The notes beneath the pieces were generated by a model. The model was given only the letters and a program-made list of their open reading frames with translations, searched no databases and was not told the origin of the DNA. From IMG/VR virus record IMGVR_UViG_3300035180_001778, positions 62,001-126,000 of that record: a DNA stretch of 64,000 nt. One strand, given 5' to 3'. Positions within the stretch are counted from its first letter, which is position 1, and each line of letters starts with the position of its first letter. Positions 1 to 64,000 of this stretch are shown here, one piece after another. A program made the position numbers and the translations under genes.

Positions 1-199
1 AGGCTCGCAGTCCAAAGCCCTCGTTCGACCAGCCATCGGAAGAGACTGATACCCTCAAGAATAGAGATCCCCACAGGGTGGGAACAGCAGGCGGAGCACT
101 TCACGACACACGAGATTACCCGTCCGAGATCCTCTGCCGTGTCACGAACCGAAGCCTCGAAGGCCCCAGCTCGCTCGAAGCGTTGAGCTTCGACCTCAT
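1..199 (-). CDS. Hypothetical Cys-rich protein, 3' partial, probable frameshift at C4 run 164-167
   Basis: ATG at 199 with GGAG upstream reaches a stop after 27 codons; the -1 frame stays open to the window edge (..FEASVRDTAEDLGRVISCVVKCSACC..). Confidence 0.35.
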
Positions 200-238
200 G
201 TGTGTCTCTCTCCAAAAGAAGGGGGAGCGACCGTCGGG

Positions 239-757
239 TCATTCGTCGAACTCGGCGTCATCGAGAAGATGGGTATAGGCGTTCTTCTCGGGTTTCGGCT
301 TGACGGCGACGTGGGCGATTCGTTGCTTGACCGTCTTGAATTGCGCGGTGATGTCGATCCGCGAGCGGCCTTTCTCGTGAACGGCCACGAGGAGGTTCCC
401 AGATTGCAGCCCCAACATGGGCGAGAAGAACACGGGCCCACCCATTCGAGCGGGGTCGCTCGCCACCCAGTCAACGTACAACCTCAAGGGTTCTTCCGTC
501 GGAGTTGCCAGAGGCCCGATGATGCGAGCGATGTACTGCAACCGGCCCAAGCTGGGCCTGGACTGCATGACCACGAACGGCCACTCCGTCTGCGGGTTGG
601 AGAGAACCGTCGCCTCTCCCTTGAGATCCGCATCGAAGCGAATCTCCTTCACCTGCCCGGAGGCTGCGAGAAGCTCCGACATGTGCGTACGCTTCAGGTC
701 GTACTTGCGGACAATCCAGTGCTGCCCATCGTGCAGAAGAAGGTCTCCGAGCTTCAT
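239..757 (-). CDS. Hypothetical protein (172 aa) with acidic C-terminal motif NAYTHLLDDAEFDE
   Basis: ORF with ATGA overlap to the upstream gene and GC3-rich codons. Confidence 0.8.
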   Translation of the reverse strand: MKLGDLLLHDGQHWIVRKYDLKRTHMSELLAASGQVKEIRFDADLKGEATVLSNPQTEWPFVVMQSRPSLGRLQYIARIIGPLATPTEEPLRLYVDWVASDPARMGGPVFFSPMLGLQSGNLLVAVHEKGRSRIDITAQFKTVKQRIAHVAVKPKPEKNAYTHLLDDAEFDE

Positions 758-1125
758 GCTTCCACCACTGCCGGAATCAGGAGGTCTTGAGGCGTGAACT
801 GCTCCTCGAACTTCTTGAGGATGGGGAACGCCGTTGCTGCGTCATCTTCGAACGACCGACGCACGTCGTAAAGCGCATTCCGGAAGGAATTCTCTATGAC
901 GTGCGTCAGGATGGCTTTTTGAGGAGGATCCGAGAGATCCCAGGTCTTGAGGTGCCCCACCCACTCGGCGTGAGCGGACTTCTCGATGTCGTCTTCCAAC
1001 CCGAGCATGCGATGGTAGGGACCGATGTCCCCCTCCTCTCGACTTCTCGGGAGGTAGACAGTCCTTCGAGCCAGACTGCGAAGAAGGCGTTGGGCGAGGT
1101 GTTGAGCGAGAAGAGCGGAGGGCAT
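754..1125 (-). CDS. Hypothetical protein (123 aa)
   Basis: ORF; GGTGTC variant of the promoter motif 10 nt upstream of ATG. Confidence 0.75.
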   Translation of the reverse strand: MPSALLAQHLAQRLLRSLARRTVYLPRSREEGDIGPYHRMLGLEDDIEKSAHAEWVGHLKTWDLSDPPQKAILTHVIENSFRNALYDVRRSFEDDAATAFPILKKFEEQFTPQDLLIPAVVEA

Positions 1126-1170
1126 CGCCTATACTGACACCGAATCCGCTCCCAAGCAGAGAGGGATCGT

Positions 1171-1965
1171 TCAGCCGCCGAAAGGACCGCCGAGTTCGAG
1201 GCCGGCATCCTTGAGGACGTCGTCCGTGCTCTTGCGCTTCACGACGGACGCCTTGGGAGTCGTGGCGGGAGCCTCGTCTTCGACGGGAGCTGCCTTCACT
1301 TCCGATTCCGCCTTCTTGTCTTCGTCCGAGGACGCCTTGACAGGCTCGACGGCAGCCTTGGGCGAGCTGCCCTTGGCGAGCTTCTGCGCGACGAGGGCAG
1401 GGGGAGCCTCGTACGAGGACACGACGCGATAGAAGCCGCGTCCCTTGGCCGGGACCTTCTCGAAGGTCTCCTTGGCCGAGGAGAGGGTGTACGAGATGTA
1501 TCCTCGCGGGTTGTCCGAGAAGGGCAACCAGCCCATCTCCTTCATCTCCGTGAAGAGGGTGTCCGCGTTCACGATGCGATCCCCAGCCGTGACTGCCATG
1601 GCGTCGTGCAGCTTGGGACGATCCCCATTGGCCACCTGGCGACGGCCTTCCGCGGCTCGGCTCATGCCCGCCACCTTGGGCTTCGGGTCTGCGGCGGACT
1701 CGTCCTTGGCCTTCGGCTTGCGACCCGGCTTGCCCTTCGGCTTCACAGGTTCCGGAGTGCTCGTGGCATCCTCCGTTGCAGCCTTCGGCTTGCGGCCGGG
1801 CTTGCCCTTGGGGGCCGCTGCGGGAGCTGCTGAGGCCGACGATCCGTCACCGAAGATTTCGACGAACTTCGTCACCTTGTCCGCGGCCTTCACCGCTTCG
1901 GCCTGCTTCGTGGCAACTTCGGCCTGAAGCTCGGATAGGGTGCTCTCGTACGTGATCTTGTTCAT
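1171..1965 (-). CDS. Histone-H1-like/AT-hook-like DNA-binding protein with central winged-helix-like domain
   Basis: Lys/Ala/Pro-rich; two KGKPGRKPK repeats; globular segment LHDAM..GWLP..YISYTLS..RGFYRV. Confidence 0.6.
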   Translation of the reverse strand: MNKITYESTLSELQAEVATKQAEAVKAADKVTKFVEIFGDGSSASAAPAAAPKGKPGRKPKAATEDATSTPEPVKPKGKPGRKPKAKDESAADPKPKVAGMSRAAEGRRQVANGDRPKLHDAMAVTAGDRIVNADTLFTEMKEMGWLPFSDNPRGYISYTLSSAKETFEKVPAKGRGFYRVVSSYEAPPALVAQKLAKGSSPKAAVEPVKASSDEDKKAESEVKAAPVEDEAPATTPKASVVKRKSTDDVLKDAGLELGGPFGG

Positions 1966-2069
1966 ATTGGGATGATCTCCAGATGCACATGCCGTCTCTC
2001 GGTCCCTTTGGGGTATGCCGAAGACGGTAAGATGGTTCCCTGTGATAGGACCCTAACCTGGAGGATCTG

Positions 2070-2602
2070 TCAAGGATATATTTTGGGGTCGGTTCCAATT
2101 CGAGAATTCAGGACTCTGAGATGCTTTTTGGAAACGTCCTCTTCACGAACGTTTCCAAAATTGCACTTCTTGATCTGGAAACACGTTGCAACCACGCCAG
2201 GCCCAGCCTTGAGCCCTTCACAACGTTCGCAGATAGCTGTCCCAAAATTCAGACGGAACCGTAGCCGAGCACCTTCCGCGAGAAGCTCGTGGTAGGCCTC
2301 AGAGAGCTTCTCAACGGCGGCAAAGACCTGGGTGGGGTCTCCGGTCGAGAAGCTCTGGAGAGCTTCGTCAGCAGGGTCTACTTCTTGGGGAACTCCCGCT
2401 CGATGTCCGCCTGGCAGATGATCCCCATCCGACGGAGAGCTTGCTCGGTCTGCCCCTTCGACACGGCCATTCGTAGACCGGGAAGATGACGGGAGTCGAT
2501 CGTCTGAGCGGAGGTGAGGACCTGCGTCATCAGCCTGTGCCACTCGATTGCGTTCTTCGGAGCCAAGGACTGCGTCTGCGTCTCCAGTAGGCGGGTCTTC
2601 AT
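2070..2602 (-). CDS. Hypothetical protein split by an apparent -1 frameshift near 2387-2390
   Basis: GC3-rich frame 2602-2378 (MKTRLLE..EREFP) joins the frame ending at 2070 (QEVDPADEAL..CERC..C..KC) if one C is added to a C4 run; 533+1 nt = 178 codons. Confidence 0.55.
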
Positions 2603-2950
2603 TCACGACCCCACCCAGGGAGAGATCCCCTTGAACGTCGAGTAGAGCACGTTCGTCTTGGGGCCCTCCCGGTTGAAGTCGCTCTGCATCGCGTCCATCA
2701 GCTCCACAGTCGGGAGCCGTGTGACCGTGGCAGCCAGCTCCAGGAGGTCCGGGTTGGATGTGATCCGTAGGAGGTCCGCTCGGGACTTCTCATCGTGCTC
2801 CAGGCAGTAGATGACCTGCTCTCGGGTCATCGTGTCGAGGAGGCAGATACCGATCGCCCCCGGCGTGCCTCGCTCCAGCCACACGTTGTTCTTCGTGTCC
2901 CGATCGCAGTTGGTGCATCGGGGCTCCTCATCGCAACAGTTGTCGCTCAT
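2603..2950 (-). CDS. Hypothetical protein, Cys-rich N-terminus (115 aa)
   Basis: ATG at 2950 overlaps the upstream stop (ATGA). Confidence 0.7.
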   Translation of the reverse strand: MSDNCCDEEPRCTNCDRDTKNNVWLERGTPGAIGICLLDTMTREQVIYCLEHDEKSRADLLRITSNPDLLELAATVTRLPTVELMDAMQSDFNREGPKTNVLYSTFKGISPWVGS

Positions 2951-3216
2951 CGTCCGATCCAATCCGTCTGGAAAACCAAGATCCGCTCGTGTCCCTCAAG
3001 GCAGCGTAACCCCACCTTCCAGTAGAAGTGGGAGGCCTTTCGACGAAGGGCGTACGAGGTGGGCTCCGGTCGAGCCGCACAAGAGCAGCATGACAAGTTT
3101 TTCAGCGCTTGGACAACATCGTCGGCTCCGCCTGTCGGTTGAGCTTGACGGATATCTTCGTCCGTGAGGTCGGGGGAGTCTTCGTCCAGAGTACGGATAG
3201 ATATGTCAGGAGTCAT
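2947..3216 (-). CDS. Hypothetical protein (89 aa), possible Zn-binding (CCSC..C..H)
   Basis: 3' part of ORF 2947-3393; start placed at MTPDISI. Confidence 0.6.
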   Translation of the reverse strand: MTPDISIRTLDEDSPDLTDEDIRQAQPTGGADDVVQALKNLSCCSCAARPEPTSYALRRKASHFYWKVGLRCLEGHERILVFQTDWIGR

Positions 3217-3637
3217 CGTCGAGATCATCCTTCCCCAGAAGAGCTTTCGCCATAGCCGTCTTGAACTTGCGCGACTTGACGGGCTTGGGGATCTTGACGA
3301 TGGCATCCCTTCCTCGGGGGTCCGGCTGCAACCCTTTACTCTTCTCGAAGAGTTCGTACGCCGCGTCAAAGAGATAAGGCAACAGCCCGCCAATCAACTT
3401 GAGGGCTGTAACATGCCCCAACTCATAGGCATGCACCCTTTGTTCATCCCGCCGATACTGTATGTGCTTTTCACCGTTGACCCAACGATACTCCCCCACC
3501 TCGTAGGCCAAGCAAATCGTCGATTTGTATTCGATGTGTTGGACCCCCGGCAGCCTGCGCCGGCTGAATACCTTCCATTCGGTCGTGCGGGGCTTGTCCT
3601 TGGGGAGGGGTTTCCCCTTTTTCTTGGCTGGGGTCAT
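3206..3637 (-). CDS. Hypothetical basic protein with acidic tail (143 aa)
   Basis: ATG at 3637 overlaps the DUF1848 stop. Confidence 0.7.
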   Translation of the reverse strand: MTPAKKKGKPLPKDKPRTTEWKVFSRRRLPGVQHIEYKSTICLAYEVGEYRWVNGEKHIQYRRDEQRVHAYELGHVTALKLIGGLLPYLFDAAYELFEKSKGLQPDPRGRDAIVKIPKPVKSRKFKTAMAKALLGKDDLDDDS

Positions 3638-4476
3638 CGCACGAGAGGAAGAGACCTCTTGGTTGTGTTGCGCTTCTTGTCCGCGAGGTTCACGTCTGCC
3701 GCGTAGCAGTACTTGCACCCCATCGTACAGGTCTCGTTGATGGTGAACGGGTCGACCATCAGGACGCAGCCACAGCCCTCCGAAGGGGCCTTTTCCCGAC
3801 CTGCGAGGAAGAAGTCTTCCGGCGGAGCACAGATACCCGAGGCGAGGTTCGCATGGGCATCCGGATGTCCGATGAGAAGCCGGTCCTCATTGCAGAGGAG
3901 GACCTTGACGCCGTGCTTCTCGCCCAGCTCGGCAATCTGCACGAGGATGTTGAGGCGATCGACGTCGGTCCGGGTTTCGGCCATGAGGTCGTTCGTCTGG
4001 AGGAAGGACAGGAAGACGCTCTTGAGCCCAGCATCCGCCGCGTGAACGAGGATCCGGCCGAACCGCTCGACGACGTTGGGGACCAGCGGGACGGGCGAGA
4101 AACGCCAGGTGACGTTCTCAGGGCCATAGATGACTGAGGCAGCTTTCAGTCCCGATGCCCCCTGGAGAAGGGTCGGGGCTCCCTTCTCCACTTCCTCCCA
4201 GCCCGTGACGGTGACGTGGATCTTGACCTTGAAGTCCCGGGGGAGACGCTGATCCATGACCAGGTTCCAGGGGTCCTTCGTCCAGAAGACGAGCCCGAGA
4301 GTATCTTCGGGCGCGAGAGACCACTTCGAAGGGACGCCGGTCCGCGGGTCGAAGCCCTCCATGAAGCCTTCCCGGAGGCTTTCCTTGAACCAGTCCCACT
4401 TGGCGGCCGGGACATCCGTCCACCGGCTGAGGCTGTAGGGGAGATTTTCTTCGCGACCGCTTCTGAGATTTCTCAT
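3634..4476 (-). CDS. DUF1848-family radical-SAM-like protein
   Basis: SLSRWTDVP..WF, LVFWTKDP and a C-terminal CxxxCxxC (CTMGCKYC); CGTGTA motif 9 nt upstream of ATG 4476. Confidence 0.75.
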   Translation of the reverse strand: MRNLRSGREENLPYSLSRWTDVPAAKWDWFKESLREGFMEGFDPRTGVPSKWSLAPEDTLGLVFWTKDPWNLVMDQRLPRDFKVKIHVTVTGWEEVEKGAPTLLQGASGLKAASVIYGPENVTWRFSPVPLVPNVVERFGRILVHAADAGLKSVFLSFLQTNDLMAETRTDVDRLNILVQIAELGEKHGVKVLLCNEDRLLIGHPDAHANLASGICAPPEDFFLAGREKAPSEGCGCVLMVDPFTINETCTMGCKYCYAADVNLADKKRNTTKRSLPLVR

Positions 4477-4511
4477 CGTCGTCTCTACACGCGTCGAGGG
4501 TCTCGGATCAA

Positions 4512-5024
4512 TCAGGCGCGGTACAAACCCACACCCAGGCCGGTGAAGAACCCAATCGCCGAGATGACGCCCCACCAAAAGTAGAACTGGACATTCGGGA
4601 AGAGCGTGATGCCCGAAGGGACGGTCACCACTTGCCCATCGAGCAACGTCTCCCGGAGCTTGAGCAGCATGTTGCTCCGCTCCAGCATGGCGGTCTCGGG
4701 CGTCACCTTGGCCAACTCCGCCTGGGAAGCGCTGAGGTTCGTGAACCAGAAGCCGATGTCGTTGTTCGGGGTGTCGAAGAAGACCGACGTGTTGCCAGAC
4801 GTGAGCCCCGCCCACTTGATGTACTGGAGGGCCGTCCCCAGCTCCGTGTATGCCAGCTCGACCGTGTTGGCGTCAGCGGCTCGCTTGAGATGCCCCTCGC
4901 AGTTCTGATCGAACCGGAGATCCTTGCACCCCGCGGTGATTCCGAAACCGAGGAGGAGGATGAGAAAGAACACTCCGAGGATGAGGGGGTTCTTGGGGGA
5001 GGGCTTATTTCCGTAGGTGGGCAT
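4512..5024 (-). CDS. Membrane protein with N- and C-terminal transmembrane helices
   Basis: Hydrophobic LILGVFFLILLLGFGITAG and FYFWWGVISAIGFFTGLGVGL; GGTGTA-N10-ATG. Confidence 0.75.
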   Translation of the reverse strand: MPTYGNKPSPKNPLILGVFFLILLLGFGITAGCKDLRFDQNCEGHLKRAADANTVELAYTELGTALQYIKWAGLTSGNTSVFFDTPNNDIGFWFTNLSASQAELAKVTPETAMLERSNMLLKLRETLLDGQVVTVPSGITLFPNVQFYFWWGVISAIGFFTGLGVGLYRA

Positions 5025-5051
5025 GTCCCCCAAGTACACCAACTGGAGGGA

Positions 5052-6311
5052 TTACTCTGAGTCCATTTCCTTGAGGGCCGCCTCGATCGCGTCCATGTCG
5101 AGGTCCTGGATCTGCTTGGCGACCTTGGCCATGACGAACTTGGCGATCCCCTCGTCCACCTTGGCGTCCTCATCCGATGCGAGGAAGTGGTGAACATGCT
5201 TGTGAATGCCCTCCCCAATCTCGATGTACTCGCTGAGCCCGTCGATGTGTCCCAGGATGTCGGCTGCCGCTCGTGCTGCCAGGTTCTTGGTGAGGGTCTT
5301 TCCGAAGGCCCCTGCAAGAGCGAGAGGCCCACCACTGACTGTCAGAGCCGTTGCCGCAGCGGTGATGGCCATGTGCTTGGCCAATGTCTTGAAAGCGTGC
5401 TTCTGCTCGGGGGTCATCGAACCCCCCTTGATGACAGCCTTCACCCCGGCTGCCGCTTCCTTGTACTCCTTCACCTCGTTCTTCACGGTGGTGATGGCAT
5501 GCTGCACGACGTTGTGCGGGGCGTCCATCAGCTTCTTGTGGGCCCCCATGAGGGCCGTTCGACGATAGGCATCGTCGGTGAAGAACTGCTTGACGGCCGC
5601 GGGCGCATCCTCGTAGAACTTCTTCGCTTTGGCCCCGAGTCCTTGCAGGCGCTCCTTCCAGGACTTCTTGGGTGCATCATGCTCATGCTCCCCGCCACCC
5701 CCATGATCTTCCTTTTTGGTGACGGTGTGATTCGCAGGGTCGGCTTGAGGGTGCTCGTGCAGGTACTCTTTCATTTCCTCGGGCGATGAGTGCTCCATCG
5801 CAAGCTGCATCTGGAAACGAGCGACAACGCGGAGAAGTGTGCGGGATTGCGTCATGTGAGGCCTCGGTCGAAAAGTAGGGAGCATCAGTCGTCGGTCGTA
5901 GCGATCTCGCAGCTCTTTCCAATCGTTCCCCGAGGGGATCAACTGGGCCAGTTGCTTCGCTTCTTTTTCAGCGAGCTGCCAGGCATGCGGTCCCAACGTC
6001 GTCAGGATCTTGTTGGGGTCATGGGGCCATTTCTTCCGCATCATGTCCAAAATGGGGGTCTTCATCCAGACCTTCCCCAAATCACTGAGGTCGTAGATGA
6101 CGAACGCGCTCAGCTCGTTAATCTGAGCGTAATTGGCCATGCCCTTGTGGTAACTGGCCCCATCCGTTTCCTGAATCCCAGTGAACCCCGTGTCTTGGAG
6201 AGAGTGCAGGCACGCGAGGATCTTCGACATGGCCTGACGAAAATCCTCGGGCAAGGCTGAAGCCCAAGATGCTTGAAAGCTCCGCGCGACACGATAGACG
6301 ATGGGTAGCAT
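5052..6311 (-). CDS. RVA-leader protein(s); 419-aa ORF that may be two genes (second start ATG 5855)
   Basis: MLPIVYRVARSF at the start; MTQSRTLLRVVARF at 5855 preceded by GAGG; YLHEHPQADPANHTV motif. Confidence 0.7.
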   Translation of the reverse strand: MLPIVYRVARSFQASWASALPEDFRQAMSKILACLHSLQDTGFTGIQETDGASYHKGMANYAQINELSAFVIYDLSDLGKVWMKTPILDMMRKKWPHDPNKILTTLGPHAWQLAEKEAKQLAQLIPSGNDWKELRDRYDRRLMLPTFRPRPHMTQSRTLLRVVARFQMQLAMEHSSPEEMKEYLHEHPQADPANHTVTKKEDHGGGGEHEHDAPKKSWKERLQGLGAKAKKFYEDAPAAVKQFFTDDAYRRTALMGAHKKLMDAPHNVVQHAITTVKNEVKEYKEAAAGVKAVIKGGSMTPEQKHAFKTLAKHMAITAAATALTVSGGPLALAGAFGKTLTKNLAARAAADILGHIDGLSEYIEIGEGIHKHVHHFLASDEDAKVDEGIAKFVMAKVAKQIQDLDMDAIEAALKEMDSE

Positions 6312-7102
6312 CAGGCGTACTCGGTGGAAAGTCGGTCAAGGACGGTATCTTTGACGTCGCCGATGGCCCAGTAGGTCGCCTGGTTGTCTTCGTGGGGGGA
6401 ATGCACGTTGATCCCCATGTGGACCAGAGCTTCCTCAACCTTCGCGAGGTCCAACTCCCTCTTGAGGACCATACCCACGTTGTAGCCGATAGCTTGGCTC
6501 TGTGTGGATCGATGGGGGCTATCGTAGGGCTTGAACCCCAAAGGAATGGCCCCGTTCAACACATCAGAGATGGCCCGGTCCACCTTCGGCTTGACGTACT
6601 TGGCGTAGTACTCCTGAACGCCTGCATTGACCTTCTTTTGGAAGTCGCTGTCGTTCTGCTCGAAAAAGGTCTTGAGCCCAGACACGGTCTCATCGTAGAC
6701 CCGCTCCATCCTCTTTTCGAGGTCGTGGTACTCTTCGTGAGTGACCCGGTTGAGCTGGCCCTTCTTTTCGAGATGCACGATCATCGAAGCGAAGTGTCCC
6801 GAGGGACCATGGATCTTCAGGTCCCCCTCAGAGACCTGCCACATCGCCACGATCTTCTTCTCGGCATCGAACACCCACAGGTATCTCCAGGGGGTGTTGC
6901 TCGGGAGGTGAATGTAGCGAGCATGTCCCGTCCCCGGGCCGCCCTCATCGACCTTTTCCGAGACGTCCATCCCCTCTCCACGGAACGTGCTCAGCACGTA
7001 CTTCCGACCCCCAATGGTGGCCGTCGGGACCCCAGGTTTGGGTTTGAAGGGGATGACCACCGCTGCATAGCGGGTCGCAACACGATGGACGAGGTCACTC
7101 AC
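6311..7102 (-). CDS. RVA-leader hypothetical protein (263 aa)
   Basis: GTG start then SDLVHRVATRYAA; long GC3-rich ORF. Confidence 0.75.
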   Translation of the reverse strand: MSDLVHRVATRYAAVVIPFKPKPGVPTATIGGRKYVLSTFRGEGMDVSEKVDEGGPGTGHARYIHLPSNTPWRYLWVFDAEKKIVAMWQVSEGDLKIHGPSGHFASMIVHLEKKGQLNRVTHEEYHDLEKRMERVYDETVSGLKTFFEQNDSDFQKKVNAGVQEYYAKYVKPKVDRAISDVLNGAIPLGFKPYDSPHRSTQSQAIGYNVGMVLKRELDLAKVEEALVHMGINVHSPHEDNQATYWAIGDVKDTVLDRLSTEYA

Positions 7103-7129
7103 ACTGAGGGGAGGGCACAAGAGAAAATG

Positions 7130-7480
7130 CTACCGGGGGAGGGGATTCTTTTCCCGGTACTCCTTCGAGTGAAGGACCATCTCCAGGAACTCCTCGACCG
7201 ACATCTTGCGAATGTCGTGATCGTAGTTGATCGTTCGAGCGTCCCCGTACTCATGCCGCCCGCGGTCGTTGGGCAGGGTGAAGTACACAGACTGCGCCTT
7301 GAACCAGAGCTTGAACTTGCCGTCGGGTGAGGTCGCGTGGGGCACCTTGAGCCCTTCCGTGACCTTCCAACCCTTCGTCTTGAGGAAGGCGAATATCTCG
7401 GCTTGAGCTTGCGGGTAGGTGCGTTGCTTGGCTGCCGCTGCCTCCAAAAACCGAGCCACCACGCGCTTGTTCAGATCCAT
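7130..7480 (-). CDS. RVA-leader hypothetical protein (116 aa)
   Basis: MDLNKRVVARFLEAAA. Confidence 0.75.
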   Translation of the reverse strand: MDLNKRVVARFLEAAAAKQRTYPQAQAEIFAFLKTKGWKVTEGLKVPHATSPDGKFKLWFKAQSVYFTLPNDRGRHEYGDARTINYDHDIRKMSVEEFLEMVLHSKEYREKNPLPR

Positions 7481-7503
7481 GCCCACACCCCCCTACAAGA
7501 GGA

Positions 7504-7962
7504 TCAATCCTGTTTCACTTCGACATCCATGTCGCTCTCGAATGCACTGGCCAGTCGAGCGATGTCCCGAGAGATGTGATCCACTCGTTTCTTCTGACCA
7601 GCTCCGTAGGGGACCTTGAAGTGCGCTCCCAGAAAGTTGGTCGGGTCCGTGTAATTCCCCGCGTGCAGCGACCCAAGGAACTTCTTCAAGCTGGCGACGG
7701 GTTCGCAGTAGGTGACGGAACCCTCAACCCCATGCTCCTCGAAGAACTTCTTCAGGGAGTCCCGAACAGTTGCGGCCAATGCAGCCACCTGCTCCGGGAT
7801 CTCCGGATCGAACTGAGGGCGAGTAACCCCATTCCCCCCACCTGATGGGTCCTTACCCAAGGGTGTTTTTTGGTTCAAGATCACAGACGCCGTGATGTTG
7901 ACCTGAGCGTAGGGCTTGGCGCTGGAAGGCTTCCCGATACGGAAAATGCAGGTGGGCTTCAA
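7504..7962 (-). CDS. Hypothetical protein (152 aa)
   Basis: ORF in the co-oriented array; TTG start uncertain. Confidence 0.65.
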   Translation of the reverse strand: MKPTCIFRIGKPSSAKPYAQVNITASVILNQKTPLGKDPSGGGNGVTRPQFDPEIPEQVAALAATVRDSLKKFFEEHGVEGSVTYCEPVASLKKFLGSLHAGNYTDPTNFLGAHFKVPYGAGQKKRVDHISRDIARLASAFESDMDVEVKQD

Positions 7963-8036
7963 GCGAGACTCTTGAAACCTTCGGAAAACCTCAAATGCCA
8001 GACGATCCCTGCCACAGCCGCCATATCAAAGAACTC

Positions 8037-8756
8037 TCAGACTTCGACCGTCAGCTCGAAATTGAACTTGGGGTTCTCTTCTTTCCGCGCGTACCCGAAC
8101 GGGTTGCAGAGCACTCGGGTTTTCCCAAGCTGGTAGTCGAAGGACCCGTGGGTATGGCCGTGCATACAAATCGCAGGCTTCTTCGCGAGGATCAACTCCT
8201 CCATGTTGCAGACGAAGAACGAGTTGATCTCGGATCCCTTGTACTGCTCTGGAGTCGACCGCGGAGAAGGGAGATGATGGGTGACGACGATGTCCCCCTC
8301 TCGCACCTCCTTCTGGAAGAAGGCAAGGGTGGCTGCATTGTCCTGGTACACCCAGGACTCCAGCTCGGGGATGAGCTTGAAATCCCACATCTCATCCTTC
8401 GGGGCAATGGGGTCGTGACGAAACCACATCGTACCCCCAAGGAAGCGCTGCCCTCCGAGAACCACAGAGCTGTTGTCCAGCCAGTGGAAATTCTTGTGTC
8501 GGCCGGCGAAGTTGTGCAGCCGTTTGCGAAGCTCCCCACGAGTCATCCGGTAGTACTCGTGGTTTCCAGGGACGTAGACCACCTCCGTGTACTGGTGGCA
8601 GAGGAGACTCAGCGCCGGGATCAGCTCGGCTCCCACCGTAAGGTCTCCCGCCACAACGAGCACATCGCAACCATCGGGGAGGATGCTCTCCAGAAGAGAG
8701 CGTCCCGAGTCCCGTTGGAACTCGAAGTGAAGATCCGAGATGATGCCGACTTTCAT
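8037..8756 (-). CDS. Calcineurin-like metallophosphoesterase
   Basis: SDLH, AGDL, PGNHE, THH and HGHTH motifs. Confidence 0.92.
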   Translation of the reverse strand: MKVGIISDLHFEFQRDSGRSLLESILPDGCDVLVVAGDLTVGAELIPALSLLCHQYTEVVYVPGNHEYYRMTRGELRKRLHNFAGRHKNFHWLDNSSVVLGGQRFLGGTMWFRHDPIAPKDEMWDFKLIPELESWVYQDNAATLAFFQKEVREGDIVVTHHLPSPRSTPEQYKGSEINSFFVCNMEELILAKKPAICMHGHTHGSFDYQLGKTRVLCNPFGYARKEENPKFNFELTVEV

Positions 8757-8759
8757 GGG

Positions 8760-9029
8760 TCAGATATCGAAGACTGCGCCGGGTTCGTACGGGTCCCATC
8801 CCTTTGCAATGCCTTGCCGGATGGCATTGATAATGAGGGAGGGAGTCACACTCTCGATCACCATTGAGGTGCGGAGTATTTGTCCAGGCTTTTCCGTGTC
8901 AGCCTGGATCAAGATGAGCCGACCCCCCGCATGACGTTGGGGGTCGGTGTTGGTAGGGGTCTTCACCAGATAGCGATAGGCCCTACCCTCTACCTGAATA
9001 CGCCTGCTCTTCTTCTTGGGGAAGCTCAT
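8760..9029 (-). CDS. Small hypothetical protein, paralog of 9033-9329
   Basis: PKKKSRRIQVEGRAYRYLVK..TPSLI..AI..GWDP. Confidence 0.75.
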   Translation of the reverse strand: MSFPKKKSRRIQVEGRAYRYLVKTPTNTDPQRHAGGRLILIQADTEKPGQILRTSMVIESVTPSLIINAIRQGIAKGWDPYEPGAVFDI

Positions 9030-9032
9030 GGG

Positions 9033-9329
9033 TCACTCGTCGATCGAGTCGCCAACGTAGAAGGCGATACCCCTGGCGCTGGGGTCCCAGCCTCGCTTCA
9101 GCGCCTTCGGGATCATCTCCGCAACCAGGCGAGGCGTGATGACCCTGTAGTAGGACAGGCGGCGAAAAAGAACCCGACCGGGTTTCGGCGTCACCTCCTG
9201 GACGATCAGGACCAGCTCTTTCTGGTCTCGCTCCTCAAAGCGATGGGAAATCTTCACGAGGTAGCGGTAAGACTTCCCATCGACCACGATAGGGCGGCTT
9301 CCTTTTCGAGGGATGCCCATCTCGATCAC
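9033..9329 (-). CDS. Small hypothetical protein, paralog of 8760-9029
   Basis: PRKGSRPIVVDGKSYRYLVK..TPRLV..AL..GWDP. Confidence 0.75.
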   Translation of the reverse strand: MIEMGIPRKGSRPIVVDGKSYRYLVKISHRFEERDQKELVLIVQEVTPKPGRVLFRRLSYYRVITPRLVAEMIPKALKRGWDPSARGIAFYVGDSIDE

Positions 9330-10576
9330 CCCACCGCTTCTGCCGGGACATCCCGGCGGAGGATGACAGCTTGACCCTTCCCCATGGCCGCTTCCTCCGT
9401 GATCCGGATCGAGACGATCGTGGGGTCGCTCGGCGAGATGTAGGCGTACGGAGCCAGGATGCTCTCGACGACGGACCGAAGCCCGCGGGCTCCCGTCGGC
9501 CGCTTCTTGGCCTCCTTGGCGATGTGCCGGAGGGCAGCATCATCGAACTGGAGATCGATGCGGTCCATGTGGAAGAGGGCCTTGACCTGCTTGATGATGG
9601 CGTTGCGGGGCTCCGTGAGGATCTTCAACATCTCCTCTTCCGTCAGCTCGATCACCGTCGTGAGCACCGGGACGCGCCCCATCAGCTCGGGGATGATCCC
9701 GAAGCTGAGAATGTCGTCTTCCTTCACCTCCAGGTAGGTCTCCGTCTTGGAGAGCTTCTTCTTGTCCTCCGCTCCGAATCCAAGGCTCGACTTGTGGTTC
9801 ACCCGCTGCGAGATGATGTCCTCGATTCCGGCGAAGGACCCGGCGCAGATGAAGAGCACGTTGGTGGTGTCGAACGGGTCCGATTCCCCACCTGACGTGA
9901 CCATCTTGCCCTGCCCGCGGGGCACGTTGATCTTGTTCCCTTCGAGGAGCTTGAGGAGGCTCTGCTGAACGCCTTCCCCCGTGACGTCGCGATAGCCGGT
10001 CGACCCGCGGCCCGACTTCCTCGCCAGCTTGTCGAACTCGTCGATGAAAATGATCCCCCACTGAGCACGCTCGATGTCCCCGTTGGCATCCGCGATGAGC
10101 CCCTGAATCAAGCTCTCGACGTCATCCCCGACGTAGCCCGCTTGCGTCAGCTTGGTCGCGTCCGCGTTGAACATGGGCACGCCCAACATCCGGGCGAGGG
10201 TTCGAGCGATCTCGGTCTTGCCGCAACCGCTCGGGCCGATGACCATCATGTTGCTCTTCTGGATCTCGACCCCAAGATCCAGGTTTTGACGGACGGCATC
10301 CCGCCGCTTGTAGTGGTTGTAGACGGCCACCGCCATGTCCACCTTCGCCCGTTCCTGCCCGATGACGTACTGATCCAGGAAGGCCCGGATTTCCATGGGC
10401 TTGCGAAGGACTTCCTTCTTGTCGGCGTTCTTCTTCAGCTCCGCTTCGCCGAAGGCTCGACCGATCTGCCCCACACACTTGTCACAGATGAGGGCGCCCC
10501 CCTCAACCCCCGCGAGGGCTTTCACCTCATTGCGGGGTTTTCCACAGAACGAGCACTTGGCGATGTTTTGGGCCAT
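9326..10576 (-). CDS. clpX: ATP-dependent Clp protease ATP-binding subunit ClpX
   Basis: N-terminal C4 zinc finger (CSFC..CDKC), Walker A GPSGCGKT, GYVG pore loop, IFIDEFDK, RDVTGEGVQQSLLK, LGF loop, GARGLRS. Confidence 0.95.
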   Translation of the reverse strand: MAQNIAKCSFCGKPRNEVKALAGVEGGALICDKCVGQIGRAFGEAELKKNADKKEVLRKPMEIRAFLDQYVIGQERAKVDMAVAVYNHYKRRDAVRQNLDLGVEIQKSNMMVIGPSGCGKTEIARTLARMLGVPMFNADATKLTQAGYVGDDVESLIQGLIADANGDIERAQWGIIFIDEFDKLARKSGRGSTGYRDVTGEGVQQSLLKLLEGNKINVPRGQGKMVTSGGESDPFDTTNVLFICAGSFAGIEDIISQRVNHKSSLGFGAEDKKKLSKTETYLEVKEDDILSFGIIPELMGRVPVLTTVIELTEEEMLKILTEPRNAIIKQVKALFHMDRIDLQFDDAALRHIAKEAKKRPTGARGLRSVVESILAPYAYISPSDPTIVSIRITEEAAMGKGQAVILRRDVPAEAVG

Positions 10577-10586
10577 GTTGATCTAG

Positions 10587-10592
10587 TACACC
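10587..10592 (-). promoter_or_regulatory. GGTGTA element 10 nt upstream of clpX ATG
   Basis: TACACC on + at 10587-10592, ATG at 10576. Confidence 0.6.
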
Positions 10593-10593
10593 A

Positions 10594-10623
10594 CAAAAGC
10601 CCAAAATGCCGAATCATTTTGGG
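10594..10623 (-). terminator. Intrinsic terminator
   Basis: 9-bp stem CCCAAAATG/CATTTTGGG with a 6-nt loop, followed on - by CTTTTGT, just after the 10625 stop. Confidence 0.65.
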
Positions 10624-10624
10624 G

Positions 10625-10957
10625 TCAGTCGACGTACTTCCGGTTCGCGATCATGTCCGCGAGCAGCGGGCCCATGGCGTCGTCAAAGAAGACCCGGACG
10701 ACGCCTTTGTAAACGGCACGCTTCACCGCTTCCTCTGTGACCTGGACTCCGTCCATCTCGACACTCTTCTCGGCTTCTGCAAGAGCAGCTCGGAAGAAGT
10801 CCGAAATTGCCTGTCCCTGTTTGATGTACTCTCGAAGGTAGGCCTCGATTTCCTTCTTCACAGACTTACCGTCGTGTTTCTGGTCCAACACGTTGTCGAT
10901 CACCCAGTCGACAGCCGAGGTAGGGTCAGACGCGCGACGATCGTAGGAGTAGCTCAT
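10625..10957 (-). CDS. Hypothetical protein with MSYSYDRRA leader (110 aa)
   Basis: ORF with ATGA overlap; helical. Confidence 0.75.
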   Translation of the reverse strand: MSYSYDRRASDPTSAVDWVIDNVLDQKHDGKSVKKEIEAYLREYIKQGQAISDFFRAALAEAEKSVEMDGVQVTEEAVKRAVYKGVVRVFFDDAMGPLLADMIANRKYVD

Positions 10958-11555
10958 GCCGGGATCTCCGCGTTTTTCTTGATCAGAGCCCGCTGAACGG
11001 ACTCACAAGACCTGCAACGACGCTGTACACCATAGGGTAGGCCATCGTACCGTCGATACTCCGAGCACTTTTTCGGTGTCTTACATTTACTGCAAGCCTT
11101 CACAGCACTCGGGTCGTACACCCCAAGCCATTTGGTACGCGTACGAGCATGGTGCGCTTGAGCTTCGGCCCGTTCACGTACCACAGTCTGAATTGGATCT
11201 TGTGCTCCAACTTTGTTGAGGGTTGGTATTTGGCGATTGCGTCCATTTCGTACTTCCTGGCATCCCCATCACTCGCTACCAACCAAACCTTCAAAAGAAG
11301 GCCTTGCTCTCGCACAGCTTGACCAATTCTCCGATCATGCTTGCATGTGGTTTGATTCGGTTCCCGGCGGTATTGCAGAATTCGACGCCAAACCCCAACC
11401 CCATTTGAATGTACCGCACACCCCGACCCAATGTAGCTAGGGCTTCCCGTTTTGGGATCGTAAAAACAGTAGACGCCGATACCTTCGGGTATCGATTTGC
11501 GTCCAAAATCAATCGCCCACATGTTCAACCCTTCTGCGTCAGGCGTGGTCAACAT
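10954..11555 (-). mobile_element. GIY-YIG endonuclease with C-terminal zinc-ribbon, frameshifted near 11220
   Basis: GVYCF..YIGSG..RRI..E..I..YQP, then in the -1 frame LNKVG..CSKC..CRSC; lower GC than flanks; 602+1 nt = 201 codons. Confidence 0.7.
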
Positions 11556-11587
11556 GAGATCGGTTACAGGTAGTGCAGGAAGCATCT

Positions 11588-12361
11588 TCAGGTAGGAATA
11601 TCGCAGTAAACAACGCAGTCCTGGAGCCAGTGCCCCTTGAGGCCGTCGCAGTGGACCTTCCCCGAGGGCTCGATGACGCAGATGCCGCCCTCGCCGAAGT
11701 CGTTCGGGACCTCTTTGCCGTAACGGTTCGCGACGATGAGCCAGGTGTTGTTGTCCTTCGCGAAGTCCCACCACGTCGTTGAAGGGAAGCCCCCGTTGCC
11801 CCAGTTGGCCGAGAAGCACACGACGTCAGCATCCCCCGATTCGTAGAAGTCGGTCCACTTGTCGTCCTTCTTGTTTCGGACGTCTCGGCAGATGAGAAGC
11901 CCGACCCGAAGCGTGGTGGAAGGCTCTCCAATCCCTGCCTCGAACTTCGCTCGGATGACGGGTGGATTCCCCTTCCCCTCGTGCGCCCAGAGGATGTCGT
12001 TCCCCCACAGGTTGACCTTGCGATAGGACTCGAAGTAGCCCGTGGGGTCGATGTAGACCTGGCTGTTGTAGAGCTTGTTGGTGCCCACCTCGCGCTCGAC
12101 CATTCCCCAGACGAGGTGGACGTTGTAGGCGGACGCGAGCGCGTGCATCGCCTTCATCGTCAGGCTGTTGAGGGATATCTCCTCAGCCACGGGGATGGCA
12201 TCCTCCTCGCCCATGAAGCTGTACCCCGTGGTGACCAGCTCCGGGAGAACGATGAGCCGGGCCCCGTTCTCCGCCGCGTGGAGAACGAGCCTGGCGACTT
12301 TGCGGAGATTTCCGAGCTTGTCCCCATACGTGGGGGCGAATTGAACAGCGGCGACCTTCAT
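11588..12361 (-). CDS. Carbon-nitrogen hydrolase (nitrilase superfamily)
   Basis: MKVAAVQ, LPEL (Glu), YRK (Lys), LICRD (Cys) catalytic triad, ANRYG. Confidence 0.9.
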   Translation of the reverse strand: MKVAAVQFAPTYGDKLGNLRKVARLVLHAAENGARLIVLPELVTTGYSFMGEEDAIPVAEEISLNSLTMKAMHALASAYNVHLVWGMVEREVGTNKLYNSQVYIDPTGYFESYRKVNLWGNDILWAHEGKGNPPVIRAKFEAGIGEPSTTLRVGLLICRDVRNKKDDKWTDFYESGDADVVCFSANWGNGGFPSTTWWDFAKDNNTWLIVANRYGKEVPNDFGEGGICVIEPSGKVHCDGLKGHWLQDCVVYCDIPT

Positions 12362-12390
12362 ACCAGAGGCCCCGATATGAGAAGAAACCG

Positions 12391-12956
12391 CTACTCTGCC
12401 TGAGCCCCTTTGGGGGACTCGTCGTTCTTGAGGGTCACCTTGAAAAGGGACGAGGAAGCCGTGTGGAAGATGACCACGCCTTCGGGGTCCATGTAGCCAG
12501 GAGCTGCCTGGCTCCCCTTCTCGCGAAGAAGGGTCAGAGCGTTCTCCGTGACGACTCGGATGTCCGTGCCGCGCCCGAGAACGGGAACGACGTGGCAGCA
12601 CTTCGGGCGAACCGCATCGTCACCCCAGATCGCGGTGTTGAAGAGGGAGAAGCGCTTCTCCTTGAGACCGTAGCCTCGACCGAGACCCGAGCCCCACCAC
12701 TCTCCGTTGTGACGCCCGGGGCCGAGCTTGAGGACCTCTTCCCGGTTCTCCTCGATCCAGCGGGCGAAGCCCTTGTAGTCGTCCTTGTAGGAGATGTACT
12801 TCGTGCGGGAGTTGACCCGGTAGGTCTGGAAGTCGTCGGCGATGGTGATCCCGACGTTGGCCCCGTCGAGCTTCTCCGTGGCGACACACTCGCGGTTCAA
12901 CCGGCTGATTTTTGGAAGGGATCGAAAGCGGTCTGGAGAAGTTCTTGAGCGTCCAT
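12391..12956 (-). CDS. RNA ligase-like nucleotidyltransferase (Rnl2-type), apparent -1 frameshift at A5 run 12909-12913
   Basis: TEKLDGAN (motif I), NSR, GEWWG, RFSLF, PEGVVI; true start inferred at ATG 12956 (GGTGTA-N10-ATG); 566+1 nt = 189 codons. Confidence 0.75.
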
Positions 12957-12965
12957 GTGGACTCT

Positions 12966-13355
12966 TTACACCGAGAACTGGTCCTCCCAGCTCTTGATCT
13001 TGGTCCCGCGGTACATGCGCTGGTTCCCCGGCTTGGGTTCCGCGTGCATCGTCAGCGTGTTCATGGGTCCCGAGCGGCCCCCAGGGAGCTTCACCACGTA
13101 GGTCTTCCCCTGGCACTCGATGACGCCCCGACCGCCCGCCAAGAGCGCACCGAAGACCGCTCGGGGCGTCCCGAGGTCGGCCCGGAACCGGATGAACGTA
13201 GAGGTTCCGACGCTCATCGTGTCGAGGCTTTCCAACCTCCGGAAGAGCACCTGTGCTGTCTTGGAGGCCATCATCACCGCTTTTGCCACGTCATGCGACG
13301 TCTCATAGCGCGTGGACTGAACTGCGAAGTATGTCGAGAGGTCGATATCATCCAT
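12966..13355 (-). CDS. Hypothetical protein (129 aa)
   Basis: ORF; start at MDDIDL. Confidence 0.7.
   Translation of the reverse strand: MDDIDLSTYFAVQSTRYETSHDVAKAVMMASKTAQVLFRRLESLDTMSVGTSTFIRFRADLGTPRAVFGALLAGGRGVIECQGKTYVVKLPGGRSGPMNTLTMHAEPKPGNQRMYRGTKIKSWEDQFSV
12967..12972 (-). promoter_or_regulatory. GGTGTA element 10 nt upstream of RNA ligase ATG
   Basis: 15-nt GGACTCTTTACACCG identical to 23994-24008. Confidence 0.6.
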
Positions 13356-14619
13356 TGAGGATCGCTTCAATCAAAGGGATTTGAACTTTGGGCAGCTTGC
13401 CCAGTGCGTAGTAAGACACCATCTCACAGAAGTTTTCGTCGGGGTCCGTTGCGGCGTATTGCGTCACAAACCCCTTGAATTCTTCCGGGGGGACAACTTG
13501 AATGTTGTTGACCCGACACCAAGCATCAATCTTCATCGAGAGCAAGGACTTGGGGTCGTCTGCGATGGCCAGATTCACCTTCGACTTCATGAAGTCGACA
13601 CCCGTGACGACCAAGTTCTCCCCCTTGAACACCAATTTATCCCCTGCGTTGGGGTAAAGGGCCAAGGGGATCTGAATGTCATTTTGGTGGTTCTGAACTG
13701 TCCGAAAAAGGTTCCGGATCTCAGCCTTTTTCGAGGCTAGGAACTTGTGAATGAGCCGGTGCGTCAGCTCGTGACAGACGGTCTGAACCGTATCCCACCC
13801 AGGCCGAATATTGGCCCTGACGAACATCTCGTCATTCTTGATGAGATAGAACGCCATGATGCGAGAGCTTTGGCTGATGGTCTTCGTGACCAGTATGTCC
13901 CCGTAGCACACCTTTGCAAGTCCGATCTCACGGAGAGCCCGCTCAGCTTTGGCGACGACCTCTTTGTTGGTGGCCATCACCTTCTCGTCGAAGTTGCCTG
14001 TGTTGACCAGCGTGAAACTACCCACAGGGATCCGGGTAGTCGCTGCGACATCAGGGTCACTGTGAAGCTTCGCCGTGGCAAGGACTTTCTCCCCAAGTAC
14101 CACTTGAGCGTTTAGAAGGTCCATCACCTCAACATAGGCATCGAGGTACTCGATCCACGCCGCCCACCCGAACTTGTAATCGCTCTTGAGACGAACCGTT
14201 GTACGGGTCTTATCCCAGAATCGAGTGGCTGCTTCTACCCCCTTTGAAAGGGCAGGGAGGATTGCGTACTGTTGTAGGAGAGAGAAGAAGAGAGAGGTCG
14301 CCAAAGGCTTGGCTCTCTTGTACCAATTCCCCATGCCCATCGTAGACACGATGTCTCGGATGCCTTTAGCGTAAGGCTCCAGATTGGGGGGCATGGGGGC
14401 TCTGTATCTGTCTCGGTCCTCGTTGAGGGGCAACTTGTCAAGCGCCTCCCGCAACAAGGTCGAAGACGTCATGGCAAAGTCTCCGTTTTCAGCGAATAGA
14501 GAGACCCATTTTTTGAACTGAGCCAGGAGTTCAACCGGATCGCCAATGGCGTCAGCCATGAATCGACGGTAAACCCTACGGGCGATGTTCGTAGCGTTGG
14601 ACGCGAAGTCGGGGGTCAT
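13348..14619 (-). CDS. RVA-type-leader protein with C-terminal zincin metallopeptidase motif
   Basis: IARRVYRRFMA leader; CHELTH (HExxH) and downstream YAATDPDENFCE; start at 14619 or 14631. Confidence 0.7.
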   Translation of the reverse strand: MTPDFASNATNIARRVYRRFMADAIGDPVELLAQFKKWVSLFAENGDFAMTSSTLLREALDKLPLNEDRDRYRAPMPPNLEPYAKGIRDIVSTMGMGNWYKRAKPLATSLFFSLLQQYAILPALSKGVEAATRFWDKTRTTVRLKSDYKFGWAAWIEYLDAYVEVMDLLNAQVVLGEKVLATAKLHSDPDVAATTRIPVGSFTLVNTGNFDEKVMATNKEVVAKAERALREIGLAKVCYGDILVTKTISQSSRIMAFYLIKNDEMFVRANIRPGWDTVQTVCHELTHRLIHKFLASKKAEIRNLFRTVQNHQNDIQIPLALYPNAGDKLVFKGENLVVTGVDFMKSKVNLAIADDPKSLLSMKIDAWCRVNNIQVVPPEEFKGFVTQYAATDPDENFCEMVSYYALGKLPKVQIPLIEAILNG

Positions 14620-15100
14620 CGGTGAGGGCACTCTCTCTCACCATCTCCCAGTCCGAAAGAAGATCAGTGGGAAATCGGGTCACAGAAGCGCCGGGCGGGA
14701 TGTCCACAGGAGGGACGATCGTGAGATCGATGAAGTCCACCCGACGTCCCTCCAGTGCCAGCCGGTAGATATGTGCTCCCCCGGCGATCCAGATCGCGTG
14801 GGTGTCTGCGATGTTCTCCGCCGTCAGGATGGCCGACTCCAGGCTCTCGCAGACAAGATCAGGTTGTACTTTGTCCGCCCTCATGTCGCCACGGCTCACG
14901 ACGAAGTGCGTCCTTCCATGGAGCAGCCCCGGGAGAGACCGGAAGGTCTTGCTCCCCATGACGAGGACGCCACCCATGGTGACCTGCTTGAACCGTCGGA
15001 AATCTGCCGGGTACTTCCAGGGCATCTTCCCGTCGATGCCAATGACTCCGCTGGGGTCCATGGCTGCGATCAGCGCCACAGCAATCGAGCTATCTTCCAC
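14576..15100 (-). CDS. folA: Dihydrofolate reductase
   Basis: LIAAM..GVIG..GKMPW..DFRRFK..TMG..VMGSKTF.SL..L.GR..VVSR, IAGGA.IY; GTG start with GGAG upstream. Confidence 0.92.
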   Translation of the reverse strand: MEDSSIAVALIAAMDPSGVIGIDGKMPWKYPADFRRFKQVTMGGVLVMGSKTFRSLPGLLHGRTHFVVSRGDMRADKVQPDLVCESLESAILTAENIADTHAIWIAGGAHIYRLALEGRRVDFIDLTIVPPVDIPPGASVTRFPTDLLSDWEMVRESALTDDPRLRVQRYEHRP

Positions 15101-15338
15101 CTGATCCTCTCCTTCAGCCAGGACTGTGTTTGAGGGTACGGGCATCGAGTGCGCCCACGCGAGGAATACTTCGTCGTACGTGCTCATACGAGGAACCCCA
15201 GGACTTCGGCTTGCCCAACGGCTCGCGCGCGACGTTTTCCAGCTCGCTCTTCCCGAAGACGACCCGCTCGAAGTCTTCGTCTCCGGTAGCGACGAAACCG
15301 ATCCATGAGACACTGCTCGGGTCGTCCGCTATACGTTT

Positions 15339-15809
15339 TCACCCGAGCATCTCCTTCGGGATGTTCCACGCACTCATGTACCCCACAGCCCGATCAAGAC
15401 GCAGCTTGAATTCAGCCTCGTCTACCTCACTCATGACCGGATCCCCGTGAGCATGCCTGTACCACTTCTGGTATGTGTCCAGCCTCTCGGGGACACCTTT
15501 CCAAGAACCAGGGAAGCCCTCATCAGAGCAGAGGCCCTGGAAGTACTCCGCCAGTGATTCCTGAATGTACCCCGGAGCCCATTCCGTCAGCGGCCATGAC
15601 GCAGGGCGAAGGCTGATCCTTCGAGGATTCCTCAGCTCAACCGTCAGGCTGAGAGCCCCTTGCAGCTCGATCACCCACCACTCATTCCCGTTGTAGGTGA
15701 CGGTGACCTTGTCACCCCACTTCCTCTGAACGAGCTGAATGAGGAAGTGGTTGATCTTCCCCGCGCTGAATCGACCTCCAGCAACAGTCACGAAAGCGTT
15801 GTTGGACAT
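15339..15809 (-). CDS. Hypothetical protein (156 aa)
   Basis: ATG at 15809 with TGATG overlap. Confidence 0.7.
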   Translation of the reverse strand: MSNNAFVTVAGGRFSAGKINHFLIQLVQRKWGDKVTVTYNGNEWWVIELQGALSLTVELRNPRRISLRPASWPLTEWAPGYIQESLAEYFQGLCSDEGFPGSWKGVPERLDTYQKWYRHAHGDPVMSEVDEAEFKLRLDRAVGYMSAWNIPKEMLG

Positions 15810-16116
15810 CAGAAGGTCACCCAGTCGGGCTTGGGTTTCGGGATGTGGCCTGCCCACAGAGGCCCCGTACCGTAGTACCGTTCGAGGACTTTACCACAGA
15901 CGGCACAGGAGAAGAGACGATGCGTGTTCGGTTTATTGAACCGAGCGGCCCACCCATCCCAAGCGAGGTCCCGCATGCAGACCGGCGTGTGCTCGCGACC
16001 CTCATGGCCGCCGCACCAACGCTTCTTGTCCTTCTTTGCAGGGATCGACCGAGGAGCATCAGGCCGGGAGCTTGACGCTCTGCCTTCTTCGCCGCCAGCT
16101 CTTCCTTGTAGCTCAT
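15809..16116 (-). CDS. Small Cys/His protein split by an apparent -1 frameshift at 16066-16068
   Basis: ATG 16116 (ATGA overlap) MSYKEELAAKKAERQAP joins RPDAP..KKDKKRWCGG..REH..C..CAVCGK; 308+1 nt = 103 codons. Confidence 0.6.
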
Positions 16117-16496
16117 CGTCGGGTCTTCTTCCTGACCAGCTCGTACTCGCCCTCGAAGAGTTCTTCGACGAACGCACGGCGGTTGTCTTCGTTTCCGAGG
16201 AGCGCGGGGCCGTAGATGCAGTTGAGCTTCTCGGCGAGGTACGTCAGGTTGTGAGGGTGGACCGGAAGTGCCTGCCCCGAGTGGGTATTGGCCATCGTGA
16301 AGTCTTGGCCGGCGCTCTGGGCTCTTTCGCAGACCTGTATGAACTCGTTCATCAGCCCGTTGAACTCGATGAAGGCGTGGACGCCCGTCCCCACTGCATC
16401 CCTGTAGTAGGTGCCCGACGCGAGCTTCATCTTGAGGATCATCACCGCCCGCTGTTCGGGGGTGTAGGCGTCGGGATCGGACGGGGGATTCTTCAT
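16113..16496 (-). CDS. Hypothetical protein (127 aa)
   Basis: GGTGTA-N10-ATG; HAFIEFNGLMNEFI..C segment. Confidence 0.8.
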   Translation of the reverse strand: MKNPPSDPDAYTPEQRAVMILKMKLASGTYYRDAVGTGVHAFIEFNGLMNEFIQVCERAQSAGQDFTMANTHSGQALPVHPHNLTYLAEKLNCIYGPALLGNEDNRRAFVEELFEGEYELVRKKTRR

Positions 16497-16517
16497 GGAG
16501 TCCTAATACACCAGGAC

Positions 16518-16985
16518 CTACCCGATATCCTCTTCCTCGTCATTCTGATTGAGGATCGCCGCCACATTTGAAGGGTGATACTTCAAGCAGGCCGCACAGA
16601 GAAGCGTACCCCCAAAAGGACGGACTTCTGCCGCTCGGGCACTGCACTGGCTTTTTCGATGCCCTGCCGTACAGGTGACGCACAGGCATCGAACCTTCGG
16701 GATCTTCTGCCCGTTAGTGTAGAAAGAGAGGTCTTGGAAGGCGAGGCCGATGTTCCGGTAGCTGTGCAAGAGCTGTTGCGCCGCCGAGTCGTAGGACTCG
16801 GTGCTGCCCGTGCTGCAAATCTGGAAGAGCACCGAGTTCTGCTCGTTCTCTGCGAACATGACAATTCGCACGATGTAGTGATCCCCGGCAGAATTGAGGA
16901 TCGCCCCCACGCGGGCCGGCTCGTTGAGGACCTGCTTGTAGAAGTGGATCAACTCCTGAACCGCGGAGGGGTCTTTCTCAGCCAT
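16518..16985 (-). CDS. Hypothetical protein with Cys-rich C-terminus (CLCVTC..C..CAAC)
   Basis: GGTGTA-N9-ATG at 16985. Confidence 0.7.
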   Translation of the reverse strand: MAEKDPSAVQELIHFYKQVLNEPARVGAILNSAGDHYIVRIVMFAENEQNSVLFQICSTGSTESYDSAAQQLLHSYRNIGLAFQDLSFYTNGQKIPKVRCLCVTCTAGHRKSQCSARAAEVRPFGGTLLCAACLKYHPSNVAAILNQNDEEEDIG

Positions 16986-16993
16986 ACCCCAGA

Positions 16994-17479
16994 TTACACC
17001 GGGTCTTCTTGAGGGATCCCCCATTTGATGAGGTTCACGTTCTGGTAGCGCGCGTCGAACGTGACTTCCTTCCCGAGCCAGGCGGGGTGCTCGATGTACT
17101 CCGTCGAGTTCTTCAGCTCAACCTCCGCAAGCCAGAGCCCTTCGAGGTGGCCCCCAAAGCGGTCGACCTCCCAGAGATGCACCGCAGTGTACACCTTGAA
17201 CCTGACCTTCGTCAGGGTGGCCGGGCACATGGCGAGCAACGAAACTCCGTCCTTGTAGGGAATTTCGTACTCGAACTCGGGACGTTCGAGTAGACCCGGA
17301 CCTTTGACGGTGAGGAAAGCCTGGAATGCGTTGGGAGCTTCCAGCGTGGTACGAACCCGCACGCAGGGTTTCTCCGAGAGGTAGCCCTGGACGATGTTCG
17401 TCCCACCACCCCGATAGGCCTCGGGGTGGAAGTACTCGGTGGTGGTGAGGAGGAACTTGCGCTCGAATTCAGTGCCCAT
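16994..17479 (-). CDS. CYTH (triphosphate tunnel metalloenzyme) domain protein
   Basis: EFERKFL, VRVR, LTVKG, EFEYEIP, WEVDRF, LAEVEL, WLGKEVT; GGTGTA-N10-ATG. Confidence 0.9.
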   Translation of the reverse strand: MGTEFERKFLLTTTEYFHPEAYRGGGTNIVQGYLSEKPCVRVRTTLEAPNAFQAFLTVKGPGLLERPEFEYEIPYKDGVSLLAMCPATLTKVRFKVYTAVHLWEVDRFGGHLEGLWLAEVELKNSTEYIEHPAWLGKEVTFDARYQNVNLIKWGIPQEDPV

Positions 17480-17502
17480 ACGGGCATAGTACACCGAAAG
17501 CG

Positions 17503-17745
17503 CTACCCGGTCTTGACGGTCCTGGTAGGCGCCCACGGGTCGAAGTCGCCCTGCATGGGGATGATGGGGTTCGAAACGATCACGGTCGTCGTTTCGTCGA
17601 AGCTCAGCTCGATGTAGACGTCCATCTCCTTCAGCTTGAGGAGAGGGAATTTGGGGTCATTCAGGGTGGCCGAGATCTCGTGCCAGGCCTTCTCCATCGT
17701 GTCGAGGAAGCGCTTCCTGTGCGCCGCCAGTTCTTCAGGACTCAC
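17503..17745 (-). CDS. Hypothetical protein (80 aa)
   Basis: GTG start VSPEEL; GC3-rich. Confidence 0.6.
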   Translation of the reverse strand: MSPEELAAHRKRFLDTMEKAWHEISATLNDPKFPLLKLKEMDVYIELSFDETTTVIVSNPIIPMQGDFDPWAPTRTVKTG

Positions 17746-17944
17746 TGGAGAATCCCCCCTTCGAGGGCCTCTTGATGGTGTCGAGAGCCTCTTCGGGGAA
17801 GCTATGCGTGACCACATTGGCCCCGTCGAACCAGACGCATTTGAAATAAGGGGGCCTCACGTCGGAGGGGGAGGAGGCCCCCTTATCCACCACGGTCATC
17901 TCGGGACCGCCGGACTTGAGCTGAACCACATCACCGATCTTCAT
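17735..17944 (-). CDS. YodC/DUF2158-family small protein
   Basis: MKIGDVVQLKSGGPEMTV..CVWFDG..FPEEAL. Confidence 0.85.
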   Translation of the reverse strand: MKIGDVVQLKSGGPEMTVVDKGASSPSDVRPPYFKCVWFDGANVVTHSFPEEALDTIKRPSKGGFSSES

Positions 17945-18498
17945 AGGTCGTCTCCAAGTTTGTCCCACAGGGTAGGACGTGCGTTTATGACTTCTACAGT
18001 ATCTCCAATCCTCACAACCCCCTTGAGGTTGAACAGGAGAAGGTTTCTGGCGGCTGGCGTGTCTTGCACGTTATCAGACATGATGTACCTCCCGAGAGTT
18101 TCGGGGGTAGCCACAGCCAATTCACAGCCCTTGTAGGCTATGCGACTCCCCTGGTAGTCGAGGTCCTGCGATTCAAACCAGGTTGCAAGAGTGTCTTCAG
18201 GGACCCGAGCATTCGACAATGCCGCTCTCCACAGCATCTCAATCGCGCGATCCTCAAGTATCCTATCAAAGATCGCGACGGGCTCGCACAAGACACGACG
18301 AGCCCTGTCCTTGACTTCCCCTTCCATGATGAGAGGGTATCCGTGAGCCGGAGACTCCCCCAGCCGATAGTACAACCCTGGGTCCAAGTCGAAGTACGCA
18401 GGGACCCCCATGGGGAGAAGTTCAGGAAGGAAGCAGTCGAGAGCCTGCATCGCCCAGAGACCTACACCGCGAATTTGAGATTCAAGTTTACGGGCCAC
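17941..18498 (-). CDS. Hypothetical protein with tail RPTLWDKLGDDL (185 aa)
   Basis: ORF with ATGA overlap to the downstream gene. Confidence 0.65.
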   Translation of the reverse strand: MARKLESQIRGVGLWAMQALDCFLPELLPMGVPAYFDLDPGLYYRLGESPAHGYPLIMEGEVKDRARRVLCEPVAIFDRILEDRAIEMLWRAALSNARVPEDTLATWFESQDLDYQGSRIAYKGCELAVATPETLGRYIMSDNVQDTPAARNLLLFNLKGVVRIGDTVEVINARPTLWDKLGDDL

Positions 18499-18803
18499 CC
18501 ATTATCTCGGAGAAGATTGTCGACCGCCTCTTTTGCGGATTCGATGGACGTGTATTTTTTGGGAGAGACCGCAGAGGAGTCCAGTTGACGGGACAAATTA
18601 CCATTGTACCCGTCAGTCACATACCAGTATCGGGGTTTCCCTTCCTCCCCGCACTCCTTGACACGAACGAGGTCTTCCCGCATGAGATGGACACCATCTT
18701 CCCCCAACTCGAATAGCTGTCTACGATGGTAGTTGTGGTGAGGGCGGTATTCCCACCCTCCAACCATAAGGGCCGGGTACCTATCTCGCTGTAGTCGTTG
18801 CAT
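18462..18803 (-). CDS. Hypothetical protein (113 aa)
   Basis: ORF directly after the HNH stop. Confidence 0.55.
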   Translation of the reverse strand: MQRLQRDRYPALMVGGWEYRPHHNYHRRQLFELGEDGVHLMREDLVRVKECGEEGKPRYWYVTDGYNGNLSRQLDSSAVSPKKYTSIESAKEAVDNLLRDNGWPVNLNLKFAV

Positions 18804-18804
18804 C

Positions 18805-19665
18805 TCAAGTACTCCTGTAGTTCTTTTGGTAGTTGCCCGCGTAAGAGGGCGTCTTCTTGTGACACGAAATGCAGAGCGTTCGACCGTTGGTCAAGTCCCA
18901 GAGGGCGGGACAGTTGAACGCATCTTCGAGGGTCTTGATACGATGCTCGTCGAGGAGTCCCGCAAGAGGTTTAATGTGGTCCGCCTGTAGTTGACCCCCA
19001 ACTTGACCACATCCCTGGCAAGTATAGGCGTCCCTCTTGAAGACATCCTTTCGCCATCGGATAGCCGGTTCGGAGTTCCGAATCAGAGCTGAGAGGCGAG
19101 TTTTCCCGCCCTTCCAGTTGGACCCCTTCTCCCCTAGAAAACGACCTCGGTTGGCTTGAGCTATTTTCTGCTTGATCTCGGAGCTATGCTCACGCCCAAA
19201 GAAGGGATTCTTCTCCCCCACTCGTTGGGAGGCGCTCTCCGAGAGAGCTTGGCGAACCTCCAGTCGTTGCATTGCAGCTTTTTGAGCTGCCACAAAGTCT
19301 GGTGTGTGTCGTATAGAATTCAGCCTTGTGTGTGCGGCTTCCTTCACCTCTTCTGTATGCGTTCTCCCATACATGGGATTTCGGATCCCCGAAGTTGAGG
19401 CACTTCGGCGGGCCTTTACCTCGGGATCCTTATTTGTGACTTGAAGGGTCTCTGAGGTTTTCCGCCGGGTCGCGTCTGACTTCGTCTTCCCGTGCATGGG
19501 GTTTTTGTCCCCAGAGAGCGCCTCGGATTTCGTTCGCCTTGGAATTCCGTAGCGCGCCATGTGGTAGCGGATCGTGCTTGCGGACTCACCACAAAGAGAA
19601 GCGATCTGCCGAAGGGACAGCAGATCGCCAAGGTACTTCTGTCGGAGGAACTCTTCAGTTACCAC
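18805..19665 (-). mobile_element. Free-standing HNH endonuclease with NUMOD3-like repeats and N-terminal HTH
   Basis: Repeated NP(M/F)(H/Y/F)G(K/R)..S/T motifs; RDAYTCQGCG..ADHIKP..NGRTLCISCH. Confidence 0.85.
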
Positions 19666-19689
19666 GTCCAGGGCGTAGCACAGTGAACA

Positions 19690-20817
19690 TCAGACTGCAA
19701 CTTTGAAGTTGATGGCCGGGTGCGGATTGTATCCTTCCAAGCGGAAGAGACCCATGATTTCCTCTGTAGTGACCGAGGGATCCATCAGGCGTTCGATATC
19801 GCTGAGATCCTTGATGCTGTCATCGATGATGAGACGAGGAAGAGGACGAGGCTCTCTGGTAAGTTGCTCGCGAGCCCCAGGGGTGTGGTCGTATTCGGCC
19901 ATAGACCCATCGGGCTTGGCACAGTAGATGTGCATGTCGACCACGGAATGCCCAAAAATCCCAGGCTTGATCCCCGTAAACCTGCTGAAAAGCTCGATGA
20001 GAAGAGCGTAGCTGGCAAGGTTGTACGGTGCGCCAAGCATTACATCCAGCGATCTTTGGGTCAAATGAAGACAGAGGCGACGCGGGTCGTCCCCCACAGG
20101 AGGATTCTTGAAGACATCCCCCCCACGCGCTCCGTTGAGAATGACCTGGCAGTCAGGGCACCACGCCTCCCTGTACTTCATCCCTTCCCCGTGCGGAAGA
20201 ACCCGTCGGCCGTCCTTGTAGTTGCCGCACACGGGGTCCTCTCCCCTGTTGTGCCCGTAATGCACGTACCTCGGCGTCGGGTCCTCGTTCTGCACGTTGA
20301 ACACGTAGAGGCAGTGGCAGGGCGGGAGCTTGCTCGTCTGAGCGTTCTGGGGAGCCCAAGCCGAGACGACCATCCGCCGGCTCATGGGGTTCTTGCGCAT
20401 CTCGGCGAGCACCCAGGCGATCTGGTCGTTGAAGGTTGCCCAGACGCCCTGGGGGAGCTGAAAGCCGCCAGGGGTGTTTTCGAACATCGTCTGATTGTAT
20501 GTGTGAACCGGGAAGTTGCGCCAGAAGTTCCCATAGGCGCTCGGGACCTTGCCCGTGACGGGGTCGGCCCATGCGTCCCAGAACTTGCACCCGTGGCGCT
20601 TGAGGATCGCGATGTCCGTCTGGCCCGATAGGAACCACAACATTTCAACAACGATATGAACCCAGTTGACCTTTTTCGTCGTGAGAAGGGGGAAGCCCTC
20701 ACTCAAGTCGACCTCGTAGTAATACCCAAATGTGCTCAACGTATCCACACCAGTACGGTTTTCCTTCCTGGTCCCGTTGCTGAGCACATGGTTCACCGCG
20801 TCGAGGTATTGCTTCAC
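19690..20817 (-). CDS. thyA: Thymidylate synthase with a 70-aa insertion
   Basis: NRTGVDT, FPLLTTKK, EMLWFLSG, LPPCH, QRSLD..LGAPYN, DMHIY; GTG at 20817 with GTGA overlap. Confidence 0.95.
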   Translation of the reverse strand: MKQYLDAVNHVLSNGTRKENRTGVDTLSTFGYYYEVDLSEGFPLLTTKKVNWVHIVVEMLWFLSGQTDIAILKRHGCKFWDAWADPVTGKVPSAYGNFWRNFPVHTYNQTMFENTPGGFQLPQGVWATFNDQIAWVLAEMRKNPMSRRMVVSAWAPQNAQTSKLPPCHCLYVFNVQNEDPTPRYVHYGHNRGEDPVCGNYKDGRRVLPHGEGMKYREAWCPDCQVILNGARGGDVFKNPPVGDDPRRLCLHLTQRSLDVMLGAPYNLASYALLIELFSRFTGIKPGIFGHSVVDMHIYCAKPDGSMAEYDHTPGAREQLTREPRPLPRLIIDDSIKDLSDIERLMDPSVTTEEIMGLFRLEGYNPHPAINFKVAV

Positions 20818-20984
20818 GATTCCATTCTTTCGCGTTCGTGAGGGCACATTCCGTAGAATCCGCGTGCCATGTTGCAGTTGTGGCAGAGAACCCGGAATCC
20901 TCCCGGGAGCCCTTGCCAGTAATTGAAAGAAGATCCACTTCGGACCTTGTCTTTCTTCCTTTGCTGGTTCCGGCGTCTTCTCAT
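20814..20984 (-). pseudogene. C-terminal remnant of a small HNH-type endonuclease (56 aa)
   Basis: MRRRR..GLPGGFRVLCHNCNMARGFYGMCPH; lacks the N-terminal Cys and DH half; below the 60-aa cut-off of the ORF track. Confidence 0.55.
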
Positions 20985-21008
20985 CCGGTGCGTCTACACC
21001 GGATGAGA
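20979..21008. repeat. 12-bp perfect inverted repeat enclosing a GGTGTA promoter motif
   Basis: TCTCATCCGGTG-cgtcta-CACCGGATGAGA. Confidence 0.8.
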
Positions 21009-21009
21009 C

Positions 21010-21234
21010 TCAGTATTCTCCGGGAGGAAGCTGAACGAGTGGTTCAGGCTCGGACAGGTTGTTGACCTGGCGAACCTCAACCCGAGCTTCCCTGAGACAG
21101 GCAAGGAACCCATCCAGGTCTTCCAGTTGAGCGTTGAAGGCGTTCATGCCAGGTTCGAGGAGCAAGAGGTGCTCCGGAAGCGGCACCTCTTCCACAGCCC
21201 AGACAACGAACGAGTAAAAGCCGCCGGTATTCAT
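21010..21234 (-). CDS. Hypothetical protein (74 aa)
   Basis: ATG 21234 with ATGA overlap. Confidence 0.65.
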   Translation of the reverse strand: MNTGGFYSFVVWAVEEVPLPEHLLLLEPGMNAFNAQLEDLDGFLACLREARVEVRQVNNLSEPEPLVQLPPGEY

Positions 21235-22415
21235 CGGACGATCTGAACCTCGACGGGAAGGTCTGTCAACATCATGCCCTTGACGTGACGCCAATCGACC
21301 CAGAGTGTGTACTCGAAGGTAGCCACCACATCCCAGCGATCGTGAACCTCGCGAGCCTCGATTGTGAACGAGTCCGGGTGGATGACGATGACCCCCGCGG
21401 GTCCCTCGATCTCAGTCAGATTCCCCCCCTCAACAGGCATGATAAACGCCCGTTGTTGAAGGGGCCCGAATTGACTTCGGATAACGTCTTTTTGATGGGG
21501 ACTCGCCAACCAAAAAGAGTCCTCCGAATATCCTTCCAGGGGGATCGCAAAGACAGGGTCCAAGTATGATATCTTCTTGGAGTTTCTTCCTTGTGCAACC
21601 ACCGAAAGCGTTCGAGCGATCTCTGCCACCCACTGAGCGGCGATTCGAGCCGTGATGGCCGTCGTCTGATGGAAGTTGAGGTTGATGGTTGTCGGATCGG
21701 CGATGTTGGATCGTCCCGACGCAACCCCGATGCTCCGAACCAGGGGTGTGAGCTTGGATTCTTCCGGATCTGTGTCCCGCAGCTCGAAGCGAGCCAAGAA
21801 CGCTCCCATGTTCCCCCGGACGCGGTTGGGAATCAAGGACGGGAGCTGCTCCCGGATATCTTCGACGATCGTCTTCCTCCCCCGTTTCGTGATGGGAAGG
21901 AAGCGCGGGTCGTCTTCGACGTGGGTCCCCTTGGCCGCAAGACGTCGATAGGTGTCTCGCAGGACGTTCGTCTCCCGAGCTTCATCGAAGACCCATTGGA
22001 CCAGGAAGCCTTCGAGAGCGGGCCGAAGACGACGGAGCGGGGTAGACATCCCCCCGCTCTCACGAGGCACGTCAGGAGGCTGCCAGATGTCCTCCTCCGT
22101 GACCTTGTAGATGGCACGCCCCGTCGTTGACGAGATGATGAGCATCCCGTCGCCGAGCTGGAGGTACTCATCGGCGAGGTAGGCCGCAGCCGCCTGGATC
22201 TCTGCGTTGTTGCCTTCGACATGGTCGAAGAGCACCTCAGCAAGGTCCGAGGCAAACCGAGATGAGTCTTGCTTCTCGTCTCGGGCTCTGCGGAAGAGCT
22301 GTTGAAGGGCAGGGTTGCGTTGGATCTCTTGCCGAGCGGCGAGAAGATCCCCCGAGGCCGGACAAGCGAGTGTCCGGACCTCGGGGATCAGCGGGACCAA
22401 AGAAGAGCTGGGCAT
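21231..22415 (-). CDS. Hypothetical protein (394 aa)
   Basis: Long ORF starting 1 nt after the AAA stop. Confidence 0.8.
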   Translation of the reverse strand: MPSSSLVPLIPEVRTLACPASGDLLAARQEIQRNPALQQLFRRARDEKQDSSRFASDLAEVLFDHVEGNNAEIQAAAAYLADEYLQLGDGMLIISSTTGRAIYKVTEEDIWQPPDVPRESGGMSTPLRRLRPALEGFLVQWVFDEARETNVLRDTYRRLAAKGTHVEDDPRFLPITKRGRKTIVEDIREQLPSLIPNRVRGNMGAFLARFELRDTDPEESKLTPLVRSIGVASGRSNIADPTTINLNFHQTTAITARIAAQWVAEIARTLSVVAQGRNSKKISYLDPVFAIPLEGYSEDSFWLASPHQKDVIRSQFGPLQQRAFIMPVEGGNLTEIEGPAGVIVIHPDSFTIEAREVHDRWDVVATFEYTLWVDWRHVKGMMLTDLPVEVQIVR

Positions 22416-22416
22416 G

Positions 22417-23991
22417 TCACTCGACGAGCTTGAAGCTGCTTCCCTTGCTCGGGGCCGAAGCCAGGCGAGCCTTGATCCCTTCGTTGGCTTCCGTGTCGAA
22501 GCCAACCCACTCGACCAGCTCGCGGATCTCGTCGACCATCGTCTTGAGGATCCGGGGCTTCTTCACCGCGATGTCCAGAAGGATGGTCTCGTCGAGCTTC
22601 TTGCTTCGAGCCTTGAAGCTCTTCCGCATACCCGCGCCGACCGCCTGCTCGATCTCACGACCGACCATGCCCTTGCAAGCATCGGACAGAGCGGCGAGCT
22701 GGTAGTCACTCGGGTTCTGCCCCGCCTTGCGGAGGTGGATCCGGAGGATCTCGATCCGCTCTTCCTCGCTCGGGATGTCGAAGAAGAACCGCTCGTCCAT
22801 ACGGTTGACGAACTCGATGGGGAGCGTCTTCAACGAGTTCGCCGTGAGGGCGAGGCAGATCGGAGACGTGGTCTCCTGGAGCCAGGTCGAGAGGATACCG
22901 ATCGTGCGGCTCGTCGTTCCTGCATCGGAGGCCGCCGAAGATGCCCCGCCGCCGAGGCTCTTCTCGGCCTCATCGATCCACACCACACAGGGAGCGATGG
23001 ACTCGATGTGCCGGATGGCCTTGTAGACGTTGGCTTCGGACTGGCCGACGTTGGCCGACCGGAGCTTGCCCATTTCGAGCTGGACGACCGGCATGCCCCA
23101 CTCACGAGCCATCGCCTTCGAGGCGAGCGACTTGCCACAGCCCCAGACGCCCACGAGGAGGACACCCTTCGGGGGCTTGAGCCCGAAGGCCCGCCCTTCC
23201 TCCGACCAGGAGTCCTTCGTTTCGATCGCCCACTCCTTGAAGCGATGGTTGCCGCCGAGCTGATCGAAGGACACGTTGTCGACGTCGAGAAGCTGGAGAA
23301 GGTCCGTCTTCTTGAGATGGTTCCGGCGATACTTCGTGATGTGCGCCGGGTCGATCCGCTTCGGAGCGGACTCGTCCTTCTTGGTGGCCACGATCGACTT
23401 GGCCACGGCCATATCGATCTGGTAGCTGTTCATCCCAGCGAAGAGCTGCGCACAGTTGGGCGGGGGCTCGACTCCGGGGAGGTGCTTGCAGGCCGCCTCG
23501 ACCGTCGACATGATCTCTTCCGACGTCAGCCCGGTGTCCTGGATGACCTCGACGTAGGGTTCGAGGCAGGCCGGGATCTGCTTGCGGGTCCCGACGAAGA
23601 TCAGGATCTTGAGGGTGCGGATGTCCTGGTGGACCTGGTGAATGATGTTCATGAACCGGCGGTTCACATGAGCATCGTTGAGCCAACGCTCCGGGTCCGT
23701 GAAGACGTAGAAGTTGCGCTCGTCCTTGGGGTCATCCTTGTAGATGTGCTCCAAAGCACTGTGAATGTCCGCCTGCTCCCGATTGACCGCGTGCTGCTTC
23801 GAGGTCCAATCCGTGATCAGGTTCTTGAGCGTCACCAACCCGAGGGTTGCGTTGAACACCCAGCACCGATCGGCGTGCTTCTTGAGGGTGTCCCGCAGCT
23901 TCACGAGGAACCGATCTTCCTCGTCGGTGACGTAGTAAATCACGCGGCTCAGGCTGCGAAGGTGGAAGACGAGTTCTTCGTGGGATGACAT
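22417..23991 (-). CDS. Ycf46-like AAA+ ATPase (degenerate N-terminal plus active C-terminal ATPase domain)
   Basis: YYVTDEEDR N-terminus, PKGVLLVGVWGCGKS, VVWIDEAEK, LTAN, RMDERFFFDIP. Confidence 0.85.
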   Translation of the reverse strand: MSSHEELVFHLRSLSRVIYYVTDEEDRFLVKLRDTLKKHADRCWVFNATLGLVTLKNLITDWTSKQHAVNREQADIHSALEHIYKDDPKDERNFYVFTDPERWLNDAHVNRRFMNIIHQVHQDIRTLKILIFVGTRKQIPACLEPYVEVIQDTGLTSEEIMSTVEAACKHLPGVEPPPNCAQLFAGMNSYQIDMAVAKSIVATKKDESAPKRIDPAHITKYRRNHLKKTDLLQLLDVDNVSFDQLGGNHRFKEWAIETKDSWSEEGRAFGLKPPKGVLLVGVWGCGKSLASKAMAREWGMPVVQLEMGKLRSANVGQSEANVYKAIRHIESIAPCVVWIDEAEKSLGGGASSAASDAGTTSRTIGILSTWLQETTSPICLALTANSLKTLPIEFVNRMDERFFFDIPSEEERIEILRIHLRKAGQNPSDYQLAALSDACKGMVGREIEQAVGAGMRKSFKARSKKLDETILLDIAVKKPRILKTMVDEIRELVEWVGFDTEANEGIKARLASAPSKGSSFKLVE

Positions 23992-24001
23992 AGGGACTCT
24001 T

Positions 24002-24007
24002 TACACC
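24002..24007 (-). promoter_or_regulatory. GGTGTA element 10 nt upstream of AAA ATG
   Basis: TACACC at 24002-24007, ATG at 23991. Confidence 0.6.
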
Positions 24008-24045
24008 GTTGGGGCCTAAACCCCATCTTGATTGAACTTCTACCC

Positions 24046-24096
24046 CTGAAATGCGAGTGCCCTTCCTCTTGTGAAGGAAGGGCACTCGCATTTCAG
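24046..24096. repeat. 22-bp perfect intergenic inverted repeat, 7-nt loop
   Basis: CTGAAATGCGAGTGCCCTTCCT-cttgtga-AGGAAGGGCACTCGCATTTCAG. Confidence 0.9.
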
Positions 24097-24133
24097 TTAC
24101 CGGGGACTCACCCGGCCGCCGAAGGGAACCGGA

Positions 24134-24457
24134 TCAGGCGCTCGCGCACATCAGGGTGATGGTGCCGTCCTTCTCGACGGTGCGGCTCTCGATCGTGATG
24201 CCCTGCTTCAGGCACTCGAAGCGGTAGGACACCTCTCCATAGGCCTGCTTGATGGCACCCAGCGTCGAGGCGCTGTGGCGATCGGTGTCGCCCGTGATCG
24301 TCCCCGTGGTGAGGTCGAGCGAGGCCGTGTTGAGGGGCCCGCTCGTGAAGCGGATGGTGTTGCCGGTCTCCTGGAAGGTGACGCCCTGCTGCTTGCAGGC
24401 CTCCTTCACGTTGGCGGCATTCTTCATCTCGGTTTGGGTCGTGACGCGGTGGGACAT
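24134..24457 (-). CDS. DUF1257 (Ycf35-like) protein
   Basis: MSHRVTTQTEMKN..V..AC..QG..; KQAY..; GITIE..DGTITL; sits upstream of the Ycf46-like AAA. Confidence 0.7.
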   Translation of the reverse strand: MSHRVTTQTEMKNAANVKEACKQQGVTFQETGNTIRFTSGPLNTASLDLTTGTITGDTDRHSASTLGAIKQAYGEVSYRFECLKQGITIESRTVEKDGTITLMCASA

Positions 24458-24496
24458 GTTCTGGGATTCCTCTCGAAAGGGTACTTCTGGTGAGGC

Positions 24497-24679
24497 TTAC
24501 AGCGAAGAGTCGCTGTTGACCTCGGTCTGCGGATCGCACTCGGGGCCGATCTCGTCGTCGCTGAGCTGCTTGCCGATGGCGTTGGTCACCTTGTAGATTT
24601 CGCTGCAAAGGTGGTTCTCGCGGGCGAGAACTTCGGTGACGACCTTGCCGTCGGTCTTGATGGAGGCCTTGAATTTCAT
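24497..24679 (-). CDS. DUF2997-like small protein (60 aa)
   Basis: MKFKASIKTDGKVVTEV..C..T.AIG; adjacent to DUF1257. Confidence 0.65.
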   Translation of the reverse strand: MKFKASIKTDGKVVTEVLARENHLCSEIYKVTNAIGKQLSDDEIGPECDPQTEVNSDSSL

Positions 24680-24732
24680 GTCTTGTCTCTCCGGTAGCTC
24701 CGGTAGCTTCGGTGGTGTGGGGGACAGCCTAT

Positions 24733-25278
24733 CTATACACCAGAACCGCGGAGCTTGACCGTGCCTCCAGGTGAAATAGTCGGATCCGTTGTGGGAGGAA
24801 GAGAAGAAGCGGCCCACGGATCTCTTGAAGGAGTGACGGGGGCCCCTACCATTTTTCCCGATTGATCCGGGGCATTTGCCAGGGACAACCGGCGCGGGAG
24901 GACCAGCTTGGAGCTGGGAACGGGCGGAACCGAAATGATGGAAGCCGGGGAAACGGGAGCCGTCTCCAGCTTTTCAGCTTCCGCCAGGGGGTCGATCCAC
25001 CCCGAAGAGCGAATCTCAGGGGTGCGCCCGACATACAGGGTCAGGAATCGTTGACCCTGGATCTTCATGTAGCGGGGATCTTGGGGATCCATCTGCGGGG
25101 GGTTGTTGAACAATCGATCCTCCCAGCTCTGGATTCGACGCTCGAATTTAACCCCACTCAAAAGGCTACGAGAACACTCCGAAGTCATGCAACGGGAGCA
25201 GCACTCGGCCGTGAACTGGTCGAGCGACGCCCCGTCCACGTTGCATTCCCCGTACAAATCTCGACGTTCCGAAGCCAT
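24733..25278 (-). CDS. Hypothetical protein, Cys-rich N-terminus (CCSRC..C) and Pro-rich tail
   Basis: 181-aa ORF between polA and DUF2997. Confidence 0.75.
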   Translation of the reverse strand: MASERRDLYGECNVDGASLDQFTAECCSRCMTSECSRSLLSGVKFERRIQSWEDRLFNNPPQMDPQDPRYMKIQGQRFLTLYVGRTPEIRSSGWIDPLAEAEKLETAPVSPASIISVPPVPSSKLVLPRRLSLANAPDQSGKMVGAPVTPSRDPWAASSLPPTTDPTISPGGTVKLRGSGV

Positions 25279-25318
25279 GAGTGAGGATAATACCCGAACG
25301 TTTCAGTATATGCCAGGA

Positions 25319-28183
25319 TTACGAGCTGGGAAGATACTGTCCGTCGGAAAGATGCATCTCCTTGAGAGCCCCCGCGACCATCTCGGGGTTGATCTTGACT
25401 CCGAGCTTGGGGTCAATGATCGTCTTCCCCGACATCGGGTCAATCAACCGGAGGATCGATCCGTTGTCGGGATCGATGTACTGCGCGCACACCCCACGGA
25501 CTTGCCGAAGCGTGGACGGGGACAGTTCTCGAAGCCGAATCGTGACGACCTTGGGCGGCGGACCATCCTGCTTCAACGTCTGTTGAGACAAGGGAGCCAT
25601 CGGCGAAGAGGGAGGCGTCTCCTTCTCACGACCACCCGAGGACGGGGGAGTTGAAGGGGGCGGTGAGCTGGAGCCCCCCTTGAGCCACGGGGGGTCGATC
25701 TTCAACCGGATGGTGAAGACCTTCTTGCCGCTCTTCTCCTCCGTCTTGACGATGACTTCCTCTTCCAGGATCTCAGCTTCCTTCTCGACCACACGGGTGA
25801 GAGAGTAGACGAATCCGCCGAGGAGCACTTCGAACTCCTTGAGGACATACCCTTCCTTGAAAAGAACGACACCATAGCCCGCGCCCCAGTTGAAGCCGAT
25901 CAAGGGCTCGACAATAAGAGGGACCTGCCAGATAGGCGAGTAGGGAGGACGAGCCATCTTCGTCGGCATCTCCATCTGCTCGACGATGAGGGGGATGGCT
26001 TCCGCCACACGATCGAAGCGAATCTCGAAGACAAGCTCGTCGTGAACCGTGAGGAGCATCCGAACCGAATCGTCACCCCCATTTCGGAGCCAGCCCCGGC
26101 GGTGGAACTCCTTGTGGAGCAGAACCATCGCGATCTTCATGATGTCCGCGCCGCTCCCCTGAATCGGGTAGTTCGTCGCGTGACGCTCACAGGCAGCTCG
26201 GATCATGTTCGCGTCTTGCGACGACAAGATCCGACCGTTGTGCATCTCCCCTTCCATCACGTTGGCATCGGGGATGGCAATCCAACGACCGAAAGCCGTC
26301 CAGACGCCCTTGTCCCTCTTGACCTTCGTGTGTTGCTGCTTGACCCACTTCGCGAAGGTCGGGACCGCCTTATCGAAGGCCGCCTTCCGGCGTTGCCCCT
26401 CGACCTTGTCACAGCCCGTCGCCCGCATGATGGCCGCCGGCCCACCACCGTAGACGAGAGTGAAGTTGGCAATCTTGCCCATCTTCCGCTCGTCCTTGGT
26501 GATGTCCGCCTTGTTGAAGAAGGCCCTGGCGGTGATGCTGTGGAGATCGCCCGACCCTTCCTTGAACTCCTTGATCCAGACGCCTTCGTTCGAGAGGTTC
26601 GTGACGATCCGCAGCTCTTGGCCTGCGTAATCGCACTTGCACATCGCATAGCCCGGCCGGGCCTCGAAGCACGTTCGAATGTCGGACGTCGAAGGAATCC
26701 CGTGGCTGGGGACGCCACTGAAACCATGGTCGAGATGGTCCTTCCGGCTCGGAGCCGAGAAGCGCCCTGTGGCCGCTCCCGTCTGCTTCCAGTCGAACCG
26801 CATCTCCGACAGAGGCATCGCGTGCTTGTCGTAGTTCTCGTAGAGGTTGTGCAGGTAGGTCCCGAGGAGCTTCTCTTCACCCCGGAGCTTGACCATCCAT
26901 TGGAGGATCATGGGGGCATTGGGGCCCATGTCCTTCGTGAGGGTTTCGAGAGTCTCCCCGTCCGTCTTGTACTGCTGAGACTTCTCGTTCTTCTCGGGCT
27001 TGGGGGAGATGTCCAGACCCTTCTCCCCGAAGAGGAACTCTCCGAGCTGCTTGGTGCTCGCAGGGTCGAAGCTGTGGAAGCCCTTGCTCTTGGCGAGAGC
27101 GTCGATGAGAACGAGAAGCTCATCGCGCTTCTTGGTGTGCCTGTCCAGGAGGAGCTTGACCTTGCCCCGGTTCACCATTGCGCGGTTGCGTTCCATGACG
27201 CGAACCACCTGGGATACTTGCTTCTCCAGGCGGTAGGTGAAGCCGTACTTGTCCCGGCTCAGCTTCACGAGGTCGTCTCGTAGGCAGAGGAGGTTCGTGC
27301 AGATAGCGTCGGAACAGGCGTATTTGATCACGCCCGGCTCATCCGGCGAGAGCGAATCGAACTTGATCGGGCGGCCCTTGAGGAACAGCTCCTTCAGCTC
27401 GATCATCTCGTAGGCGTACTCGACCCTCAACCGCTTCCCGTCCGATCCCGTGACCTCTTCCGAGACTCGGAGACGAGACTTCGAGTTCTCCTTGAGACCA
27501 AGCCAGTCGTCGGAGTAGACCGTGAAGGCCGCCAGGCAACCATCCTCGAAGGAGTCGGGGTGCCACCAATCGATCCCCGTGATGGGGTAGAGGAACTCCT
27601 GATCGAACTTGGCGTTCCAGAAGTTGATGACGAGCTGCGGTCCCTCCTCGAACTCCTTGAAGGATAGGAGGTCCTTGGGGGTGCCCTTGGGGGTCGGCTG
27701 CGAGGCGAGACACAGTCGACGGATTTCCGCTTCGACCTCGCTCGGCTTGACGTTCAGATCCGGCATCCCTTCGCCGGTCTTGTGGCGGACAGGGATGTAG
27801 TAGCCCGTCTTGGAGTCGACCGAGATGCAGAACCCCACGATCTTGTGGACCGTCTGAGGCTTGCCCTCCGCATCGTAGAAGATGCGGTTGTCGAGGCCCT
27901 GGGTTTCCAGGTCGAGCGAGCAGTTCTTGGCAGCGATGGCCGCATCGACGATCGTTCGAACCTCTTCGATGGCCTTCACGAGCACGAACTCGTGAAAACG
28001 CATCCACGGCTTCGTCGGGTCGGGGACATCGCGTTCCCTGACCATCCCGGTGTTCGACATGAAGTCGTCGAGCCCACCCTCATCCTCGAAGGACTCGATG
28101 GGGCGATCCTTCTCCTTGCGTCCGAGAGGAGCCGGGGAGTTCAAGAAGTCAATATCGTCGTCATCGAACTCGTCAGCCATCAC
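25319..28183 (-). CDS. polA: Family A DNA polymerase with 3'-5' exonuclease and C-terminal extension
   Basis: ExoI DLET, ExoII NAKFD, ExoIII YACSD; motif A CDYAGQELRI; motif B RKMGKIANFTLVYG; motif C VHDELVFE. Confidence 0.95.
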   Translation of the reverse strand: MMADEFDDDDIDFLNSPAPLGRKEKDRPIESFEDEGGLDDFMSNTGMVRERDVPDPTKPWMRFHEFVLVKAIEEVRTIVDAAIAAKNCSLDLETQGLDNRIFYDAEGKPQTVHKIVGFCISVDSKTGYYIPVRHKTGEGMPDLNVKPSEVEAEIRRLCLASQPTPKGTPKDLLSFKEFEEGPQLVINFWNAKFDQEFLYPITGIDWWHPDSFEDGCLAAFTVYSDDWLGLKENSKSRLRVSEEVTGSDGKRLRVEYAYEMIELKELFLKGRPIKFDSLSPDEPGVIKYACSDAICTNLLCLRDDLVKLSRDKYGFTYRLEKQVSQVVRVMERNRAMVNRGKVKLLLDRHTKKRDELLVLIDALAKSKGFHSFDPASTKQLGEFLFGEKGLDISPKPEKNEKSQQYKTDGETLETLTKDMGPNAPMILQWMVKLRGEEKLLGTYLHNLYENYDKHAMPLSEMRFDWKQTGAATGRFSAPSRKDHLDHGFSGVPSHGIPSTSDIRTCFEARPGYAMCKCDYAGQELRIVTNLSNEGVWIKEFKEGSGDLHSITARAFFNKADITKDERKMGKIANFTLVYGGGPAAIMRATGCDKVEGQRRKAAFDKAVPTFAKWVKQQHTKVKRDKGVWTAFGRWIAIPDANVMEGEMHNGRILSSQDANMIRAACERHATNYPIQGSGADIMKIAMVLLHKEFHRRGWLRNGGDDSVRMLLTVHDELVFEIRFDRVAEAIPLIVEQMEMPTKMARPPYSPIWQVPLIVEPLIGFNWGAGYGVVLFKEGYVLKEFEVLLGGFVYSLTRVVEKEAEILEEEVIVKTEEKSGKKVFTIRLKIDPPWLKGGSSSPPPSTPPSSGGREKETPPSSPMAPLSQQTLKQDGPPPKVVTIRLRELSPSTLRQVRGVCAQYIDPDNGSILRLIDPMSGKTIIDPKLGVKINPEMVAGALKEMHLSDGQYLPSS

Positions 28184-28605
28184 GCCTCCTGAACCAACAC
28201 GATGTACACACCCTCACGCCAGAGCCGAATGATCTCGGCCGCGAGGGGCCCCGTAAAATCATCCGTTCCTTCGGGCTGAAAACACCAAGGCATCTTCTTG
28301 GCCGACGGGACGCAGTAATGGGGGATGTAGAGGCTACACCGCTTCCTCTGGACACACTGAGAATGTGTCTCAGGGAGCTTGCGTAGAAGTAGAGCTGGCG
28401 CCGGGCCTAGCTGGTCGAGGAAGGGGCGGGTCCAACCTCGAAGGGCATGGTCCATCGTCGCCTTCGAGACTTGAGGGATGTTGGCCGTGATCGGCTGGCC
28501 TTGAAGCTGGAACCATTCATCTTCCCAGGCCTCGCCGTAGACGTAGATGAGGAACAGCTCCAGGAAGCCCAGCTCGTTGGTCCGGATCTTCAGACGTCGG
28601 GACAA
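28180..28605 (-). CDS. Hypothetical Cys-containing protein (141 aa)
   Basis: C..RKRC..YC..PWCF; ATGA overlap with polA. Confidence 0.75.
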   Translation of the reverse strand: MSRRLKIRTNELGFLELFLIYVYGEAWEDEWFQLQGQPITANIPQVSKATMDHALRGWTRPFLDQLGPAPALLLRKLPETHSQCVQRKRCSLYIPHYCVPSAKKMPWCFQPEGTDDFTGPLAAEIIRLWREGVYIVLVQEA

Positions 28606-29216
28606 GCCCGTTCCCTCTGGCCGATCTTGTCGAGCACGAGCCGGATGGTCTCCTTGGCCTTGAGCGGGAGCACCCGACGATCGTCGAGAGAGCCGTAGAG
28701 CCGATCGAGGATCGTCCCGAGGACCAGATAGGCCTTCATGTCGAAGAGTTCCTTGGCGGCGAGGAGGCGGCGTTCGCAGATCCCGAGAAGGCTGTGAACC
28801 TCAGCGTCTTGAGCCAGAGCTTCTTCGTCTTCCCCGTGAGCTTCCGGCGGAGGACCTTCAGGCGCGGTGAGCCCGTTGTCCCGCTCGATCATCGCGAGGA
28901 GCTGGGTGAACTTGCCCTCGAAGCCCTCGAACTTCTTGTAGAGCGCGATGCAGTCCCAGCGCTCCTGGCACACGAAGCACCACGCGTGAGAGGGGCCGCG
29001 GTTCGACTCCGGGTGATACCGAACGGAGGGCTTGTTGTCTCGCCCGTGGAAGGGGCAGGCGAACTGCTCCTCGCGAGCACCACCGTTCCGAAGGCTCACC
29101 CCGTTCCGTCGGAGCACGTCATAGGCCGTCACCTGGCGGTGAATAGCCTCGATGCGAGCCTGGATCCATCGTCGGAAGACTTCCTTCCGCTCGTGGTCTT
29201 GGGGTTCAAATGCCAT
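28590..29216 (-). CDS. CHC2 zinc-finger protein (primase-type zinc-binding domain without TOPRIM)
   Basis: CPFHGRDNKPS..AWCFVCQ..WDCI. Confidence 0.8.
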   Translation of the reverse strand: MAFEPQDHERKEVFRRWIQARIEAIHRQVTAYDVLRRNGVSLRNGGAREEQFACPFHGRDNKPSVRYHPESNRGPSHAWCFVCQERWDCIALYKKFEGFEGKFTQLLAMIERDNGLTAPEGPPPEAHGEDEEALAQDAEVHSLLGICERRLLAAKELFDMKAYLVLGTILDRLYGSLDDRRVLPLKAKETIRLVLDKIGQRERACPDV

Positions 29217-29376
29217 CGTCGTCATCCTCCAAAAGGTGAGTCCAAAAGACCGGGAGGTTCGCTCGTTCTCGTTGCTTCTCCTGAACGAGAAGCGCGAACA
29301 TCTCATAGACCTTCAAGGTCGCAGGTCGGAGCCAGGCCCAATCCGCCTCCCAATCGTCAGATGTGCGTTCGTTCAC
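29206..29376 (-). CDS. Small protein with tail VFWTHLLEDDDDGI (56 aa)
   Basis: GTG 29376 overlaps the upstream TGA. Confidence 0.6.
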   Translation of the reverse strand: MNERTSDDWEADWAWLRPATLKVYEMFALLVQEKQRERANLPVFWTHLLEDDDDGI

Positions 29377-29603
29377 AGGTCGTCCTCCAGGTAATACCAC
29401 ACTGTCTTATGGGTCGGAATCGCACAAGACAACGCATACCCATGTCGAGTCATGGGCTCCAGGTCTTCCGGCTCCAGGTCCAAAAGGGCCATGGCCGTCT
29501 GTTCTTTCCCCTCTTGAGACAGATGAGGGAAGAGATTATGCACCACCCGCACAACCAGGAGCGCGTGAACCCGAAACTTTTCTTCCGTCTCGATTTGGGG
29601 CAT
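29373..29603 (-). CDS. Small protein with tail TVWYYLEDDL (76 aa)
   Basis: Starts 1 nt after the helicase stop. Confidence 0.7.
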   Translation of the reverse strand: MPQIETEEKFRVHALLVVRVVHNLFPHLSQEGKEQTAMALLDLEPEDLEPMTRHGYALSCAIPTHKTVWYYLEDDL

Positions 29604-29604
29604 C

Positions 29605-31068
29605 TCACACGTTGAACATCTCGTCGAGCACTTGCTTGTGCTCCTCGACGCTCATCCCCTTGCCCTGGTACATATCCATGTTGTAGATCCGCTTCGAGCT
29701 GAAGTGGACCGACGCGAGGAAGGGCTCGAAGATCGGGTTGTCCCGATTCTTGAGGTTGCAGAACAGGGTGGTGCCGTTCGCCCGATGGTTCTCATCCAGG
29801 TAGGTTGTCGTCAGCACATCGGCCGACTTCTCGACCTGGTTGGCGTAGGCCACGGCGGACATCTTGTATTTGCCCTCGTTCTTGGACGCCTCGTCCTTGC
29901 CTTGCCGGTTGATCTGGAAGAGCATGAGGACAGGGATCCGCTCCCCGTGATTGAAGTGCAGAGCGAGACGCTTCGCATCCCGAACGACAGAGTTCAGCTC
30001 GACGCCGTAATCCTTGGACCTCTTGGTCTTGCGGGCCTCGACCTCTTGCCCGTGGTCGATGACGATCAGCCCCACTTCCATCTGCTTGTGGAGAAGCTCG
30101 CACTCCAGGCGAATGTCATCCATGGTCACCTCCCGGTCAGGGGAGATGATCTCGCAGTGGCAGTAGTCCGGGTTGTTGGCGAAGTCGTCAACAACCCTCT
30201 CGTAGAAGGCTTCCTCCGCGGGGGATAGCTCCCCATCCCGGACCTTCCGGTAATCGAGAGGCACGTACCCCATGGCCCGCCACTTCATGTTGGCCGAGTG
30301 GAGCACGTAGAACTGGAGGCGGATCTGCTCGTAGGGCATTTCCAGCGACCAGTAGACGATGTTCGTCCGATACCGGGTGACGAGGTTGTAACACCAGTTG
30401 AGCGAGAACGTGGTCTTCAGCTCGCCGGGGAAGGCCGCGTGAACCCACAGCTCTCCGCGCTTGATCCCGTGGGTGTTCTTGTCGATCTCGTTGAGCCCGC
30501 AGAACTTCCCCCAGGTCTTCTCCTTGTTGACCTTGGCGTCCTGGTATTGATCGAGGATGGCTTGGCCATCCTTCCGGATGTCCCCCGAGGTCCTCGCGTT
30601 GTACTCCGGGATGATCAGGTCGTGAGACTTCGAGGTGAAATGCACGAGAGCATCTCGAACCCCGTGCTTCCGGATCTTCTCGCGCCCCTCGACGATCTCC
30701 AAACCGCGGGTGACGATCTCGTGCGTCTCCTTGAGGAGGGCGATCGTCTTGTTCGTGTTCTGTTGCTCCAGGATCGTTTGGAGCAGGGCGGCGAAGTTGG
30801 TTCGGACGTAGGCCGGCGAAGCCTCGATGTCCGGGATGCGCTCCTGGATCTCGACGTCGTCCATGCGGACGAAATAGTCCCGGATTGTCTGGACAGCGGG
30901 GATCTCCAACCGCTGTTGGAAGTACGACTTGACGTACTCGAAGATTTTCTCGTCGTCGGGACGATTCCAGCCGATCTGAGCGGCAATGAGCCGCTGGAGG
31001 TTCTGCGTCAGGTGCTCTTGGGGTGTCTGCCCATCAAAATCGATGATGGATCGAAGTAGGCGCTTCAT
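29605..31068 (-). CDS. dnaB: DnaB-like (SF4) replicative helicase
   Basis: RGELWVHAAFPGELKTT, SLEM, LIVIDH, MLFQINRQG, EKSADV, KNRD. Confidence 0.88.
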   Translation of the reverse strand: MKRLLRSIIDFDGQTPQEHLTQNLQRLIAAQIGWNRPDDEKIFEYVKSYFQQRLEIPAVQTIRDYFVRMDDVEIQERIPDIEASPAYVRTNFAALLQTILEQQNTNKTIALLKETHEIVTRGLEIVEGREKIRKHGVRDALVHFTSKSHDLIIPEYNARTSGDIRKDGQAILDQYQDAKVNKEKTWGKFCGLNEIDKNTHGIKRGELWVHAAFPGELKTTFSLNWCYNLVTRYRTNIVYWSLEMPYEQIRLQFYVLHSANMKWRAMGYVPLDYRKVRDGELSPAEEAFYERVVDDFANNPDYCHCEIISPDREVTMDDIRLECELLHKQMEVGLIVIDHGQEVEARKTKRSKDYGVELNSVVRDAKRLALHFNHGERIPVLMLFQINRQGKDEASKNEGKYKMSAVAYANQVEKSADVLTTTYLDENHRANGTTLFCNLKNRDNPIFEPFLASVHFSSKRIYNMDMYQGKGMSVEEHKQVLDEMFNV

Positions 31069-31958
31069 CCGAGCGGTCCCCCTCCCCCGCCGCCATTCCC
31101 GAACTTCTTCGGCTTGAACTTCGACTTGTAGCCGCCGTTATCCCCCAAAGCCCCGTCTGAATTGTTGCTGGGGTAGCTCCGAGCTTCGAAACGAGGCTTC
31201 GGGGCTGCTTCCCAGGTCTTCTCCGTCACGATCTGTGTCTGTGGCGCAGAGTCCATATCCACGTCAACAGGCCCCGAAGGAACGTAGAATCCTTGAGGTG
31301 CTTCTTTCGGCCGATGCTTGTTCGTCAAGTCCATGATCGTGAATCTCTTTTCGATGTACTCAGCCACGTTCTCATCGTAGGAGAAGTGACCGGGACCGAA
31401 AAAGCTATCTGGAGTCTCGTTGATCCATGTAGCCTTTGAGGCAGCTTCACGAAGCATGAGAGCTTCCTTGAGAATCCCGGGCATGGCTTTATTGGGGTAC
31501 CCCAATTTGCCAATACGGAGGATCACAAGGTCGACATCCGGCCCCAAGATGTCGGTCAACGAGTTGAACGTCGGGGCCTCATCACGCTTGCTTTTGGAAC
31601 GAGCCTTGTAGCTCTCATCTCCGACGTAAACGATCTTGAGTCGCTCGTCGGTCAGGACTCGGAAAGAGAAGAAGAGCCCTTTCCCAACCAGAGCGCATTT
31701 TAGATGAGGGAGAAGGTCTTCCCATGCCCCCTTGAGGAAGAGGTTCTTGGCGGTCAGGTCGGTCTTGGGGTCCTTGTCAACGCCTCCCATCTCGAACAGA
31801 GGGCTCGACGTGAGGGAAGGGGCGAGAGCGATCTCTGCCCCAAGGTGTTCCTTCATCGCTCGGGCGAACGCGCAGATGCACTGGCGGACCGTGAGGTCGT
31901 CCACTTCGATCCGCCCCGTCCCCCCACACTTGGAGCAGACCTTTTTCTCGTCAGTCAT
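31065..31958 (-). CDS. DnaC/IstB-like helicase-loader homologue with degenerate ATPase motifs
   Basis: N-terminal CSKC..QCIC; no GKT; VDLVILRIG in place of Walker B; directly upstream of dnaB. Confidence 0.5.
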   Translation of the reverse strand: MTDEKKVCSKCGGTGRIEVDDLTVRQCICAFARAMKEHLGAEIALAPSLTSSPLFEMGGVDKDPKTDLTAKNLFLKGAWEDLLPHLKCALVGKGLFFSFRVLTDERLKIVYVGDESYKARSKSKRDEAPTFNSLTDILGPDVDLVILRIGKLGYPNKAMPGILKEALMLREAASKATWINETPDSFFGPGHFSYDENVAEYIEKRFTIMDLTNKHRPKEAPQGFYVPSGPVDVDMDSAPQTQIVTEKTWEAAPKPRFEARSYPSNNSDGALGDNGGYKSKFKPKKFGNGGGGGGPLG

Positions 31959-31977
31959 TCGCTTCGTCTCTACACCG

Positions 31978-32685
31978 CTAAATGTCCGACTCGAAGTCCA
32001 GGATGTCCCACGACGTCAGGCGTCCGTAGGTCCTGGGGGTCTCTTCCACAGGAGGGGCCAACGCCACAAATGGATTCGCATCAGGGTTCTCTTGCCCCAC
32101 CCTCATCTCCCCATTCTCTCGAAGAACGTAGTCGACGGGCACTTGGGGCTGGGGCCCATTCTCGACACGTACCGGAAGTGCTCGTTGCTCTTGTGCCTGA
32201 GCCAAGAGGGTTTCTTCTTGGCTTGCTACTCTATAATTACGTAAAATCATCGAGTAATTGACGCCATAGGATTCCCACCTCCCTCCTTCTTGAGGGAGGG
32301 ATATCAGCATCACTTCAGAGTTGTCGATCTGCGTGATTCTTCGGAGGGAATTCCCCGTGTCCCCTCCGAAGTTGTCCGTAGGTAGACGGAACACCCAGGA
32401 GTTCCGCCGTACGAAACTCAACTGTTCGGCCGTCCCAATGTAGTTGAACGACGAGAAATCAGAGAGCATACCCTGTGTAGGCACCCACACCTTCTCGAAC
32501 TCTTCTTGGAAGAGAGTCCCACACAATAGTTGGGACTCACCCACATGAAGAACCTCTACCACTCTCGTGTAGGTATATTCTCGTACCGCACCGTCATCTG
32601 TGGCGCGGTAGTCTTGGGTCCACCGCGTGCCCACGAGAAGTTGGGGGTTGGCTCGAAAGGAAGCACCGAGGTCGGAGGGAACCAT
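31978..32685 (-). CDS. Hypothetical protein with tail TSWDILDFESDI (235 aa)
   Basis: GGTGTA-N10-ATG; lower GC. Confidence 0.7.
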   Translation of the reverse strand: MVPSDLGASFRANPQLLVGTRWTQDYRATDDGAVREYTYTRVVEVLHVGESQLLCGTLFQEEFEKVWVPTQGMLSDFSSFNYIGTAEQLSFVRRNSWVFRLPTDNFGGDTGNSLRRITQIDNSEVMLISLPQEGGRWESYGVNYSMILRNYRVASQEETLLAQAQEQRALPVRVENGPQPQVPVDYVLRENGEMRVGQENPDANPFVALAPPVEETPRTYGRLTSWDILDFESDI

Positions 32686-32702
32686 GTGCTTGACCTACAC
32701 CG

Positions 32703-34463
32703 TCATTCGCCGGAACGCATTTGCTTGAGCAGCTCCTTCGTCCCCGCCCCAACGCCGTCCTTCTTGAAGTCGAGGGCCCCAACGGCGGCCTCCCCGAGAA
32801 CCTTGTCGACGAGGTTCTTCTTGCCCATGAGGAGGGTCAGGATGTGGTGGTCGATCGTCTTCTTGTTCTTCCCCGACGCCTTGGGACGAACCGCCACGAT
32901 GTGGTAGGCGCACACATTGGGGTGAGGGCTCCCGATGCGAATCGGCCTCCCAAGGGTCTGCACGTAGTTCCCCCAGCTCCAGGGGGCATCGTAGAACACG
33001 AGAGCGCTGGCCGCCTGGAGGTTGATGGCCTCGCTTCCGGCGTCCGTGATGAAGATGACCTTCATGTCCGAGTCGAGGTTCTGGAACTCCTTTTGATGGT
33101 CCCGGCGAGCCGAGTCCGAGTCCTTCCCCGTGATGCGCCCGCTCTTGATCCCCTTCTCCTTGAGAATGGCCTGTAGGCGCCCCACAAGAGACTCGAAGCG
33201 GGTGTAGACGATGACCTTCTCGCCATCCAGCTCGTCAAGGATGAGGTCCTGGAACGCCTGCTCCTTGCTTCCGAGCTTCGCGATCGTGTGGCTGGCGATC
33301 TCGGCGTCGAGCCGTTCATGACCCCCAGGGAGCAGCTCGTCCCCCGCCTTGTACTTGAGCAAGGTGAGAGAGTCGACGACCTGTTGGCAGTAGCAGAGCG
33401 AGACGAAGGCCTTGTGCTCCTCGTAGTCCTTGGTGGACCCGTCCCCCATTTCGAGGACACCCGAGAGGGCCTCCTGGTACTTCTGGTCTTCTGCGGCCGA
33501 CAGTTCCACGATGATCTGCTTCGTGGTGAGCACGGGTAGCTCGGCAGACACCGCGTGCTTCGGACGCCCAAGGAAGTAGGGGTCGATCCTCTCCCGGAAC
33601 ACCTCCAGGTTCTTGTACCCCACGACCATGGGGATCTTCCGGTTCCCTGCCACCCTCTTCTGCTCGACGATACAGAAGGATGCCAGGAAGGCGGTCTTCG
33701 TCGCAAAGAGACGAGGAACGATCACCTTGAAGATCGAGAAGCCCTCCATCAAGTTGTTCTTGAGGAGCGTCGCCGTGAGCCCGTAGCACCTCTTCGCTCG
33801 ATCCGAGAGGTAGCGACACGTCTGCCACGTCTTGGTAGAGTGGTTCTTGAATGCCGTCGCCTCATCGTAGATGACGACCAGATCCATCCCCCGAGTGAGC
33901 CCGTCAAGATAGCCAGGCAACACGGTCGGCTTCTCCTTGGGGGTCTTCCCAGGGATAGACTGGCTCCCCTGGTCCCAGTCCCGAACGATGATCGCGTAGT
34001 TGACGATGAGCACAGAGAGAGGAGCGTCCTCTCCGAGGGGTGCTTTGGCCCACTTCTCGTAGACCGCTTTGCGTTCTTCGAGAGACCCGCTGACGACGTA
34101 GCACTTGACGCCCGTCGTGAAGCGTTCGATCTCTTCTCCCCACTGGCGTAGGACGCTCTTGGGGGTGACGATGATGACCCGGTTGTTGGGCTCCCGGGGA
34201 CGTAGGTAGCAGAGGGCGGCGATCACCTGGATCGTCTTCCCGAGCCCAGTCCCATCCCCCAAGATCATCCGGGTCATGGTCAGAAGGTGGAAGACCCCCT
34301 GAACCTGGTAGTACCGTAGGCGGAAGTCCTGCGCTTGCCCGTCAAGGCCGAGGATGCTCGCCCTGAGCATCGGGGTGGGCTTCAGTGCAACAGTCGTTGA
34401 AGCCCGAACCTTCTTCAGCGTTTCGTAAGCTGTCGTGTCTTGCGGCGATAGAGCGGTCGTCAT
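32703..34463 (-). CDS. SNF2-family helicase
   Basis: LRYYQVQG, ILGDGTGLGKT, IYDEAT, LTATLLKN, KVIVYTRF, AGSEAINL, QTLGRPIRIG; GGTGTA-N11-ATG. Confidence 0.92.
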   Translation of the reverse strand: MTTALSPQDTTAYETLKKVRASTTVALKPTPMLRASILGLDGQAQDFRLRYYQVQGVFHLLTMTRMILGDGTGLGKTIQVIAALCYLRPREPNNRVIIVTPKSVLRQWGEEIERFTTGVKCYVVSGSLEERKAVYEKWAKAPLGEDAPLSVLIVNYAIIVRDWDQGSQSIPGKTPKEKPTVLPGYLDGLTRGMDLVVIYDEATAFKNHSTKTWQTCRYLSDRAKRCYGLTATLLKNNLMEGFSIFKVIVPRLFATKTAFLASFCIVEQKRVAGNRKIPMVVGYKNLEVFRERIDPYFLGRPKHAVSAELPVLTTKQIIVELSAAEDQKYQEALSGVLEMGDGSTKDYEEHKAFVSLCYCQQVVDSLTLLKYKAGDELLPGGHERLDAEIASHTIAKLGSKEQAFQDLILDELDGEKVIVYTRFESLVGRLQAILKEKGIKSGRITGKDSDSARRDHQKEFQNLDSDMKVIFITDAGSEAINLQAASALVFYDAPWSWGNYVQTLGRPIRIGSPHPNVCAYHIVAVRPKASGKNKKTIDHHILTLLMGKKNLVDKVLGEAAVGALDFKKDGVGAGTKELLKQMRSGE

Positions 34464-34473
34464 TGAGTCCTGT

Positions 34474-34494
34474 CTACACCGAGCTTTGGTGTAG
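34474..34494. promoter_or_regulatory. Divergent pair of GGTGTA elements
   Basis: CTACACC-gagcttt-GGTGTAG between SNF2 (-) and the 34546 gene (+). Confidence 0.6.
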
Positions 34495-34545
34495 GAAATC
34501 GGAGAGCGGTTGATCCGGGGGGAACCATCGCTGTAGGGCCAAAAT

Positions 34546-34935
34546 ATGAAAAGCATCGACACCGAGGTCATCGACGCGGAGTGGCCGGAGGTGCCTCCGC
34601 TGGCTTCTCCGACCCTGAAGGTCTCTCAGGCTGTCCTGGAAGAGCTGTGTGCTCCCCTGGTCAGGCTGGCCCGCGAGCGCAAGGAACGACGTGGGGCAAC
34701 CCCCTGCGCGGCCGAGATCCAAGCTCGGAGCTTCGTCATCTCAGTCCTCGAAGGACTCGGGGTCGAATCCGTGGTGGGCCCCGGCTGGAAGGTGACCTGC
34801 GTCCCGACCCGCTTCCGCCAGGTGGGGGATGAGCTGATTCCGATCGCGGATGCTGGCCTCCGGGTCACGATCGCAAAGGTTCGTGCTCGCTTCCAAGTCG
34901 AGCACGAACACGAGGTTTCTGCCATCATTCACTGA
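34546..34935 (+). CDS. Hypothetical protein (129 aa)
   Basis: GC3-rich plus-strand ORF. Confidence 0.7.
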   Translation: MKSIDTEVIDAEWPEVPPLASPTLKVSQAVLEELCAPLVRLARERKERRGATPCAAEIQARSFVISVLEGLGVESVVGPGWKVTCVPTRFRQVGDELIPIADAGLRVTIAKVRARFQVEHEHEVSAIIH

Positions 34936-34974
34936 AGGGGTTGATCCCTCCCCCTTTCATCTTGTAGGACCCCC

Positions 34975-35475
34975 ATGGCTACCAAGAAGAAGCTGCCGCC
35001 CAAAGCTGTCCGCGATGATCGCTACCTTGTCCTCACGCGAGGTCTGAGCGGGCTGACGGGCTACCCCGGCCCTCGTGAGGGGTACGGACCGATCACGGTA
35101 TCCATCCCCCACGACGACTTCGAGAGGGAGCTGGAGAACGTTGTCGACGACGTCGACAACCTCGACAACGACAACATCGTTCGGGCTGTTTTCGCTGCCC
35201 CCATGCTCGACACGCGGATCCCGAAGGACGAGGTCAAGGCCTGCCCCGACATCCCCGACTACATGGCAAGGGGCTTCGAGGGCGGGTATGCCGACTTGAT
35301 TGCGCTGAAGATCGCGCAGCCCGCCTGGAAGGGCCTCGATTTTGTAGGCGTCGAGATGTTCGTCGCCTACTGGAGGGCGAACGGGGCCAAGATCGGCCGG
35401 AAGGTGGACGGGCTTCGTCTGGGAGACGAAGCCCGTCGAGAAGATCGCCGAGCAGCTCTCGCTCTTCTAGGTTGA
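34975..35475 (+). CDS. Hypothetical protein; the +1 frame from 35411 ends at 35470 with QLSLF
   Basis: GC3-rich codons switch to the +1 frame at G3 run 35410-35412. Confidence 0.75.
   Translation: MATKKKLPPKAVRDDRYLVLTRGLSGLTGYPGPREGYGPITVSIPHDDFERELENVVDDVDNLDNDNIVRAVFAAPMLDTRIPKDEVKACPDIPDYMARGFEGGYADLIALKIAQPAWKGLDFVGVEMFVAYWRANGAKIGRKVDGLRLGDEARREDRRAALALLG
35407..35437. repeat. 14-bp perfect inverted repeat, 3-nt loop
   Basis: GACGGGCTTCGTCT-ggg-AGACGAAGCCCGTC. Confidence 0.9.
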
Positions 35476-35505
35476 TCGGCGGGGGGTCCGGTCTGTAGGA
35501 CCCCC

Positions 35506-35796
35506 ATGCTGAACATCACCAACGAAACGGGCTGGGTTCTAGTCGATGACAACTTCGTCCAGTTGACCGACAACGGTCAAGACGGCGAATTTCGAGTTCG
35601 GATTATCATGGGGGAAGGAGTGTGGGGCTCCAAGAGGAGCAGCACCTTCCGTGAAGACATGGTCCTCTTCTTCAAGGACACTGCGGAAAGTATGCTGGAA
35701 GGGTGGGATCCTGTGATTCACCCCCAGTGGGAGTTCCTCGGAAAGGGTGACCCCAAGCTCCTCGCGTTCGTCCGCGAGTGCATCATTGAGTCCTAG
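35506..35796 (+). CDS. Hypothetical protein (96 aa)
   Basis: Shares TGTAGGACCCCCATG with the 34975 gene. Confidence 0.75.
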   Translation: MLNITNETGWVLVDDNFVQLTDNGQDGEFRVRIIMGEGVWGSKRSSTFREDMVLFFKDTAESMLEGWDPVIHPQWEFLGKGDPKLLAFVRECIIES

Positions 35797-37172
35797 AGCA
35801 GGTTGCCGGGTCCGATGGCGGGCCCGATGATGCGAAGGAAGCCGGTGAAGAGGGTTCGCGCTGCGGACGCTTGACCGGCTTCTTGCATCAGAGCCACACC
35901 AAAGGCCGCCGTCTCGTAGACAGCGAAGCTGATCTCATCCGAGACCTGCCCTCCGAAGTCCTGCACGACATCGTCGGGAGGGTTCTTGGTGGCGATCGAC
36001 TTGAGGGTAGACTCGGCGAAAGAGGACGCCTCGCTGTAGTTCGCCTGGTCGAGAGCGTACGAAACAACCAGCGCAGCCACGCCGGGATCCTTGATCTGGC
36101 CGTAGAGCGTCTTCGCGAACGGAATCTGGTCCTTCACCATCTGGAGGAAGGTGTCCTTCGCCGTCGGGGTCTTCCCTTTCTCTTCAGGAGGCCCGGCCAT
36201 GTCGATCGAGGACTTGAGCGCGTCCCTCAAGATGACGTTGGCTCGCTGAGCCTTGGTCGGCTGCTTGGAGCGCTGGAGAAGCGAGATCCCAACGGCTGCC
36301 GCCTGAACCTTCCCCTTGTCCCCATGGTCAAGGTGGGGCGTGATTCGCCAGACGAGCTTGTTGATCGCAGCTCCGACATCGAGCCCCGCGGAGGAATCGA
36401 GGAGATTCCAGAGCTTGTCCGCAACGGCCTTCCCAGCCTTTTCCTCCATGAGGAAGTACAAGACCCCGCCGCAGATGCTCTTGATGTCCCCCTTCTTGAA
36501 GGTGTCGGCCGCTGCCATCTTCTTCGCGGCGAGGAGGATCTCTTTCACGAGGTTCTCCTTCGAGCCGAGCATGTCCGGGAGCCACACCCCTCTGTCATCG
36601 GCTGTGACAATTGAAGGGTCCATAAACCGAGCTGCAACGCGAAGAACGAGATCCGAGTACATGTCTACTCCGTTGGAGAATACAGAGCTGTTGTGCCACT
36701 TGTTGAAGGTGGTGATGAGGTCCACGGTGCCAGGTCCGATGGTGGCGAACACGATCTTGAGCCCCGTTTTCGGGTTCACCCATTCGATCTTGTCCCCTGA
36801 GCCGAGCGTCGAGAGCATCCGCTCGTAGGCAGGGCTCTTCAACGCTTTCCAGTTGTTGAGCTGTGTCACGAAGTGTTTGAGGACATCCTGGACATCCTGG
36901 ACAGACACCCCTCGGAGATCCATCCGGTATTGGGCGTGCGCTGTGATCTGGATCCGCTTGATCAGGCCGATCCCAGGCTCGATGTCCAGGTGATAGACCT
37001 TCGAGGCGTCAGCGTTCGAGAGGTCCTCCCCCTGCTGAACCTCGTCAACGAGGTCATGCTGAAGATGGGGGTTTTGCACCCTTTGAAGGATGCGCTGCAC
37101 GACTGACGAGGGCCCCCCGGGCTTCCCGAGAGGCGGATTCAAGTCCGCCTGATGTGAGCCCTCGTTACTCAT
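35793..37172 (-). CDS. Hypothetical virion-type protein(s); internal RVA-leader start at ATG 36662
   Basis: ADLNPPLG..HAQYRMDLRG module followed by GGAG-N5-ATG MYSDLVLRVAARF. Confidence 0.7.
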   Translation of the reverse strand: MSNEGSHQADLNPPLGKPGGPSSVVQRILQRVQNPHLQHDLVDEVQQGEDLSNADASKVYHLDIEPGIGLIKRIQITAHAQYRMDLRGVSVQDVQDVLKHFVTQLNNWKALKSPAYERMLSTLGSGDKIEWVNPKTGLKIVFATIGPGTVDLITTFNKWHNSSVFSNGVDMYSDLVLRVAARFMDPSIVTADDRGVWLPDMLGSKENLVKEILLAAKKMAAADTFKKGDIKSICGGVLYFLMEEKAGKAVADKLWNLLDSSAGLDVGAAINKLVWRITPHLDHGDKGKVQAAAVGISLLQRSKQPTKAQRANVILRDALKSSIDMAGPPEEKGKTPTAKDTFLQMVKDQIPFAKTLYGQIKDPGVAALVVSYALDQANYSEASSFAESTLKSIATKNPPDDVVQDFGGQVSDEISFAVYETAAFGVALMQEAGQASAARTLFTGFLRIIGPAIGPGNLL

Positions 37173-37347
37173 CAGGTGTCCGAAGTACGCTTGATGGCGT
37201 CTTCTCGTGCCTTGTCCATCTCCGCGAGGTCCGGAAGAGGGGTTGTCACAAGCTCAGGATGCTTTCCCTGAGCCACAGCGACCATCTTGCCTCCCAGCTC
37301 GAAGAGGTCATCAAGAAACTGGAGAAGAACGAGAACTTCCTGAGTGC

Positions 37348-37716
37348 TCATTGCATTTCCCCCGCGATCTGCTGGAGCTTGGCGAGAGTCTCACCCAACT
37401 CCCGACCTGCATCGTTGAGTTCTTGAATCGTCACCGTCCCGCTCTTCGCAGCGTTGAGAAGAGTGAGCATCTGGCCCCAAGCCGCCTTGGTGGACACATA
37501 GGCGGCTTCCGCCGGCAGACACAGCTTGTCGACATCCTTGACTTCCGTCGGAGTCGATGCCGCCTTGTACCGAGGAACACAGTAGTCGAGGATGACCTTG
37601 TGCTCGGTGGCGGCGATGTCTCGGGTTTCATTTGCTGCCAGAGTTGCGGCATCCTTCGCCGACAACTGGCAGCCCATGAGGCTGAGAGGGAGAACGAGGT
37701 AGAGGTACTTTTTCAT
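37348..37716 (-). CDS. Lipoprotein (possible spanin-like)
   Basis: MKKYLYLVLPLSLMG-C signal peptide with lipobox; helical C-terminus. Confidence 0.65.
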   Translation of the reverse strand: MKKYLYLVLPLSLMGCQLSAKDAATLAANETRDIAATEHKVILDYCVPRYKAASTPTEVKDVDKLCLPAEAAYVSTKAAWGQMLTLLNAAKSGTVTIQELNDAGRELGETLAKLQQIAGEMQ

Positions 37717-37721
37717 GGGTA

Positions 37722-38186
37722 TCAGTTGAGGTTGTCGGTCTTGCTGCTCAGGGTGGTGGTTGCGAGCTTTGCATCGAGGAGCTTCTCCCCAGAGGGGTCG
37801 GCCGGCGTGGGGGTCGGCTCCGGATCCTTGGCCAACTCCGCCAAGAGCTTCTTGATGGCGAGTGCTTTGAGGGTCGACTGGAAGCGCCCGTAGACCCATG
37901 CCGATCCGATCCCACAGAGGCCGCTGTAGGTGAGCCGAACCCAGATCCCGTAGGTCTCCACAGTCGCCGGCCACGGGAAGGACTTCCCGATGAGTGCGAA
38001 CAGGAGACCCGTCCCGATCGGCCCGAGGGGAAGACACACCTCCGTCCAGAGGAGCTTGGTCTTCACCTTCGGGAAGACCCCCTCAATCGACGTCCTCACG
38101 AAGTAGGTCGTGAGGTAGATGCCGAGACAGAGGAAGAGAGTGGGCCAGAAGTAGACGTCGAGAAGGTGGTCAACCTGTGTGCTCAT
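37722..38186 (-). CDS. Holin-like membrane protein (3 predicted TM helices)
   Basis: Three hydrophobic segments and a charged C-tail; next to the lipoprotein. Confidence 0.5.
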   Translation of the reverse strand: MSTQVDHLLDVYFWPTLFLCLGIYLTTYFVRTSIEGVFPKVKTKLLWTEVCLPLGPIGTGLLFALIGKSFPWPATVETYGIWVRLTYSGLCGIGSAWVYGRFQSTLKALAIKKLLAELAKDPEPTPTPADPSGEKLLDAKLATTTLSSKTDNLN

Positions 38187-38400
38187 GGGAATCGCCTCGA
38201 TTATCGAGAGGTATAAGGGGATCAAGATCCCCCCGTTCCCACTGGTCGATACGACGGATCTGATCTTGGAGGGCCTTCACCTGGTCCGAAGAAAGCAGCG
38301 GCGTCGAGAGGAGGGTCTGAATCCTCCTCCGAGCCTCTTCCGACGCCTTCTGTCGCTTCTCGGGCGGGATGTCGAGATACGAAAGGTGTTGGACCGCCAT
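38170..38400 (-). CDS. Hypothetical protein (76 aa)
   Basis: Starts 1 nt after the stop of the 1435-aa gene. Confidence 0.65.
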   Translation of the reverse strand: MAVQHLSYLDIPPEKRQKASEEARRRIQTLLSTPLLSSDQVKALQDQIRRIDQWERGDLDPLIPLDNRGDSHEHTG

Positions 38401-38401
38401 A

Positions 38402-41400
38402 TCAACCCTTCAGAGAAATCGTGAGCGGGATGGTCGACGGGTCGATCGTGTACCGACTGTTGTTCGAGACGAGGGGGTGACCCTCAATGCGGTAGAGGTC
38501 CGCCGCCGAGTACCCTTCCCCAGTCCCATTCGTTCCGATGACGACGAGCCCCGGGTGACTGTTCGTATCCGAGATGAGGATGGCCGTCGTGACCACCACC
38601 ATCATCAGCTCATCTCCCGCAGAGACTTCCGTCGAGCCCACCAGAGTCCCCGTGTTCCGCACGAGGAAGGCCCGTGCCGTGAGCACGTTCGTTCGGCCCG
38701 ACGGAGCGAGGACCGTGGGATGCACGACCGCCATCTCTCCCCCAGGGTGCGATCCCGAGGCACAGAAGAGGCTCCCACCCCGGTAGGTCCGGAAGTTCGT
38801 GAGGAGAGAGTAGTTACCCTGCTCCCCATCCACATGGACCCCCATATCACCCGCGGTCCCCGAGATGATGGAGGCAGACGAGACGTTGACCTCCGTCTGC
38901 TCCAGCTTCTTGGCGTTGCCCTGACTTGCCAGGAAGCCCACCCCACAGTCCTGGAGGTAGATGAAGGGCATGTCCACCGTGGAGTTGAAGGTTCCTCCTC
39001 GGAAGTCCTTGTCTCGGCACAGCGCCCCAAGGGGTAGACGCTCGGTGCAGCCGTGATACTCCGTCCCGATGTTCACCGTGTTGGACTCACTGCTGAATGC
39101 CGCCGGGAAAATGGTAGGACGGGCAGCAATCGACGAAACGGGAGGGAAGGTGGAAGTGTCCTCGTAGCTGACATTCCGCAGATCGATGACCTGTGAAATG
39201 GCGTCCCCCGAGAGACGCCCCGTACCCAGCGTCGTCGTGAAGCCGATCGAGGCGAGCACCTCGAAGACCTTCTGATTCGGCCGCGTCAAGTTCGCTGCGT
39301 CGAGAGACGTGGAGGCTACCTGGAAGGCAGACCCCGACGGAATGGGCCCCGGGGCGTACCCGATGTCCGTGTAGCTGGTCTGCGACCCCCAAGCATCGCC
39401 CTGGTAGACCGTCCTGGAGTAGTTGGCCACAATCTGGTCCGAGACCGTGGCGGGCCCCGGGAGAACACCAACAGGACCCGCCACAACGACCCCCACGTTG
39501 TTGGCCCGGGTGACCGTATCCGCCGCCTGACTCCGCATGAGACCCGCGCTCGTCGGCCGGGTCATCACCAACCGGAAGTCCTTCGTGATGTCGAAGGACC
39601 CACGGTCGAAGCCGAAGATGTTCGTCTCGATGACGTAGTTGCCAGAAGCGAAGGTGGCAATCGTGTTCGGCGACCGTGCGAGGTCGATCACCGCAGCGTT
39701 GAGGATGAACGTCGAGTCCCCATCAGCATCCAGCTCGACCCAGAAGGTCGGACCTGCGAAGTTCTGCCGAAGGAGGTTCGTTGCTCCGCTGCCCGTGAGA
39801 TTTCGCGTGGTTGCGTCGTACGCCGACCCGTTGAGCTTGTAGTCGTTCGCTTCATAGACCGCGAACAGCCGAGTGATCCCATAGAAGGGAGGCAGCTCCA
39901 GGCCTTCTCGACCAAGGCCGCGGGTGTCGGTGAAGAACCGCATCCCTGCGAAGGTCTTGCCGCCGAACGAGAAGGCCGCGTTGTAGGTCGCCGTCACCGC
40001 CGGGGGGTTGAAGTTCAACGTCGAGAAGGCCGCGTACGTCAACGGCCCGTTCGAGTAGGGGCAGTAGTTCTTGTCCGAATCCGCGAAGGGCGATCCACCC
40101 TTCCGGCTGATCAACATGAAGTCGACGCCTTCTGCGAAGACCCCGTTGTCCTGCCAGAGGACCGGCACGTAGTACGCGCCCCAACCGGGCACCATGTGCC
40201 GAGGAATCGTGACGTAGATGTTCTTCGTCGCAGCCGTCGACTCAGTTGTACCCGAGAAGAGCTGAAGCGGGTCCGTCGTAGTCCACTTCGCCGTGACGCC
40301 GTCCGGCTTGAGGAGAGGCATCAACCCCTGCGTATGGGCGACCTCGTAATCGAACGGGAACCCCGAAGCAAAAGCCCTGTTGAGGACAATCTTCGAGACA
40401 TCCGCTCCAGGGGCCACTGCCGTGACCACATAGTGTCCCTTGCGAACACCATGCGGCATGTACACGGAATCCCCGACGAGTACCCCCAAAGAGACGAAGT
40501 CTTGGAAGGCATCGGTGAGCGTAGTTCCACCCGTGCTCGAAGCCTGGCTGCCCACCCAGAACGCGACGTTGGGATTCGCGATCGTCCCATCCATCGTCCT
40601 GAACTCGTCAGGCCAATCGATGCGACGGAACGGAGTGAGAGCCACCGTCTTGCTCCCAAGGTCGGCATAGGCTTCCGCCGTCACCGGGAGAAGACCCTGA
40701 TAGGTCGCCCCACGGAACTTGCTCCAGAGCGCCAACCAAGAGGTTCGAAGCGTCTGGTTGGCCATCGGGACCGCCGAGGTCTGAAGGAGAAGCTCCGTGC
40801 TCGGGTTGATGAAGGCGAGCGAGTGTAGAGCATCCGGGCGACGAGCCAACCCGCGCCCCGGCCCATACTGAACGTGGGCCGTGATGTATATCTGATTTGT
40901 CGTTGAAGGGAAGCTCGATCCCAGCGTGATGATCAGGTTATCCGTCGGCGTGGGCGTGTTGGGGGTCACCGTGTAAAGGCTCGGGTCAACGGGATCCTGT
41001 GACCCATCGATCCGAAGAACCACAGCCTCATTTTGGAAGTCGGTGAGCCACCGAATCTGGTCCGCGTCGCTCCCAGAGAGACCCGCCTTGAGCTGGGACA
41101 CCGGAAGCGAGATGACGTCGTTCGCGCTGAACGTGTTCGAGACCGAACGAGTCGTGTGGTTCGCGTTCATGGTCAACGACCACGCGACGTTCACAGCCGC
41201 CGGCAAGGAAGCCGAGTTCGCCTTCACCACGAATTCGACGGCTTGAGTGACAGCGGCATCCGAGAAGACCGTTCGGATGTTGTCCGGCCCGTCGAGCTTG
41301 GTGACCCCGAGAGCCGAAGACCCGTTGACGATCTTGTCCTGGTAGAAAACGAAGGGGCCTTGCGGACCCGCTCCCGAACGCTTCCAGTTCGCCCTCATCT

Positions 41401-42709
41401 GCCCCCGGAGCATCTTGTCCAGGTTCGTCCTGAGAAGGACGTCGTAGTTGAACCCGTTGGGATTCACGACATGACGGAGATCCAGGATGTCCGTCGCCGC
41501 GATCTGATCCGAGAAGAGCCCGTCAGGTCGTCCCGAAAGAATGGTGACGACGGTCCCGGCCTTGTGGGTCTCCGCCCGCGAACCATTCACACCCCGAGTC
41601 AGGCCTCCCAGAATCGGGGGTGATCCCGAGACAGAAGAGTAGGTGAGAATCTCGTCGCCGATCTGAATGAGAACAGGGAGCGTCGGGGCGAGAGGAAGAG
41701 GGATGTTCGAGGAAGACACGAGCTGGATCGAGACGGCCGAAGCCGAGAGGTCCAACGCCAGCGTGGCCGTCGTCGAGAAGGTCCGAATCCCCGTCCGATC
41801 AACCGCCGTCGTGTTGCGGTTGAAGGCTCCGTTGAGGTTCTGAGACGGGTCCCCGTTCCAGGCGACCGAGTTGCGACGGAAGATCGACGCGATGGGGATC
41901 GCGTACACATAGCCGTCGATCGTCCCGAGAGCATTGGAGGGCACCCCATCCCCAGCTCGCCACAGGCCCGCGTCTCCGAGAGTCTTCCGCATGTTCGAGA
42001 AGACATAGCTCGAAGGCGTCGTCGCCCCACCCTGAGCCTTCACGACCACAGGATCGAATCCCGACGGGTAGCTCGTGAGCCCCACGAGCCCCTTGACCAC
42101 CCGAATCCGGTACTGAAGCTGGACACGCTGCGTGATCTCGAACCCGAGAGCCGGGTCGATGAGATCGTCCGTGAGGAAGGTGAAGCCCCCTTCCACGTTG
42201 CCATAGCGGTAGACCGAGTTCGCAGCGGGCTTGTTGAGCGTCGAGGGGTTGGGCGGGATTCGTGCCTGCCACACTTCCAGGAAGACGTAGTCGATCCTGA
42301 AGTCACCCGAGTTCGAGGGAGGCGGATCCAGAGCGATGACATTCCAGGTGTCGACGTCATCCGGATTCCCTGGCGGAGTCCCCGTCTTCGTGCCCATGAC
42401 CGGCACAAGCCAGCCGTTGACGGCCGCCCACTCGATGGCCGCTTTCTCCCCCGTCCTCTGCCGACCGAACTGAAACCAGTTCGACCAGATCGGGCTGGTC
42501 ACGTAGTCTTCCGTCGCGTTGGTCTCATTGCTGAGCCACCCGCTCGGCGTGCCACGCATGACGATCTGCCGGCAGAAGTTCTGAGAAAGCTCCTGGAGGA
42601 GGTTCAGATCGGCATCCATCGGGGGCTTCCCCTGTTGCCAGATCACCTCTGTGTAGGAAGTTCCAGTGGGGTCCAGAACCCGAGAGACGCCGCTGCCAAG
42701 GTTTGTCAT
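38402..42709 (-). CDS. Large virion structural protein (1435 aa), paralog of 45481-48066
   Basis: QQGKPPMDADLN; RVQLQYRIRV; GTIDGYVYAIP; RPDGLF; beta-rich composition. Confidence 0.75.
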   Translation of the reverse strand: MTNLGSGVSRVLDPTGTSYTEVIWQQGKPPMDADLNLLQELSQNFCRQIVMRGTPSGWLSNETNATEDYVTSPIWSNWFQFGRQRTGEKAAIEWAAVNGWLVPVMGTKTGTPPGNPDDVDTWNVIALDPPPSNSGDFRIDYVFLEVWQARIPPNPSTLNKPAANSVYRYGNVEGGFTFLTDDLIDPALGFEITQRVQLQYRIRVVKGLVGLTSYPSGFDPVVVKAQGGATTPSSYVFSNMRKTLGDAGLWRAGDGVPSNALGTIDGYVYAIPIASIFRRNSVAWNGDPSQNLNGAFNRNTTAVDRTGIRTFSTTATLALDLSASAVSIQLVSSSNIPLPLAPTLPVLIQIGDEILTYSSVSGSPPILGGLTRGVNGSRAETHKAGTVVTILSGRPDGLFSDQIAATDILDLRHVVNPNGFNYDVLLRTNLDKMLRGQMRANWKRSGAGPQGPFVFYQDKIVNGSSALGVTKLDGPDNIRTVFSDAAVTQAVEFVVKANSASLPAAVNVAWSLTMNANHTTRSVSNTFSANDVISLPVSQLKAGLSGSDADQIRWLTDFQNEAVVLRIDGSQDPVDPSLYTVTPNTPTPTDNLIITLGSSFPSTTNQIYITAHVQYGPGRGLARRPDALHSLAFINPSTELLLQTSAVPMANQTLRTSWLALWSKFRGATYQGLLPVTAEAYADLGSKTVALTPFRRIDWPDEFRTMDGTIANPNVAFWVGSQASSTGGTTLTDAFQDFVSLGVLVGDSVYMPHGVRKGHYVVTAVAPGADVSKIVLNRAFASGFPFDYEVAHTQGLMPLLKPDGVTAKWTTTDPLQLFSGTTESTAATKNIYVTIPRHMVPGWGAYYVPVLWQDNGVFAEGVDFMLISRKGGSPFADSDKNYCPYSNGPLTYAAFSTLNFNPPAVTATYNAAFSFGGKTFAGMRFFTDTRGLGREGLELPPFYGITRLFAVYEANDYKLNGSAYDATTRNLTGSGATNLLRQNFAGPTFWVELDADGDSTFILNAAVIDLARSPNTIATFASGNYVIETNIFGFDRGSFDITKDFRLVMTRPTSAGLMRSQAADTVTRANNVGVVVAGPVGVLPGPATVSDQIVANYSRTVYQGDAWGSQTSYTDIGYAPGPIPSGSAFQVASTSLDAANLTRPNQKVFEVLASIGFTTTLGTGRLSGDAISQVIDLRNVSYEDTSTFPPVSSIAARPTIFPAAFSSESNTVNIGTEYHGCTERLPLGALCRDKDFRGGTFNSTVDMPFIYLQDCGVGFLASQGNAKKLEQTEVNVSSASIISGTAGDMGVHVDGEQGNYSLLTNFRTYRGGSLFCASGSHPGGEMAVVHPTVLAPSGRTNVLTARAFLVRNTGTLVGSTEVSAGDELMMVVVTTAILISDTNSHPGLVVIGTNGTGEGYSAADLYRIEGHPLVSNNSRYTIDPSTIPLTISLKG

Positions 42710-42731
42710 GTGGATCTATTGGGGGATCGAA

Positions 42732-43349
42732 TCAGTACACTAGCGACCAAGAGCCCAGATTGAGCCTTGAGCTATAGCCGTAGATTTGGATCACGAGGGT
42801 CGACCCCTGAGACACGGGGGGGATTTGGAAGGGGATGCCGGAGAACACACTTGTATAGGAGGCACCCCCATCGAAGCTCAGAAGAGCCGAGAAGAGAGCC
42901 GGGTTACCCTCCCCATACGACAACACGAGATTCTCGGAGGCGAAGTCAAGAAGGTTGTACCCAAAAAGCTCCCACGAGAAAATTGCTTCGGTCGGTTGAC
43001 TATTCAAAGTCACGGGGACGGTCCGGAAAATCGACGAGTTGTCACGAAGAGACACCGCTCCCCGTTTCCCGACATAAATCCCCCTCGAATTCAGGAGGTC
43101 AATCCCGGAAGTGTCGAAGAGGTCATCGTAAGCGATGTTTTGATACCCCGGGTACTGAGCCAGTTGACCTGCGTGCTTTTGGCTCAGCACATCAGAGGCG
43201 TACACAGCGTACGTGATAGGAATCGAATCCGGGACTCGGATCACCATCGAGCCGGTCGACACAACCGGGCCCGAGATCACGGTACGGACGTCCCGTACCA
43301 GACCGAACGAAGTAGAACCGAAGTAGTCGATGAAGTAGAGGGTGCTCAT
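42732..43349 (-). CDS. Putative virion structural protein (205 aa)
   Basis: ATGA overlap; lies in the tail module. Confidence 0.65.
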   Translation of the reverse strand: MSTLYFIDYFGSTSFGLVRDVRTVISGPVVSTGSMVIRVPDSIPITYAVYASDVLSQKHAGQLAQYPGYQNIAYDDLFDTSGIDLLNSRGIYVGKRGAVSLRDNSSIFRTVPVTLNSQPTEAIFSWELFGYNLLDFASENLVLSYGEGNPALFSALLSFDGGASYTSVFSGIPFQIPPVSQGSTLVIQIYGYSSRLNLGSWSLVY

Positions 43350-45481
43350 GACGCCGTCCATTCGAGTTCAGTCAGAATTCGCCCGTTACCCGTGCTCTTG
43401 ATGTAGCTCACTCGAACGAAGATCAAGTATTGACCGCTCCCATTGTTCACGGTGGGAAGAGACGTGTCGTATTCCACATACGCATCAACCCCAATCGTGG
43501 GGGAGATGGTGAGCCGGGTACGACACCCATGGAAGTCCACCGTGGTGAGATCCGGGTCTCCCTTTGCTCGACCCACGTCCATCCACCCAGTGACCCCAGG
43601 AACCTTGACCTGGACGATGGCACCCCCCAGGTGGTCTGCGACCTCGGCTCCGGTGTACGTGACGCCCCCCGAAGCGAAGTCTGCCGGGTTCAGCCCTCGT
43701 AGCCTGAGCTTGCCCGTGCTGGTCGGGAATCCTGTATCAAATGCACGGATATACCGGCGGATATGGGTCGAAGAATCCCCTGAGAAGACCGTCGAGTAGT
43801 CCGGCCCCGTCGCCGGAAAGTACCCTGTCGAGTAGTTCACGCGGGGGTAGGTCAGATACCCAAGATGGCACTGGAGTTCGCCATTATTGGCCGTGAGTGC
43901 AGTCGCAGAAACGAACTTGTTACCACCCACCGGGATGATGGGAGTAGTAGACGAAGCTGCCGTGAACGAACCCACATGACGATAGGTTTCGTCGCTGAAA
44001 AGCTCCAGGGTGTTCGTTGACGCCAGCACCGAAAGGGCGTTGTACATGTACTTCTCGGTGCTTTGCACCACCAAGGCGGACCGAAACAACGCCTGATATT
44101 GAATTCGGATCACGGAGTGAGGCCATACCGGACCTTCCCCAAGAACCGGAAGTGCATTGGCCTGAAACTTCACGACCGTGCCAGGCATCGGAGGGGACCC
44201 ATTGGAGAATGACGAAGAGGTCCCGTTATTGAAGATGTTGGAGGGCGACGCGAAAAGGTCGAACGTCTGAACGGCCCCCCCGAAGTCTGCCCAGTCGATC
44301 GTGATCGGAGTGGTAGCCGAGGTGTACCCATTAGGCACCGACCCCGTCACATGGGTGTTCGTGTAGTACGAGTTCGCGAACAAGTTGTTCGCAATCCCCG
44401 TGATCGAGAACGCGAGACCCGTGCTGTTGTAGTAGGGCACCCCCGAAGACTTCGAGGTCGTCACCGTACCTGCGGGAGCCGTGGTGAGAGAGACACTTGT
44501 CGGAAGGGTGGCCGTCGTATCTGCGTAGATGCTCGTCCGAATGACATTCTCGAAGTCAGGGGACGAAGGAGTCGCCGAGTAGCAGTTGGCAGCAACAAGG
44601 GTCAAGGGCGTGATCCCCGCCGGCTGAATTGCCGCAAGGGTGGTCGCGTAAGACTCCTTCCAGTGAACCAGGAGGTAACTCCCATTGTCCCCTGAAGCGA
44701 TGGTGAAGGTGTACCCGTATTCGGCGATCTGATACGCCGAGAAGTTTTGGGGATACCCCGAAAAGGAGCCACCCATGGATGCCGTGCTCTGTGGACCACG
44801 GTACTGCAACATGAGATTGTCGATACCCGAGAGCGTGGGGTTGTAGTCCGCTTGCCCCACCGCTCGGAGAGACTCATCGAAGTTCGAGTAGGGGACGCTG
44901 TACGAAGGAGGCGCGGACCCCAACCAGAGAGCCCCGACCAACGTCGTGTTGGCGCTATCGGAAAAGTCGGTCGCCGTCGTCTTGTAGATTGCGAGAACCC
45001 CACGATCTGCGGGGTAGAGAAACCCCGTGATGGTGTTCGACAACCCGAAGGTGTGCATCAAGGACTTGGTCACTCGACCGTGAGTCGAATCTTGAGACCA
45101 TGCCCCGTTAACGCCCGTGTTTGAGATCGGGACACCCCAGTAAGGGATCCCCGAATTGACGGTGAGGCCGTTGTCCGACCCCAAGGTGTTGGGGGGAGGC
45201 GGAGCAAGATCCTTGAACTGCCGGATGAAGTCGAAGACACTCTCGCCGCGAATGACCCCGCCAGCACTCTCCAAAAGGGGAGCTGAAGTCAGGGGGTCAA
45301 TCGGAGCCACCCCGATTGCGGACGCCATGTGTGCGTCAGTCGGATCCGCGATGTGACTGGAGAGAACCACCCCACCCCCCTCACCCACCGGAAAGAGTAG
45401 TGACGAGGCATTGGCCACGTTTGCCGGGAGCTTGCCGGAACCAGGGGCGACGGTGACGGTCGGATTCTTCGAGCTGGGCAT
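43346..45481 (-). CDS. Putative tail/baseplate structural protein (711 aa)
   Basis: Ser/Thr/Gly-rich; HIADPTDAHMASAI motif. Confidence 0.7.
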   Translation of the reverse strand: MPSSKNPTVTVAPGSGKLPANVANASSLLFPVGEGGGVVLSSHIADPTDAHMASAIGVAPIDPLTSAPLLESAGGVIRGESVFDFIRQFKDLAPPPPNTLGSDNGLTVNSGIPYWGVPISNTGVNGAWSQDSTHGRVTKSLMHTFGLSNTITGFLYPADRGVLAIYKTTATDFSDSANTTLVGALWLGSAPPSYSVPYSNFDESLRAVGQADYNPTLSGIDNLMLQYRGPQSTASMGGSFSGYPQNFSAYQIAEYGYTFTIASGDNGSYLLVHWKESYATTLAAIQPAGITPLTLVAANCYSATPSSPDFENVIRTSIYADTTATLPTSVSLTTAPAGTVTTSKSSGVPYYNSTGLAFSITGIANNLFANSYYTNTHVTGSVPNGYTSATTPITIDWADFGGAVQTFDLFASPSNIFNNGTSSSFSNGSPPMPGTVVKFQANALPVLGEGPVWPHSVIRIQYQALFRSALVVQSTEKYMYNALSVLASTNTLELFSDETYRHVGSFTAASSTTPIIPVGGNKFVSATALTANNGELQCHLGYLTYPRVNYSTGYFPATGPDYSTVFSGDSSTHIRRYIRAFDTGFPTSTGKLRLRGLNPADFASGGVTYTGAEVADHLGGAIVQVKVPGVTGWMDVGRAKGDPDLTTVDFHGCRTRLTISPTIGVDAYVEYDTSLPTVNNGSGQYLIFVRVSYIKSTGNGRILTELEWTAS

Positions 45482-48066
45482 CAGAACCTCCGAGAGAGCG
45501 GGTTGCCCTTGATGCGGACTACACCTGCTGTCGTCGTATTCAGAGAGAGATTGGGGTCAAACGCCACCCAATTCCCATCGTCGAGCGTTGCATTCCGAAC
45601 GAGCATCACGAGAACGAGTTGCCCCCGGAAGCCCAACGGAGAATCAGAGGAAAGCTCCGCAAGCACAGGGAGGACATTCCTGTGCGTCTTGGAATCCGAG
45701 AAGTTCTGAGCGTAGGCATTGGGGGTATACCCACTGGGCACGGATTTGAAGAAGCTTCGTCCCTCGATATCCGTGTCGACCAGCGCACGATCGAACGTCA
45801 TGGCTTCAGGACTCGGGACGAAAGGCACGTACAACGGCAACTTGAGGAAGCCCGTCTGCGAGCTGAAGTTCATCACCGAGAGCTGCTTCGACCCCGTCAG
45901 CTCATGGTCCCCGTTGAAAGAACTGCTGTCCGTCGGGTAGATGCCCCCCACCTGGACGTAGGCAAAGGGGAACGGATACCCCTCGTCCTGAGACCCGCTC
46001 CCCGTGGAGAAAGTGAAGAGAGACTCCCCGACATGCCTCGGGGTCAAAGTCAGGGTCATCCCGATCAACTCGGATCTCGCCGTTTGAGGAGCCCTCGCTT
46101 CGTAGTAGACCGTCAACTGCTCCCCATTCTGAGGGAGCGGTCGAATGGCGACGTAGGAGATGTCGAGCACATCTCCCGGGGTGGTCGAATCCGCAGTGAG
46201 GTCGAAGTAGCGACCGCTGAAGTGCAACGAAGTCGTCCCCGCGATCGGAGACCCGTTCTTGAGCACTGACACGATGCTATCTGCGCGTTCCGGAAGTCGG
46301 TAACGCGTGGCGATCTGAGTCCTGTCCGCGTCCATCGTCAGCGTGATCGTTGACGTGTTGTACTGGAGGCGAACCTCTCGATGGGGGGCATCAATGTCAT
46401 TCGTTGACGCCAGAGCCGAGAACGAAATGGGCGAGGATCCCGGTAGGGCCCCGGGATTGTTCACCTCAACAGAGGCAGCCCCAAACGTGGTGGTGGGCGT
46501 CTTCGAGAGTCCCACCCCAGCCGGATATGCCACCAAGAGATCCACGTATAGGGTTTCATCCGTCAACCCAAACCCAAAGAGAATCCCCATCTTGATCGTA
46601 AGGGTATTCACAGGGATTTCGCCGAGTCCCGTCACGAGATAGACCCCGTTGGCGGCATCTCGCGTGACCTTCCCGCTCCCATCCCCAATCCATTGGGCAC
46701 TCAGGTAGTCCACGAAGGCCACGGTGGCAGGGTTGTAGGAAGCCCAGTTGAAGGCAGCGTAGGGGTAGATGGCCAGAGCTGTGGGGTCAATGGTGACCAC
46801 TGACCCATCAACCCAGCCACCGCCGGGTGCGGGCACAGCAACCGTGATGACCTCGTAGACCACACGATCCGAGAACGACCTACGAGCAGCATCGAACTCC
46901 CCGATGAACGCCGCTCCCGGGGTGTTCCCCGTCGTTGTCCCATCCCCACCGTTGGCGTTCGAGACCCCAATCGAGTCAGCCCAGAGAACCGTGTGCCCAT
47001 TGGACCCGCCGCCGATTGTAGTCGACGTCCAGTCCGTCTGAACCGAGTTGTCGAGGAGCGCGTTGAAGCTCTTCTCCAGGAGTTCGCGGTAGTCCCAGCC
47101 CGTCGGACTGACCGCATGACGGAGGTCGGCGATATCCTTCGCTGCAAGGATGTCGTGAAAAAGCCCGTCCGGCCGATCACTCGGTCCCGGGCTGGCGACC
47201 CCTCCGTTGTGATTCGTGTTGCGAGCGAACGCCGTGGTGTTCCGCCGGAACACGGCAAGGAGAGGGATGGCGTACATGTAGCCATCGACCGTCCCCAAGG
47301 TGTTCGATGTGGTGCCGTTGCCAGCGACCCAAAGACCAGGGTCACCGCTCGTCGACTGATTGACGTAGGGGAAAAGCGTGGCAACACCATCCGGGGTGGC
47401 CGCGTTGGTCGGGATTGAATTCGCGACCACAGTCGGGTCATCAAGACCGTAGGGCGTGGCGAAGAGGTCGACCCCATGAAGGACCCTCAGCCGGTATTGG
47501 AGCTGTACCCTCTTGGTGGTCTCGGATCCCACGTTGGTGTCCAAGATGTCGTCGGCGTAGTTCAATGCCAGGTCGTTGGCGGAAGCGACCTTGACGTTGC
47601 CATTCCTCCAGATGCGACCCGCGGGGCTCTTGTTCGTTGCATCGGGGGATGCCGAGATGAGAGCCCTCCAGACTTCCAGGACAACAAGGTCCGTACGGTT
47701 GGCCCCAGCTCCAGCGGGAGCCGCCCCCATGTTGAGCTTGTTGGACCCGTTCGCGTTGGTGTGGGCGACGAGGAACGTCCAGCCGTTGACCTGTGCAACG
47801 AGATTGTTGGGCATCGCGAGCTGGTTGGCGACCACGCTCGTCGTGAAGATGCCCGAGGAGGCGCTACTCGTCCCCAAGAAGTCATCCGCAATACAGCCCG
47901 AAGGCATGCGTTGAGCAAGCCCTTGCGAAAAGCCCTCTGCGAGGTCCTGCGAAAGGTTCAGCTCCTTGTCGAGAACCGGCTTCCCAGCCTGGCTCACGGT
48001 CGACTCGAAGTTGCGGCCCGACGGATCCAGATAGCCGCTCACCGCGGCTCCGAAGTACTTGTTCAC
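45481..48066 (-). CDS. Virion structural protein (861 aa), paralog of 38402-42709
   Basis: QAGKPVLDKELN; RVQLQYRLRV; GTVDGYMYAIP; RPDGLF. Confidence 0.75.
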   Translation of the reverse strand: MNKYFGAAVSGYLDPSGRNFESTVSQAGKPVLDKELNLSQDLAEGFSQGLAQRMPSGCIADDFLGTSSASSGIFTTSVVANQLAMPNNLVAQVNGWTFLVAHTNANGSNKLNMGAAPAGAGANRTDLVVLEVWRALISASPDATNKSPAGRIWRNGNVKVASANDLALNYADDILDTNVGSETTKRVQLQYRLRVLHGVDLFATPYGLDDPTVVANSIPTNAATPDGVATLFPYVNQSTSGDPGLWVAGNGTTSNTLGTVDGYMYAIPLLAVFRRNTTAFARNTNHNGGVASPGPSDRPDGLFHDILAAKDIADLRHAVSPTGWDYRELLEKSFNALLDNSVQTDWTSTTIGGGSNGHTVLWADSIGVSNANGGDGTTTGNTPGAAFIGEFDAARRSFSDRVVYEVITVAVPAPGGGWVDGSVVTIDPTALAIYPYAAFNWASYNPATVAFVDYLSAQWIGDGSGKVTRDAANGVYLVTGLGEIPVNTLTIKMGILFGFGLTDETLYVDLLVAYPAGVGLSKTPTTTFGAASVEVNNPGALPGSSPISFSALASTNDIDAPHREVRLQYNTSTITLTMDADRTQIATRYRLPERADSIVSVLKNGSPIAGTTSLHFSGRYFDLTADSTTPGDVLDISYVAIRPLPQNGEQLTVYYEARAPQTARSELIGMTLTLTPRHVGESLFTFSTGSGSQDEGYPFPFAYVQVGGIYPTDSSSFNGDHELTGSKQLSVMNFSSQTGFLKLPLYVPFVPSPEAMTFDRALVDTDIEGRSFFKSVPSGYTPNAYAQNFSDSKTHRNVLPVLAELSSDSPLGFRGQLVLVMLVRNATLDDGNWVAFDPNLSLNTTTAGVVRIKGNPLSRRF

Positions 48067-48076
48067 GCGGGTGCCT

Positions 48077-48745
48077 TTAGGTGGTCAAACGCCACACGAT
48101 GGTCATCGTGGAAGTGGCCGGCTTGTTGATCACGGGGAACGTCAGGTAGTTGATCAGCGTCTCTTTGGTCGTGAGGTCCACCGTCGGGTCATACGCCCCA
48201 TTGGGAGGGGAGACGGGGTTCTTGATCGCGAGGTTCGAGGAGACGTTGCCCCCAATGAGGCCCATCTCGACCAGGGGCCCCACAGCCTCCGACTGCGTGT
48301 ATGTGGTCGTGTAGTCCACCACCTTGGTAGGGATGGCCGAAGGAAGACCCCCAGCGTCGATGTAGGTCGTCGTCGTGAACGTCTTCCGCGTCAGCTCGGA
48401 GAAGAGCGCCCGTTGGGTGTTCGTCGCCGCCGGGGGGCTCATCGGGTTCCAGCCGACGTCCCCCGTCCCAACCGCAAGAGCGAAGATGCCCGTGGGAGGC
48501 TCCTGGCTGTTCTTGAGGAGCCTCGCGATCAGGATCGAAGCGTCGAAAACGACAAGGTTCCGAACTTCCCGGTGATCTTGGACCTCGTCGGTCTCCCCGT
48601 CGCGGAGGGTGATGAAGACATCGCCTCGGATCCAGTGCCCTTTTTCAGCAGGATCCGCGAACGTCTCGCAGAGCTGATTCAGAGCATAGGTCTGCGGAGG
48701 GGCCGCGAAGAGCTGAGCGAATTCGTCCACATTGAGTGCCATCAC
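48077..48745 (-). CDS. Baseplate/tail-fibre attachment-like protein (222 aa)
   Basis: NLVV..LAVGTG..L..EL.RK..EMGLIGG..F..INK pattern. Confidence 0.55.
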   Translation of the reverse strand: MMALNVDEFAQLFAAPPQTYALNQLCETFADPAEKGHWIRGDVFITLRDGETDEVQDHREVRNLVVFDASILIARLLKNSQEPPTGIFALAVGTGDVGWNPMSPPAATNTQRALFSELTRKTFTTTTYIDAGGLPSAIPTKVVDYTTTYTQSEAVGPLVEMGLIGGNVSSNLAIKNPVSPPNGAYDPTVDLTTKETLINYLTFPVINKPATSTMTIVWRLTT

Positions 48746-48768
48746 TCGTCCCCACGGATAAGAGAAAA

Positions 48769-49290
48769 CTAGGGTTCGAGAGTCACAACTGTCGTCGTCC
48801 CCGGACCGATTGGCGCCAGGTTGGCCGCTGTGATGAAGGGGTGCCCGATTCCGTTGAACAACGTCCAGTAGACGTTGTTCAACAATGAAACCTTGGTCGG
48901 GTCCATGGGCTCAGTGAGGGTCGCAATTGCGCGAGAGCTGGTTGCTCCCCCGATGGTGTCGGAGTTCTTGTAACCGAAGTCGAAGGTGGCTTCCGAGAGC
49001 CTCGACGCCGGAGCCCAGAGGACAGATCCCACCCCAAGCAGCGACGGGGTGAAGGTCATCCCAGGGTTCAAGGGGTACGTGAAGAGGGGGACAGGGTCGA
49101 CCAGCGCGGGGAACTTGTAGGTGTCGTACGCCTTCGTGCAAACGTCGACCTCATCGATCTGAATGACCGAGTTCGCCGCCGCCGCTTCCATGGCCGGCGA
49201 AAAGAAGACCCGTCCCTCGGAGGACCCGTAAAATAGCCCTTGAGCAACCCCTGAGAAGGCGCTCAGCTTGACGATGATCGGGGTTCCCAT
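48769..49290 (-). CDS. Putative structural protein (173 aa)
   Basis: ORF in the baseplate module. Confidence 0.65.
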   Translation of the reverse strand: MGTPIIVKLSAFSGVAQGLFYGSSEGRVFFSPAMEAAAANSVIQIDEVDVCTKAYDTYKFPALVDPVPLFTYPLNPGMTFTPSLLGVGSVLWAPASRLSEATFDFGYKNSDTIGGATSSRAIATLTEPMDPTKVSLLNNVYWTLFNGIGHPFITAANLAPIGPGTTTVVTLEP

Positions 49291-49295
49291 GTGCT

Positions 49296-52200
49296 TTACC
49301 CGTCGATGTAGATGGTGACAGTACCCTCGCCCGGACTACGAACGAGACGGTACGTGTGGAACTCCCCATCGAGGAAGTCGAAAGGAGCACCCCCAACCAC
49401 CGTATCCGAAGCCACATCTTTGACCAAGATGTACCGCTCTCCAAGGGATGAGGTGACGAAGGCCAACGAGAGGGTCATCCCGGGAGCTGAGAAGCCCACT
49501 CGAATTTGGGAGTCCCCCGTCCCGCCCGTCGAGTCGCTGAGGACCTTGAATCGGAACTTGAACTCGGTCTCCAAGCTCGGGGAATTCGGAAGAGGCGTGG
49601 CGTTCCGATAGATGGTCCGAGTCCCAGTCCCATCCGTCCCGTAGGTGAGGATCCCAGAGAAGGACGACCGGGTGACATGGGAGGCATTGTCTGAGGCGAT
49701 TACCCATGGAGTAGGAGCTGTTGCGTCCAGCTCCGGAAGGACATCCCCCGTGTACACCAGACACACCTCATCCTGCCAGTTGAAGGCGCCGATGTCTGAG
49801 AGAAGGTCGTCCACCGGAGCGATGAGGTTCGGAAGCCCCGTGGTGGTTTCGATGACCTGGAGAGAGTTGTACAGAACGTCATCCGGGACAGCGTAACGGA
49901 ACCGGAAAGCCCCATCGTTGAGCTTGAAGTCGGAGTCCGTGTTGAGCACGTCCTCGGGCTTGTTGAGCCCCGAGATGGGTTCCACGACGGTCACAGGGTG
50001 ACGGACCTCTGCGGTCTGTGTCGACGGGACCAGCGGGGTCTTCTCGTTCAGCAGAGTGAAGGCGATGAGCCCTGCATTCTGTAGGAAGTCCGGATCGATC
50101 GCCGGAGGGATGCCCGTCGAGCTGCTCCAGAAGTCCGTGTGCGTGTGCGGAAGATTCATCGTCAAGTGCTCCGGGGAGGCCATGACGTTCCGCTGGTTCA
50201 AGACTTGGTGGTGGGGGACAATCCTCAGCTCGGTGGGCGAGCGAGTGATCCCATAGCGAACGAAATCCCATGACGATTGGGAGATGTTCGTCGGGTCGAA
50301 GGCCCCGAAAACGATAGACGGAAGTCCCCCTGCCAGGATCCTGGGGATTCCGACGGTGTTCGAGGGAAGGTCGATCGTGTTGTACCCCAGCTCGATGAGC
50401 TGGGTCATCCCCTGGTAGACTTCAACGTCTCCAGCCGGGCTGCGCGTGACCCTGTACTTGCTGGCGACCGACCAATCCGTTTCCTTGGGGATTCGGTAAC
50501 TCGCCGTCGAGGGTTGGTTGACGATGATCGAGGCCAAGGTGAGGGTCGTGGAGTTCGGCACGGCCTGAATCGTGTAGACCCCCTTGTTGGGGCCTGCGTC
50601 GATGATGAGGCGATCTCCGGTCACCACCCCCAAAGCGAAGAAGTCCGTGAGGGTATCCGTGATGACGTTCCCGACGACGTGGACATCCCTCCCCAAGCCC
50701 TTGAGGGGAAGATGGTAGCCCGTCAAGGCATCCGAATCGAAGCCCTTCCAGACCCCCACATAGCGACGGTAGCTTGAGAGCACCCGCCAGGCATTCGTGT
50801 ACACCCAATCGACCACGGAGGTGGACTGCATCGAAGCCGGGGACGAAGACCCGAAGGAGATGGTGCCGTCCGTAACGGGAGGCCCCACAGCCACAGGGAA
50901 CGAGCTGTAGGCGACGGTGCCCGTGAAGATCCCATCGACGAACAGAGTGACGAGGTCACCCCCAAAGCTCTTGACAAGACGGTAGGTGTGGAACGCTCCG
51001 TCCTTCCACTCGAAAGCAAACTGCCCGCCCACAACAGGGGCGCCGTCCGAGTGCAACGTGATGTAGCGGATCCCGCTGGCTTCCTGGAGGAAGAAGCCAA
51101 GGGAGCGAGAGCCGTCGTAGACTTGAGCCGTCGCTCCAGCGAATCCGCCCCCATCGGGGATGAAGGAAAGGACCTTGAGTCGTGACTCAAGGATGAAGTC
51201 CGAGGTGGCGTCGACAACACGATCGGGAGATCCTGTGGGAGCCGTGTCGTCAACGAAGTAGACCCGAGCGTCATTCGTATCTGCGTCCGAGATCCGAAGT
51301 ACCTGCCCCACCATTCGCACGGGAGCTGTACCCATCGAATTCCAGGGGACGGGCTGCGCCTGGTCCGGGTAGGTCCGCCCGCCGTAGCTGAGCTTTGGTG
51401 CTGCCACATCCGAGAAGAAGCAGAGCTGGACAAGACGATCCCCGTCGTCGATAGCTGCCATCAAGGCGTTGGGGGTGATTCCGTGGGTGAACGTCCGGAG
51501 CTGCACATTCACGTCGAGAACCACATCCGCGGCCGATGACAGAAGAGGCTCAATCCGAACGAACCCTCGGAAGTCTCCGTCAATGAGCCCCGCAAGAGCT
51601 TCCACAGAAGGCGTCGTCGCACTCGTGGAGTCGAGGAGCAGGAAGTCTCCCCCAAGAATCGTCTCCGTCCCATGGGCCCCAACAGGCGTCCATGCTCCCG
51701 GTGCCACCTCGGGGATCTTTGTCCCCTCGTAGGAGACGAAGATTGAAGGAGCCGTCTGAACAGGGTTCGTCGGAAGAATCAGGTAGCGGACGAAATCCCA
51801 GGTTGATGTGCTCGTGGCCACGATCGACAGGGACCCGAAGAACACCCCCTCCAGATTCACGAACGGCGCATGAAGGCTACTCAGGAACGGGAAGCTCCCT
51901 TCCCCGAGCTTCAACGTCTCCAGCACCGCGCCATCAACGAAGAGGCGGACAACCTGGTCTTTCCCTCGGAAGATGCGGTAGGAGTGAAGCACCGCCCAGT
52001 CGAAAACAACCGGGCTGCCCGTCGGGTTTCCGTTCACATACAGGCCGCCGGCCCATGACGTGATGAGGCTCGGGTCCTCCCCATCAACGAGGAACCCAAT
52101 CTTGAGGGTTCCCGCATCATTCAGGTAGCCCACAACCATCGCCCGCTCGGAGTCCGAGTAGCCAGCGACCACACCCGAGAACACCCCTTCCAACGTGGGG

Positions 52201-53216
52201 GTCGCGTTGATGTACATCTGCCACGTCGCAGCGAAGACGTGGGGGAACGTCAAGTCGATCGAACGCGTCCAGAAGATGGGCTGCCCCCCAGGGAAGACAT
52301 CCCCCAACGTGTCGCCAACGACCAGCTCATGGGCAACGATAGCTGCCGTCCCCGAACCCATCCGAGCCCAAGGGTTGACGTCGTTCTCTGGGAGGACAAG
52401 CGCCTGGTATGGGACGAACGTCGAGTTGATCACCCTTTGAAGCGGAGGGAACGCGATCTTGTGCGTCGGGGAATTCAGGAGTAGCAGGTTGGGATCGTTC
52501 AAGACTGGCGTGTAGGCTCGCTCGAACGCTCGGTACTTGAGGTCTCGCTGAAGAGGCTGGTCCAACACCGCCTGCATGTCCGCTGCCACATAGTCGCCCG
52601 GGACAAGAAGCACGTTGTTGTAACGGTACTTGTGTCCATTCCCCATGGGGGGCTGCCCGTTGTCTCGATTCCAGTTGTTGAGCTTGAACTCCTTGGAATT
52701 GAGACCCCGAACCTCAACCGTAGGATTGTGGATCCAGGAGTAGCCGACCTTGACGTCATCTCCGTGAGCAGGGACGAAGGGAAGAACAATCTGCCCGAGG
52801 AGCCCTGCGACCGCGTCGGGGATGACAGGAGAGCCGTTGACGTGAACAGTCACATCGCTGGGGTCATCGGCAATCTGCCCATCTCGGGGGTCGATGATCT
52901 GCCAGGCAATCGTCCCGGTCTCCACATTAGGAAGCGTGAAGCACACCTGAAGACGAACCTTGGTGGCGCTGATCCTTGCTGCGATACGGTACGACCCCCC
53001 ATTCAACGTCGAGGTCAACTTGACGTCGAGGCCGACATAGGAGAGAAGGACATTGGCCCCCGGCAACGTCACGGTCGTGTACGAATCGAGGGTAGCCCCT
53101 GTCCCCGTTGCAAGAACGAGCGGGGGCTTGGAGATGGGCCCTCGGTCCGTGTAGATGCTCTGCGCGTCAATCCCTGACGACGACGTGTAGAGAACCTGGT
53201 TCAAGGTCGTAGACAT
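49296..53216 (-). CDS. Large structural protein with about 4 ConA/LamG-like repeats (1306 aa)
   Basis: Repeated (F/W)..(F)H(T/S)YR..R....V.L(F/Y)(V/I)DG segments. Confidence 0.7.
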   Translation of the reverse strand: MSTTLNQVLYTSSSGIDAQSIYTDRGPISKPPLVLATGTGATLDSYTTVTLPGANVLLSYVGLDVKLTSTLNGGSYRIAARISATKVRLQVCFTLPNVETGTIAWQIIDPRDGQIADDPSDVTVHVNGSPVIPDAVAGLLGQIVLPFVPAHGDDVKVGYSWIHNPTVEVRGLNSKEFKLNNWNRDNGQPPMGNGHKYRYNNVLLVPGDYVAADMQAVLDQPLQRDLKYRAFERAYTPVLNDPNLLLLNSPTHKIAFPPLQRVINSTFVPYQALVLPENDVNPWARMGSGTAAIVAHELVVGDTLGDVFPGGQPIFWTRSIDLTFPHVFAATWQMYINATPTLEGVFSGVVAGYSDSERAMVVGYLNDAGTLKIGFLVDGEDPSLITSWAGGLYVNGNPTGSPVVFDWAVLHSYRIFRGKDQVVRLFVDGAVLETLKLGEGSFPFLSSLHAPFVNLEGVFFGSLSIVATSTSTWDFVRYLILPTNPVQTAPSIFVSYEGTKIPEVAPGAWTPVGAHGTETILGGDFLLLDSTSATTPSVEALAGLIDGDFRGFVRIEPLLSSAADVVLDVNVQLRTFTHGITPNALMAAIDDGDRLVQLCFFSDVAAPKLSYGGRTYPDQAQPVPWNSMGTAPVRMVGQVLRISDADTNDARVYFVDDTAPTGSPDRVVDATSDFILESRLKVLSFIPDGGGFAGATAQVYDGSRSLGFFLQEASGIRYITLHSDGAPVVGGQFAFEWKDGAFHTYRLVKSFGGDLVTLFVDGIFTGTVAYSSFPVAVGPPVTDGTISFGSSSPASMQSTSVVDWVYTNAWRVLSSYRRYVGVWKGFDSDALTGYHLPLKGLGRDVHVVGNVITDTLTDFFALGVVTGDRLIIDAGPNKGVYTIQAVPNSTTLTLASIIVNQPSTASYRIPKETDWSVASKYRVTRSPAGDVEVYQGMTQLIELGYNTIDLPSNTVGIPRILAGGLPSIVFGAFDPTNISQSSWDFVRYGITRSPTELRIVPHHQVLNQRNVMASPEHLTMNLPHTHTDFWSSSTGIPPAIDPDFLQNAGLIAFTLLNEKTPLVPSTQTAEVRHPVTVVEPISGLNKPEDVLNTDSDFKLNDGAFRFRYAVPDDVLYNSLQVIETTTGLPNLIAPVDDLLSDIGAFNWQDEVCLVYTGDVLPELDATAPTPWVIASDNASHVTRSSFSGILTYGTDGTGTRTIYRNATPLPNSPSLETEFKFRFKVLSDSTGGTGDSQIRVGFSAPGMTLSLAFVTSSLGERYILVKDVASDTVVGGAPFDFLDGEFHTYRLVRSPGEGTVTIYIDG

Positions 53217-53221
53217 GAAGG

Positions 53222-54040
53222 TCAGAAATCCTTCGAGTGATCTTCCGCGGACACGGCTTGATTTTGCTTCATTCCAAGCCGATCACGATTCCGAACTCCA
53301 CCCCAATAAGACCTGAAGTCCTCGTAGTAGTAGTTCGCGAGAGCCCAGCGCATGCTGTCGATGATGGTGCCTGTGGTATCCCCATTGGGGATGATCGGAT
53401 CCTGGAAGATGTACCGGATCTTGAAGAGGGTGTGCGCCGGCCGGATGATGTCGAGGAGCATCCTCAGCGTGGCATCGACCTGGAACATGTTCGTCGGAAG
53501 CTGTCCCCCAACAGGGATGACCACGTCAACGTTGAAGCCGAACTGGTCCGAGATATCCAGGCCCGAAGCCCCTTGACGAACGAGGAGGAAGTTCTCCGTC
53601 ACTCGCACGTCCCCCGAGAGAAGGAGCTTCGTCAAGTCCGAAATCGATTTGGGGGTCGACCCTTGGAAGTAGATTCGGATGAGGTTGATGACAAACTGCC
53701 GGAACTCCTCGTCGGAGAAGTCCATGGGCGGGAGCCGCCCATTCAAAAAGAGGAGGTAGCCGACGATCGAGTAGAGGAAGTCCGGCCGCGTCGTGTCGAC
53801 GGAGCTGTCTGTGTTGACGTCCTCCAGGGCCAGCTCGATCCGCGCCAGCTCGACGGCCACAGCCTTCAGCTCCAGCGTGTAGTTGGGCCCCTGAATCGCC
53901 GAGATGTACGTGCTCGGGAGCAGGTTGAGCAGGGTCGTGAAGATGGCCTGCCCTCGTTGCTGTAGACGTAGGTTGAACTCCCGACCCGTCTGGGAGACGG
54001 TCGTGTTGAGCCGATTGGGGTCAGGAGTAAAACGCGGCAT
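53222..54040 (-). CDS. Baseplate wedge protein (P2 gpI-like)
   Basis: LLPSTY..FLYSIVGY..FRQFV..GST..IRPAHT; directly downstream of the J-like gene. Confidence 0.6.
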   Translation of the reverse strand: MPRFTPDPNRLNTTVSQTGREFNLRLQQRGQAIFTTLLNLLPSTYISAIQGPNYTLELKAVAVELARIELALEDVNTDSSVDTTRPDFLYSIVGYLLFLNGRLPPMDFSDEEFRQFVINLIRIYFQGSTPKSISDLTKLLLSGDVRVTENFLLVRQGASGLDISDQFGFNVDVVIPVGGQLPTNMFQVDATLRMLLDIIRPAHTLFKIRYIFQDPIIPNGDTTGTIIDSMRWALANYYYEDFRSYWGGVRNRDRLGMKQNQAVSAEDHSKDF

Positions 54041-54043
54041 GGG

Positions 54044-54193
54044 TCACTTGTAGGGCTTGGCAGTCCAGTCGTGAATGGCGTCGATCTTCTTGCTGAGCTT
54101 CTTGAAGCCCAGCTCGTCCAGAATGTCTGCGTAGAACAGCCACTTGTGGGCGATGCAGTTGTGGACGTAGCTGATTGCAAGGCGGCGGATCAT
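54044..54193 (-). CDS. Small hypothetical protein (49 aa)
   Basis: MIRRLAISYVHNCIAHKWL..IHDWTAKPYK; ATGA overlap; GC3-rich. Confidence 0.6.
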   Translation of the reverse strand: MIRRLAISYVHNCIAHKWLFYADILDELGFKKLSKKIDAIHDWTAKPYK

Positions 54194-54471
54194 GATCGCG
54201 AACTCCTGTTTTGAAGAGCCTTGAAGTCGGCCTCTCGAATCCGTTTCCCCCCGACATAGTACCAGCGCGAGCCATCGGGGTCATAGTCACAACCCCCACA
54301 TCGAACGGGGGAGACCATGTGCGATGCGATGAGCTTCCTCATTTCGGGGTCTTGGATCATCCTCCGGAGTTGTTCTGCCGGGTAGTCCCCACTCCCAACT
54401 CCTTTGGGGGGTTGAACCATGGCTGCGGCCAGAAGCTTCTTTGCTTCGGAAGGATCTTTTTGAATGCTCAT
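54190..54471 (-). CDS. Hypothetical protein (93 aa)
   Basis: ATGA overlaps on both sides. Confidence 0.6.
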   Translation of the reverse strand: MSIQKDPSEAKKLLAAAMVQPPKGVGSGDYPAEQLRRMIQDPEMRKLIASHMVSPVRCGGCDYDPDGSRWYYVGGKRIREADFKALQNRSSRS

Positions 54472-57400
54472 GTGGTGGCTTCCCGGTAGGTGATGGTGAA
54501 GGCCCCCAGATCGATGTACTCGACCTGAGTCGTGAAGATGTCGTGTGCGTTCTTGTCGCCTCGGATGACGTAGCTCGCGGAGTAGGTGTGCTTCCCAGGG
54601 TCGTCCGTGGGAAGACTCGCCCCAAGGAGGGAGACAACAACATGATTTGCTGTCCTCCGTAGCCGTTCGGTCGTCCGGGCATCTACCGTGAGGAAGCCGG
54701 CTGCCGTCAGGGTGGCGTCGTCCGAGTAGCCCGTGATGTCAGCCCCCGTCGCGCCGATGATGAACGCCTGGTTGGAGGCACCACCAACCATGAGAAGGGA
54801 CGATGAGAGCGACATGCTCTCATCGTCCTGGAAGACCCCTCGGTGTTCCGTGTCGAGCCCGCCGCCATCCGTCGTGGGGGATTGGAGGGGGTTGAGCAGC
54901 ATGTAGACGATGTTGCCCACGATATCGAGAATAGGGAGAGGGACGAAGTCCGAGAGAATGGTCTCCCGGAGCTTCCGGGACCCATCTGCGTAGGCCATCT
55001 TGGCGAGCGGCACGATCTGGTAGTCGACCCCTTGCGTCGAGTCGACCGCGTTGATGATGTCGCTTTGGGCGGAGCCCTGCCCAATGAGCTTCTGGTTCAG
55101 CTCCAGGCTCACAGAGGTGTGAATGGCCGGATCCGTCGTGTCCTTGGTCGCCCCTCGCTTGAGCTGAACCGTGGTCTCGATGTCGATCTGGTTCAGAACC
55201 GCCTGCTTCACGAGAACATCTGCCGTCGTGTGCCGGCGGTTGTTCACCACATGCTGCAAGTCCTGAAGCAGGTCGTTGATCACATAGGTGACCGTGAAGT
55301 TCTCGTCGTGTGTGTAGTCGACGCTCACGGACTGCCCATTCTTGATCAGCGAAGAGGCCGTCCGAACGATCTTCGCGGGGGACGTGGGGGTTCCCACGAT
55401 GATCTCGAAGTCAGGGAGAAGCGTCCCCGGACCATCGTATTCCACCGTCCGAGCCTGGTTGAAGACACGGATGGTCTTGGTGTTGACTCCGATGGTGTCC
55501 AGAGGCTCCTGGACGAAACCAATGAGGACGTGGGTCTCATTGTTGATCTGAATGGTGTTCCCCGAGGGCTTGCCATTCGCTTGGAGGATCGAGAGGTAGT
55601 CCTTCGCGATTGTGCTCTCGCCCGTCAAAAGAGGATCGTCGTTCTTGTAGAGGAGGTAGTTCACGGAGGGGTCGAGAGGCCCTGCAACCTCCCCGACCAC
55701 CGACACGACTCGACGCACCGGCTGTAGGGTGAACCGGAACTGGTTGACGACTCGGAAACGGTAGTCCGCGACAATCGAGTCATCGAGATGAGTGACAGGT
55801 TGCGCAAGGGTGCTGTCGATCCTGAACGTCTGGTAGTCGAGAATCACGACCCCAGTGAGGTCGTAGTCCTGACCCGCCGAGACGTTGTGAACCCCCAACC
55901 CCTGAATGGAGTTGTTGAGGATCTCGACGATGGGGGTAGAGAGCGTCACTCGGGAGTCGAGCACCCGGAAGGTGAGCGTCGAGAGGTCGATGATCTGAAC
56001 GAGGACATCCCTGGCAATCTCGAAGGTGAAGGCGAACTTCTCCGTCACTTCGCGCTCGCGAATGCCTTGCACCCAGATGTCGACCTTGCCTCCGATGTGC
56101 TTGTGTCGAACCGGATCGTAGTCGCGCATCATCAGGGCATCCCCCGACTTCACGATCTTGGACTTGACGATGCCGACCTCTTCCGCCGCCGTGGCTGCGT
56201 ACCCACCCTCGGTCCCCGTGTCGACCGAGGAGGGCCCCAACATGGTGCGCTCTGCGAGCCCAGCGTTCGACTCCTGGTTGGTGCCGAAGGTTGTGGCCGC
56301 ACGGTTCGTCACTCGAACCCCAGGGACCCCCTGGATGTTCTTGATGGCCGTCGCCGAACGGTTCCCATCCGTGCCGATCGTCTCCGCGATGATGTCGACC
56401 GTCAGCTCATATTGCTTGGTGTCGAAGTTGAAGTAGGCGTCCGCATTGGCCGCCGGGAGAACGAAGGTGCCACCCACACGGAAGCGCACGGAAGGCGTGT
56501 TGGTGTTGCTGTCCGTGTCCGTCGAGACGAAGGTGCCAGCGGGGACAGGGATGTTCTTGAGGGGCCTCGTCGGCGTGTAGATGACCGCCTGCCCAACAGC
56601 GGGCCGACCCGGGAGCCGAGTCTTCCCATGGTTCCTCGCCAGCTTGTCGAACTGGGTGTCGAGGAGATGCTGAACTGCGGCATCCGTCGTGAACCCGAGA
56701 GCGTCCTTCAATGCTGTCTTGTAGGCGGAGGAGGCGACGTCATCCGAGATCCCATCTCCGTTGGCGTCGTCGATCTGAAGAAGCGTCAGGAAGCTCTGGC
56801 TCCTGTGGACGAAGTCCAGAAGGAACCAGATGCGCTCCGCTTCCGAGGTGAACGGGTCGATCGAGACATCTCGCGTTGTCGAGCCCGGGATGAGAGCGAT
56901 CTCCGAGTTGACCCGTTGGACGGCTCGAACGTAGTCGACAAGGATCTGTTGCTCGACACGACCAGGCAAGTCTTTGATCGCCGTGTCGATGATGAGAGGA
57001 GACCCCACAACCTCTTGGCTCGTCGGGGTTTCCACTTCCTCGCCGGTCAAGTTGTTGTAGTAGATCGCCGACACCACGTAGTAGAGCGGGTCATTGTTCG
57101 AGATGCCCGCGAACTGCTCCGAGTTGATGAGCCCAGTCCCGCCAGCTCGGTTGTGCCGGAACGACACGAACTGGTTCAAGCGATACTGCTCCAGAGAGCC
57201 TCGAAGCCGAACCCGATGAAAAACAGTGTTGACGTCTCGGCGATCATCTAGCCGAACATTCAACTCGTTGCCGAACTCGTCTTCTTCCGTGACTCGAATA
57301 CGAACGAACTTCCGGGCTGAGTCCGGCCACGAAGCGATGATGTCATCCTGGATCAGGATGTCTTCTTCAACGGCAGTCACCACCGGCTGAATGATCTTCT

Positions 57401-57938
57401 CGTTGATCCGGAAGAGCCCCGAGACACCCGCGGGACTTGTCGAGGCGTAGACGTGGAACCCGAGGAACTTGACCGGGTAGACGATCGGAAGACCCGTATC
57501 CTCGGACTGCTCGATGATGTCGGCGTCAGGAGTCGCAGCGAGGATGGTCACGGCATTTCGCATCCGCCGAAGCCGGATGCCCGACGGAATCCGAGTCCAC
57601 ACAAGATCGATCGCCTGGACGCGCGAGATGGTGGCCGTTGAGGCACCGCTCACTCCGCCGACAATGTCAATCGCCCGAACCTGAATGACGTTGTCCCCGA
57701 ACTCCAGAAGGAGCCCCGAGGGATAGGTCGTCAGGTTCGGGATGGTGAAGGTCCCGAGATCGATCTTGACGAGCGTCGGGTCTGAAACGAAGGGCCCCCC
57801 GTTGATCGATACCTGAACCGCAGACGTGTTGACGTCGATCGTCCCCGAGAGGACAACCGATCCTTGGTTTGTCGTGAAAACGAGGTTCTGAGTGAACCCG
57901 AGGCTGTCGCGACTTTCGAATAGGGGTGCTGTGGCCAT
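54468..57938 (-). CDS. Baseplate J-like protein (1156 aa)
   Basis: IPGSTTRD, LDTQFDKLARN.G.TR, A.G, IIAETIGTDGN, GTNQESNAGLAER, GT..GY, GGKVDIWV. Confidence 0.85.
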   Translation of the reverse strand: MATAPLFESRDSLGFTQNLVFTTNQGSVVLSGTIDVNTSAVQVSINGGPFVSDPTLVKIDLGTFTIPNLTTYPSGLLLEFGDNVIQVRAIDIVGGVSGASTATISRVQAIDLVWTRIPSGIRLRRMRNAVTILAATPDADIIEQSEDTGLPIVYPVKFLGFHVYASTSPAGVSGLFRINEKIIQPVVTAVEEDILIQDDIIASWPDSARKFVRIRVTEEDEFGNELNVRLDDRRDVNTVFHRVRLRGSLEQYRLNQFVSFRHNRAGGTGLINSEQFAGISNNDPLYYVVSAIYYNNLTGEEVETPTSQEVVGSPLIIDTAIKDLPGRVEQQILVDYVRAVQRVNSEIALIPGSTTRDVSIDPFTSEAERIWFLLDFVHRSQSFLTLLQIDDANGDGISDDVASSAYKTALKDALGFTTDAAVQHLLDTQFDKLARNHGKTRLPGRPAVGQAVIYTPTRPLKNIPVPAGTFVSTDTDSNTNTPSVRFRVGGTFVLPAANADAYFNFDTKQYELTVDIIAETIGTDGNRSATAIKNIQGVPGVRVTNRAATTFGTNQESNAGLAERTMLGPSSVDTGTEGGYAATAAEEVGIVKSKIVKSGDALMMRDYDPVRHKHIGGKVDIWVQGIREREVTEKFAFTFEIARDVLVQIIDLSTLTFRVLDSRVTLSTPIVEILNNSIQGLGVHNVSAGQDYDLTGVVILDYQTFRIDSTLAQPVTHLDDSIVADYRFRVVNQFRFTLQPVRRVVSVVGEVAGPLDPSVNYLLYKNDDPLLTGESTIAKDYLSILQANGKPSGNTIQINNETHVLIGFVQEPLDTIGVNTKTIRVFNQARTVEYDGPGTLLPDFEIIVGTPTSPAKIVRTASSLIKNGQSVSVDYTHDENFTVTYVINDLLQDLQHVVNNRRHTTADVLVKQAVLNQIDIETTVQLKRGATKDTTDPAIHTSVSLELNQKLIGQGSAQSDIINAVDSTQGVDYQIVPLAKMAYADGSRKLRETILSDFVPLPILDIVGNIVYMLLNPLQSPTTDGGGLDTEHRGVFQDDESMSLSSSLLMVGGASNQAFIIGATGADITGYSDDATLTAAGFLTVDARTTERLRRTANHVVVSLLGASLPTDDPGKHTYSASYVIRGDKNAHDIFTTQVEYIDLGAFTITYREATT

Positions 57939-57941
57939 CGA

Positions 57942-59075
57942 TTACCCAGCGAAAACGGGGTTGAGGAGAGACTGTCGAATGTTGCCCTGTTGAAAGGACT
58001 TGATATCGAATGCTTGTGGCAAACGAAGGCCCCGCTCCAGCACAATGGGCTTTTGTGAACGATTCTGAACCGTGACCCGAAGGAAGACCACGGTCACATC
58101 CTGTTTGCTCGGGACGATGTTGACCCCCAACATACGGTAGGGGAACTCGGAGTCCGACACGTACTGCCCGACCTTCTCCTCCTGTCCTCGCTTGATGTCG
58201 TTCCACGCCTTGAAGGTCTGGTAGATGTCCGTCTCAAGGAGACTCTGCATAAGACCTCCCGAGACGATCTTCTTGCCGATGGCCTCGATGAGTGTCGAGC
58301 CGTAAAATGGGTGGAAGCTGTTGCTTCCCCGGATGGTGAGGAAATTCTTCTGTAGCTCCTGAATGAGAAGAGCCTCATCTCGAACCTGAGCAACCTCACC
58401 TGTCTGCCCGTATCGCCAGTCATTCTCGACGCCGATACCCCCACAACGCCGGCAGTCCTGCTTGACGGTCGTGTAGCTGATCTCGACGAAGTCTCCGAAG
58501 CTCCGAAGGGGCTCGTCGAAGATGATGAGCCGGGTAGGCCGATCCGCGAGAGACTTGAGATCCCGAACGAGGGTCCACCCAGGAATGCTTGTCTGCCCTC
58601 GGAACTCTCGGGGAGTCGGGACCCCAAGGAGCGTCGTCATCGTGCTGGTCGCATCGAAGAGGACGCTGGCTCCACGGCCTTCTGAAGCGGTCCTGAACTG
58701 GAGACGCTTTCCCACCCCTCTGAAGGTGACCCCCGTGAGCTGGCGGTTGAGCTGATAGGCAAGGCGATCCGGGGCAAGAGCGGAAGCCGGAGGCAGAACG
58801 ACCGTCTGCAACGGCCCCTGATCGACTCGAACCGCGAGTTTGTCGTTCACCCCTGCGAGGAGGGTAAACGGCCCCTCTTTGCTTCCTGTGGCGGCACCCG
58901 GGAGCTGCAACCCAGATGAGGGGATCAGAGCCTCTCCGTTGAACCGCAGCAAGACAGAGTCCGCCGAAGCAATCGGACGCATCGGCCGAATAGCCCGGCG
59001 ATCCGCTCCGATGTAGAGAGCTTCCTCTGCAACCAGATGGGGGCAGACCTGGTCAATTTGCCGGTCGTAGCTCAT
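57942..59075 (-). CDS. Baseplate protein with C-terminal gp25/gpW-like domain
   Basis: LIQELQKNFLT.RGS..FHPFYGSTL pattern; upstream of J. Confidence 0.7.
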   Translation of the reverse strand: MSYDRQIDQVCPHLVAEEALYIGADRRAIRPMRPIASADSVLLRFNGEALIPSSGLQLPGAATGSKEGPFTLLAGVNDKLAVRVDQGPLQTVVLPPASALAPDRLAYQLNRQLTGVTFRGVGKRLQFRTASEGRGASVLFDATSTMTTLLGVPTPREFRGQTSIPGWTLVRDLKSLADRPTRLIIFDEPLRSFGDFVEISYTTVKQDCRRCGGIGVENDWRYGQTGEVAQVRDEALLIQELQKNFLTIRGSNSFHPFYGSTLIEAIGKKIVSGGLMQSLLETDIYQTFKAWNDIKRGQEEKVGQYVSDSEFPYRMLGVNIVPSKQDVTVVFLRVTVQNRSQKPIVLERGLRLPQAFDIKSFQQGNIRQSLLNPVFAG

Positions 59076-59815
59076 GACCCTTGCTTCTCCCCAGGCGTTG
59101 TAGCCCCGCGCTCGTCGCGGCCGTAGACGTTGTTGGCCTCCCGTGCCGTCCCGCTGGAGAAGGGCAAGAAGGGGGCGTAGACGAGCTTGCCGAACTTGTC
59201 CTTGCCCTGGTCATCCCAGATGGCACGGAACGACGGGTCCCCGAAGAGCTGCTCGACCCTGTCGGCCACATACTCGAAGGAGTCCTCGATGTCCTTGTCC
59301 GCCTTGATGAGGGACAGAAGGTCGATCTCTCCCTGAAGGGAATCGGAGTAGTCGATGGCCCGGCGAATCTTCCTCTCCAGATGATCCAGGCGATAATCGA
59401 GGACCGGACGAACCCACTCACGGGCTTGAGACATCAGCTCTGCGGATTCCCCATCGGCGAGTCCGGGAGCCCCCACGACCTCCCCATTGCTCATGAGCTG
59501 GGCCGGCGTCGTCTCGTCGGTCTTCATCAGGAAGACCGGCTGGTTCATCGACCGCACATGAAGGTCGAAGAGCACGTCCCCGCCAAATACTTCGTAGACC
59601 CCCACAAGCTTCCCGATGTAGGAGTCTGCGGGCTCGGCGACGAACCCCACAGGGACACCTCCAGCATCGTAGGAGAACAGAAGCGACCCCACACGCCCCT
59701 GCTCCGCCGAGAGATGGGTGATTCGGGCGTCAACAACCGTGAGCTGGCTTCGAGCAAACGCCACGAAGCGTTGGAACTGGCTCCTATTAAAAGTGCCTTT
59801 GAAATCGAAGCTCAT
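59072..59815 (-). CDS. Putative structural protein (247 aa)
   Basis: ATGA overlap; lies in the baseplate operon. Confidence 0.7.
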   Translation of the reverse strand: MSFDFKGTFNRSQFQRFVAFARSQLTVVDARITHLSAEQGRVGSLLFSYDAGGVPVGFVAEPADSYIGKLVGVYEVFGGDVLFDLHVRSMNQPVFLMKTDETTPAQLMSNGEVVGAPGLADGESAELMSQAREWVRPVLDYRLDHLERKIRRAIDYSDSLQGEIDLLSLIKADKDIEDSFEYVADRVEQLFGDPSFRAIWDDQGKDKFGKLVYAPFLPFSSGTAREANNVYGRDERGATTPGEKQGS

Positions 59816-60391
59816 TTATGAACCCCCAAATAGGCCACTGCCGACAAGAGAACTCAGGGGAATCCTTGAAGTTGCCGAGACCCCTGTTGCAATTTGAGCA
59901 CAGCAGGGCTCGAACCTTGCCCGTGAGATGGTCGTGGTCGGCATGTACTGAAGTGCTGCCGCGGCCCTTCTTGGCCATTTCAATGTGGCATATTGCACAC
60001 TTCCCAGCCTGTATCTGCCACATGGCCTCGAAGTGCCCGTCGTCCACCCGCTGCGTCGTCGCCTCTCATCCTCAAGATGAGCTTGTCGAAAAGCAGGGTC
60101 GTTTTGGTATCGGTCCTTCTGCTTCTCAGATAGACATCCTGGACACTCCGAGCTTTTCTTCTTGAAAGAAGACCTTGGGAAAGGATTCTGACAAGTCGTA
60201 CAGATTCGCGTCTCAGGTAGAAGCTTTGTTCGCGGGCCAGAAGGCTGCAAAGGAGTGCCACGTCGGAGCAACGTGTTTCGGACCGCCCCCACAGAACACC
60301 CATTGAGGATTGCTAGACCCCCCAATGAGGAACCGCCGAGGTACGCCAACACAAGCGTCCCCTCCTGTTCGGGTGTGAGTACCTTGGCCAA
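59812..60391 (-). mobile_element. Endonuclease VII-type HNH gene with two apparent -1 frameshifts
   Basis: CTTC..CPGC; then Q.GKCAIC..HADHDH.TGKVRALLCSNCNRGLGNFKD; then L.SAVAYL in the third frame; 580+2 nt = 194 codons. Confidence 0.75.
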
Positions 60392-60418
60392 AGTTCTTCT
60401 CCTACAAGGGGGAGAACT

Positions 60419-62590
60419 TTAGAAGATGAGCTGGAGAGCTAAGACGAGATCCGCAACATCCGGAGCGAGATAGGCCAGAGCGATCCCCGCCGCGTACCCT
60501 TGAGGTCCGCTCGTCGGCTGGTTCTGAGCCCCATCAAACGCCGCGATCCAATCCCCAACATCACCCGAGACCGACGGGATGAAGAGGACGGCGAAGTCAA
60601 TCTGGAGGCTCTCGATAAAGTCAAGAATCGACAGGAGGAACTTGATGAATTTCTCCAGGGTGTCGATCTTGCGAATGAGCAGGTCGATGAAGGCCTTGAT
60701 CTCGTCGACCACCCCTCGGAAGGCGTCCACAAGAGCCTGAATCTTGGCGATGATGTCGTAGAGGAACTGCCCCGCCCACGGGATGATGTCTCGTAGAAGA
60801 GAGACCTGGATCCAGTCGGGACGCGAACCCCCCAACGTGAAGGTCCTCAGATAGTTGACCACTGCCAGGACGTTGAGGCGCACCTGAGGGTTCGCAAAAG
60901 CCAGCTTCCAGGCTTTTGCCGTACCATCGCTCACATGCCCTTGGTCGACCCTCGTGAACGCCAGAACGAGCTTCTCCAGGGTGTCCGTGGGGGTCGGCCA
61001 TGAAATGCTGATCGTCCCCTTGGGGAGCGGACCCTGCATGAGGCCTCGGAAGCCCTCGACGAAGGAACCCCCAGCATCGAGCATCGCCGACGTGATCGCG
61101 ATCGTCAGCCGCGAAGACTGAAAACGAACCGCCTTCCGCTGCCAGGGCATCGACAGAGGATTCCCCGTCACAGGGTTCGAGCTGGTCGTCAGAGACGTTG
61201 CTTGGCTGAGCAGGTTCAGAATCGGGACAGAGGAGAATGCTGCAAGAGATCCCGCCTGACTCGTGAGGGACCCCATACCGATATGACTCGCCAACGTCGA
61301 GTCATCGAGGGGGAGCCCCTGCGAGTTGAATTTGTCTCCAGGGTTCGCCGGCAAATGGAAGTCGAGGGAGAAGGCCGTGAGATAGACGGCCTTCAAAATC
61401 CCAATGACATCGAAGTTGGGAGGGAGCTTTGGAATCCTACCCCGAAGGATAGATGACCCCCGTCCGACGATGGGGGGATTTGTAGTGCTCTTGCCCGGCC
61501 AACGTAGGAAGTACTTTCCCCCATCGTTCAAGTTCTGAGAGGGCTTCTCGAAGGTGATAGTCTTGCCGGTGATAGCCAGTTCACCTGAAAAGGCTCGAAC
61601 CCTGTAGAAATAGGCCTTATCGGGCTCAACGTTCTTGTCGATATACCGGAAGGTGCCTAGTTGCCCGAGGAAGAAAGACAGGGAGTTGACCGAAGCGTCA
61701 ACAACGATGTATTCCTGCATCTTGACGAAGGGGTCCCCGTATTCGTCCTTGAGCTTGATCTTCCGCTTGACCGGCAGATTGTTGTTTCGGGGGTCGATAT
61801 AGTTGGACTCGATTTGCGTCGTGACGTAGCCCGCAAGGGAGTTGTCGCCGAGCTGGTCATCCGGGACTTCTTGAACCGGAGGGGTCGTGCTCTTTTCGAT
61901 GAGCCACTTCGGAGGGTAGAACTCCGTGCTGATCTGGGATGTGACCCCCGAGAACCCCGGGTCATGACCCGGGGTTGTGGAAGGAAGAGACCACTCGATG
62001 GCAAGGGCCGTCGGGGGCGTCGTGAAGATTTTGGAGGTCGCCAGAATGGGGTCTCCCTTCGCGCCCACAGGGAGGACCCTCACGTTCGACGGAGCTGCGT
62101 AATGGGGGTTCAGGAACTCCTGTCCGAAGAGACGAAGAAGAACCTGGATCCGCGTCAACAACTGAACCGGCCCGTCCACGTCAACGAGGAGGACGACGTA
62201 GCCTCCCGTCAAGAAGCCCGAGATGGGCTGAGGGCGGTTGGGGTCCTTGCTGTCGACGAGGGAAGACTTGAAGCGCTGGGCGAACCCGCGGTAGCCTCCG
62301 ACCTGCCTCTTGAAGCTCGGGTCCTTCGAGGGGTCCGGGATGTCCAGGTAGAGGTAGAAGCCCGACCGTTGCAGCGTCTTGAAGAGCTTCGTGACGAGGT
62401 CGATCAGGGCTTGAACAATGGCCTTGATGGGGTTCCCGAAGTCGATCAGGAAGACCTTGACTGTCTCCAGAATGGCCTTGAGGACGTCCAAGAGGGTGAC
62501 GAGCGTCTCCAGCGCCGTACTGATTTTCTTCAGTAGGGGCTCGCCGGGCACCTGTAGCTTGTACGACTTCCAGTTGGCCTGAGCAGCCAT
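60419..62590 (-). CDS. Putative structural protein (723 aa) with FN3-like central region
   Basis: Helical termini; YIDKNVEPDKAYFYRVRA segment. Confidence 0.7.
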   Translation of the reverse strand: MAAQANWKSYKLQVPGEPLLKKISTALETLVTLLDVLKAILETVKVFLIDFGNPIKAIVQALIDLVTKLFKTLQRSGFYLYLDIPDPSKDPSFKRQVGGYRGFAQRFKSSLVDSKDPNRPQPISGFLTGGYVVLLVDVDGPVQLLTRIQVLLRLFGQEFLNPHYAAPSNVRVLPVGAKGDPILATSKIFTTPPTALAIEWSLPSTTPGHDPGFSGVTSQISTEFYPPKWLIEKSTTPPVQEVPDDQLGDNSLAGYVTTQIESNYIDPRNNNLPVKRKIKLKDEYGDPFVKMQEYIVVDASVNSLSFFLGQLGTFRYIDKNVEPDKAYFYRVRAFSGELAITGKTITFEKPSQNLNDGGKYFLRWPGKSTTNPPIVGRGSSILRGRIPKLPPNFDVIGILKAVYLTAFSLDFHLPANPGDKFNSQGLPLDDSTLASHIGMGSLTSQAGSLAAFSSVPILNLLSQATSLTTSSNPVTGNPLSMPWQRKAVRFQSSRLTIAITSAMLDAGGSFVEGFRGLMQGPLPKGTISISWPTPTDTLEKLVLAFTRVDQGHVSDGTAKAWKLAFANPQVRLNVLAVVNYLRTFTLGGSRPDWIQVSLLRDIIPWAGQFLYDIIAKIQALVDAFRGVVDEIKAFIDLLIRKIDTLEKFIKFLLSILDFIESLQIDFAVLFIPSVSGDVGDWIAAFDGAQNQPTSGPQGYAAGIALAYLAPDVADLVLALQLIF

Positions 62591-62591
62591 A

Positions 62592-62768
62592 TCAGCTCCC
62601 GTACGTCAGGCGTCGAACCTTACGTTGCAGAGCAGACAGCTCCTTCTCGGAAGCCTCGATGGTCAACTTGATGACCTCTCGCATGTGCTTCTGGATCCCA
62701 AGCTCCTGACGGTGCTCCCAGCCGGGAGCCGGGGCGGGAGTTTCTTCCGGTGCTTTTTCGTCAGACAT
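62592..62768 (-). CDS. Small coiled-coil protein (58 aa)
   Basis: MSDEKAPEETP..ELSALQRKVRRLTYGS; TGATG overlap. Confidence 0.65.
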   Translation of the reverse strand: MSDEKAPEETPAPAPGWEHRQELGIQKHMREVIKLTIEASEKELSALQRKVRRLTYGS

Positions 62769-64000
62769 CAGCCGCCTCCTTGCGTTGCCAGGATCTTGTA
62801 GAGCTGTTTCACAAGCTCTAGTTGCGTCTTTTGGCGATCGGACACGGCTCGGGCCTTCTTCGGGAGGTAGCCCTTCGTGAGGTTGAGACGAGCATCGAGC
62901 CAGGCGTACCTCTTGTCGTAGAGCTTCTCGATGCTCTTGAGGATGTTCTGGATCGTGTTGATGGGGCCCGAGGGGTCCGTCAGCCCCGTGAGTCGAGCGT
63001 CGACCACAGCTCCCCGAGCGAGCACGTCGGAAGGTAGGATGCTGTTGGCGTACATGTTGTGGTCGACGACAGGACCAGGGACAACGACAGAAACCGTTGC
63101 CTGCACGAGCGCGTTGAAAGTGTCGAACCCCGCTGCATAGGCCACCGAGTTCTTGAGGATGGTGAAGAGATCCGAGAAGCTCTTCTTGATCGTCACCCCA
63201 AAAGGCCTCGTGACGCGGAAAGTGACCGCGGCATTGACAGCAAACGCCACATCGACGTTGAGGGTGGTGGTCGTCGGAGGGGGATTCACGACCTTGTAGA
63301 ACCCGTCGTTCCCATTGCCATCCGTCGGGATGTAGACGAGGTCTCCAGCTTGAACCCCGGCTGCAACGAAGTCCGTGGTCCCCGTCAACACCGTGCCCGC
63401 GGCCGTCCCAACCTGGGTTGCAGGGGAAAGGAGGTCGGTCAACACGTATTCGAAGAAGGCCTCGATCGCGACCTTCTCCGAATTGACGGGGGTGATTGCA
63501 GGGAGAGCCGGCGCCACATTGGTGAGAATGAGGGCCTTTGCTGCCGTCAAGGACGACGTGAGATGCGCGAGGTCACTGAAGGTGTTGAGGGCATCGTCGA
63601 TACGATACTGGAGGATGATCCCATCCGTTGTGAAGGGGTGGTCCACAGTCAAGTCATTTGCTGTGAAGGTGACGATCTGCCTTCGATCCCCGACAGAAAC
63701 TCCTGACGCGATCACGACAGTATACCCCGCTCGAACGCCACCTGTGGTGAAGTCTGCGGACGGATCCGTCATGACATTTCCCACGCTGCTCACCAGAATA
63801 CCCCCTGTGGTGGTCCGATTGCTCACCGTGATGGTGAACGGGAAGCCGGCATCCTGGGTGGTGAACGCCGTGTCCACCGTCACCGTGTTGGCTGTGACGG
63901 CTGTGATTCGTCGGTAGCTGGTCGCGCCATTGAGCCCACCCGTGATACGCACGAGGTCATACACCTGGGGGACAGGGCTCGGGAAGTTGACGGCCGCCGT
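62768..64000 (-). CDS. Large structural protein, 5' partial
   Basis: Frame open to the window edge; repeated DF...GV..G...I beta modules. Confidence 0.75.
   Translation of the reverse strand, partial: TAAVNFPSPVPQVYDLVRITGGLNGATSYRRITAVTANTVTVDTAFTTQDAGFPFTITVSNRTTTGGILVSSVGNVMTDPSADFTTGGVRAGYTVVIASGVSVGDRRQIVTFTANDLTVDHPFTTDGIILQYRIDDALNTFSDLAHLTSSLTAAKALILTNVAPALPAITPVNSEKVAIEAFFEYVLTDLLSPATQVGTAAGTVLTGTTDFVAAGVQAGDLVYIPTDGNGNDGFYKVVNPPPTTTTLNVDVAFAVNAAVTFRVTRPFGVTIKKSFSDLFTILKNSVAYAAGFDTFNALVQATVSVVVPGPVVDHNMYANSILPSDVLARGAVVDARLTGLTDPSGPINTIQNILKSIEKLYDKRYAWLDARLNLTKGYLPKKARAVSDRQKTQLELVKQLYKILATQGGG

Follow-up and report, generated by a model that had tools for sequence, protein, structure and literature searches.

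About 40 otherwise unrelated, fast-evolving proteins of a 350-kb phage (350,469 bp, IMG/VR virus record), and dozens more in its relatives, end in the same short peptide, a predicted capped helix with Trp and Leu followed by acidic residues, which is likely an address label for one conserved partner. The tail was first noticed in a window of 64,000 nucleotides (positions 62,001 to 126,000 of the record), where the sequence-only reading listed five strong and two weak examples. This observation is confirmed and is much larger than initially described: all seven tails translate as listed from the minus strand, and genome-wide about 39 of 460 proteins end in a Pro/Lys-rich linker, followed by P-T-x-W-E-x-L-L and an acidic run. 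Only the start codons are uncertain, as codon usage prefers 31978–32142 (instead of 31978–32685) and 3206–3637 for two of the seven genes, which does not affect the tails. The proposed interpretation, a common docking or degradation tag for a hub such as the phage ClpX, the Ycf46-like AAA ATPase or the host RNA polymerase, is supported in part: the evidence strongly favors a common docking tag on unrelated proteins, but none of the named hubs is established.

Features of the window discussed in the text (window coordinates; all on the minus strand)
Position	Strand	Feature	Details
239..757	-	Carrier, 172 aa	All-beta body, helix, Pro/Lys linker, tail helix, acidic end (tail codons about 239–286); the only carrier conserved across the clade
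3206..3637	-	Carrier, weak subtype	T-A-M-A-K-A-L-L, then acidic residues; same Phe/Met-x-K-A-L-L subtype as three other carriers, genome 30451–30924, 38732–39211 and 342809–343495
9326..10576	-	Phage ClpX, candidate partner	N-terminal C4 zinc domain, GYVG pore loop, LGF loop; class-2 promoter 10 nt before the ATG
16518..16985	-	Degenerate or doubtful carrier	Acidic end ...DIG, no aromatic residue, no anchor found
17941..18498	-	Carrier, 185 aa	Tail R-P-T-L-W-D-K-L-G-D-D-L, kept in the 81–100% relatives L211 and L212
21231..22400	-	Second predicted HK97-fold (capsid/encapsulin-like) protein, 389 aa, candidate receptor	140-aa N-terminal extension
22417..23991	-	AAA ATPase ("Ycf46-like," phrog_8638), candidate partner or loader	GGTGTA 10 nt before the ATG at 23991; directly upstream of the HK97-fold gene in 22 of 22 loci
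29206..29376	-	Carrier, 56 aa	Directly downstream of DnaB; absent from the 54% relative; in a genome whose DnaB is 98% identical, the slot holds a non-matching ORF that still ends in a tag
29373..29603	-	Carrier, 76 aa	Only 53% identical in the genome whose DnaB is 98% identical, yet the tail is kept
31978..32142	-	Carrier	ORF open up to 32685, start uncertain; absent from the 54% relative

Enrichment of the tail among protein C-termini

In order to validate the observation, we compared the tails with shuffled tails, as the sequence-only reading had proposed, and with internal controls. Its own pattern, [TNV]-x-[WY]-x-x-L, occurs in 13 of 455 tails, whereas shuffled tails give 3.0 and internal pseudo-tails 2.9 expected occurrences. 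A broader rule, fixed before counting (an aromatic residue, L/I/M at +3 or +4, at least two acidic residues in the next five, no K/R after, and 2–10 residues to the end), is satisfied by 31 of 455 tails, against 6.1 ± 2.35 in shuffled tails (maximum 16 in 2000 shuffles) and 5.0 expected from internal windows. In a six-frame control, the rule hits 31 of 454 called ORFs and 15 of 4618 uncalled ORFs, and five of those 15 are plainly genes missed by our caller, one of them at 17941–18498; our own gene calls cover 83% of the genome. A de novo gapped-triplet search places W...L..D (11 observed, 0.21 expected, p 8e-16 among 49,079 patterns), T.W..L and PT.W at the top, and the result survives the removal of paralogs.

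The curated list used below contains 39 carriers. The recognized element is, however, not sharply defined, as the distance from the helix to the C-terminus varies from 0 to about 12 residues, and two proteins end right after W-E-Q-L with no acidic part. AlphaFold2 predicts the tail of the 172-aa carrier (pLDDT 81.5) as a helix at residues 160–167 following a low-confidence linker, and the linker is 2.6-fold enriched in Pro.

The possibility that the tail has no common partner, being a generic solubility or autoinhibitory appendage or a product of paralogy, of a DNA element or of chance, is very unlikely. Acidic C-termini are common in phage proteins, and the neutral loose rule has a high background of about 10 per genome, but the position-specific conservation of Pro, Thr, Trp, Glu and Leu-Leu lies far above the shuffled and internal controls, and the motif drifts in concert by lineage. 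Paralogy is rejected, since there is one homologous pair among the 39 carriers of this genome (G000), none among 20 in the clade genome G006, and two among 28 in G001, the complete relative with about 54% core identity. By contrast, the enriched C-terminus of phage G, considered as a cultured model, belongs to a 35-member tandem paralog family and nothing remains after de-replication, showing that paralogy is detected when present. An explanation by a DNA element or a Shine–Dalgarno sequence is also rejected: synonymous codons vary at the conserved Thr, Ala, Glu, Leu and Asp columns (e.g., for Thr, ACG 8, ACC 8, ACT 3, ACA 3), and most acidic codons are GAC, not GGAGG. Finally, we considered a phospho-Thr/FHA reading of T-x-x-E; a Ser/Thr kinase is encoded, but no FHA domain was found in three genomes, and a helix N-capping box explains the pattern more simply.

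Modularity, turnover and lineage-specific variants

The tail is conserved across the clade, while its carriers, with one exception, are not. Only three of 39 carriers have a homolog in G001, against 156 of 460 for all genes, but G001 has its own set of tagged proteins: a PSSM trained on G000 finds 23 tails of at least 10 bits there, against 1.3 expected, although the acidic part is often missing, and the conserved part is the Trp/Leu helix rather than the acidic tip. The consensus is P-T-A-W-E-A-L-L-D-D-D. In G006, "RF.R" occurs in 20 tails against 0.94 expected (p 5e-20).

Five clade genomes use the tag in lineage-specific flavors, of a Trp type and an Arg-Phe type. Trp is found in 42 of 69 tails in three lineages and in none of 36 in two others (p 3e-11), whereas Arg before the aromatic residue is found in one of 69 and 17 of 36 tails, respectively (p 8e-9). 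Two ortholog families, those of window 239–757 and genome 14009–14614, switch flavor with their lineage; orthologs of the former in five lineages keep the tail. Retention was observed in orthologs at 28–39% identity. An ArdC-like carrier is the only one of 120 homologs with the tail, so the tail is a portable module.

The carriers are mostly tiny orphans. Pfam and PHROGs searches assigned a domain to only three of 27 G000 carriers, and the domain-bearing carriers are nucleic-acid proteins (ArdC-N, a Top1-type zinc ribbon and an RlaP nucleotidyltransferase), although one G001 carrier is a radical SAM enzyme. For the 172-aa carrier, Foldseek returned nothing at or below 1e-3; its N-terminal 52 residues are Tudor/KOW-like at Z about 7, which is only a lead.

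Carriers are scattered over 0–95 kb and 233–343 kb of the genome and avoid the structural block (0 of 122 genes, P 3e-6). They sit in "GGTGTA" leaderless promoter units together with ClpX, PolA and the AAA ATPase, favoring class-2 units 22:8, against 103:142 for other genes (p 0.0016).

Candidate partners of the tail

Taking all this into account, the tail is likely a docking or targeting peptide for one conserved hub. In this view, it is a portable short linear motif consisting of a Pro/Lys-rich flexible linker, a short amphipathic helix with an N-capping box (Pro at N', Thr as N-cap, Glu/Asp at +3) whose Trp/Phe and Leu-Leu form one face, and an acidic run often ending in Leu, Ile or Phe; it would be appended to dozens of unrelated, rapidly replaced accessory proteins transcribed in the "middle" class, and would tether them to the partner through a hydrophobic groove with a basic rim. 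The enrichment, the modularity, the selection at the peptide level, the conservation across the clade and the concerted drift of the motif are demonstrated by the data, while the existence of a single partner, its identity, and any binding or shell assembly are our inference; no partner was identified, and no computational analysis showed binding.

An HK97-fold shell, either the virion capsid or the second capsid-like protein, ranks first among the candidates, though only as a tentative possibility. The AAA ATPase gains interest only because it is always coupled to the latter protein, which the sequence-only reading did not see. This protein has no Pfam, PHROG or PDB sequence hit, and tblastn against 50,697 phage records gave no match, so that the assignment is at the fold level only: for the AlphaFold2 model (pLDDT 75), Foldseek finds encapsulin 3dkt at E 4.6e-5 and 28 hits at or below 1e-3, VIA structural alignment gives Z 8–10 to HK97-fold capsids and encapsulins (phi29 MCP Z 10.0, HK97 prohead Z 9.0), and an atlas search returns major capsid clusters. 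We had also considered this protein as a divergent clamp, which is rejected by the predicted HK97 fold. On net charge, neither its N-terminal part (-3 to -10) nor the MCP at genome 190469–191350 (-3) is obviously complementary to an acidic tail, and the charge comparison of candidate partners was uninformative. If the shell reading is true, a widespread clade of huge phages would use one C-terminal label to load 20–40 interchangeable, fast-evolving accessory proteins, among them an ArdC-like anti-restriction protein, into the virion head, for delivery with the DNA into the next cell, or into a separate encapsulin-like compartment; either would be a phage-encoded, programmable protein-packaging system.

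Docking on the zinc-binding N-domain or the pore of the phage ClpX is possible but doubtful. Carriers would then be substrates unfolded or removed on schedule, or SspB-like adaptors delivering host targets to phage ClpX working with host ClpP. The phage protein is a bona fide ClpX (Pfam; E 1e-107 to E. coli ClpX 8e91), it is present in all clade genomes tested and shares the promoter class of the carriers, the 172-aa carrier lies within 10 kb of clpX in four lineages, and the net charge of the zinc-binding domain is +5 in G000. However, this charge is not conserved, and an alignment of ClpX N-domains across lineages shows no clear co-variation with tail flavor. Complex prediction with two copies of ClpX residues 1–62 and the last 37 residues of the 56-aa carrier gave no answer (score 0.01), which is evidence neither for nor against binding. 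A plain ssrA-type ClpXP degron is unlikely, since the ends are acidic rather than non-polar, acidic C-termini are poor tags for E. coli ClpX and block it, and six-frame Pfam searches found no ClpP in G000, in G001 or in the clade genome G002. Phage G, in turn, has clpP-clpX but no such tail once paralogs are removed.

A host hub, for example RNA polymerase, a chaperone or a protease, is about as doubtful as ClpX; the lineage flavors would then track different hosts. GC content ranges from 53 to 63% among clade members with different flavors, carriers such as the ArdC-like one look like host-takeover or anti-defense genes, and the Tudor-like domain of the 172-aa carrier resembles the RNAP-binding domains of CarD and UvrD, again at Z about 7 only. 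On the other hand, carriers avoid the promoter class that looks sigma-70-like and early, where classical host-takeover genes would be expected.

A replisome or nucleic-acid hub (PolA, DnaB, primase or another DNA enzyme), to which the tail would recruit carriers in the manner of the acidic C-terminal tails of SSB, T7 gp2.5 and T7 gp4, is less likely still. It would agree with the nucleic-acid domains of the carriers noted above, with the location of three carriers inside the DnaB–primase–PolA operon, and with the absence of a canonical SSB in six-frame Pfam searches. The last residue is hydrophobic in 19 of 39 carriers, where an acidic run ends in Leu, Ile or Phe, against 135 of 460 for all proteins, but many tails end in Asp, Glu or Gly. 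About 39 mostly tiny orphan carriers with high turnover are many for one replisome site, and both the radical SAM carrier of G001 and the conservation of the Trp/Leu helix rather than the acidic tip speak against this reading.

Comparison with known terminal peptides

Terminal docking peptides are known for single proteins or small sets of them (SSB, the T7 tails, SspB, encapsulin cargo), whereas here one label marks 5–9% of a phage proteome. We found no description of the motif in the searched literature. It is conserved across a very large uncultured clade, whose capsid protein is at least 90% identical in more than 585 IMG/VR contigs, while the labeled proteins turn over quickly, as anti-defense genes typically do. 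The label gives a sequence-only way to pick out a functional class among the orphan genes of huge phages, and, being a peptide of about 15 residues, an experimental handle on a central hub of infection; if this hub is a capsid-fold shell, it would be a ready-made modular protein-loading tag.

Clamp-binding motifs (T4 gp43, gp33, gp55; bacterial QL[SD]LF; PIP box) likewise bring many unrelated proteins to one hub through a short, often C-terminal motif, and clamp-loader subunits are encoded here, but the tails have no Gln-Leu-x-Leu-Phe-like or PIP-like pattern, and no beta-clamp was detected in six-frame Pfam searches.

In encapsulin Family 1 systems, a short C-terminal peptide after a flexible linker sits on unrelated proteins and addresses them to the lumen of an HK97-fold shell (PMC8346489). 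The tail shares this placement on otherwise unrelated proteins, and the best Foldseek matches of the additional predicted HK97-fold protein are encapsulins, although by VIA alignment the fold matches phage capsids equally well. Differences are that the consensus bears no resemblance to the known Gly-Ser-Leu-type targeting peptides (e.g., TVGSL), that about 40 carriers are dispersed instead of one to four operon-linked cargos, with only one lying 3–4 kb downstream of the putative shell gene in several lineages, and that the element is a phage, not a cell. The C-terminal capsid-targeting tail of the HK97 maturation protease and the T4 capsid-targeting sequence show that a terminal peptide suffices to load a protein into a prohead, but these signals are known for one or a few late proteins, and the T4 signal is N-terminal and cleaved, whereas here there are dozens of non-late accessory proteins.

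The XB tail of SspB, which binds the ClpX zinc-binding domain, has the same architecture of body, flexible linker and C-terminal peptide, and a ClpX with that domain is encoded here; however, XB is basic or hydrophobic and binds as a strand, while this tail is acidic and predicted to be helical, and there is one adaptor in bacteria against about 40 carriers here. In the acidic C-terminal tails of E. coli SSB, T7 gp2.5 and T7 gp4, an acidic run ends in a hydrophobic residue and docks in a basic-rimmed pocket, and in T7 the tail is shared by unrelated proteins; those tails lack the capped Trp/Leu helix, the best-conserved part here, and only two or three proteins share them.

Occurrence and form of the shared C-terminal tail

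The analyzed genome (hereafter G000) is a single-contig virus record of 350,469 bp with 59.7% GC, estimated by CheckV to be about 73% complete; the window is its bases 62001-126000. Genes were called with our own codon-usage model, yielding 455 genes plus five rescued ones, which cover 83% of the genome; since the tails are fixed by stop codons, uncertainty about start codons does not affect them.

All seven tails listed in the sequence-only reading are present, and thus its observation is confirmed; moreover, listing of every C-terminus in the genome greatly extended it. When aligned on the first Leu, 37 of the 39 curated carriers share a common form, that is, a Pro/Lys-rich stretch followed by P-T-A-W-E-x-L-L and then by two to four acidic residues, often ending in Leu, Ile, or Phe. 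Two registers are observed, T-x-W-x-x-L and T-W-x-x-x-L. In addition, two proteins end exactly at T-x-W-E-Q-L, with the stop codon where the acidic run normally begins, and these may be truncated or minimal versions of the tag.

The pattern suggested by the sequence-only reading, [TNV]-x-[WY]-x-x-L, is found in 13 tails against about three expected. A broader rule, fixed before counting, yields 31 tails, compared with 6.1 +/- 2.35 in shuffled tails (maximum 16 in 2000 shuffles) and 5.0 predicted from internal windows. In all six frames, this rule hits 6.8% of called ORFs and 0.3% of uncalled ORFs, a third of the latter being missed genes. An unbiased gapped-triplet scan ranks W...L..D, L.DD, T.W..L, and PT.W first, with p down to 8e-16 over 49,079 patterns, and this result is unchanged after collapsing paralogues.

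The tail is not a product of paralogy, as all-against-all BLASTP with the last 16–18 residues removed finds one related pair among the 39 carriers. The scan does detect paralogue-derived tails where they exist: in Bacillus phage G (NC_023719), a tandem family of about 35 paralogues of about 200 aa shares a C-terminal Y-W-K-E-N-D-R-Y-L-A-K-I-L, which served as a useful positive control. Neither is the tail a DNA element or a ribosome-binding site, since all synonymous codons are used at the conserved Thr, Ala, Glu, Leu, and Asp columns.

Thr at position 0 and Glu/Asp at +3 are constant in both registers and are preceded by Pro, which is the classical helix N-capping box. An AF2 model based on the five-sequence alignment of the 172-aa carrier (pLDDT 81.5) predicts an all-beta body, a low-confidence linker, and a helix over the motif. 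The linker is 2.6-fold enriched in Pro and depleted in Asp.

Carriers, their turnover, and lineage-specific forms of the tail

The carriers have a median length of 138 aa, and 24 of the 27 tested have no Pfam domain. The three carriers with domains are an ArdC-N plus M78 anti-restriction-like protein, a protein with a Top1-type zinc ribbon, and an RlaP nucleotidyltransferase; a carrier from the relative G001 is a radical SAM enzyme. None of the 122 genes between 97.8 and 233 kb, the virion block, is a carrier (P 3e-6).

The relative G001 has a complete genome of 437 kb, with core proteins about 54% identical to those of G000. It shares 156 of the 460 genes, but only three of the 39 carriers, and around DnaB it lacks all three small carriers. 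Yet G001 has its own tagged set: a PSSM trained only on G000 finds there 23 tails of at least 10 bits, against 1.3 expected, and their bodies are again unrelated. Other genes conserved in this relative encode an adenylosuccinate-synthetase homologue (possibly PurZ-like) adjacent to a Ser/Thr protein kinase, a ThiF-like E1 domain protein, a VWA-domain protein, and a GroEL homologue.

The major capsid protein (MCP) shows that the clade is very large, as it is 90–100% identical in more than 585 IMG/VR contigs, whereas other core proteins of the same genomes are about 50% identical, an unusual degree of constraint. It matches the solved phage G gp27 capsid protein (PDB 6wkk) at E 1.5e-62.

Three more genomes use variants of the tag: G005 has T-A-W-x-R-L-M-x-D-D-E-Y, while G006 and G007 have P-[ST]-R-F-[ED]-R followed by acidic residues and a hydrophobic end. 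In G006, RF.R occurs in 20 tails against 0.94 expected. Trp is used in 42 of 69 tails in three lineages and in 0 of 36 in the other two, while Arg before the aromatic residue occurs in one of 69 and 17 of 36, respectively.

The only carrier family conserved across the clade, that of the 172-aa protein, retains the tail in five lineages at 28–39% identity and takes on the local form, as does a second family. The region just downstream of DnaB is a hot spot of gene replacement: between genomes whose DnaB is 98% identical, the 76-aa carrier is only 53% identical but keeps its tail, while the neighboring slot holds a different ORF that still ends in a tag. Of 120 ArdC homologues, only the copy from G000 has the tail, added after the normal end.

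Taken together, these data demonstrate that the label is modular, is selected as a peptide, and drifts in concert across many proteins. This is what a single co-evolving partner predicts, although the existence of such a partner and its binding to the tail are inferred. The interpretation of the sequence-only reading is partly supported: a docking tag is right in kind, but no hub has been established. We found no prior description of the tag in the searched literature. The features discussed in this and the following sections are located as follows.

Coordinates of the features in the window, in the whole genome record, and in other genomes (L numbers are our labels for individual loci)
Sequence	Coordinates	Strand	Feature
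Window	239-757		Carrier family conserved across the clade (172 aa)
Window	21231-22400	-	Second, sequence-orphan protein with a predicted HK97 fold (389 aa)
Window	22417-23991	-	AAA ATPase
Window	10577-10600 (upstream of ClpX); 34500-35000		Examples of the leaderless promoter classes found genome-wide
Window; L001	29206-29603 compared with L001:11400-12300		Replacement hot spot downstream of DnaB
Genome	190469-191350 (L035:16469-17350)		Major capsid protein
Genome; G006	175697-176605; 296066-296563; G006 342822-343697		Accessory proteins with copied pieces of the capsid protein
Genome	19295-21417 (L029:1895-4017)		Adenylosuccinate-synthetase homologue next to Ser/Thr protein kinase
L045; G006; G007	L045:2728-5076; G006 280073-282385; G007 215753-218038		ClpX genes interrupted by an intein
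Phage G NC_023719	352-370 kb		Tandem paralogue family
Genome	294892-296046; 297712-298002		Proteins ending at T-x-W-E-Q-L
Genome	258227-258805; 261396-263321; 240297-242015		ThiF-like E1 domain protein, VWA-domain protein, and GroEL homologue

Promoter classes

Two leaderless promoter types at a fixed distance from the ATG emerged from the analysis. Class 1, TTGATC followed by 14–19 nt, TGTAG, and 8 nt to the ATG, precedes 55–60 genes, whereas class 2, GGTGTA followed by 9–11 nt to the ATG, precedes 47–66 genes, including those for ClpX, PolA, the SNF2 helicase, GroEL, and the AAA ATPase. Virion genes have Shine-Dalgarno leaders instead. This suggests three temporal classes and a host that translates leaderless mRNAs. 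Carriers sit in class-2 units in the ratio 22:8, compared with 103:142 for other non-structural genes (p 0.0016).

Candidate partners and comparison with encapsulins

ClpX of this genome is genuine, and ClpX is present throughout the clade; the ClpX genes of three relatives are interrupted by an intein (Hint/LAGLIDADG), while the copy in the window is intact. However, no ClpP is found in G000, in the complete G001, or in the genome G002, and phage G has ClpXP, encoded by an adjacent clpP-clpX pair (gp257/gp258), without such a tag. Searches for a beta clamp, SSB, or FHA domain also yielded none.

A conserved 389-aa protein of unknown function was tested as a possible clamp, but turned out to be a second HK97-fold (capsid/encapsulin-like) protein at the level of predicted structure, with a 140-aa N-terminal extension and distinct from the virion capsid protein. 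The top 28 Foldseek hits are almost all encapsulins, VIA-align gives Z 8–10 to the phi29 and HK97 capsid proteins and to encapsulins, and the atlas hits are capsid clusters. This protein has no sequence relatives in Pfam, PHROGs, PDB, or 50,697 phage records. Its gene is located in the replication module, directly downstream of the AAA ATPase gene in 22 out of 22 IMG/VR loci.

Some accessory proteins carry copied pieces of the capsid protein: one has an Acb2/Tad1 hairpin domain plus two copies of MCP 154-254, and two tag carriers contain the MCP N-arm (residues about 3-77). Against a shell as the receptor of the tail, which remains a hypothesis, the carriers are dispersed and do not belong to the late class, the peptide is unlike known targeting peptides, and the net charges are not complementary. 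Encapsulins are defined by an HK97-fold shell and by C-terminal targeting peptides on their cargo (PMC8346489), and this makes the second HK97-fold protein, or the capsid itself, an attractive candidate receptor.

What the first reader, a model, noticed from the sequence alone, without database searches (positions are those of the whole stretch)
1125..34480. GGTGTA-N10-ATG: a phage promoter element with leaderless-mRNA geometry
Seen: GGTGTA precedes the start codon by exactly 10 nt at 5024, 10576 (clpX), 12956, 16496, 17479, 20984, 23991 (AAA) and 32685. The spacer is 9 nt at 16985, 11 nt at 34463 and 12 nt at 31958. Variants are GGTGTC-N10 at 1125 and CGTGTA-N9 at 4476. Two copies share 15 identical nt (12959-12973 and 23994-24008). 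With N10 the TA falls at -12/-11 relative to the A of ATG, the position of a sigma-70-type -10 box, so transcription would start at the start codon. The -7 T is mostly absent and I saw no fixed -35. Structural genes lack the element. Inference: an early/middle regulon read by a phage-encoded or alternative sigma factor, producing leaderless mRNAs.
Basis: partly seen in the sequence, partly recalled or inferred. Interest (0 to 1): 0.75.

Follow-up and report, generated by a model that had tools for sequence, protein, structure and literature searches.

The report
Phage promoter abutting start codons
A six-letter DNA word, GGTGTA, sits exactly ten bases before the start codon of about 80 genes of an uncultured 350-kb phage and of its relatives. 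It behaves like a promoter that starts transcription at the start codon itself, so these messages would have no leader; this has not been shown with RNA data.

Summary
All listed coordinates check out; the motif is on the minus strand. GGTGTA-N10-ATG occurs 8 times in the window against 0.13 expected. In the whole 350,469-bp virus record the spacing histogram peaks sharply (N9 14, N10 51, N11 12, N12 7). Six relatives with 53-68% GC show the same peak.

Indirect evidence favours a promoter over a ribosome-binding signal:
- The motif precedes a tRNA gene at N10.
- It is ten-fold enriched on the tRNA strand of the tRNA cluster.
- Genes with the motif lack a Shine-Dalgarno (SD) sequence and use ATG almost exclusively.
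- Where an orthologue's ATG lies 23-27 nt away, an SD appears.

It is a two-part promoter with the same TGTA core, and it also abuts the ATG. Together the two classes head about 31% of genes. Both are rare in the structural region, where SD-led genes dominate.

No RNA polymerase gene was found. Two sigma-like proteins are encoded. Which factor reads the motif is unresolved, and no RNA data exist. This is a new variant of a known kind.

The parts
5035..5040 (-). GGTGTA, N10 to the ATG at 5022-5024; 170-aa ORF 4512-5024
10587..10592 (-). GGTGTA, N10 to the ATG at 10574-10576 of clpX (9326-10576). A terminator-like hairpin, 10600-10623, lies directly upstream.
   Evidence: The G001 orthologue also has GGTGTA-N10-ATG.
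12967..12972 (-). GGTGTA, N10 to the ATG at 12954-12956. The ORF is open for only 19 codons. The frame then changes in an A5 run into an RNA-ligase-like ORF with a KxDG motif, down to 12391.
16507..16512 (-). GGTGTA, N10 to the ATG at 16494-16496; 127-aa ORF
16995..17000 (-). GGTGTA, N9 to the ATG at 16983-16985; 155-aa ORF
17490..17495 (-). GGTGTA, N10 to the ATG at 17477-17479; 161-aa ORF
18463..18468 (-). GGTGTA, N12 to the ATG at 18448-18450; 169-aa ORF.
20995..21000 (-). GGTGTA, N10 to the ATG at 20982-20984; 56-aa ORF
24002..24007 (-). GGTGTA, N10 to the ATG at 23989-23991 of an AAA ATPase (22417-23991)
   Evidence: GGTGTA is kept upstream of the orthologue in all but one (L015, a partial match) of the 13 related loci; L003 is 100% and L012 94% identical, L007/L008 and L006/L010 share the same upstream sequence.
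24736..24741 (-). GGTGTA 56 nt before the ATG at 24679, with GGAGAGA in the leader. This is a leadered copy.
31971..31976 (-). GGTGTA, N12 to the ATG at 31956-31958; 297-aa ORF
   Evidence: The G001 orthologue has N10.
32696..32701 (-). GGTGTA, N10 to the ATG at 32683-32685; 235-aa ORF
34475..34480 (-). GGTGTA, N11 to the ATG at 34461-34463 of an SNF2-type helicase (32703-34463). It forms an inverted pair with a + strand GGTGTA at 34488-34493.
   Evidence: The G001 orthologue has N11.
45520..45525 (-). GGTGTA 38 nt before the ATG of a 711-aa gene in the structural region, with GGAGG in the leader. This is a leadered copy.
4474..4511 (-). Class-2 promoter: TTGATC 4506-4511, 16-nt spacer, TGTA 4486-4489, N9, ATG 4474-4476 (280-aa ORF).
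34510..34548 (+). Class-2 promoter: TTGATC, N16, TGTA 34532-34535, N10, ATG 34546 (129 aa)
34941..34977 (+). Class-2 promoter: TTGATC, N16, TGTAGGACCCCC, ATG 34975 (166 aa)
35472..35508 (+). Class-2 promoter: TTGATC, N16, TGTAGGACCCCC, ATG 35506 (96 aa)
1136..1141 (-). GGTGTC, N10 to the ATG at 1123-1125. Doubtful as a member.
   Evidence: GGTGTC shows no genome-wide peak.

Best explanation
GGTGTA is the core element of a promoter class that has no -35 box. It belongs to an uncultured jumbo phage (a virus record of 350 kb, 59.6% GC) and its relatives.

Geometry, shown from the sequence: the hexamer occupies -16 to -11 relative to the A of the ATG, so its TA falls at -12/-11. A pyrimidine precedes it at -17. 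C is preferred at -1.

Mechanism, inferred:
1. RNA polymerase bound at the element starts at, or within 1-2 nt of, the A of the ATG.
2. The mRNA therefore has no leader and no Shine-Dalgarno (SD) sequence, and is translated from its 5'-terminal AUG.
3. Where the element lies further upstream (14-60 nt), the leader carries an SD.

GGTGTA is one of at least two promoter classes that share a TGTA core. The other is bipartite: (G)GTTGATC, a 16-nt spacer, then TGTAG(G/A), with the ATG 8 nt after TGTA. It is also leaderless.

The two classes head about 72 and 67 of 447 predicted genes. The GGTGTA class heads conserved replication-type genes. The bipartite class heads small, fast-evolving genes. Both classes are sparse in the structural region, where SD-led genes prevail.

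The element lacks the T at -7 that primary sigma factors need, and it is invariant across relatives spanning 53-68% GC. I therefore infer that host core polymerase reads it with a non-primary specificity factor, probably phage-encoded. There are two candidates: a 302-aa divergent ECF-like sigma (the extracytoplasmic-function group of the sigma-70 family) and a 236-aa protein with two sigma-region-4-like helix-turn-helix motifs. This last step is the weakest.
For: Spacing and specificity
- The genome-wide spacing peaks at N10. Only this hexamer, in this orientation, shows the peak.
- The logo shows no -35 signal, a pyrimidine (Y) at -17 and C at -1 in 29/42.

Transcription rather than translation
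- GGTGTA-N10 precedes base +1 of the tRNA-Ile gene. The tRNA (anticodon TCA) gene at 302161 carries TTGATC-N16-(GG)TGTA-N12.
- The tRNA cluster holds 21 copies on the tRNA strand and 4 on the other.
- SD-like words occur before 11% of class-1 genes, 14% of random positions and 42% of late-region genes.
- Leadered copies have an SD in 12/20 cases against 8/72 for start-abutting copies, p = 2e-5.
- The start codon is ATG in 132/139 genes of the two classes against 200/279 other genes, p = 3e-9.
- At the AAA orthologues, GGTGTA is kept. In L006/L010 the ATG lies 23 nt away and an AGGAG appears. In L005 it lies 27 nt away.

Conservation
- G001 shows the N10 peak (28 sites).
- Pattern against control in other relatives: G002 29 vs 2, G003 25 vs 2, G004 21 vs 0, G007 10 vs 4.
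- 14/22 G001 orthologues of class-1 genes keep the motif at the start, against 14/110 for other genes, p = 1.8e-6.

Independent geometry from class 2
- TTGATC-Nk-TGTA has k = 16 in 90 cases and almost no other value.
- With TGTA-N8-ATG this puts a true -35 box at -34 to -29 from the A of the ATG. C at -1 occurs in 37/41.

Who reads it
- Sigma-70 consensus promoters are not enriched in the window.
- T at -7 occurs in only 14/42. Positions 1, 2 and 6 of TANNNT are irreplaceable for the primary sigma of Deinococcus (PMC12340547).
- No RNAP gene was found.
- Sigma-like genes are present.
- The 302-aa sigma gene itself carries GGTGTA 42 nt upstream, plus a class-2 promoter abutting its ATG.
Against: - There are no RNA data. 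No RNA run was listed, so no 5' end has been seen.
- The TGTA core lies 10 nt before the ATG in this class but 8 nt before it in the bipartite class. If the start point is fixed relative to TGTA, class-1 mRNAs would carry a 2-nt leader.
- C at -1 is already 42% in other genes, so it is weak evidence for class 1.
- The tRNA-Ile case is a single instance. Chance is about 0.01-0.06 by my estimate.
- Terminator-like hairpins just upstream are anecdotal and are not enriched overall.
- Nothing ties either sigma-like protein to GGTGTA. The 302-aa protein scores below curated cut-offs, its model is poor (pLDDT 57) and it has no significant fold match.
- The record is only about 73% complete, so a polymerase gene could lie in the missing part.
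- Gene calls and starts come from my own simple caller.
Confidence: 0.6

Rival explanations
1. Same promoter and same leaderless geometry, but read by the host's primary sigma holoenzyme with no phage factor. In this reading it is an unusual extended -10-type promoter: TA at -12/-11, with GGTG contacted upstream. This would resemble the -10-only leaderless promoters of Deinococcus-Thermus and Actinobacteria, and the -35-less middle/late promoters of Thermus phages.
For: - TA sits exactly where T-12/A-11 of a primary-sigma -10 box would be.
- TA-N10-ATG equals the 6-7 bp gap between TANNNT and the ORF reported for Deinococcus (PMC12340547).
- No polymerase gene and no canonical sigma gene is present.
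- T at -7 is mildly over-represented (14/42 against about 20% base frequency).
Against: - T at -7 is absent in two thirds of sites. PMC12340547 reports that positions 1, 2 and 6 of TANNNT are irreplaceable.
- The TG abuts the TA, without the one-base gap of TGnTATAAT.
- The hexamer is invariant in phages of 53-68% GC, which presumably have different hosts.
- Consensus sigma-70 promoters are not enriched.
Confidence: 0.22
2. GGUGUA is an mRNA element: a non-SD ribosome-binding or translation-enhancer signal 10 nt upstream of the AUG. The genes would be transcribed from promoters elsewhere.
For: - The distance to the start codon is fixed.
- The motif occurs before many consecutive genes in co-directional arrays, for example 16496, 16985 and 17479.
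- GGUG can pair with the CACC of the 16S 3' tail (textbook knowledge).
Against: - The motif occurs before tRNA genes and is enriched on the tRNA strand.
- In orthologues with a displaced ATG the motif stays put and a normal SD appears.
- Leadered copies carry an SD.
- The core is shared with a class that has a -35 box at a rigid 16-nt spacing.
- The bases before GGTG are pyrimidines, not GGA, and GGUG would end 12 nt from the AUG. That is too far for SD pairing of that part of the anti-SD (spacing rule from general knowledge).
- There are no other recognisable promoters in the window.
Confidence: 0.07
3. GGTGTA is an operator, the binding site of a phage regulator (repressor or activator) that overlaps promoters. 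It is not itself the core promoter element.
For: - The phage encodes a highly conserved protein with two helix-turn-helix motifs.
- One site forms an inverted pair, TACACC-N7-GGTGTA, at 34475-34493.
Against: - The motif is strictly oriented and at a fixed distance from the ATG in about 80 sites. It has no partner half-site.
- No other conserved promoter element surrounds it that it could regulate.
Confidence: 0.06
4. GGUGUA marks an RNA-processing site. An endonuclease would cut polycistronic transcripts 10 nt downstream and create 5'-AUG mRNAs after transcription.
For: - The motif is common inside gene arrays.
- One copy lies 7 nt after a tRNA 3' end (genome 254563).
Against: - No known nuclease measures 10 nt from a hexamer (general knowledge).
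- The bipartite class with a -35 box has the same geometry, which processing does not explain.
- The strong ATG and C-1 context fits initiation.
Confidence: 0.03

Closest known systems
-10 region adjacent to ORFs (TANNNT) giving leaderless mRNAs in Deinococcus-Thermus and Actinobacteria (PMC12340547; PMC3160421; PMC4633059)
   Same: - A promoter -10-region element lies directly before the ORF, with TA at -12/-11 of the start codon.
- There is no SD.
- About a third of genes are affected.
- SD-led genes coexist with them.
   Different: - The sequence is GGTGTA, with no conserved T at -7 and an obligatory GGTG upstream.
- It belongs to a phage family, not a cellular genome.
- A second, bipartite class has TGTAG in place of a TATAAT-like box.
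Thermus phage phiYS40 middle/late genes, transcribed as leaderless mRNAs from -35-less promoters (Sevostyanova et al. 2007 J Mol Biol 366:420). The reference is listed in PMC12340547; the content is from my own knowledge, and the paper is not held.
   Same: - A large phage in which a whole temporal class of genes is leaderless.
- That class is driven by promoters without a -35 box.
   Different: - There the leaderless classes are middle and late, and the host primary sigma reads a TATAAT-like -10.
- Here the structural genes are the SD-led ones, and the element is not TATAAT-like.
ECF (group 4) sigma promoters, and phage-encoded ECF-like sigmas such as phiEco32 gp36 (own knowledge)
   Same: - The bipartite class has the ECF layout: a -35 box, a rigid 16-nt spacer and a short -10 core of the xGTx type.
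- A divergent ECF-like sigma gene is present, and it is preceded by that promoter, as self-regulated ECF sigmas are.
   Different: - The GGTGTA class has no -35 at all.
- The sigma has an insertion of about 120 aa between regions 2.2 and 2.3 and scores below family cut-offs.
- No link between this protein and either promoter has been shown.
T4 late promoters (TATAAATA at -10 only; gp55, gp33 and the sliding clamp) (own knowledge)
   Same: - The promoter consists of a single short element in the -10 region, with no -35.
- The phage's sigma-region-4-like protein is encoded next to the 5'-3' exonuclease and clamp-loader genes, much as T4 gene 33 lies near rnh.
   Different: - The sequence is different.
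- It heads replication and unknown genes rather than virion genes.
- T4 late mRNAs have leaders.
- A gp55 homologue was not looked for.
Jumbo phages phiKZ and AR9, with their own multisubunit RNA polymerases
   Same: - A giant phage genome with many short phage-specific promoter motifs.
   Different: - No leaderless transcript was detected in phiKZ (PMC8244752). AR9 leaders are 26-491 nt (PMC5312081).
- No polymerase homologue was found here.

Membership tests
Primary-sigma (sigma-70/sigmaA) -10 element TANNNT abutting an ORF | T at -12 and A at -11 | tested here: met
   TA of GGTGTA lies at -12/-11 in the N10 class.
Primary-sigma (sigma-70/sigmaA) -10 element TANNNT abutting an ORF | Conserved T at -7 (position 6 of the hexamer) | tested here: not met
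   T occurs in 14 of 42 N10 sites and G in 15.
Primary-sigma (sigma-70/sigmaA) -10 element TANNNT abutting an ORF | Hexamer ends 6-7 bp before the ORF | tested here: met
   TA-N10-ATG is the dominant spacing. The published 6-7 bp figure is quoted.
Extended -10 promoter (TGnTATAAT) | TG at -15/-14, one base before the hexamer | tested here: not met
   TG is at -14/-13 and abuts the TA. GG is at -16/-15.
ECF-type (group 4 sigma) promoter | A -35 box at a rigid 16-17 nt from a short -10 core | tested here: not met
   The GGTGTA class has no information content from -50 to -19. The sister class TTGATC-N16-TGTA does meet this feature.
Shine-Dalgarno ribosome-binding site | Complementarity to the 16S 3' tail at 5-10 nt from the AUG, and restriction to protein-coding genes | tested here: not met
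   Only GGUG can pair. It ends 12 nt from the AUG and the upstream bases are pyrimidines. The motif precedes tRNA genes. An SD appears separately when a leader exists.
Leaderless mRNA | The primary 5' end is the A of the AUG (or lies within a few nt of it) | not testable with these tools
   No RNA run was listed.
Leaderless mRNA | AUG strongly preferred and no SD | tested here: met
   ATG in 132/139 against 200/279, p = 3e-9. SD words in 11% against 14% at random positions.
T4-type late promoter system | A -10-only promoter heading virion genes, read by a gp55-like factor | tested here: not met
   The architecture is -10-only. However, the motif heads clpX, helicases, ligase and an AAA ATPase, and is rare in the baseplate region. 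A gp55 homologue was not searched for.
Sigma-70 family (302-aa protein, G000 280166-281071, minus strand) | Regions 2 and 4 recognisable above family thresholds | tested here: inconclusive
   - All 9 family members hit TIGR02937 (best E 3.4e-7, query 18 bits, cut-off 42.9).
- Pfam region 2 gives E 0.035.
- The alignment shows motifs like regions 2.1-2.2, 2.3-2.4 and 4.2.
- The model is poor and there is no significant fold match.

The most novel reading that the evidence does not exclude
A widespread clade of huge environmental phages may run a self-contained expression programme. About a third of its genes would be transcribed as leaderless mRNAs from two phage-specific promoter classes, GGTGTA at -16 to -11 and TTGATY-N16-TGTAG. 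Phage-encoded sigma-like factors would read them. One candidate is an ECF-like sigma with a large insertion. The other is a hyper-conserved protein with two sigma-region-4-like motifs, found on hundreds of contigs of up to 570 kb. Only the late virion genes would use Shine-Dalgarno initiation. The phage could then separate its pre-late translation from host-type initiation.
Probability: 0.3. Interest if true: 0.75.

Novelty: new variant of a known kind. Interest (0 to 1): 0.6.

Why it matters
- If 5'-end data confirm the reading, this would be the largest leaderless regulon described for a phage: about 140 genes in one genome.
- It would add a promoter element unlike TATAAT that is conserved across a family of huge uncultured phages.
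- It gives a simple rule for correcting gene starts and finding transcription units in these genomes.
- It gives concrete in vitro tests for two uncharacterised sigma-like protein families.
- The switch from leaderless non-structural genes to SD-led structural genes suggests that translation-initiation mode is part of the temporal programme.

Tried and rejected
- Shine-Dalgarno reading: rejected, see the second rival explanation.
- Canonical sigma-70 promoters: the scan found 1 against 4.8 expected in 1-20000, and 4 against 3.5 in 20001-40000.
- Phage RNA polymerase: PF00940, PF00562 and PF00623 gave nothing, and no DFDGD motif was found in 447 predicted proteins. PHROGs scans of 21 proteins, most of them over 600 aa, found no polymerase.
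- RNA evidence: no RNA run was listed. Only DNA runs from sediment and microbial-mat metagenomes hold the sequence.
- Host:
  - megablast against phages gave no match.
  - The nearest PolA is in a 485-kb uncultured phage, at 35% identity.
  - The ClpX atlas search was uninformative.
  - The AAA profile found nothing in genome contigs.
- Sigma candidate: the profile search against PDB sequences gave no hit. The AF2 model has pLDDT 57, and Foldseek gave nothing below E = 0.9, although sigma chains recur among the non-significant hits.
- Complex prediction of the sigma with its own promoter DNA was not folded by the tool. It is evidence for nothing.
- Late-gene promoter: k-mer search of 43 intergenic regions at 98-242 kb gave no convincing motif.
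- Phage-encoded IF3, S21 and IF1: absent.
- More distant huge phages carrying the 236-aa protein (L054-L056): the 20-kb neighbourhoods held too few GGTGTA to judge.
- Literature: no paper held describes GGTGTA as a phage promoter, or leaderless genes in huge phages.

Full report
**What the window is.** The window is bases 62001-126000 of a single 350,469-bp contig with 59.6% GC. It is an IMG/VR virus record, linear, and about 73% complete by CheckV.
- It encodes DNA polymerase A, a DnaB-type helicase, ClpX, an SNF2 helicase and an AAA ATPase.
- Elsewhere the record encodes an NAD-dependent ligase, a RecD-like helicase, ribonucleotide reductase and a 5'-3' exonuclease.
- It also carries baseplate proteins, 40 tRNA genes and a tmRNA gene.
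- It is a jumbo phage with no close cultured relative. The nearest PolA is in a 485-kb uncultured phage, at 35% identity.
- The DNA occurs in sediment and microbial-mat metagenomes. The host is unknown.

- GGTGTA occurs 29 times in the window against 9.7 expected. GGTGTA-N10-ATG occurs 8 times against 0.13 expected.
Almost all of these sites open long ORFs.
- Neither the reverse complement, nor permutations, nor single-base variants peak.
- Among 447 genes from a codon-usage gene caller, 72 have GGTGTA 9-13 nt before the start.
- The logo shows a pyrimidine at -17, GGTGTA at -16 to -11, no signal at all from -50 to -19, T at -7 in only 14/42, and C at -1 in 29/42.

Upstream regions of genes without GGTGTA revealed (G)GTTGATC, 16 nt, then TGTAG(G/A), with the ATG 8 nt after TGTA.
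- The spacer is 16 nt in 90 exact cases and 15 nt in 4.
- TGTA-N8-ATG occurs 51 times, with a smaller group at N11.
- This places a true -35 box at -34 to -29 from the A of the ATG, with C at -1 in 37/41.
- The class heads 67 genes. Many sites are in divergent pairs.
- It shares the TGTA core with GGTGTA. It has a pyrimidine, not GG, before that core.
- Because it is an unmistakable bipartite promoter whose geometry puts the start point on the ATG, it independently supports the leaderless reading.

**Promoter or ribosome-binding signal?** Several tests favour transcription.
1. GGTGTA-N10 precedes base +1 of a tRNA-Ile gene. The tRNA (anticodon TCA) gene at 302161 has TTGATC-N16-(GG)TGTA-N12. 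A tRNA-Ala gene has the hybrid element 51 nt upstream.
2. In the 24-kb tRNA cluster there are 21 GGTGTA on the tRNA strand and 4 on the other.
3. Shine-Dalgarno (SD)-like words occur before 11% of class-1 genes, 14% of random positions and 42% of genes in the 100-240 kb region.
4. When GGTGTA lies 14-60 nt upstream of a start, an SD is present in 12/20 cases against 8/72, p = 2e-5.
5. ATG is the start in 132/139 genes of the two classes against 200/279 others, p = 3e-9. This fits the known need of leaderless translation for a 5' AUG. The comparison set does rest on my own start calls.
6. In 26/42 N10 sites the TA of the motif forms an in-frame TAA or TAG, so the ORF cannot start earlier. ClpX's zinc finger begins at residue 7.
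7. Consensus sigma-70 promoters are not enriched in the window.

**Comparative evidence.** The AAA ATPase has relatives at 50-61% identity on 10 other viral contigs of 53-68% GC, plus two contigs at 94-100% identity.
- GGTGTA is kept upstream of the orthologue in all of these loci but one, L015, a partial match. It often follows a hairpin plus a T-run.
- The spacing is N9-N13 in most.
- In L006/L010 the ATG is 23 nt away and an AGGAG lies 10 nt before it. In L005 the ATG is 27 nt away. The motif stays, and translation switches to an SD.
- The whole 362,937-bp relative G001 has the same peak: N10 28, N9 10, N11 10.
- Five more relatives exceed the reversed-pattern control: 29 vs 2, 25 vs 2, 21 vs 0, 4 vs 1 and 10 vs 4.
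- 14 of 22 G001 orthologues of class-1 genes keep GGTGTA at the start, including clpX, ligase and the SNF2 helicase. For other genes the figure is 14 of 110, p = 1.8e-6.
- Class 2 exists in G001 as TTGATT-N16-TGTAGT-N6-ATG, with 16 copies. Its leadered members carry an SD. The exact TTGATC form is confined to G000 and a 94%-identical genome.
- Class-2 genes are rarely shared with G001 (5/67). Class-1 genes are shared more often (29/72).
- So GGTGTA heads the conserved replication-type core, and class 2 heads fast-evolving small genes. Which class is earlier is inference only.

**Who reads it?**
- No single-subunit or multisubunit RNA polymerase was found. The record is incomplete, so one could be missing.
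- The element has T-12/A-11 at the right distance for a primary sigma but lacks T-7. Its TG abuts the TA. It is identical in phages of very different GC content.
- Positions 1, 2 and 6 of TANNNT are reported as irreplaceable in Deinococcus (PMC12340547).
- I therefore favour a non-primary, probably phage-encoded factor. I give this step only moderate weight.

Two candidates exist.

(a) A 302-aa protein (G000 280166-281071, minus strand).
- Its 9 homologues all hit the sigma70-ECF superfamily model below the curated cut-off (best E 3.4e-7).
- The alignment shows motifs like regions 2.1-2.2, 2.3-2.4 and 4.2, separated by an insertion of about 120 aa.
- Its structure model is poor and gives no significant fold match.
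- Its gene carries a GGTGTA 42 nt upstream and a class-2 promoter abutting the ATG.
- The G001 homologue is only 30% identical and lacks this arrangement.

(b) A 236-aa protein.
- It has a sigma region 4 match at residues 71-119 and a second weaker match.
- It is 67% identical in G001.
- It has 693 homologues at 60-76% identity among the 120 listed, on contigs of up to 570 kb. In the three neighbourhoods examined, and in G000, the gene directly follows the 5'-3' exonuclease and clamp-loader genes.

One tidy scheme is that the invariant factor reads the invariant GGTGTA while the fast-evolving sigma co-varies with class 2. This is a hypothesis, not a result.

**Open points.**
- TGTA lies 10 nt from the ATG in class 1 and 8 nt in class 2. 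This means either two recognition modes or a 2-nt leader in class 1.
- No late promoter motif was found.
- No RNA data are available.
- The complex prediction was not run by the tool.

**Comparison with what is known.**
- The geometry is that of the '-10 region adjacent to ORFs' of Deinococcus-Thermus and Actinobacteria (PMC12340547, PMC3160421, PMC4633059).
- It also resembles the leaderless middle/late genes of Thermus phage phiYS40. That content is from my own knowledge; the paper is not held.
- The sequence fails the TANNNT test.
- The studied jumbo phages differ. No leaderless transcript was detected in phiKZ (PMC8244752). AR9 leaders are 26-491 nt (PMC5312081).
- No held paper mentions this motif.

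**Verdict.** The feature is real. It is very probably a promoter with leaderless geometry (about 0.8), and I give 0.6 to the whole explanation including a non-primary, probably phage-encoded factor, whose identity is unresolved. It is a new variant of a known kind.

Noticed in passing
Genome-wide; in the window at 4474-4511 (-), 34510-34548 (+), 34941-34977 (+), 35472-35508 (+): A second promoter-like class, (G)GTTGATC-N16-TGTAG(G/A)-N~6-ATG. It has about 110 copies, often in divergent pairs, and it also abuts the ATG. In relative G001 it reads TTGATT-N16-TGTAGT.
   Followed up: yes
window 12897-12972 (-): The motif-linked ATG at 12956 opens only 19 codons. The frame then changes within a CAAAAAT run into an RNA-ligase-like ORF with a KxDG motif (12391-12900). 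The 100%-identical IMG/VR contig L003 has the same sequence. This is either a real frameshift or a shared homopolymer error.
   Followed up: partly
G000:C1:242600-265700 and 302161-302233: 40 tRNA genes and a tmRNA gene (tag ANDNALVPMQMAA). There is also a tRNA with anticodon TCA, called tRNA-SeC by ARAGORN, behind a hybrid TTGATC-N16-GGTGTA promoter. Eleven of the 41 tRNA/tmRNA genes are immediately preceded by CAT.
   Followed up: partly
G000:C1:212424-213134 (-) = L042:6427-7134: A 236-aa protein with two sigma-region-4-like helix-turn-helix motifs and no region 2. It has 693 homologues at 60-76% identity among the 120 listed, on contigs of up to 570 kb. In the three neighbourhoods examined, and in G000, the gene directly follows the 5'-3' exonuclease and clamp-loader genes. 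It looks like a hallmark gene of a large huge-phage clade.
   Followed up: partly
G000:C1:280166-281071 (-) = L052:1498-2403: A divergent ECF-like sigma candidate with an insertion of about 120 aa between regions 2.2 and 2.3. Two homologues carry a CxxC...CxxC zinc-ribbon in the insertion. Its gene has tandem GGTGTA and class-2 promoters.
   Followed up: partly
window 34475-34493: An inverted pair, TACACC-N7-GGTGTA. The minus-strand copy heads the SNF2 helicase gene. The plus-strand copy lies 16 nt before the -35 box of the class-2 promoter at 34510. This looks like a back-to-back divergent control region.
   Followed up: no
window 38405-64000 (-): A run of very large ORFs of 711-1414 aa, and a 2091-aa ORF that crosses the window end. 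Only baseplate-wedge and baseplate hits were found; most ORFs have no PHROG or Pfam match.
   Followed up: partly
G001, G002 (relatives of 363 and 312 kb): IMG/VR classes these two relatives as proviruses. I saw no host flank in G001 but did not examine its ends.
   Followed up: no
Class-2 -35 box, genome-wide: The -35 hexamer TTGATC contains GATC, a Dam-type methylation site. The G001 version, TTGATT, does not.
   Followed up: no

What the first reader, a model, noticed from the sequence alone, without database searches (positions are those of the whole stretch)
5052..14619. Shared N-terminal R-V-x-x-R-[FY] leader on unrelated proteins: candidate capsid-targeting or maturation tag
Seen: MLPIVYRVARSFQA (6311), MTQSRTLLRVVARFQMQLA (5855), VSDLVHRVATRYAA (7102), MDLNKRVVARFLEAAA (7480), ..NIARRVYRRFMA (14619) and MYSDLVLRVAARFMD (36662); the first copy has S in place of the second R. 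A possibly related leader is MSYSYDRRA (10957). The bodies behind the leaders look unrelated, and none of these genes has the GGTGTA-N10 promoter. Knowledge: T4 internal proteins carry a short N-terminal capsid-targeting sequence removed by the prohead protease. Inference: this motif is a modular tag that loads cargo into the head for injection, possibly cleaved at the Ala that follows.
Basis: partly seen in the sequence, partly recalled or inferred. Interest (0 to 1): 0.8.

Follow-up and report, generated by a model that had tools for sequence, protein, structure and literature searches.

The report
Shared docking helix on huge-phage effectors
A 350-kb phage and many distant relatives put the same short helical tag (…L-A-x-R-V-x-x-R-F/Y-L…) on otherwise unrelated, rapidly swapped enzyme genes that cluster around the phage's own ClpX unfoldase. 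The tag is therefore a real, apparently undescribed protein address, but its receptor (ClpX or the virion) is not yet known.

Summary
R-V-x-x-R-[FY] occurs 5 times in the window's coding frames against 0.36 expected, always at a true or potential protein start. Codons differ synonymously.

The tag is kept at the extreme N-terminus in 62 of 93 homologues (30-42% identity) of the zincin-like peptidase D. MSYSYDRR replaces it on some of those same bodies.

The tag is not strictly N-terminal. It also sits in flexible inter-domain linkers and near C-termini, sometimes in tandem. AlphaFold models show an isolated helix of lower confidence.

Tagged genes account for four of the five or so gaps in synteny with an 81-95% identical relative. 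Their bodies are effector-like: zincin peptidase, RelE/DUF4258-like RNase fold, ART-like fold, and in relatives topoisomerase IB, methyltransferase and DnaJ.

New finding: in 28 diverged huge-phage loci the tag clusters tightly around a phage ClpX that keeps its zinc-finger N-domain. In 10 of 28 the gene directly after ClpX carries it.

Best reading (about 0.4): a ClpX-docking tag. Cleavage after Ala is unsupported.

The parts
6270..6311 (-). Leader copy A1 (MLPIVYRVARSFQA; Ser in place of the second Arg)
5856..6311 (-). A1 module (152 aa). It is absent from relative L005 and is fused in frame to A2. It ends in …RYDRRLMLP…, the only other YDRR in the window.
5799..5855 (-). Leader copy A2 (MTQSRTLLRVVARFQMQLA). 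It is internal here and a true N-terminus in L005.
5052..5855 (-). A2 protein body (267 aa, no family match)
6311..7102 (-). Gene B (263 aa from the GTG at 7102). The leader VSDLVHRVATRYAA is at 7061-7102. No family match.
7130..7480 (-). Gene C (116 aa). The leader MDLNKRVVARFLEAAA is at 7433-7480. It is absent from L005, and no homologue was found in a search limited to its first 40 residues.
7975..8010 (-). Variant leader (…DRLAFEVFRRF) ahead of gene 7504-7962. The start codon (ATG in L005) is AGG at 8008-8010. Synonymous differences from L005 suggest the stretch is still constrained.
13348..14619 (-). Gene D (423 aa), a zincin-like metallopeptidase (HExxH plus ENFxE) with an SH3/Tudor-like insert. 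The leader is at 14554-14619. It is absent at this site in L005.
36618..36662 (-). Internal leader E (MYSDLVLRVAARFMD), in a low-confidence linker between two domains. A GGAG lies 5 nt upstream of its ATG.
35793..37172 (-). ORF E (459 aa). It consists of a RelE/HigB/DUF4258-like domain (36663-37172), the leader, and an all-helical body.
10625..10957 (-). Gene F (110 aa) with the alternative leader MSYSYDRRA (10931-10957). In L005 this region is replaced by a 370-aa gene with an RV leader.
9326..10576 (-). Phage ClpX with a C4 zinc-finger N-domain, GYVG pore loop and LGFG (ClpP-docking) loop. This is the gene around which tagged genes cluster.

Best explanation
The leader is a position-independent docking peptide of about 14 residues. 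Its consensus is [DS]-P-L-A-x-R-V-[AV]-x-R-[FY]-[LQ]-x-x-x-A. It is predicted to be a short amphipathic helix set in flexible sequence.

It marks a fast-turning-over set of effector-type proteins in a broad clade of huge phages. The most likely receptor is the zinc-finger N-domain of the phage's own ClpX. The tag would tether the proteins to this AAA+ unfoldase in the way the SspB XB tail (…PALRVVK) and the UmuD N-terminal motif tether their proteins to E. coli ClpX. That would make the tagged proteins clients of ClpX, either substrates or adaptors.

Shown:
- The tag exists and is under protein-level conservation.
- It is modular.
- It lies in a flexible context.
- Tagged genes behave as exchangeable cassettes.
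- Tagged genes cluster around ClpX.

Inferred:
- Physical binding to ClpX.
- The outcome of binding. This could be timed degradation through ClpP, since the [LM]GFG loop is kept, or unfolding and translocation for loading into the virion.
For: Clustering around ClpX:
- In 28 non-redundant loci anchored on phage ClpX (52-65% identical to the window's, GC 43-69%), a 13-column leader matrix gives 61 hits, all on the ClpX strand. The 905 kb scanned in that call gave 3 hits on reversed sequences.
- In 10 of 28 loci the gene starting right after the ClpX stop carries the tag.
- Hit density falls from 2.4 per kb per locus (0-150 nt) to 0.24-0.48 (out to 3 kb) and 0.05 (4.5-6 kb).
- Within 3 kb of ClpX the density is about 0.32 per kb. 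It is about 0.04-0.05 per kb in D-anchored loci without ClpX and in the rest of this genome.
- In the window, A1, A2, B, C, the variant copy, D and F all lie within 5 kb of ClpX.
- D sits directly next to ClpX in five distinct diverged relatives.

State of ClpX: all aligned phage ClpX keep the CxxC…CxxC N-domain, GYVG and [LM]GFG.

Resemblance to known ClpX tethers:
- The known N-domain ligand is RGGRPALRVVK (PMC3983244).
- Several leaders read …ALRV[AV]….

Properties expected of a tethering motif:
- The tag occurs at N-termini, in linkers and at C-termini.
- It occurs in tandem pairs.
- It lies in low-pLDDT segments.
Against: - No binding test was possible.
- The invariant positions of the tag (R0, V+1, R+4, F/Y+5) are not those I recall as critical in XB. 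R+4 and F+5 have no counterpart there.
- AlphaFold predicts a helix, whereas XB binds in extended form (from memory).
- Of about 12 D-bearing contigs over 300 kb, six showed no ClpX of this clade. That scan depends on two exact peptide patterns, so absence is not proven.
- One tagged gene lies in the tail module and three lie beside head-fibre genes, far from any ClpX that was seen.
- Clustering could simply reflect a hypervariable island that happens to flank ClpX.
Confidence: 0.4

Rival explanations
1. Virion (capsid or tail lumen) targeting peptide, independent of ClpX. The helix binds a prohead core, shell or tail-assembly component, so that tagged effectors are packaged and ejected with the DNA. 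This would work like the T4 capsid-targeting sequence, encapsulin cargo-loading peptides or microcompartment encapsulation peptides. It is the first reader's idea without the obligatory cleavage.
For: - Tagged genes are the variable cassettes between near-identical genomes, as T4 internal-protein genes are.
- The bodies are the enzyme classes described as packaged early-phase effectors (PMC5512222): zincin peptidase, RelE/DUF4258-like BECR-type RNase fold, topoisomerase IB, methyltransferase and SNF2.
- A tagged gene whose body resembles ADP-ribosyltransferases lies inside the tail/baseplate module. Its ATG overlaps the upstream stop. T4 Alt is the parallel.
- In L014, three tagged genes sit among head-fibre (gp80-domain) genes.
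- Position independence and a flexible linker are also typical of encapsulation peptides.
Against: - No tagged protein is a recognised capsid, scaffold, portal or protease.
- The 47 kb of tail-module sequence read contains only one tagged gene: window 38-64 kb plus 24 kb upstream.
- Most tagged genes lie among replication and nucleotide-metabolism genes, next to ClpX.
- No conserved cleavage motif follows the tag.
- The ART assignment rests on ESM Atlas similarity only (TM 0.5-0.55). Pfam and PDB sequence searches are silent.
Confidence: 0.25
2. Docking or assembly motif for some other common partner. Candidates are a host hub protein, a phage compartment or replication factory, a membrane surface, or the leaders binding one another to co-assemble the tagged proteins.
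For: - The pattern is an amphipathic helix: hydrophobic at -3, +1 and +5, Arg at 0 and +4, with a frequent D/S-P N-cap.
- Tandem double-leader mini-proteins exist (P0127, P0129) that are little more than two tags.
- Tagged proteins are functionally heterogeneous.
Against: - Nothing points to a specific alternative partner.
- The strict invariance of R-V…R-[FY] argues against generic membrane binding.
- This reading does not explain the clustering around ClpX.
Confidence: 0.2
3. Processing site. The motif marks where a protease cuts precursors and multi-domain proteins into modules. Candidates are the conserved tagged zincin D or a prohead protease, for example cutting R↓[FY], which would expose a Phe/Tyr N-end.
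For: - The motif sits at domain junctions in flexible linkers.
- The most conserved tagged protein is itself a zincin peptidase, and such peptidases are proposed to process polyvalent proteins (PMC5512222).
- N-terminal copies place the R-[FY] bond 9-13 residues from Met.
Against: - C-terminal copies 11-30 residues from the stop are conserved among homologues. Cutting there serves no obvious purpose.
- The i, i+1, i+4, i+5 spacing, the helix N-cap and the helix predictions fit a docking helix better than an extended protease site.
- Tandem copies fit a docking helix better.
Confidence: 0.1
4. No protein function. The shared sequence is a recombination scar, a translation-start element, or chance.
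For: The boundary of the A1 insertion lies inside a leader, so leaders may serve as recombination sites.
Against: - Codons vary synonymously.
- The tag is conserved at 30-40% identity in 62 of 93 homologues.
- Internal copies are conserved perfectly while the flanks diverge.
- Observed count is 5 against 0.36 expected, and 50 hits against 1 in reversed controls.
Confidence: 0.05

Closest known systems
ClpX N-domain tethering motifs (SspB XB tail RGGRPALRVVK; UmuD N-terminal motif)
   Same: - A short peptide in a flexible tail, placed at either end of otherwise unrelated proteins.
- Multivalency helps binding.
- The local sequence A-L-R-V-V resembles many leaders.
- A ClpX with a zinc-finger N-domain is encoded in the middle of the tagged genes.
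   Different: - The leader's invariant residues extend to R+4 and F/Y+5, and the Leu before Arg is not conserved.
- The leader is predicted helical.
- The tagged proteins are many and are phage effectors, not one adaptor.
- Binding is untested.
T4 capsid-targeting sequence on internal proteins IPI-III and Alt
   Same: - A leader of about 10 residues shared by unrelated proteins.
- The genes lie in hypervariable cassettes.
- The cargo includes host-modifying enzymes, here possibly an ART as in Alt.
   Different: - There is no sequence resemblance and no Leu/Ile-x-Glu cleavage motif (the T4 consensus is from memory).
- The tag also occurs internally and at C-termini.
- Packaging has not been demonstrated.
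Encapsulation peptides of bacterial microcompartments and cargo-loading peptides of encapsulins
   Same: - A short peptide joined by a poorly conserved linker, an amphipathic helix in microcompartments.
- It occurs at the N- or C-terminus or between domains, on unrelated enzymes, and binds one shell component.
   Different: - Different sequence.
- The compartment here would be a phage capsid.
- No shell partner has been identified.
Polyvalent proteins and MuF-fused effectors of phages (Iyer et al. 2017, PMC5512222)
   Same: - The same domain repertoire: zincin peptidase, BECR-type RNase, ART, SNF2, methyltransferase.
- Modular shuffling.
   Different: - Here the modules are mostly separate genes or two-domain proteins, each carrying a common short tag.
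- No MuF or portal fusion is present, and no such tag is described in that paper.
Pre-toxin junction motifs of polymorphic toxins (for example VENN in CdiA)
   Same: A short conserved motif marks the start of exchangeable C-terminal modules and may guide recombination. The A1 insertion boundary lies in the leader.
   Different: - Different sequence and a different delivery system.
- The tag here is mostly at the extreme N-terminus of free-standing genes.

Membership tests
ClpX N-domain (ZBD) tethering motif | A ClpX with the C4 zinc-finger N-domain is available to bind the motif | tested here: met
   PF06689 hit at residues 7-37. CxxC…CxxC is invariant in six phage ClpX.
ClpX N-domain (ZBD) tethering motif | Sequence conforms to the XB consensus (…A-L-R-V-V-K at a chain end) | tested here: inconclusive
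   A(-2), R0 and V+1 match, and +2 is often V. The Leu at -1 is variable, and R+4 and F/Y+5 have no XB counterpart.
ClpX N-domain (ZBD) tethering motif | Peptide physically binds the N-domain and enhances ClpXP action | not testable with these tools
   No complex prediction or assay was available. Only genomic linkage is shown.
ClpX N-domain (ZBD) tethering motif | Co-occurrence of motif and ClpX across genomes | tested here: inconclusive
   27 of 28 loci of this ClpX clade carry the tag. Of about 12 large D-bearing contigs, six showed no ClpX in a pattern-limited scan.
T4-type capsid-targeting sequence | Short N-terminal sequence shared by unrelated proteins | tested here: met
T4-type capsid-targeting sequence | Ends in a conserved prohead-protease cleavage motif and is removed | tested here: not met
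   No common motif follows the tag. Internal and C-terminal copies exist. Actual processing was not testable.
T4-type capsid-targeting sequence | Tagged proteins are present in the virion | not testable with these tools
   The clade has no cultured member: no match in 50,697 phage records beyond one unannotated metagenomic record.
T4-type capsid-targeting sequence | Genes occupy hypervariable cassette loci | tested here: met
   Four of the five or so gaps in 17 kb of synteny with L005 involve tagged genes.
Polyvalent-protein / packaged early-effector repertoire | Domains are zincin MPTase, BECR RNase, ART, SNF2, MTase and similar | tested here: met
   - Zincin.
- DUF4258/RelE-like.
- ART-like (lead only).
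- Topoisomerase IB, MTase, SNF2.
Polyvalent-protein / packaged early-effector repertoire | Many (2-15) domains in one polypeptide, often with MuF or portal fusion or virion gene context | tested here: not met
   Most tagged proteins are single-domain or two-domain. No MuF or portal fusion was seen. Only 1 of about 10 tagged genes of this genome lies in a virion module.

The most novel reading that the evidence does not exclude
Huge phages of this clade run their own protein-addressing system. A phage-encoded ClpX reads a dedicated helical tag on a changing arsenal of effectors. It then either destroys them on schedule or unfolds and threads them for loading into the virion. The second outcome would be the first AAA+-driven cargo-packaging route in a phage, an idea floated for phage ClpA/ClpX in PMC7824862. 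The alternative YSYDRR leader would be a second address in the same system.
Probability: 0.3. Interest if true: 0.9.

Novelty: new variant of a known kind. Interest (0 to 1): 0.75.

Why it matters
- Short shared address tags are how cells and viruses sort proteins. Very few are known for phages; the T4 capsid-targeting sequence is the textbook case.
- This tag is conserved across dozens of uncultured huge-phage lineages with GC from 43 to 69%. It marks exactly the genes that turn over fastest, and it is linked to a phage-encoded unfoldase.
- If the receptor is ClpX, this would be a virus-owned degron or tether code, and a handle for finding huge-phage effectors by sequence alone.
- If the receptor is the virion, it is a portable packaging signal usable for loading foreign proteins.
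- Either way, a 14-residue motif now flags candidate anti-host effectors in genomes where more than 80% of genes are unannotated.

Tried and rejected
- Pfam and PHROGs on the tagged bodies gave essentially nothing apart from D.
- ESM Atlas on B gave nothing.
- A megablast and a tblastn against cultured or deposited phages gave no informative relative.
- A 40-residue region search with gene C found only itself.
- A 16-position leader HMM was run against 1.84 billion proteins. Single copies cannot reach significance. Of 8 hits, 6 were tandem-repeat artefacts and 2 were real double-leader mini-proteins.
- Literature searches for the motif strings and for a jumbo-phage capsid-targeting sequence found no description.
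- Walking 24 kb upstream of the window looking for the head module found only tail genes. The head genes of this genome were never seen, so the question 'do capsid or protease genes carry the tag' remains open.
- A DNA-level element was considered and rejected because of the synonymous codon variation.
- An N-degron or strictly N-terminal signal was considered and rejected because internal and C-terminal copies are conserved.
- GGTGTA as a promoter of the tagged genes was considered. It is absent from them, and it lies 10-13 nt from the ATG of other genes, so it looks like a start-proximal signal rather than a classical promoter.

Full report
**What the window is.** The 64-kb window is positions 62,001-126,000 of a 350,469-bp metagenomic contig (IMG/VR UViG_3300035180_001778, also JGI Ga0373631_0000004). 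It is a huge myovirus-type phage with about 59% GC and almost all genes on the minus strand. Recognisable genes include:
- PolA, DnaB, SNF2, ThyA, DHFR, an RNA ligase, a C-N hydrolase and Baseplate_J;
- at 9326-10576, a ClpX with its C4 zinc-finger N-domain.

No cultured relative exists.

- Every quoted peptide is there.
- In a six-frame scan, the strict pattern RV..R[FY] occurs five times in real coding frames, against 0.36 expected from shuffling each ORF (0 of 2000 shuffles reach 5).
- All five lie 5-14 residues after an in-frame start codon. RVARSF at 6293 is a sixth.
- The codons for the conserved residues differ (CGT/CGC/AGG, GTC/GTT/GTG, TTT/TTC/TAT), so the constraint is on the peptide.
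- The bodies behind the leaders share no BLASTP similarity.
- Apart from D, the bodies match no Pfam or PHROG family.

**The tag is old and conserved.**
- Protein D (13348-14619) has 93 homologues of 30-42% identity on contigs up to 490 kb. Of these, 62 carry [RKQ]-[VI]-x-x-R-[FYW] within the first 20 residues, typically as M-x(3-5)-R-V-x-x-R-[FY]-L-x-A-D.
- Seven homologues instead start with …Y-S-Y-D-R-R…, the same alternative leader as window gene 10625-10957. The two leaders are therefore interchangeable on one body.
- A few homologues have two leaders in tandem.
- From about 100 distinct copies the consensus is [DS]-P-L-A-x-R-V-[AV]-[ARS]-R-[FY]-[LQ]-x-x-x-A.
- The pattern is Leu at -3, Val at +1 and Phe/Tyr at +5 on one helical face, Arg at 0 and +4 beside it, with a frequent Asp/Ser-Pro cap.

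**The tag is not strictly N-terminal.** ORF 35793-37172 consists of three parts:
- a RelE/HigB/DUF4258-like domain;
- the leader;
- a helical body.

The internal leader LVLRVAARF is identical in homologues that are only 42-54% identical overall. In other relatives the leader precedes that domain, lies between two domains, or sits 11-30 residues from the C-terminus. The C-terminal copies include three topoisomerase-IB proteins that all end in the motif, and they recur in unrelated loci.

AlphaFold models were built for D (pLDDT 93.6) and E (84.7).
- In D the leader is an isolated helix, residues 6-20, at pLDDT 71-77 and followed by a loop.
- In E it is a helix at residues 174-184 inside a linker (residues 160-193) with pLDDT below 50.

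This is the anatomy of a short docking motif, not of a signal peptide.

**Tagged genes are the cassettes that change.** The window was compared with a relative of 81-95% DNA identity over 17 kb (L005). Four of the five or so gaps in synteny involve tagged genes:
- gene D (window only);
- gene C (window only);
- the 152-aa A1 module (window only);
- a swap of F plus two small genes for a 370-aa gene starting MIAARVVARY.

The homology break of the A1 insertion falls at 5843/5844, inside the A2 leader. In L005, A2 is a free-standing gene beginning with the leader. The neighbour gene 7504-7962 begins MDRLALEVFRRFQE in L005. In the window its ATG is AGG, yet the leader codons differ only synonymously plus one conservative change.

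**More copies in the same genome.**
- Just below the window lie a 335-aa gene with MAPASSKVAQRY at the N-terminus and …AQKVLARYTQAAMLDDGED at the C-terminus.
- Next to it is a 625-aa gene starting MSLSSRVVSRFLG.
- In the tail/baseplate module lies an ORF, between a tape-measure-like 1145-aa gene plus a 215-aa virion protein and a tube-initiator-like 555-aa gene. Its ATG overlaps the upstream TGA (ATGA) and it begins MTMAITDRVAKRFW. Gene callers had started it 41 codons later.
- The body of that ORF resembles ADP-ribosyltransferases in the ESM Atlas (DRAT, NarE, ART, MuF-portal-ART fusions; TM 0.5-0.55). It contains R / S-T / E-x-E-like motifs, but Pfam and PDB sequence searches are silent. This is a lead, not a finding.
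- Its codon usage is atypical for the genome.

**What the tagged proteins are.**
- D is a zincin-like metallopeptidase (invariant HExxH and ENFxE) with a small β-domain. Its nearest models are uncharacterised proteins of jumbo phages Motura and PaBG.
- Among 24 tagged proteins from relatives, Pfam finds zinc metallopeptidases, DnaJ domains, topoisomerase IB, a DUF6094 methyltransferase and an SNF2 helicase with an intein.
- Together with the RelE-like domain and the ART-like body, this is the repertoire described for phage 'polyvalent' early-phase effectors (PMC5512222).

**The new contextual signal is ClpX.**
- A tblastn of window proteins against the D-anchored loci showed ClpX (55-61% identical) directly beside D in five distinct diverged phages. 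Other tagged genes fill the gap between the C-N hydrolase and ClpX.
- An IMG/VR scan with a ClpX alignment returned 77 loci.
- The 28 non-redundant loci of the window's ClpX clade (52-65% identity, GC 43-69%) gave 61 matrix hits of at least 14 bits. Reversed-sequence controls gave 3 hits in the whole 905 kb scanned.
- All 61 hits are on the ClpX strand, and 27 of 28 loci have at least one.
- In 10 loci the gene that starts immediately after the ClpX stop carries the tag.
- Hit density decays with distance from ClpX: 2.4 per kb per locus in the first 150 nt, 0.24-0.48 out to 3 kb, and 0.05 at 4.5-6 kb.
- About 45 loci of other phage ClpX clades (38-48% identity, GC 26-47%) gave one marginal hit.
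- All aligned ClpX of the clade keep the zinc finger, the GYVG pore loop and the [LM]GFG ClpP-docking loop.
- The classical ligand of the ClpX N-domain, the SspB XB peptide, is RGGRPALRVVK (PMC3983244). Many leaders read …ALRV[AV]….

**Interpretation.** The data establish a modular docking tag that can sit at either end of a protein or between domains. Two receptors are plausible.

The genome-context evidence favours the ClpX N-domain. The tagged proteins would then be clients of a phage-controlled unfoldase. They might be degraded on schedule with ClpP, which would make sense for RNase-type and ADP-ribosylating effectors. Alternatively they might be unfolded for another purpose.

- cassette behaviour;
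- effector repertoire;
- one tagged gene in the tail module;
- three tagged genes beside head-fibre genes in L014.

It has no direct evidence, and its 'cleaved N-terminal presequence' form does not fit the internal and C-terminal copies. The two readings can be combined: ClpX as translocase for packaged proteins, as suggested for phage ClpA/ClpX in PMC7824862.

My weights are:
- ClpX docking 0.4;
- ClpX-independent virion targeting 0.25;
- another hub or self-assembly 0.2;
- processing site 0.1;
- no function 0.05.

**Limits.**
- I saw only about 97 kb of the 350-kb genome and never its head module.
- Co-occurrence of tag and ClpX across whole genomes could not be settled. Six of about 12 large D-bearing contigs showed no ClpX in a pattern-limited scan.
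- The matrix is trained on Arg-rich, high-GC sequences and may miss Lys-rich versions.
- No complex prediction was available.

Noticed in passing
window minus strand: 34480, 32701, 31976, 24007, 21000, 18468, 17495, 17000, 16512, 12972, 10592, 5040: GGTGTA lies 10-13 nt upstream of the ATG of 12 replication or housekeeping genes, ClpX included, and of none of the tagged genes. At that distance it looks like a start-proximal signal (a -10-like box for leaderless mRNAs, or a non-Shine-Dalgarno ribosome signal) rather than a distant promoter.
   Followed up: partly
window 8756, 9029, 54040 (minus strand starts): A recurrent stop-start junction TGACCCATG occurs between consecutive genes. Most genes lack a Shine-Dalgarno sequence.
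   Followed up: no
window 8008-8010: The start codon of gene 7504-7962 is AGG here but ATG in relative L005. The downstream leader codons still differ mostly synonymously, so the gene may start at a non-canonical codon (CTG at 7999-8001), or the site may be an assembly or sequence variant.
   Followed up: partly
window 12966-13370: A gene of about 134 aa follows D here and in L006 and L008, and it recurs in the DHFR / C-N hydrolase / ClpX block of seven relatives. In L005 it is present without D.
   Followed up: partly
window 8760-9029 and 9033-9329: Two small tandem paralogues (89 and 98 aa, …G[RK][AS]YRYLVK…) lie directly downstream of ClpX and carry no leader. The DNA of this stretch does not match L005.
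   Followed up: no
window 19690-20847 and 18805-19665: The thymidylate synthase ORF is long (385 aa) and matches Pfam in two stretches. It is followed by a NUMOD3/HNH homing-endonuclease gene, so there may be an insertion or mobile element in or beside thyA.
   Followed up: no
L013 10645-11247 (contig about 138.7-139.3 kb): The ART-like tagged gene in the tail module has a much lower GC3 (0.48-0.61) than the other tagged genes checked (0.70-0.81). This suggests recent acquisition of the body onto a resident leader.
   Followed up: partly
L014 15940-16953: A phage contig (GC 63%) with three adjacent tagged genes also encodes a full-length Volactin-type actin homologue (PF25216, E 2e-70). It also has a 45-aa ORF starting MHDYDRRK next to the tagged genes.
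   Followed up: no
P0076; L018 6963-11143; L028/L029/L037/L044: A D-like peptidase is fused to a HAD domain of 'Swiss Army Knife' RNA-repair proteins in one relative. E- and D-family genes sit directly beside SNF2 helicase genes in several relatives.
   Followed up: no
L053/L085 about 7640-9925: The ClpX of one relative is matched in two pieces about 1 kb apart, suggesting an intein or inserted element in clpX.
   Followed up: no
L021-L024: D homologues occur on contigs binned into MAGs labelled Omnitrophota, Verrucomicrobiota, Lysinibacter and Planctomycetota. These are probably phage contigs mis-binned into the MAGs, so the host of the clade remains unknown.
   Followed up: no
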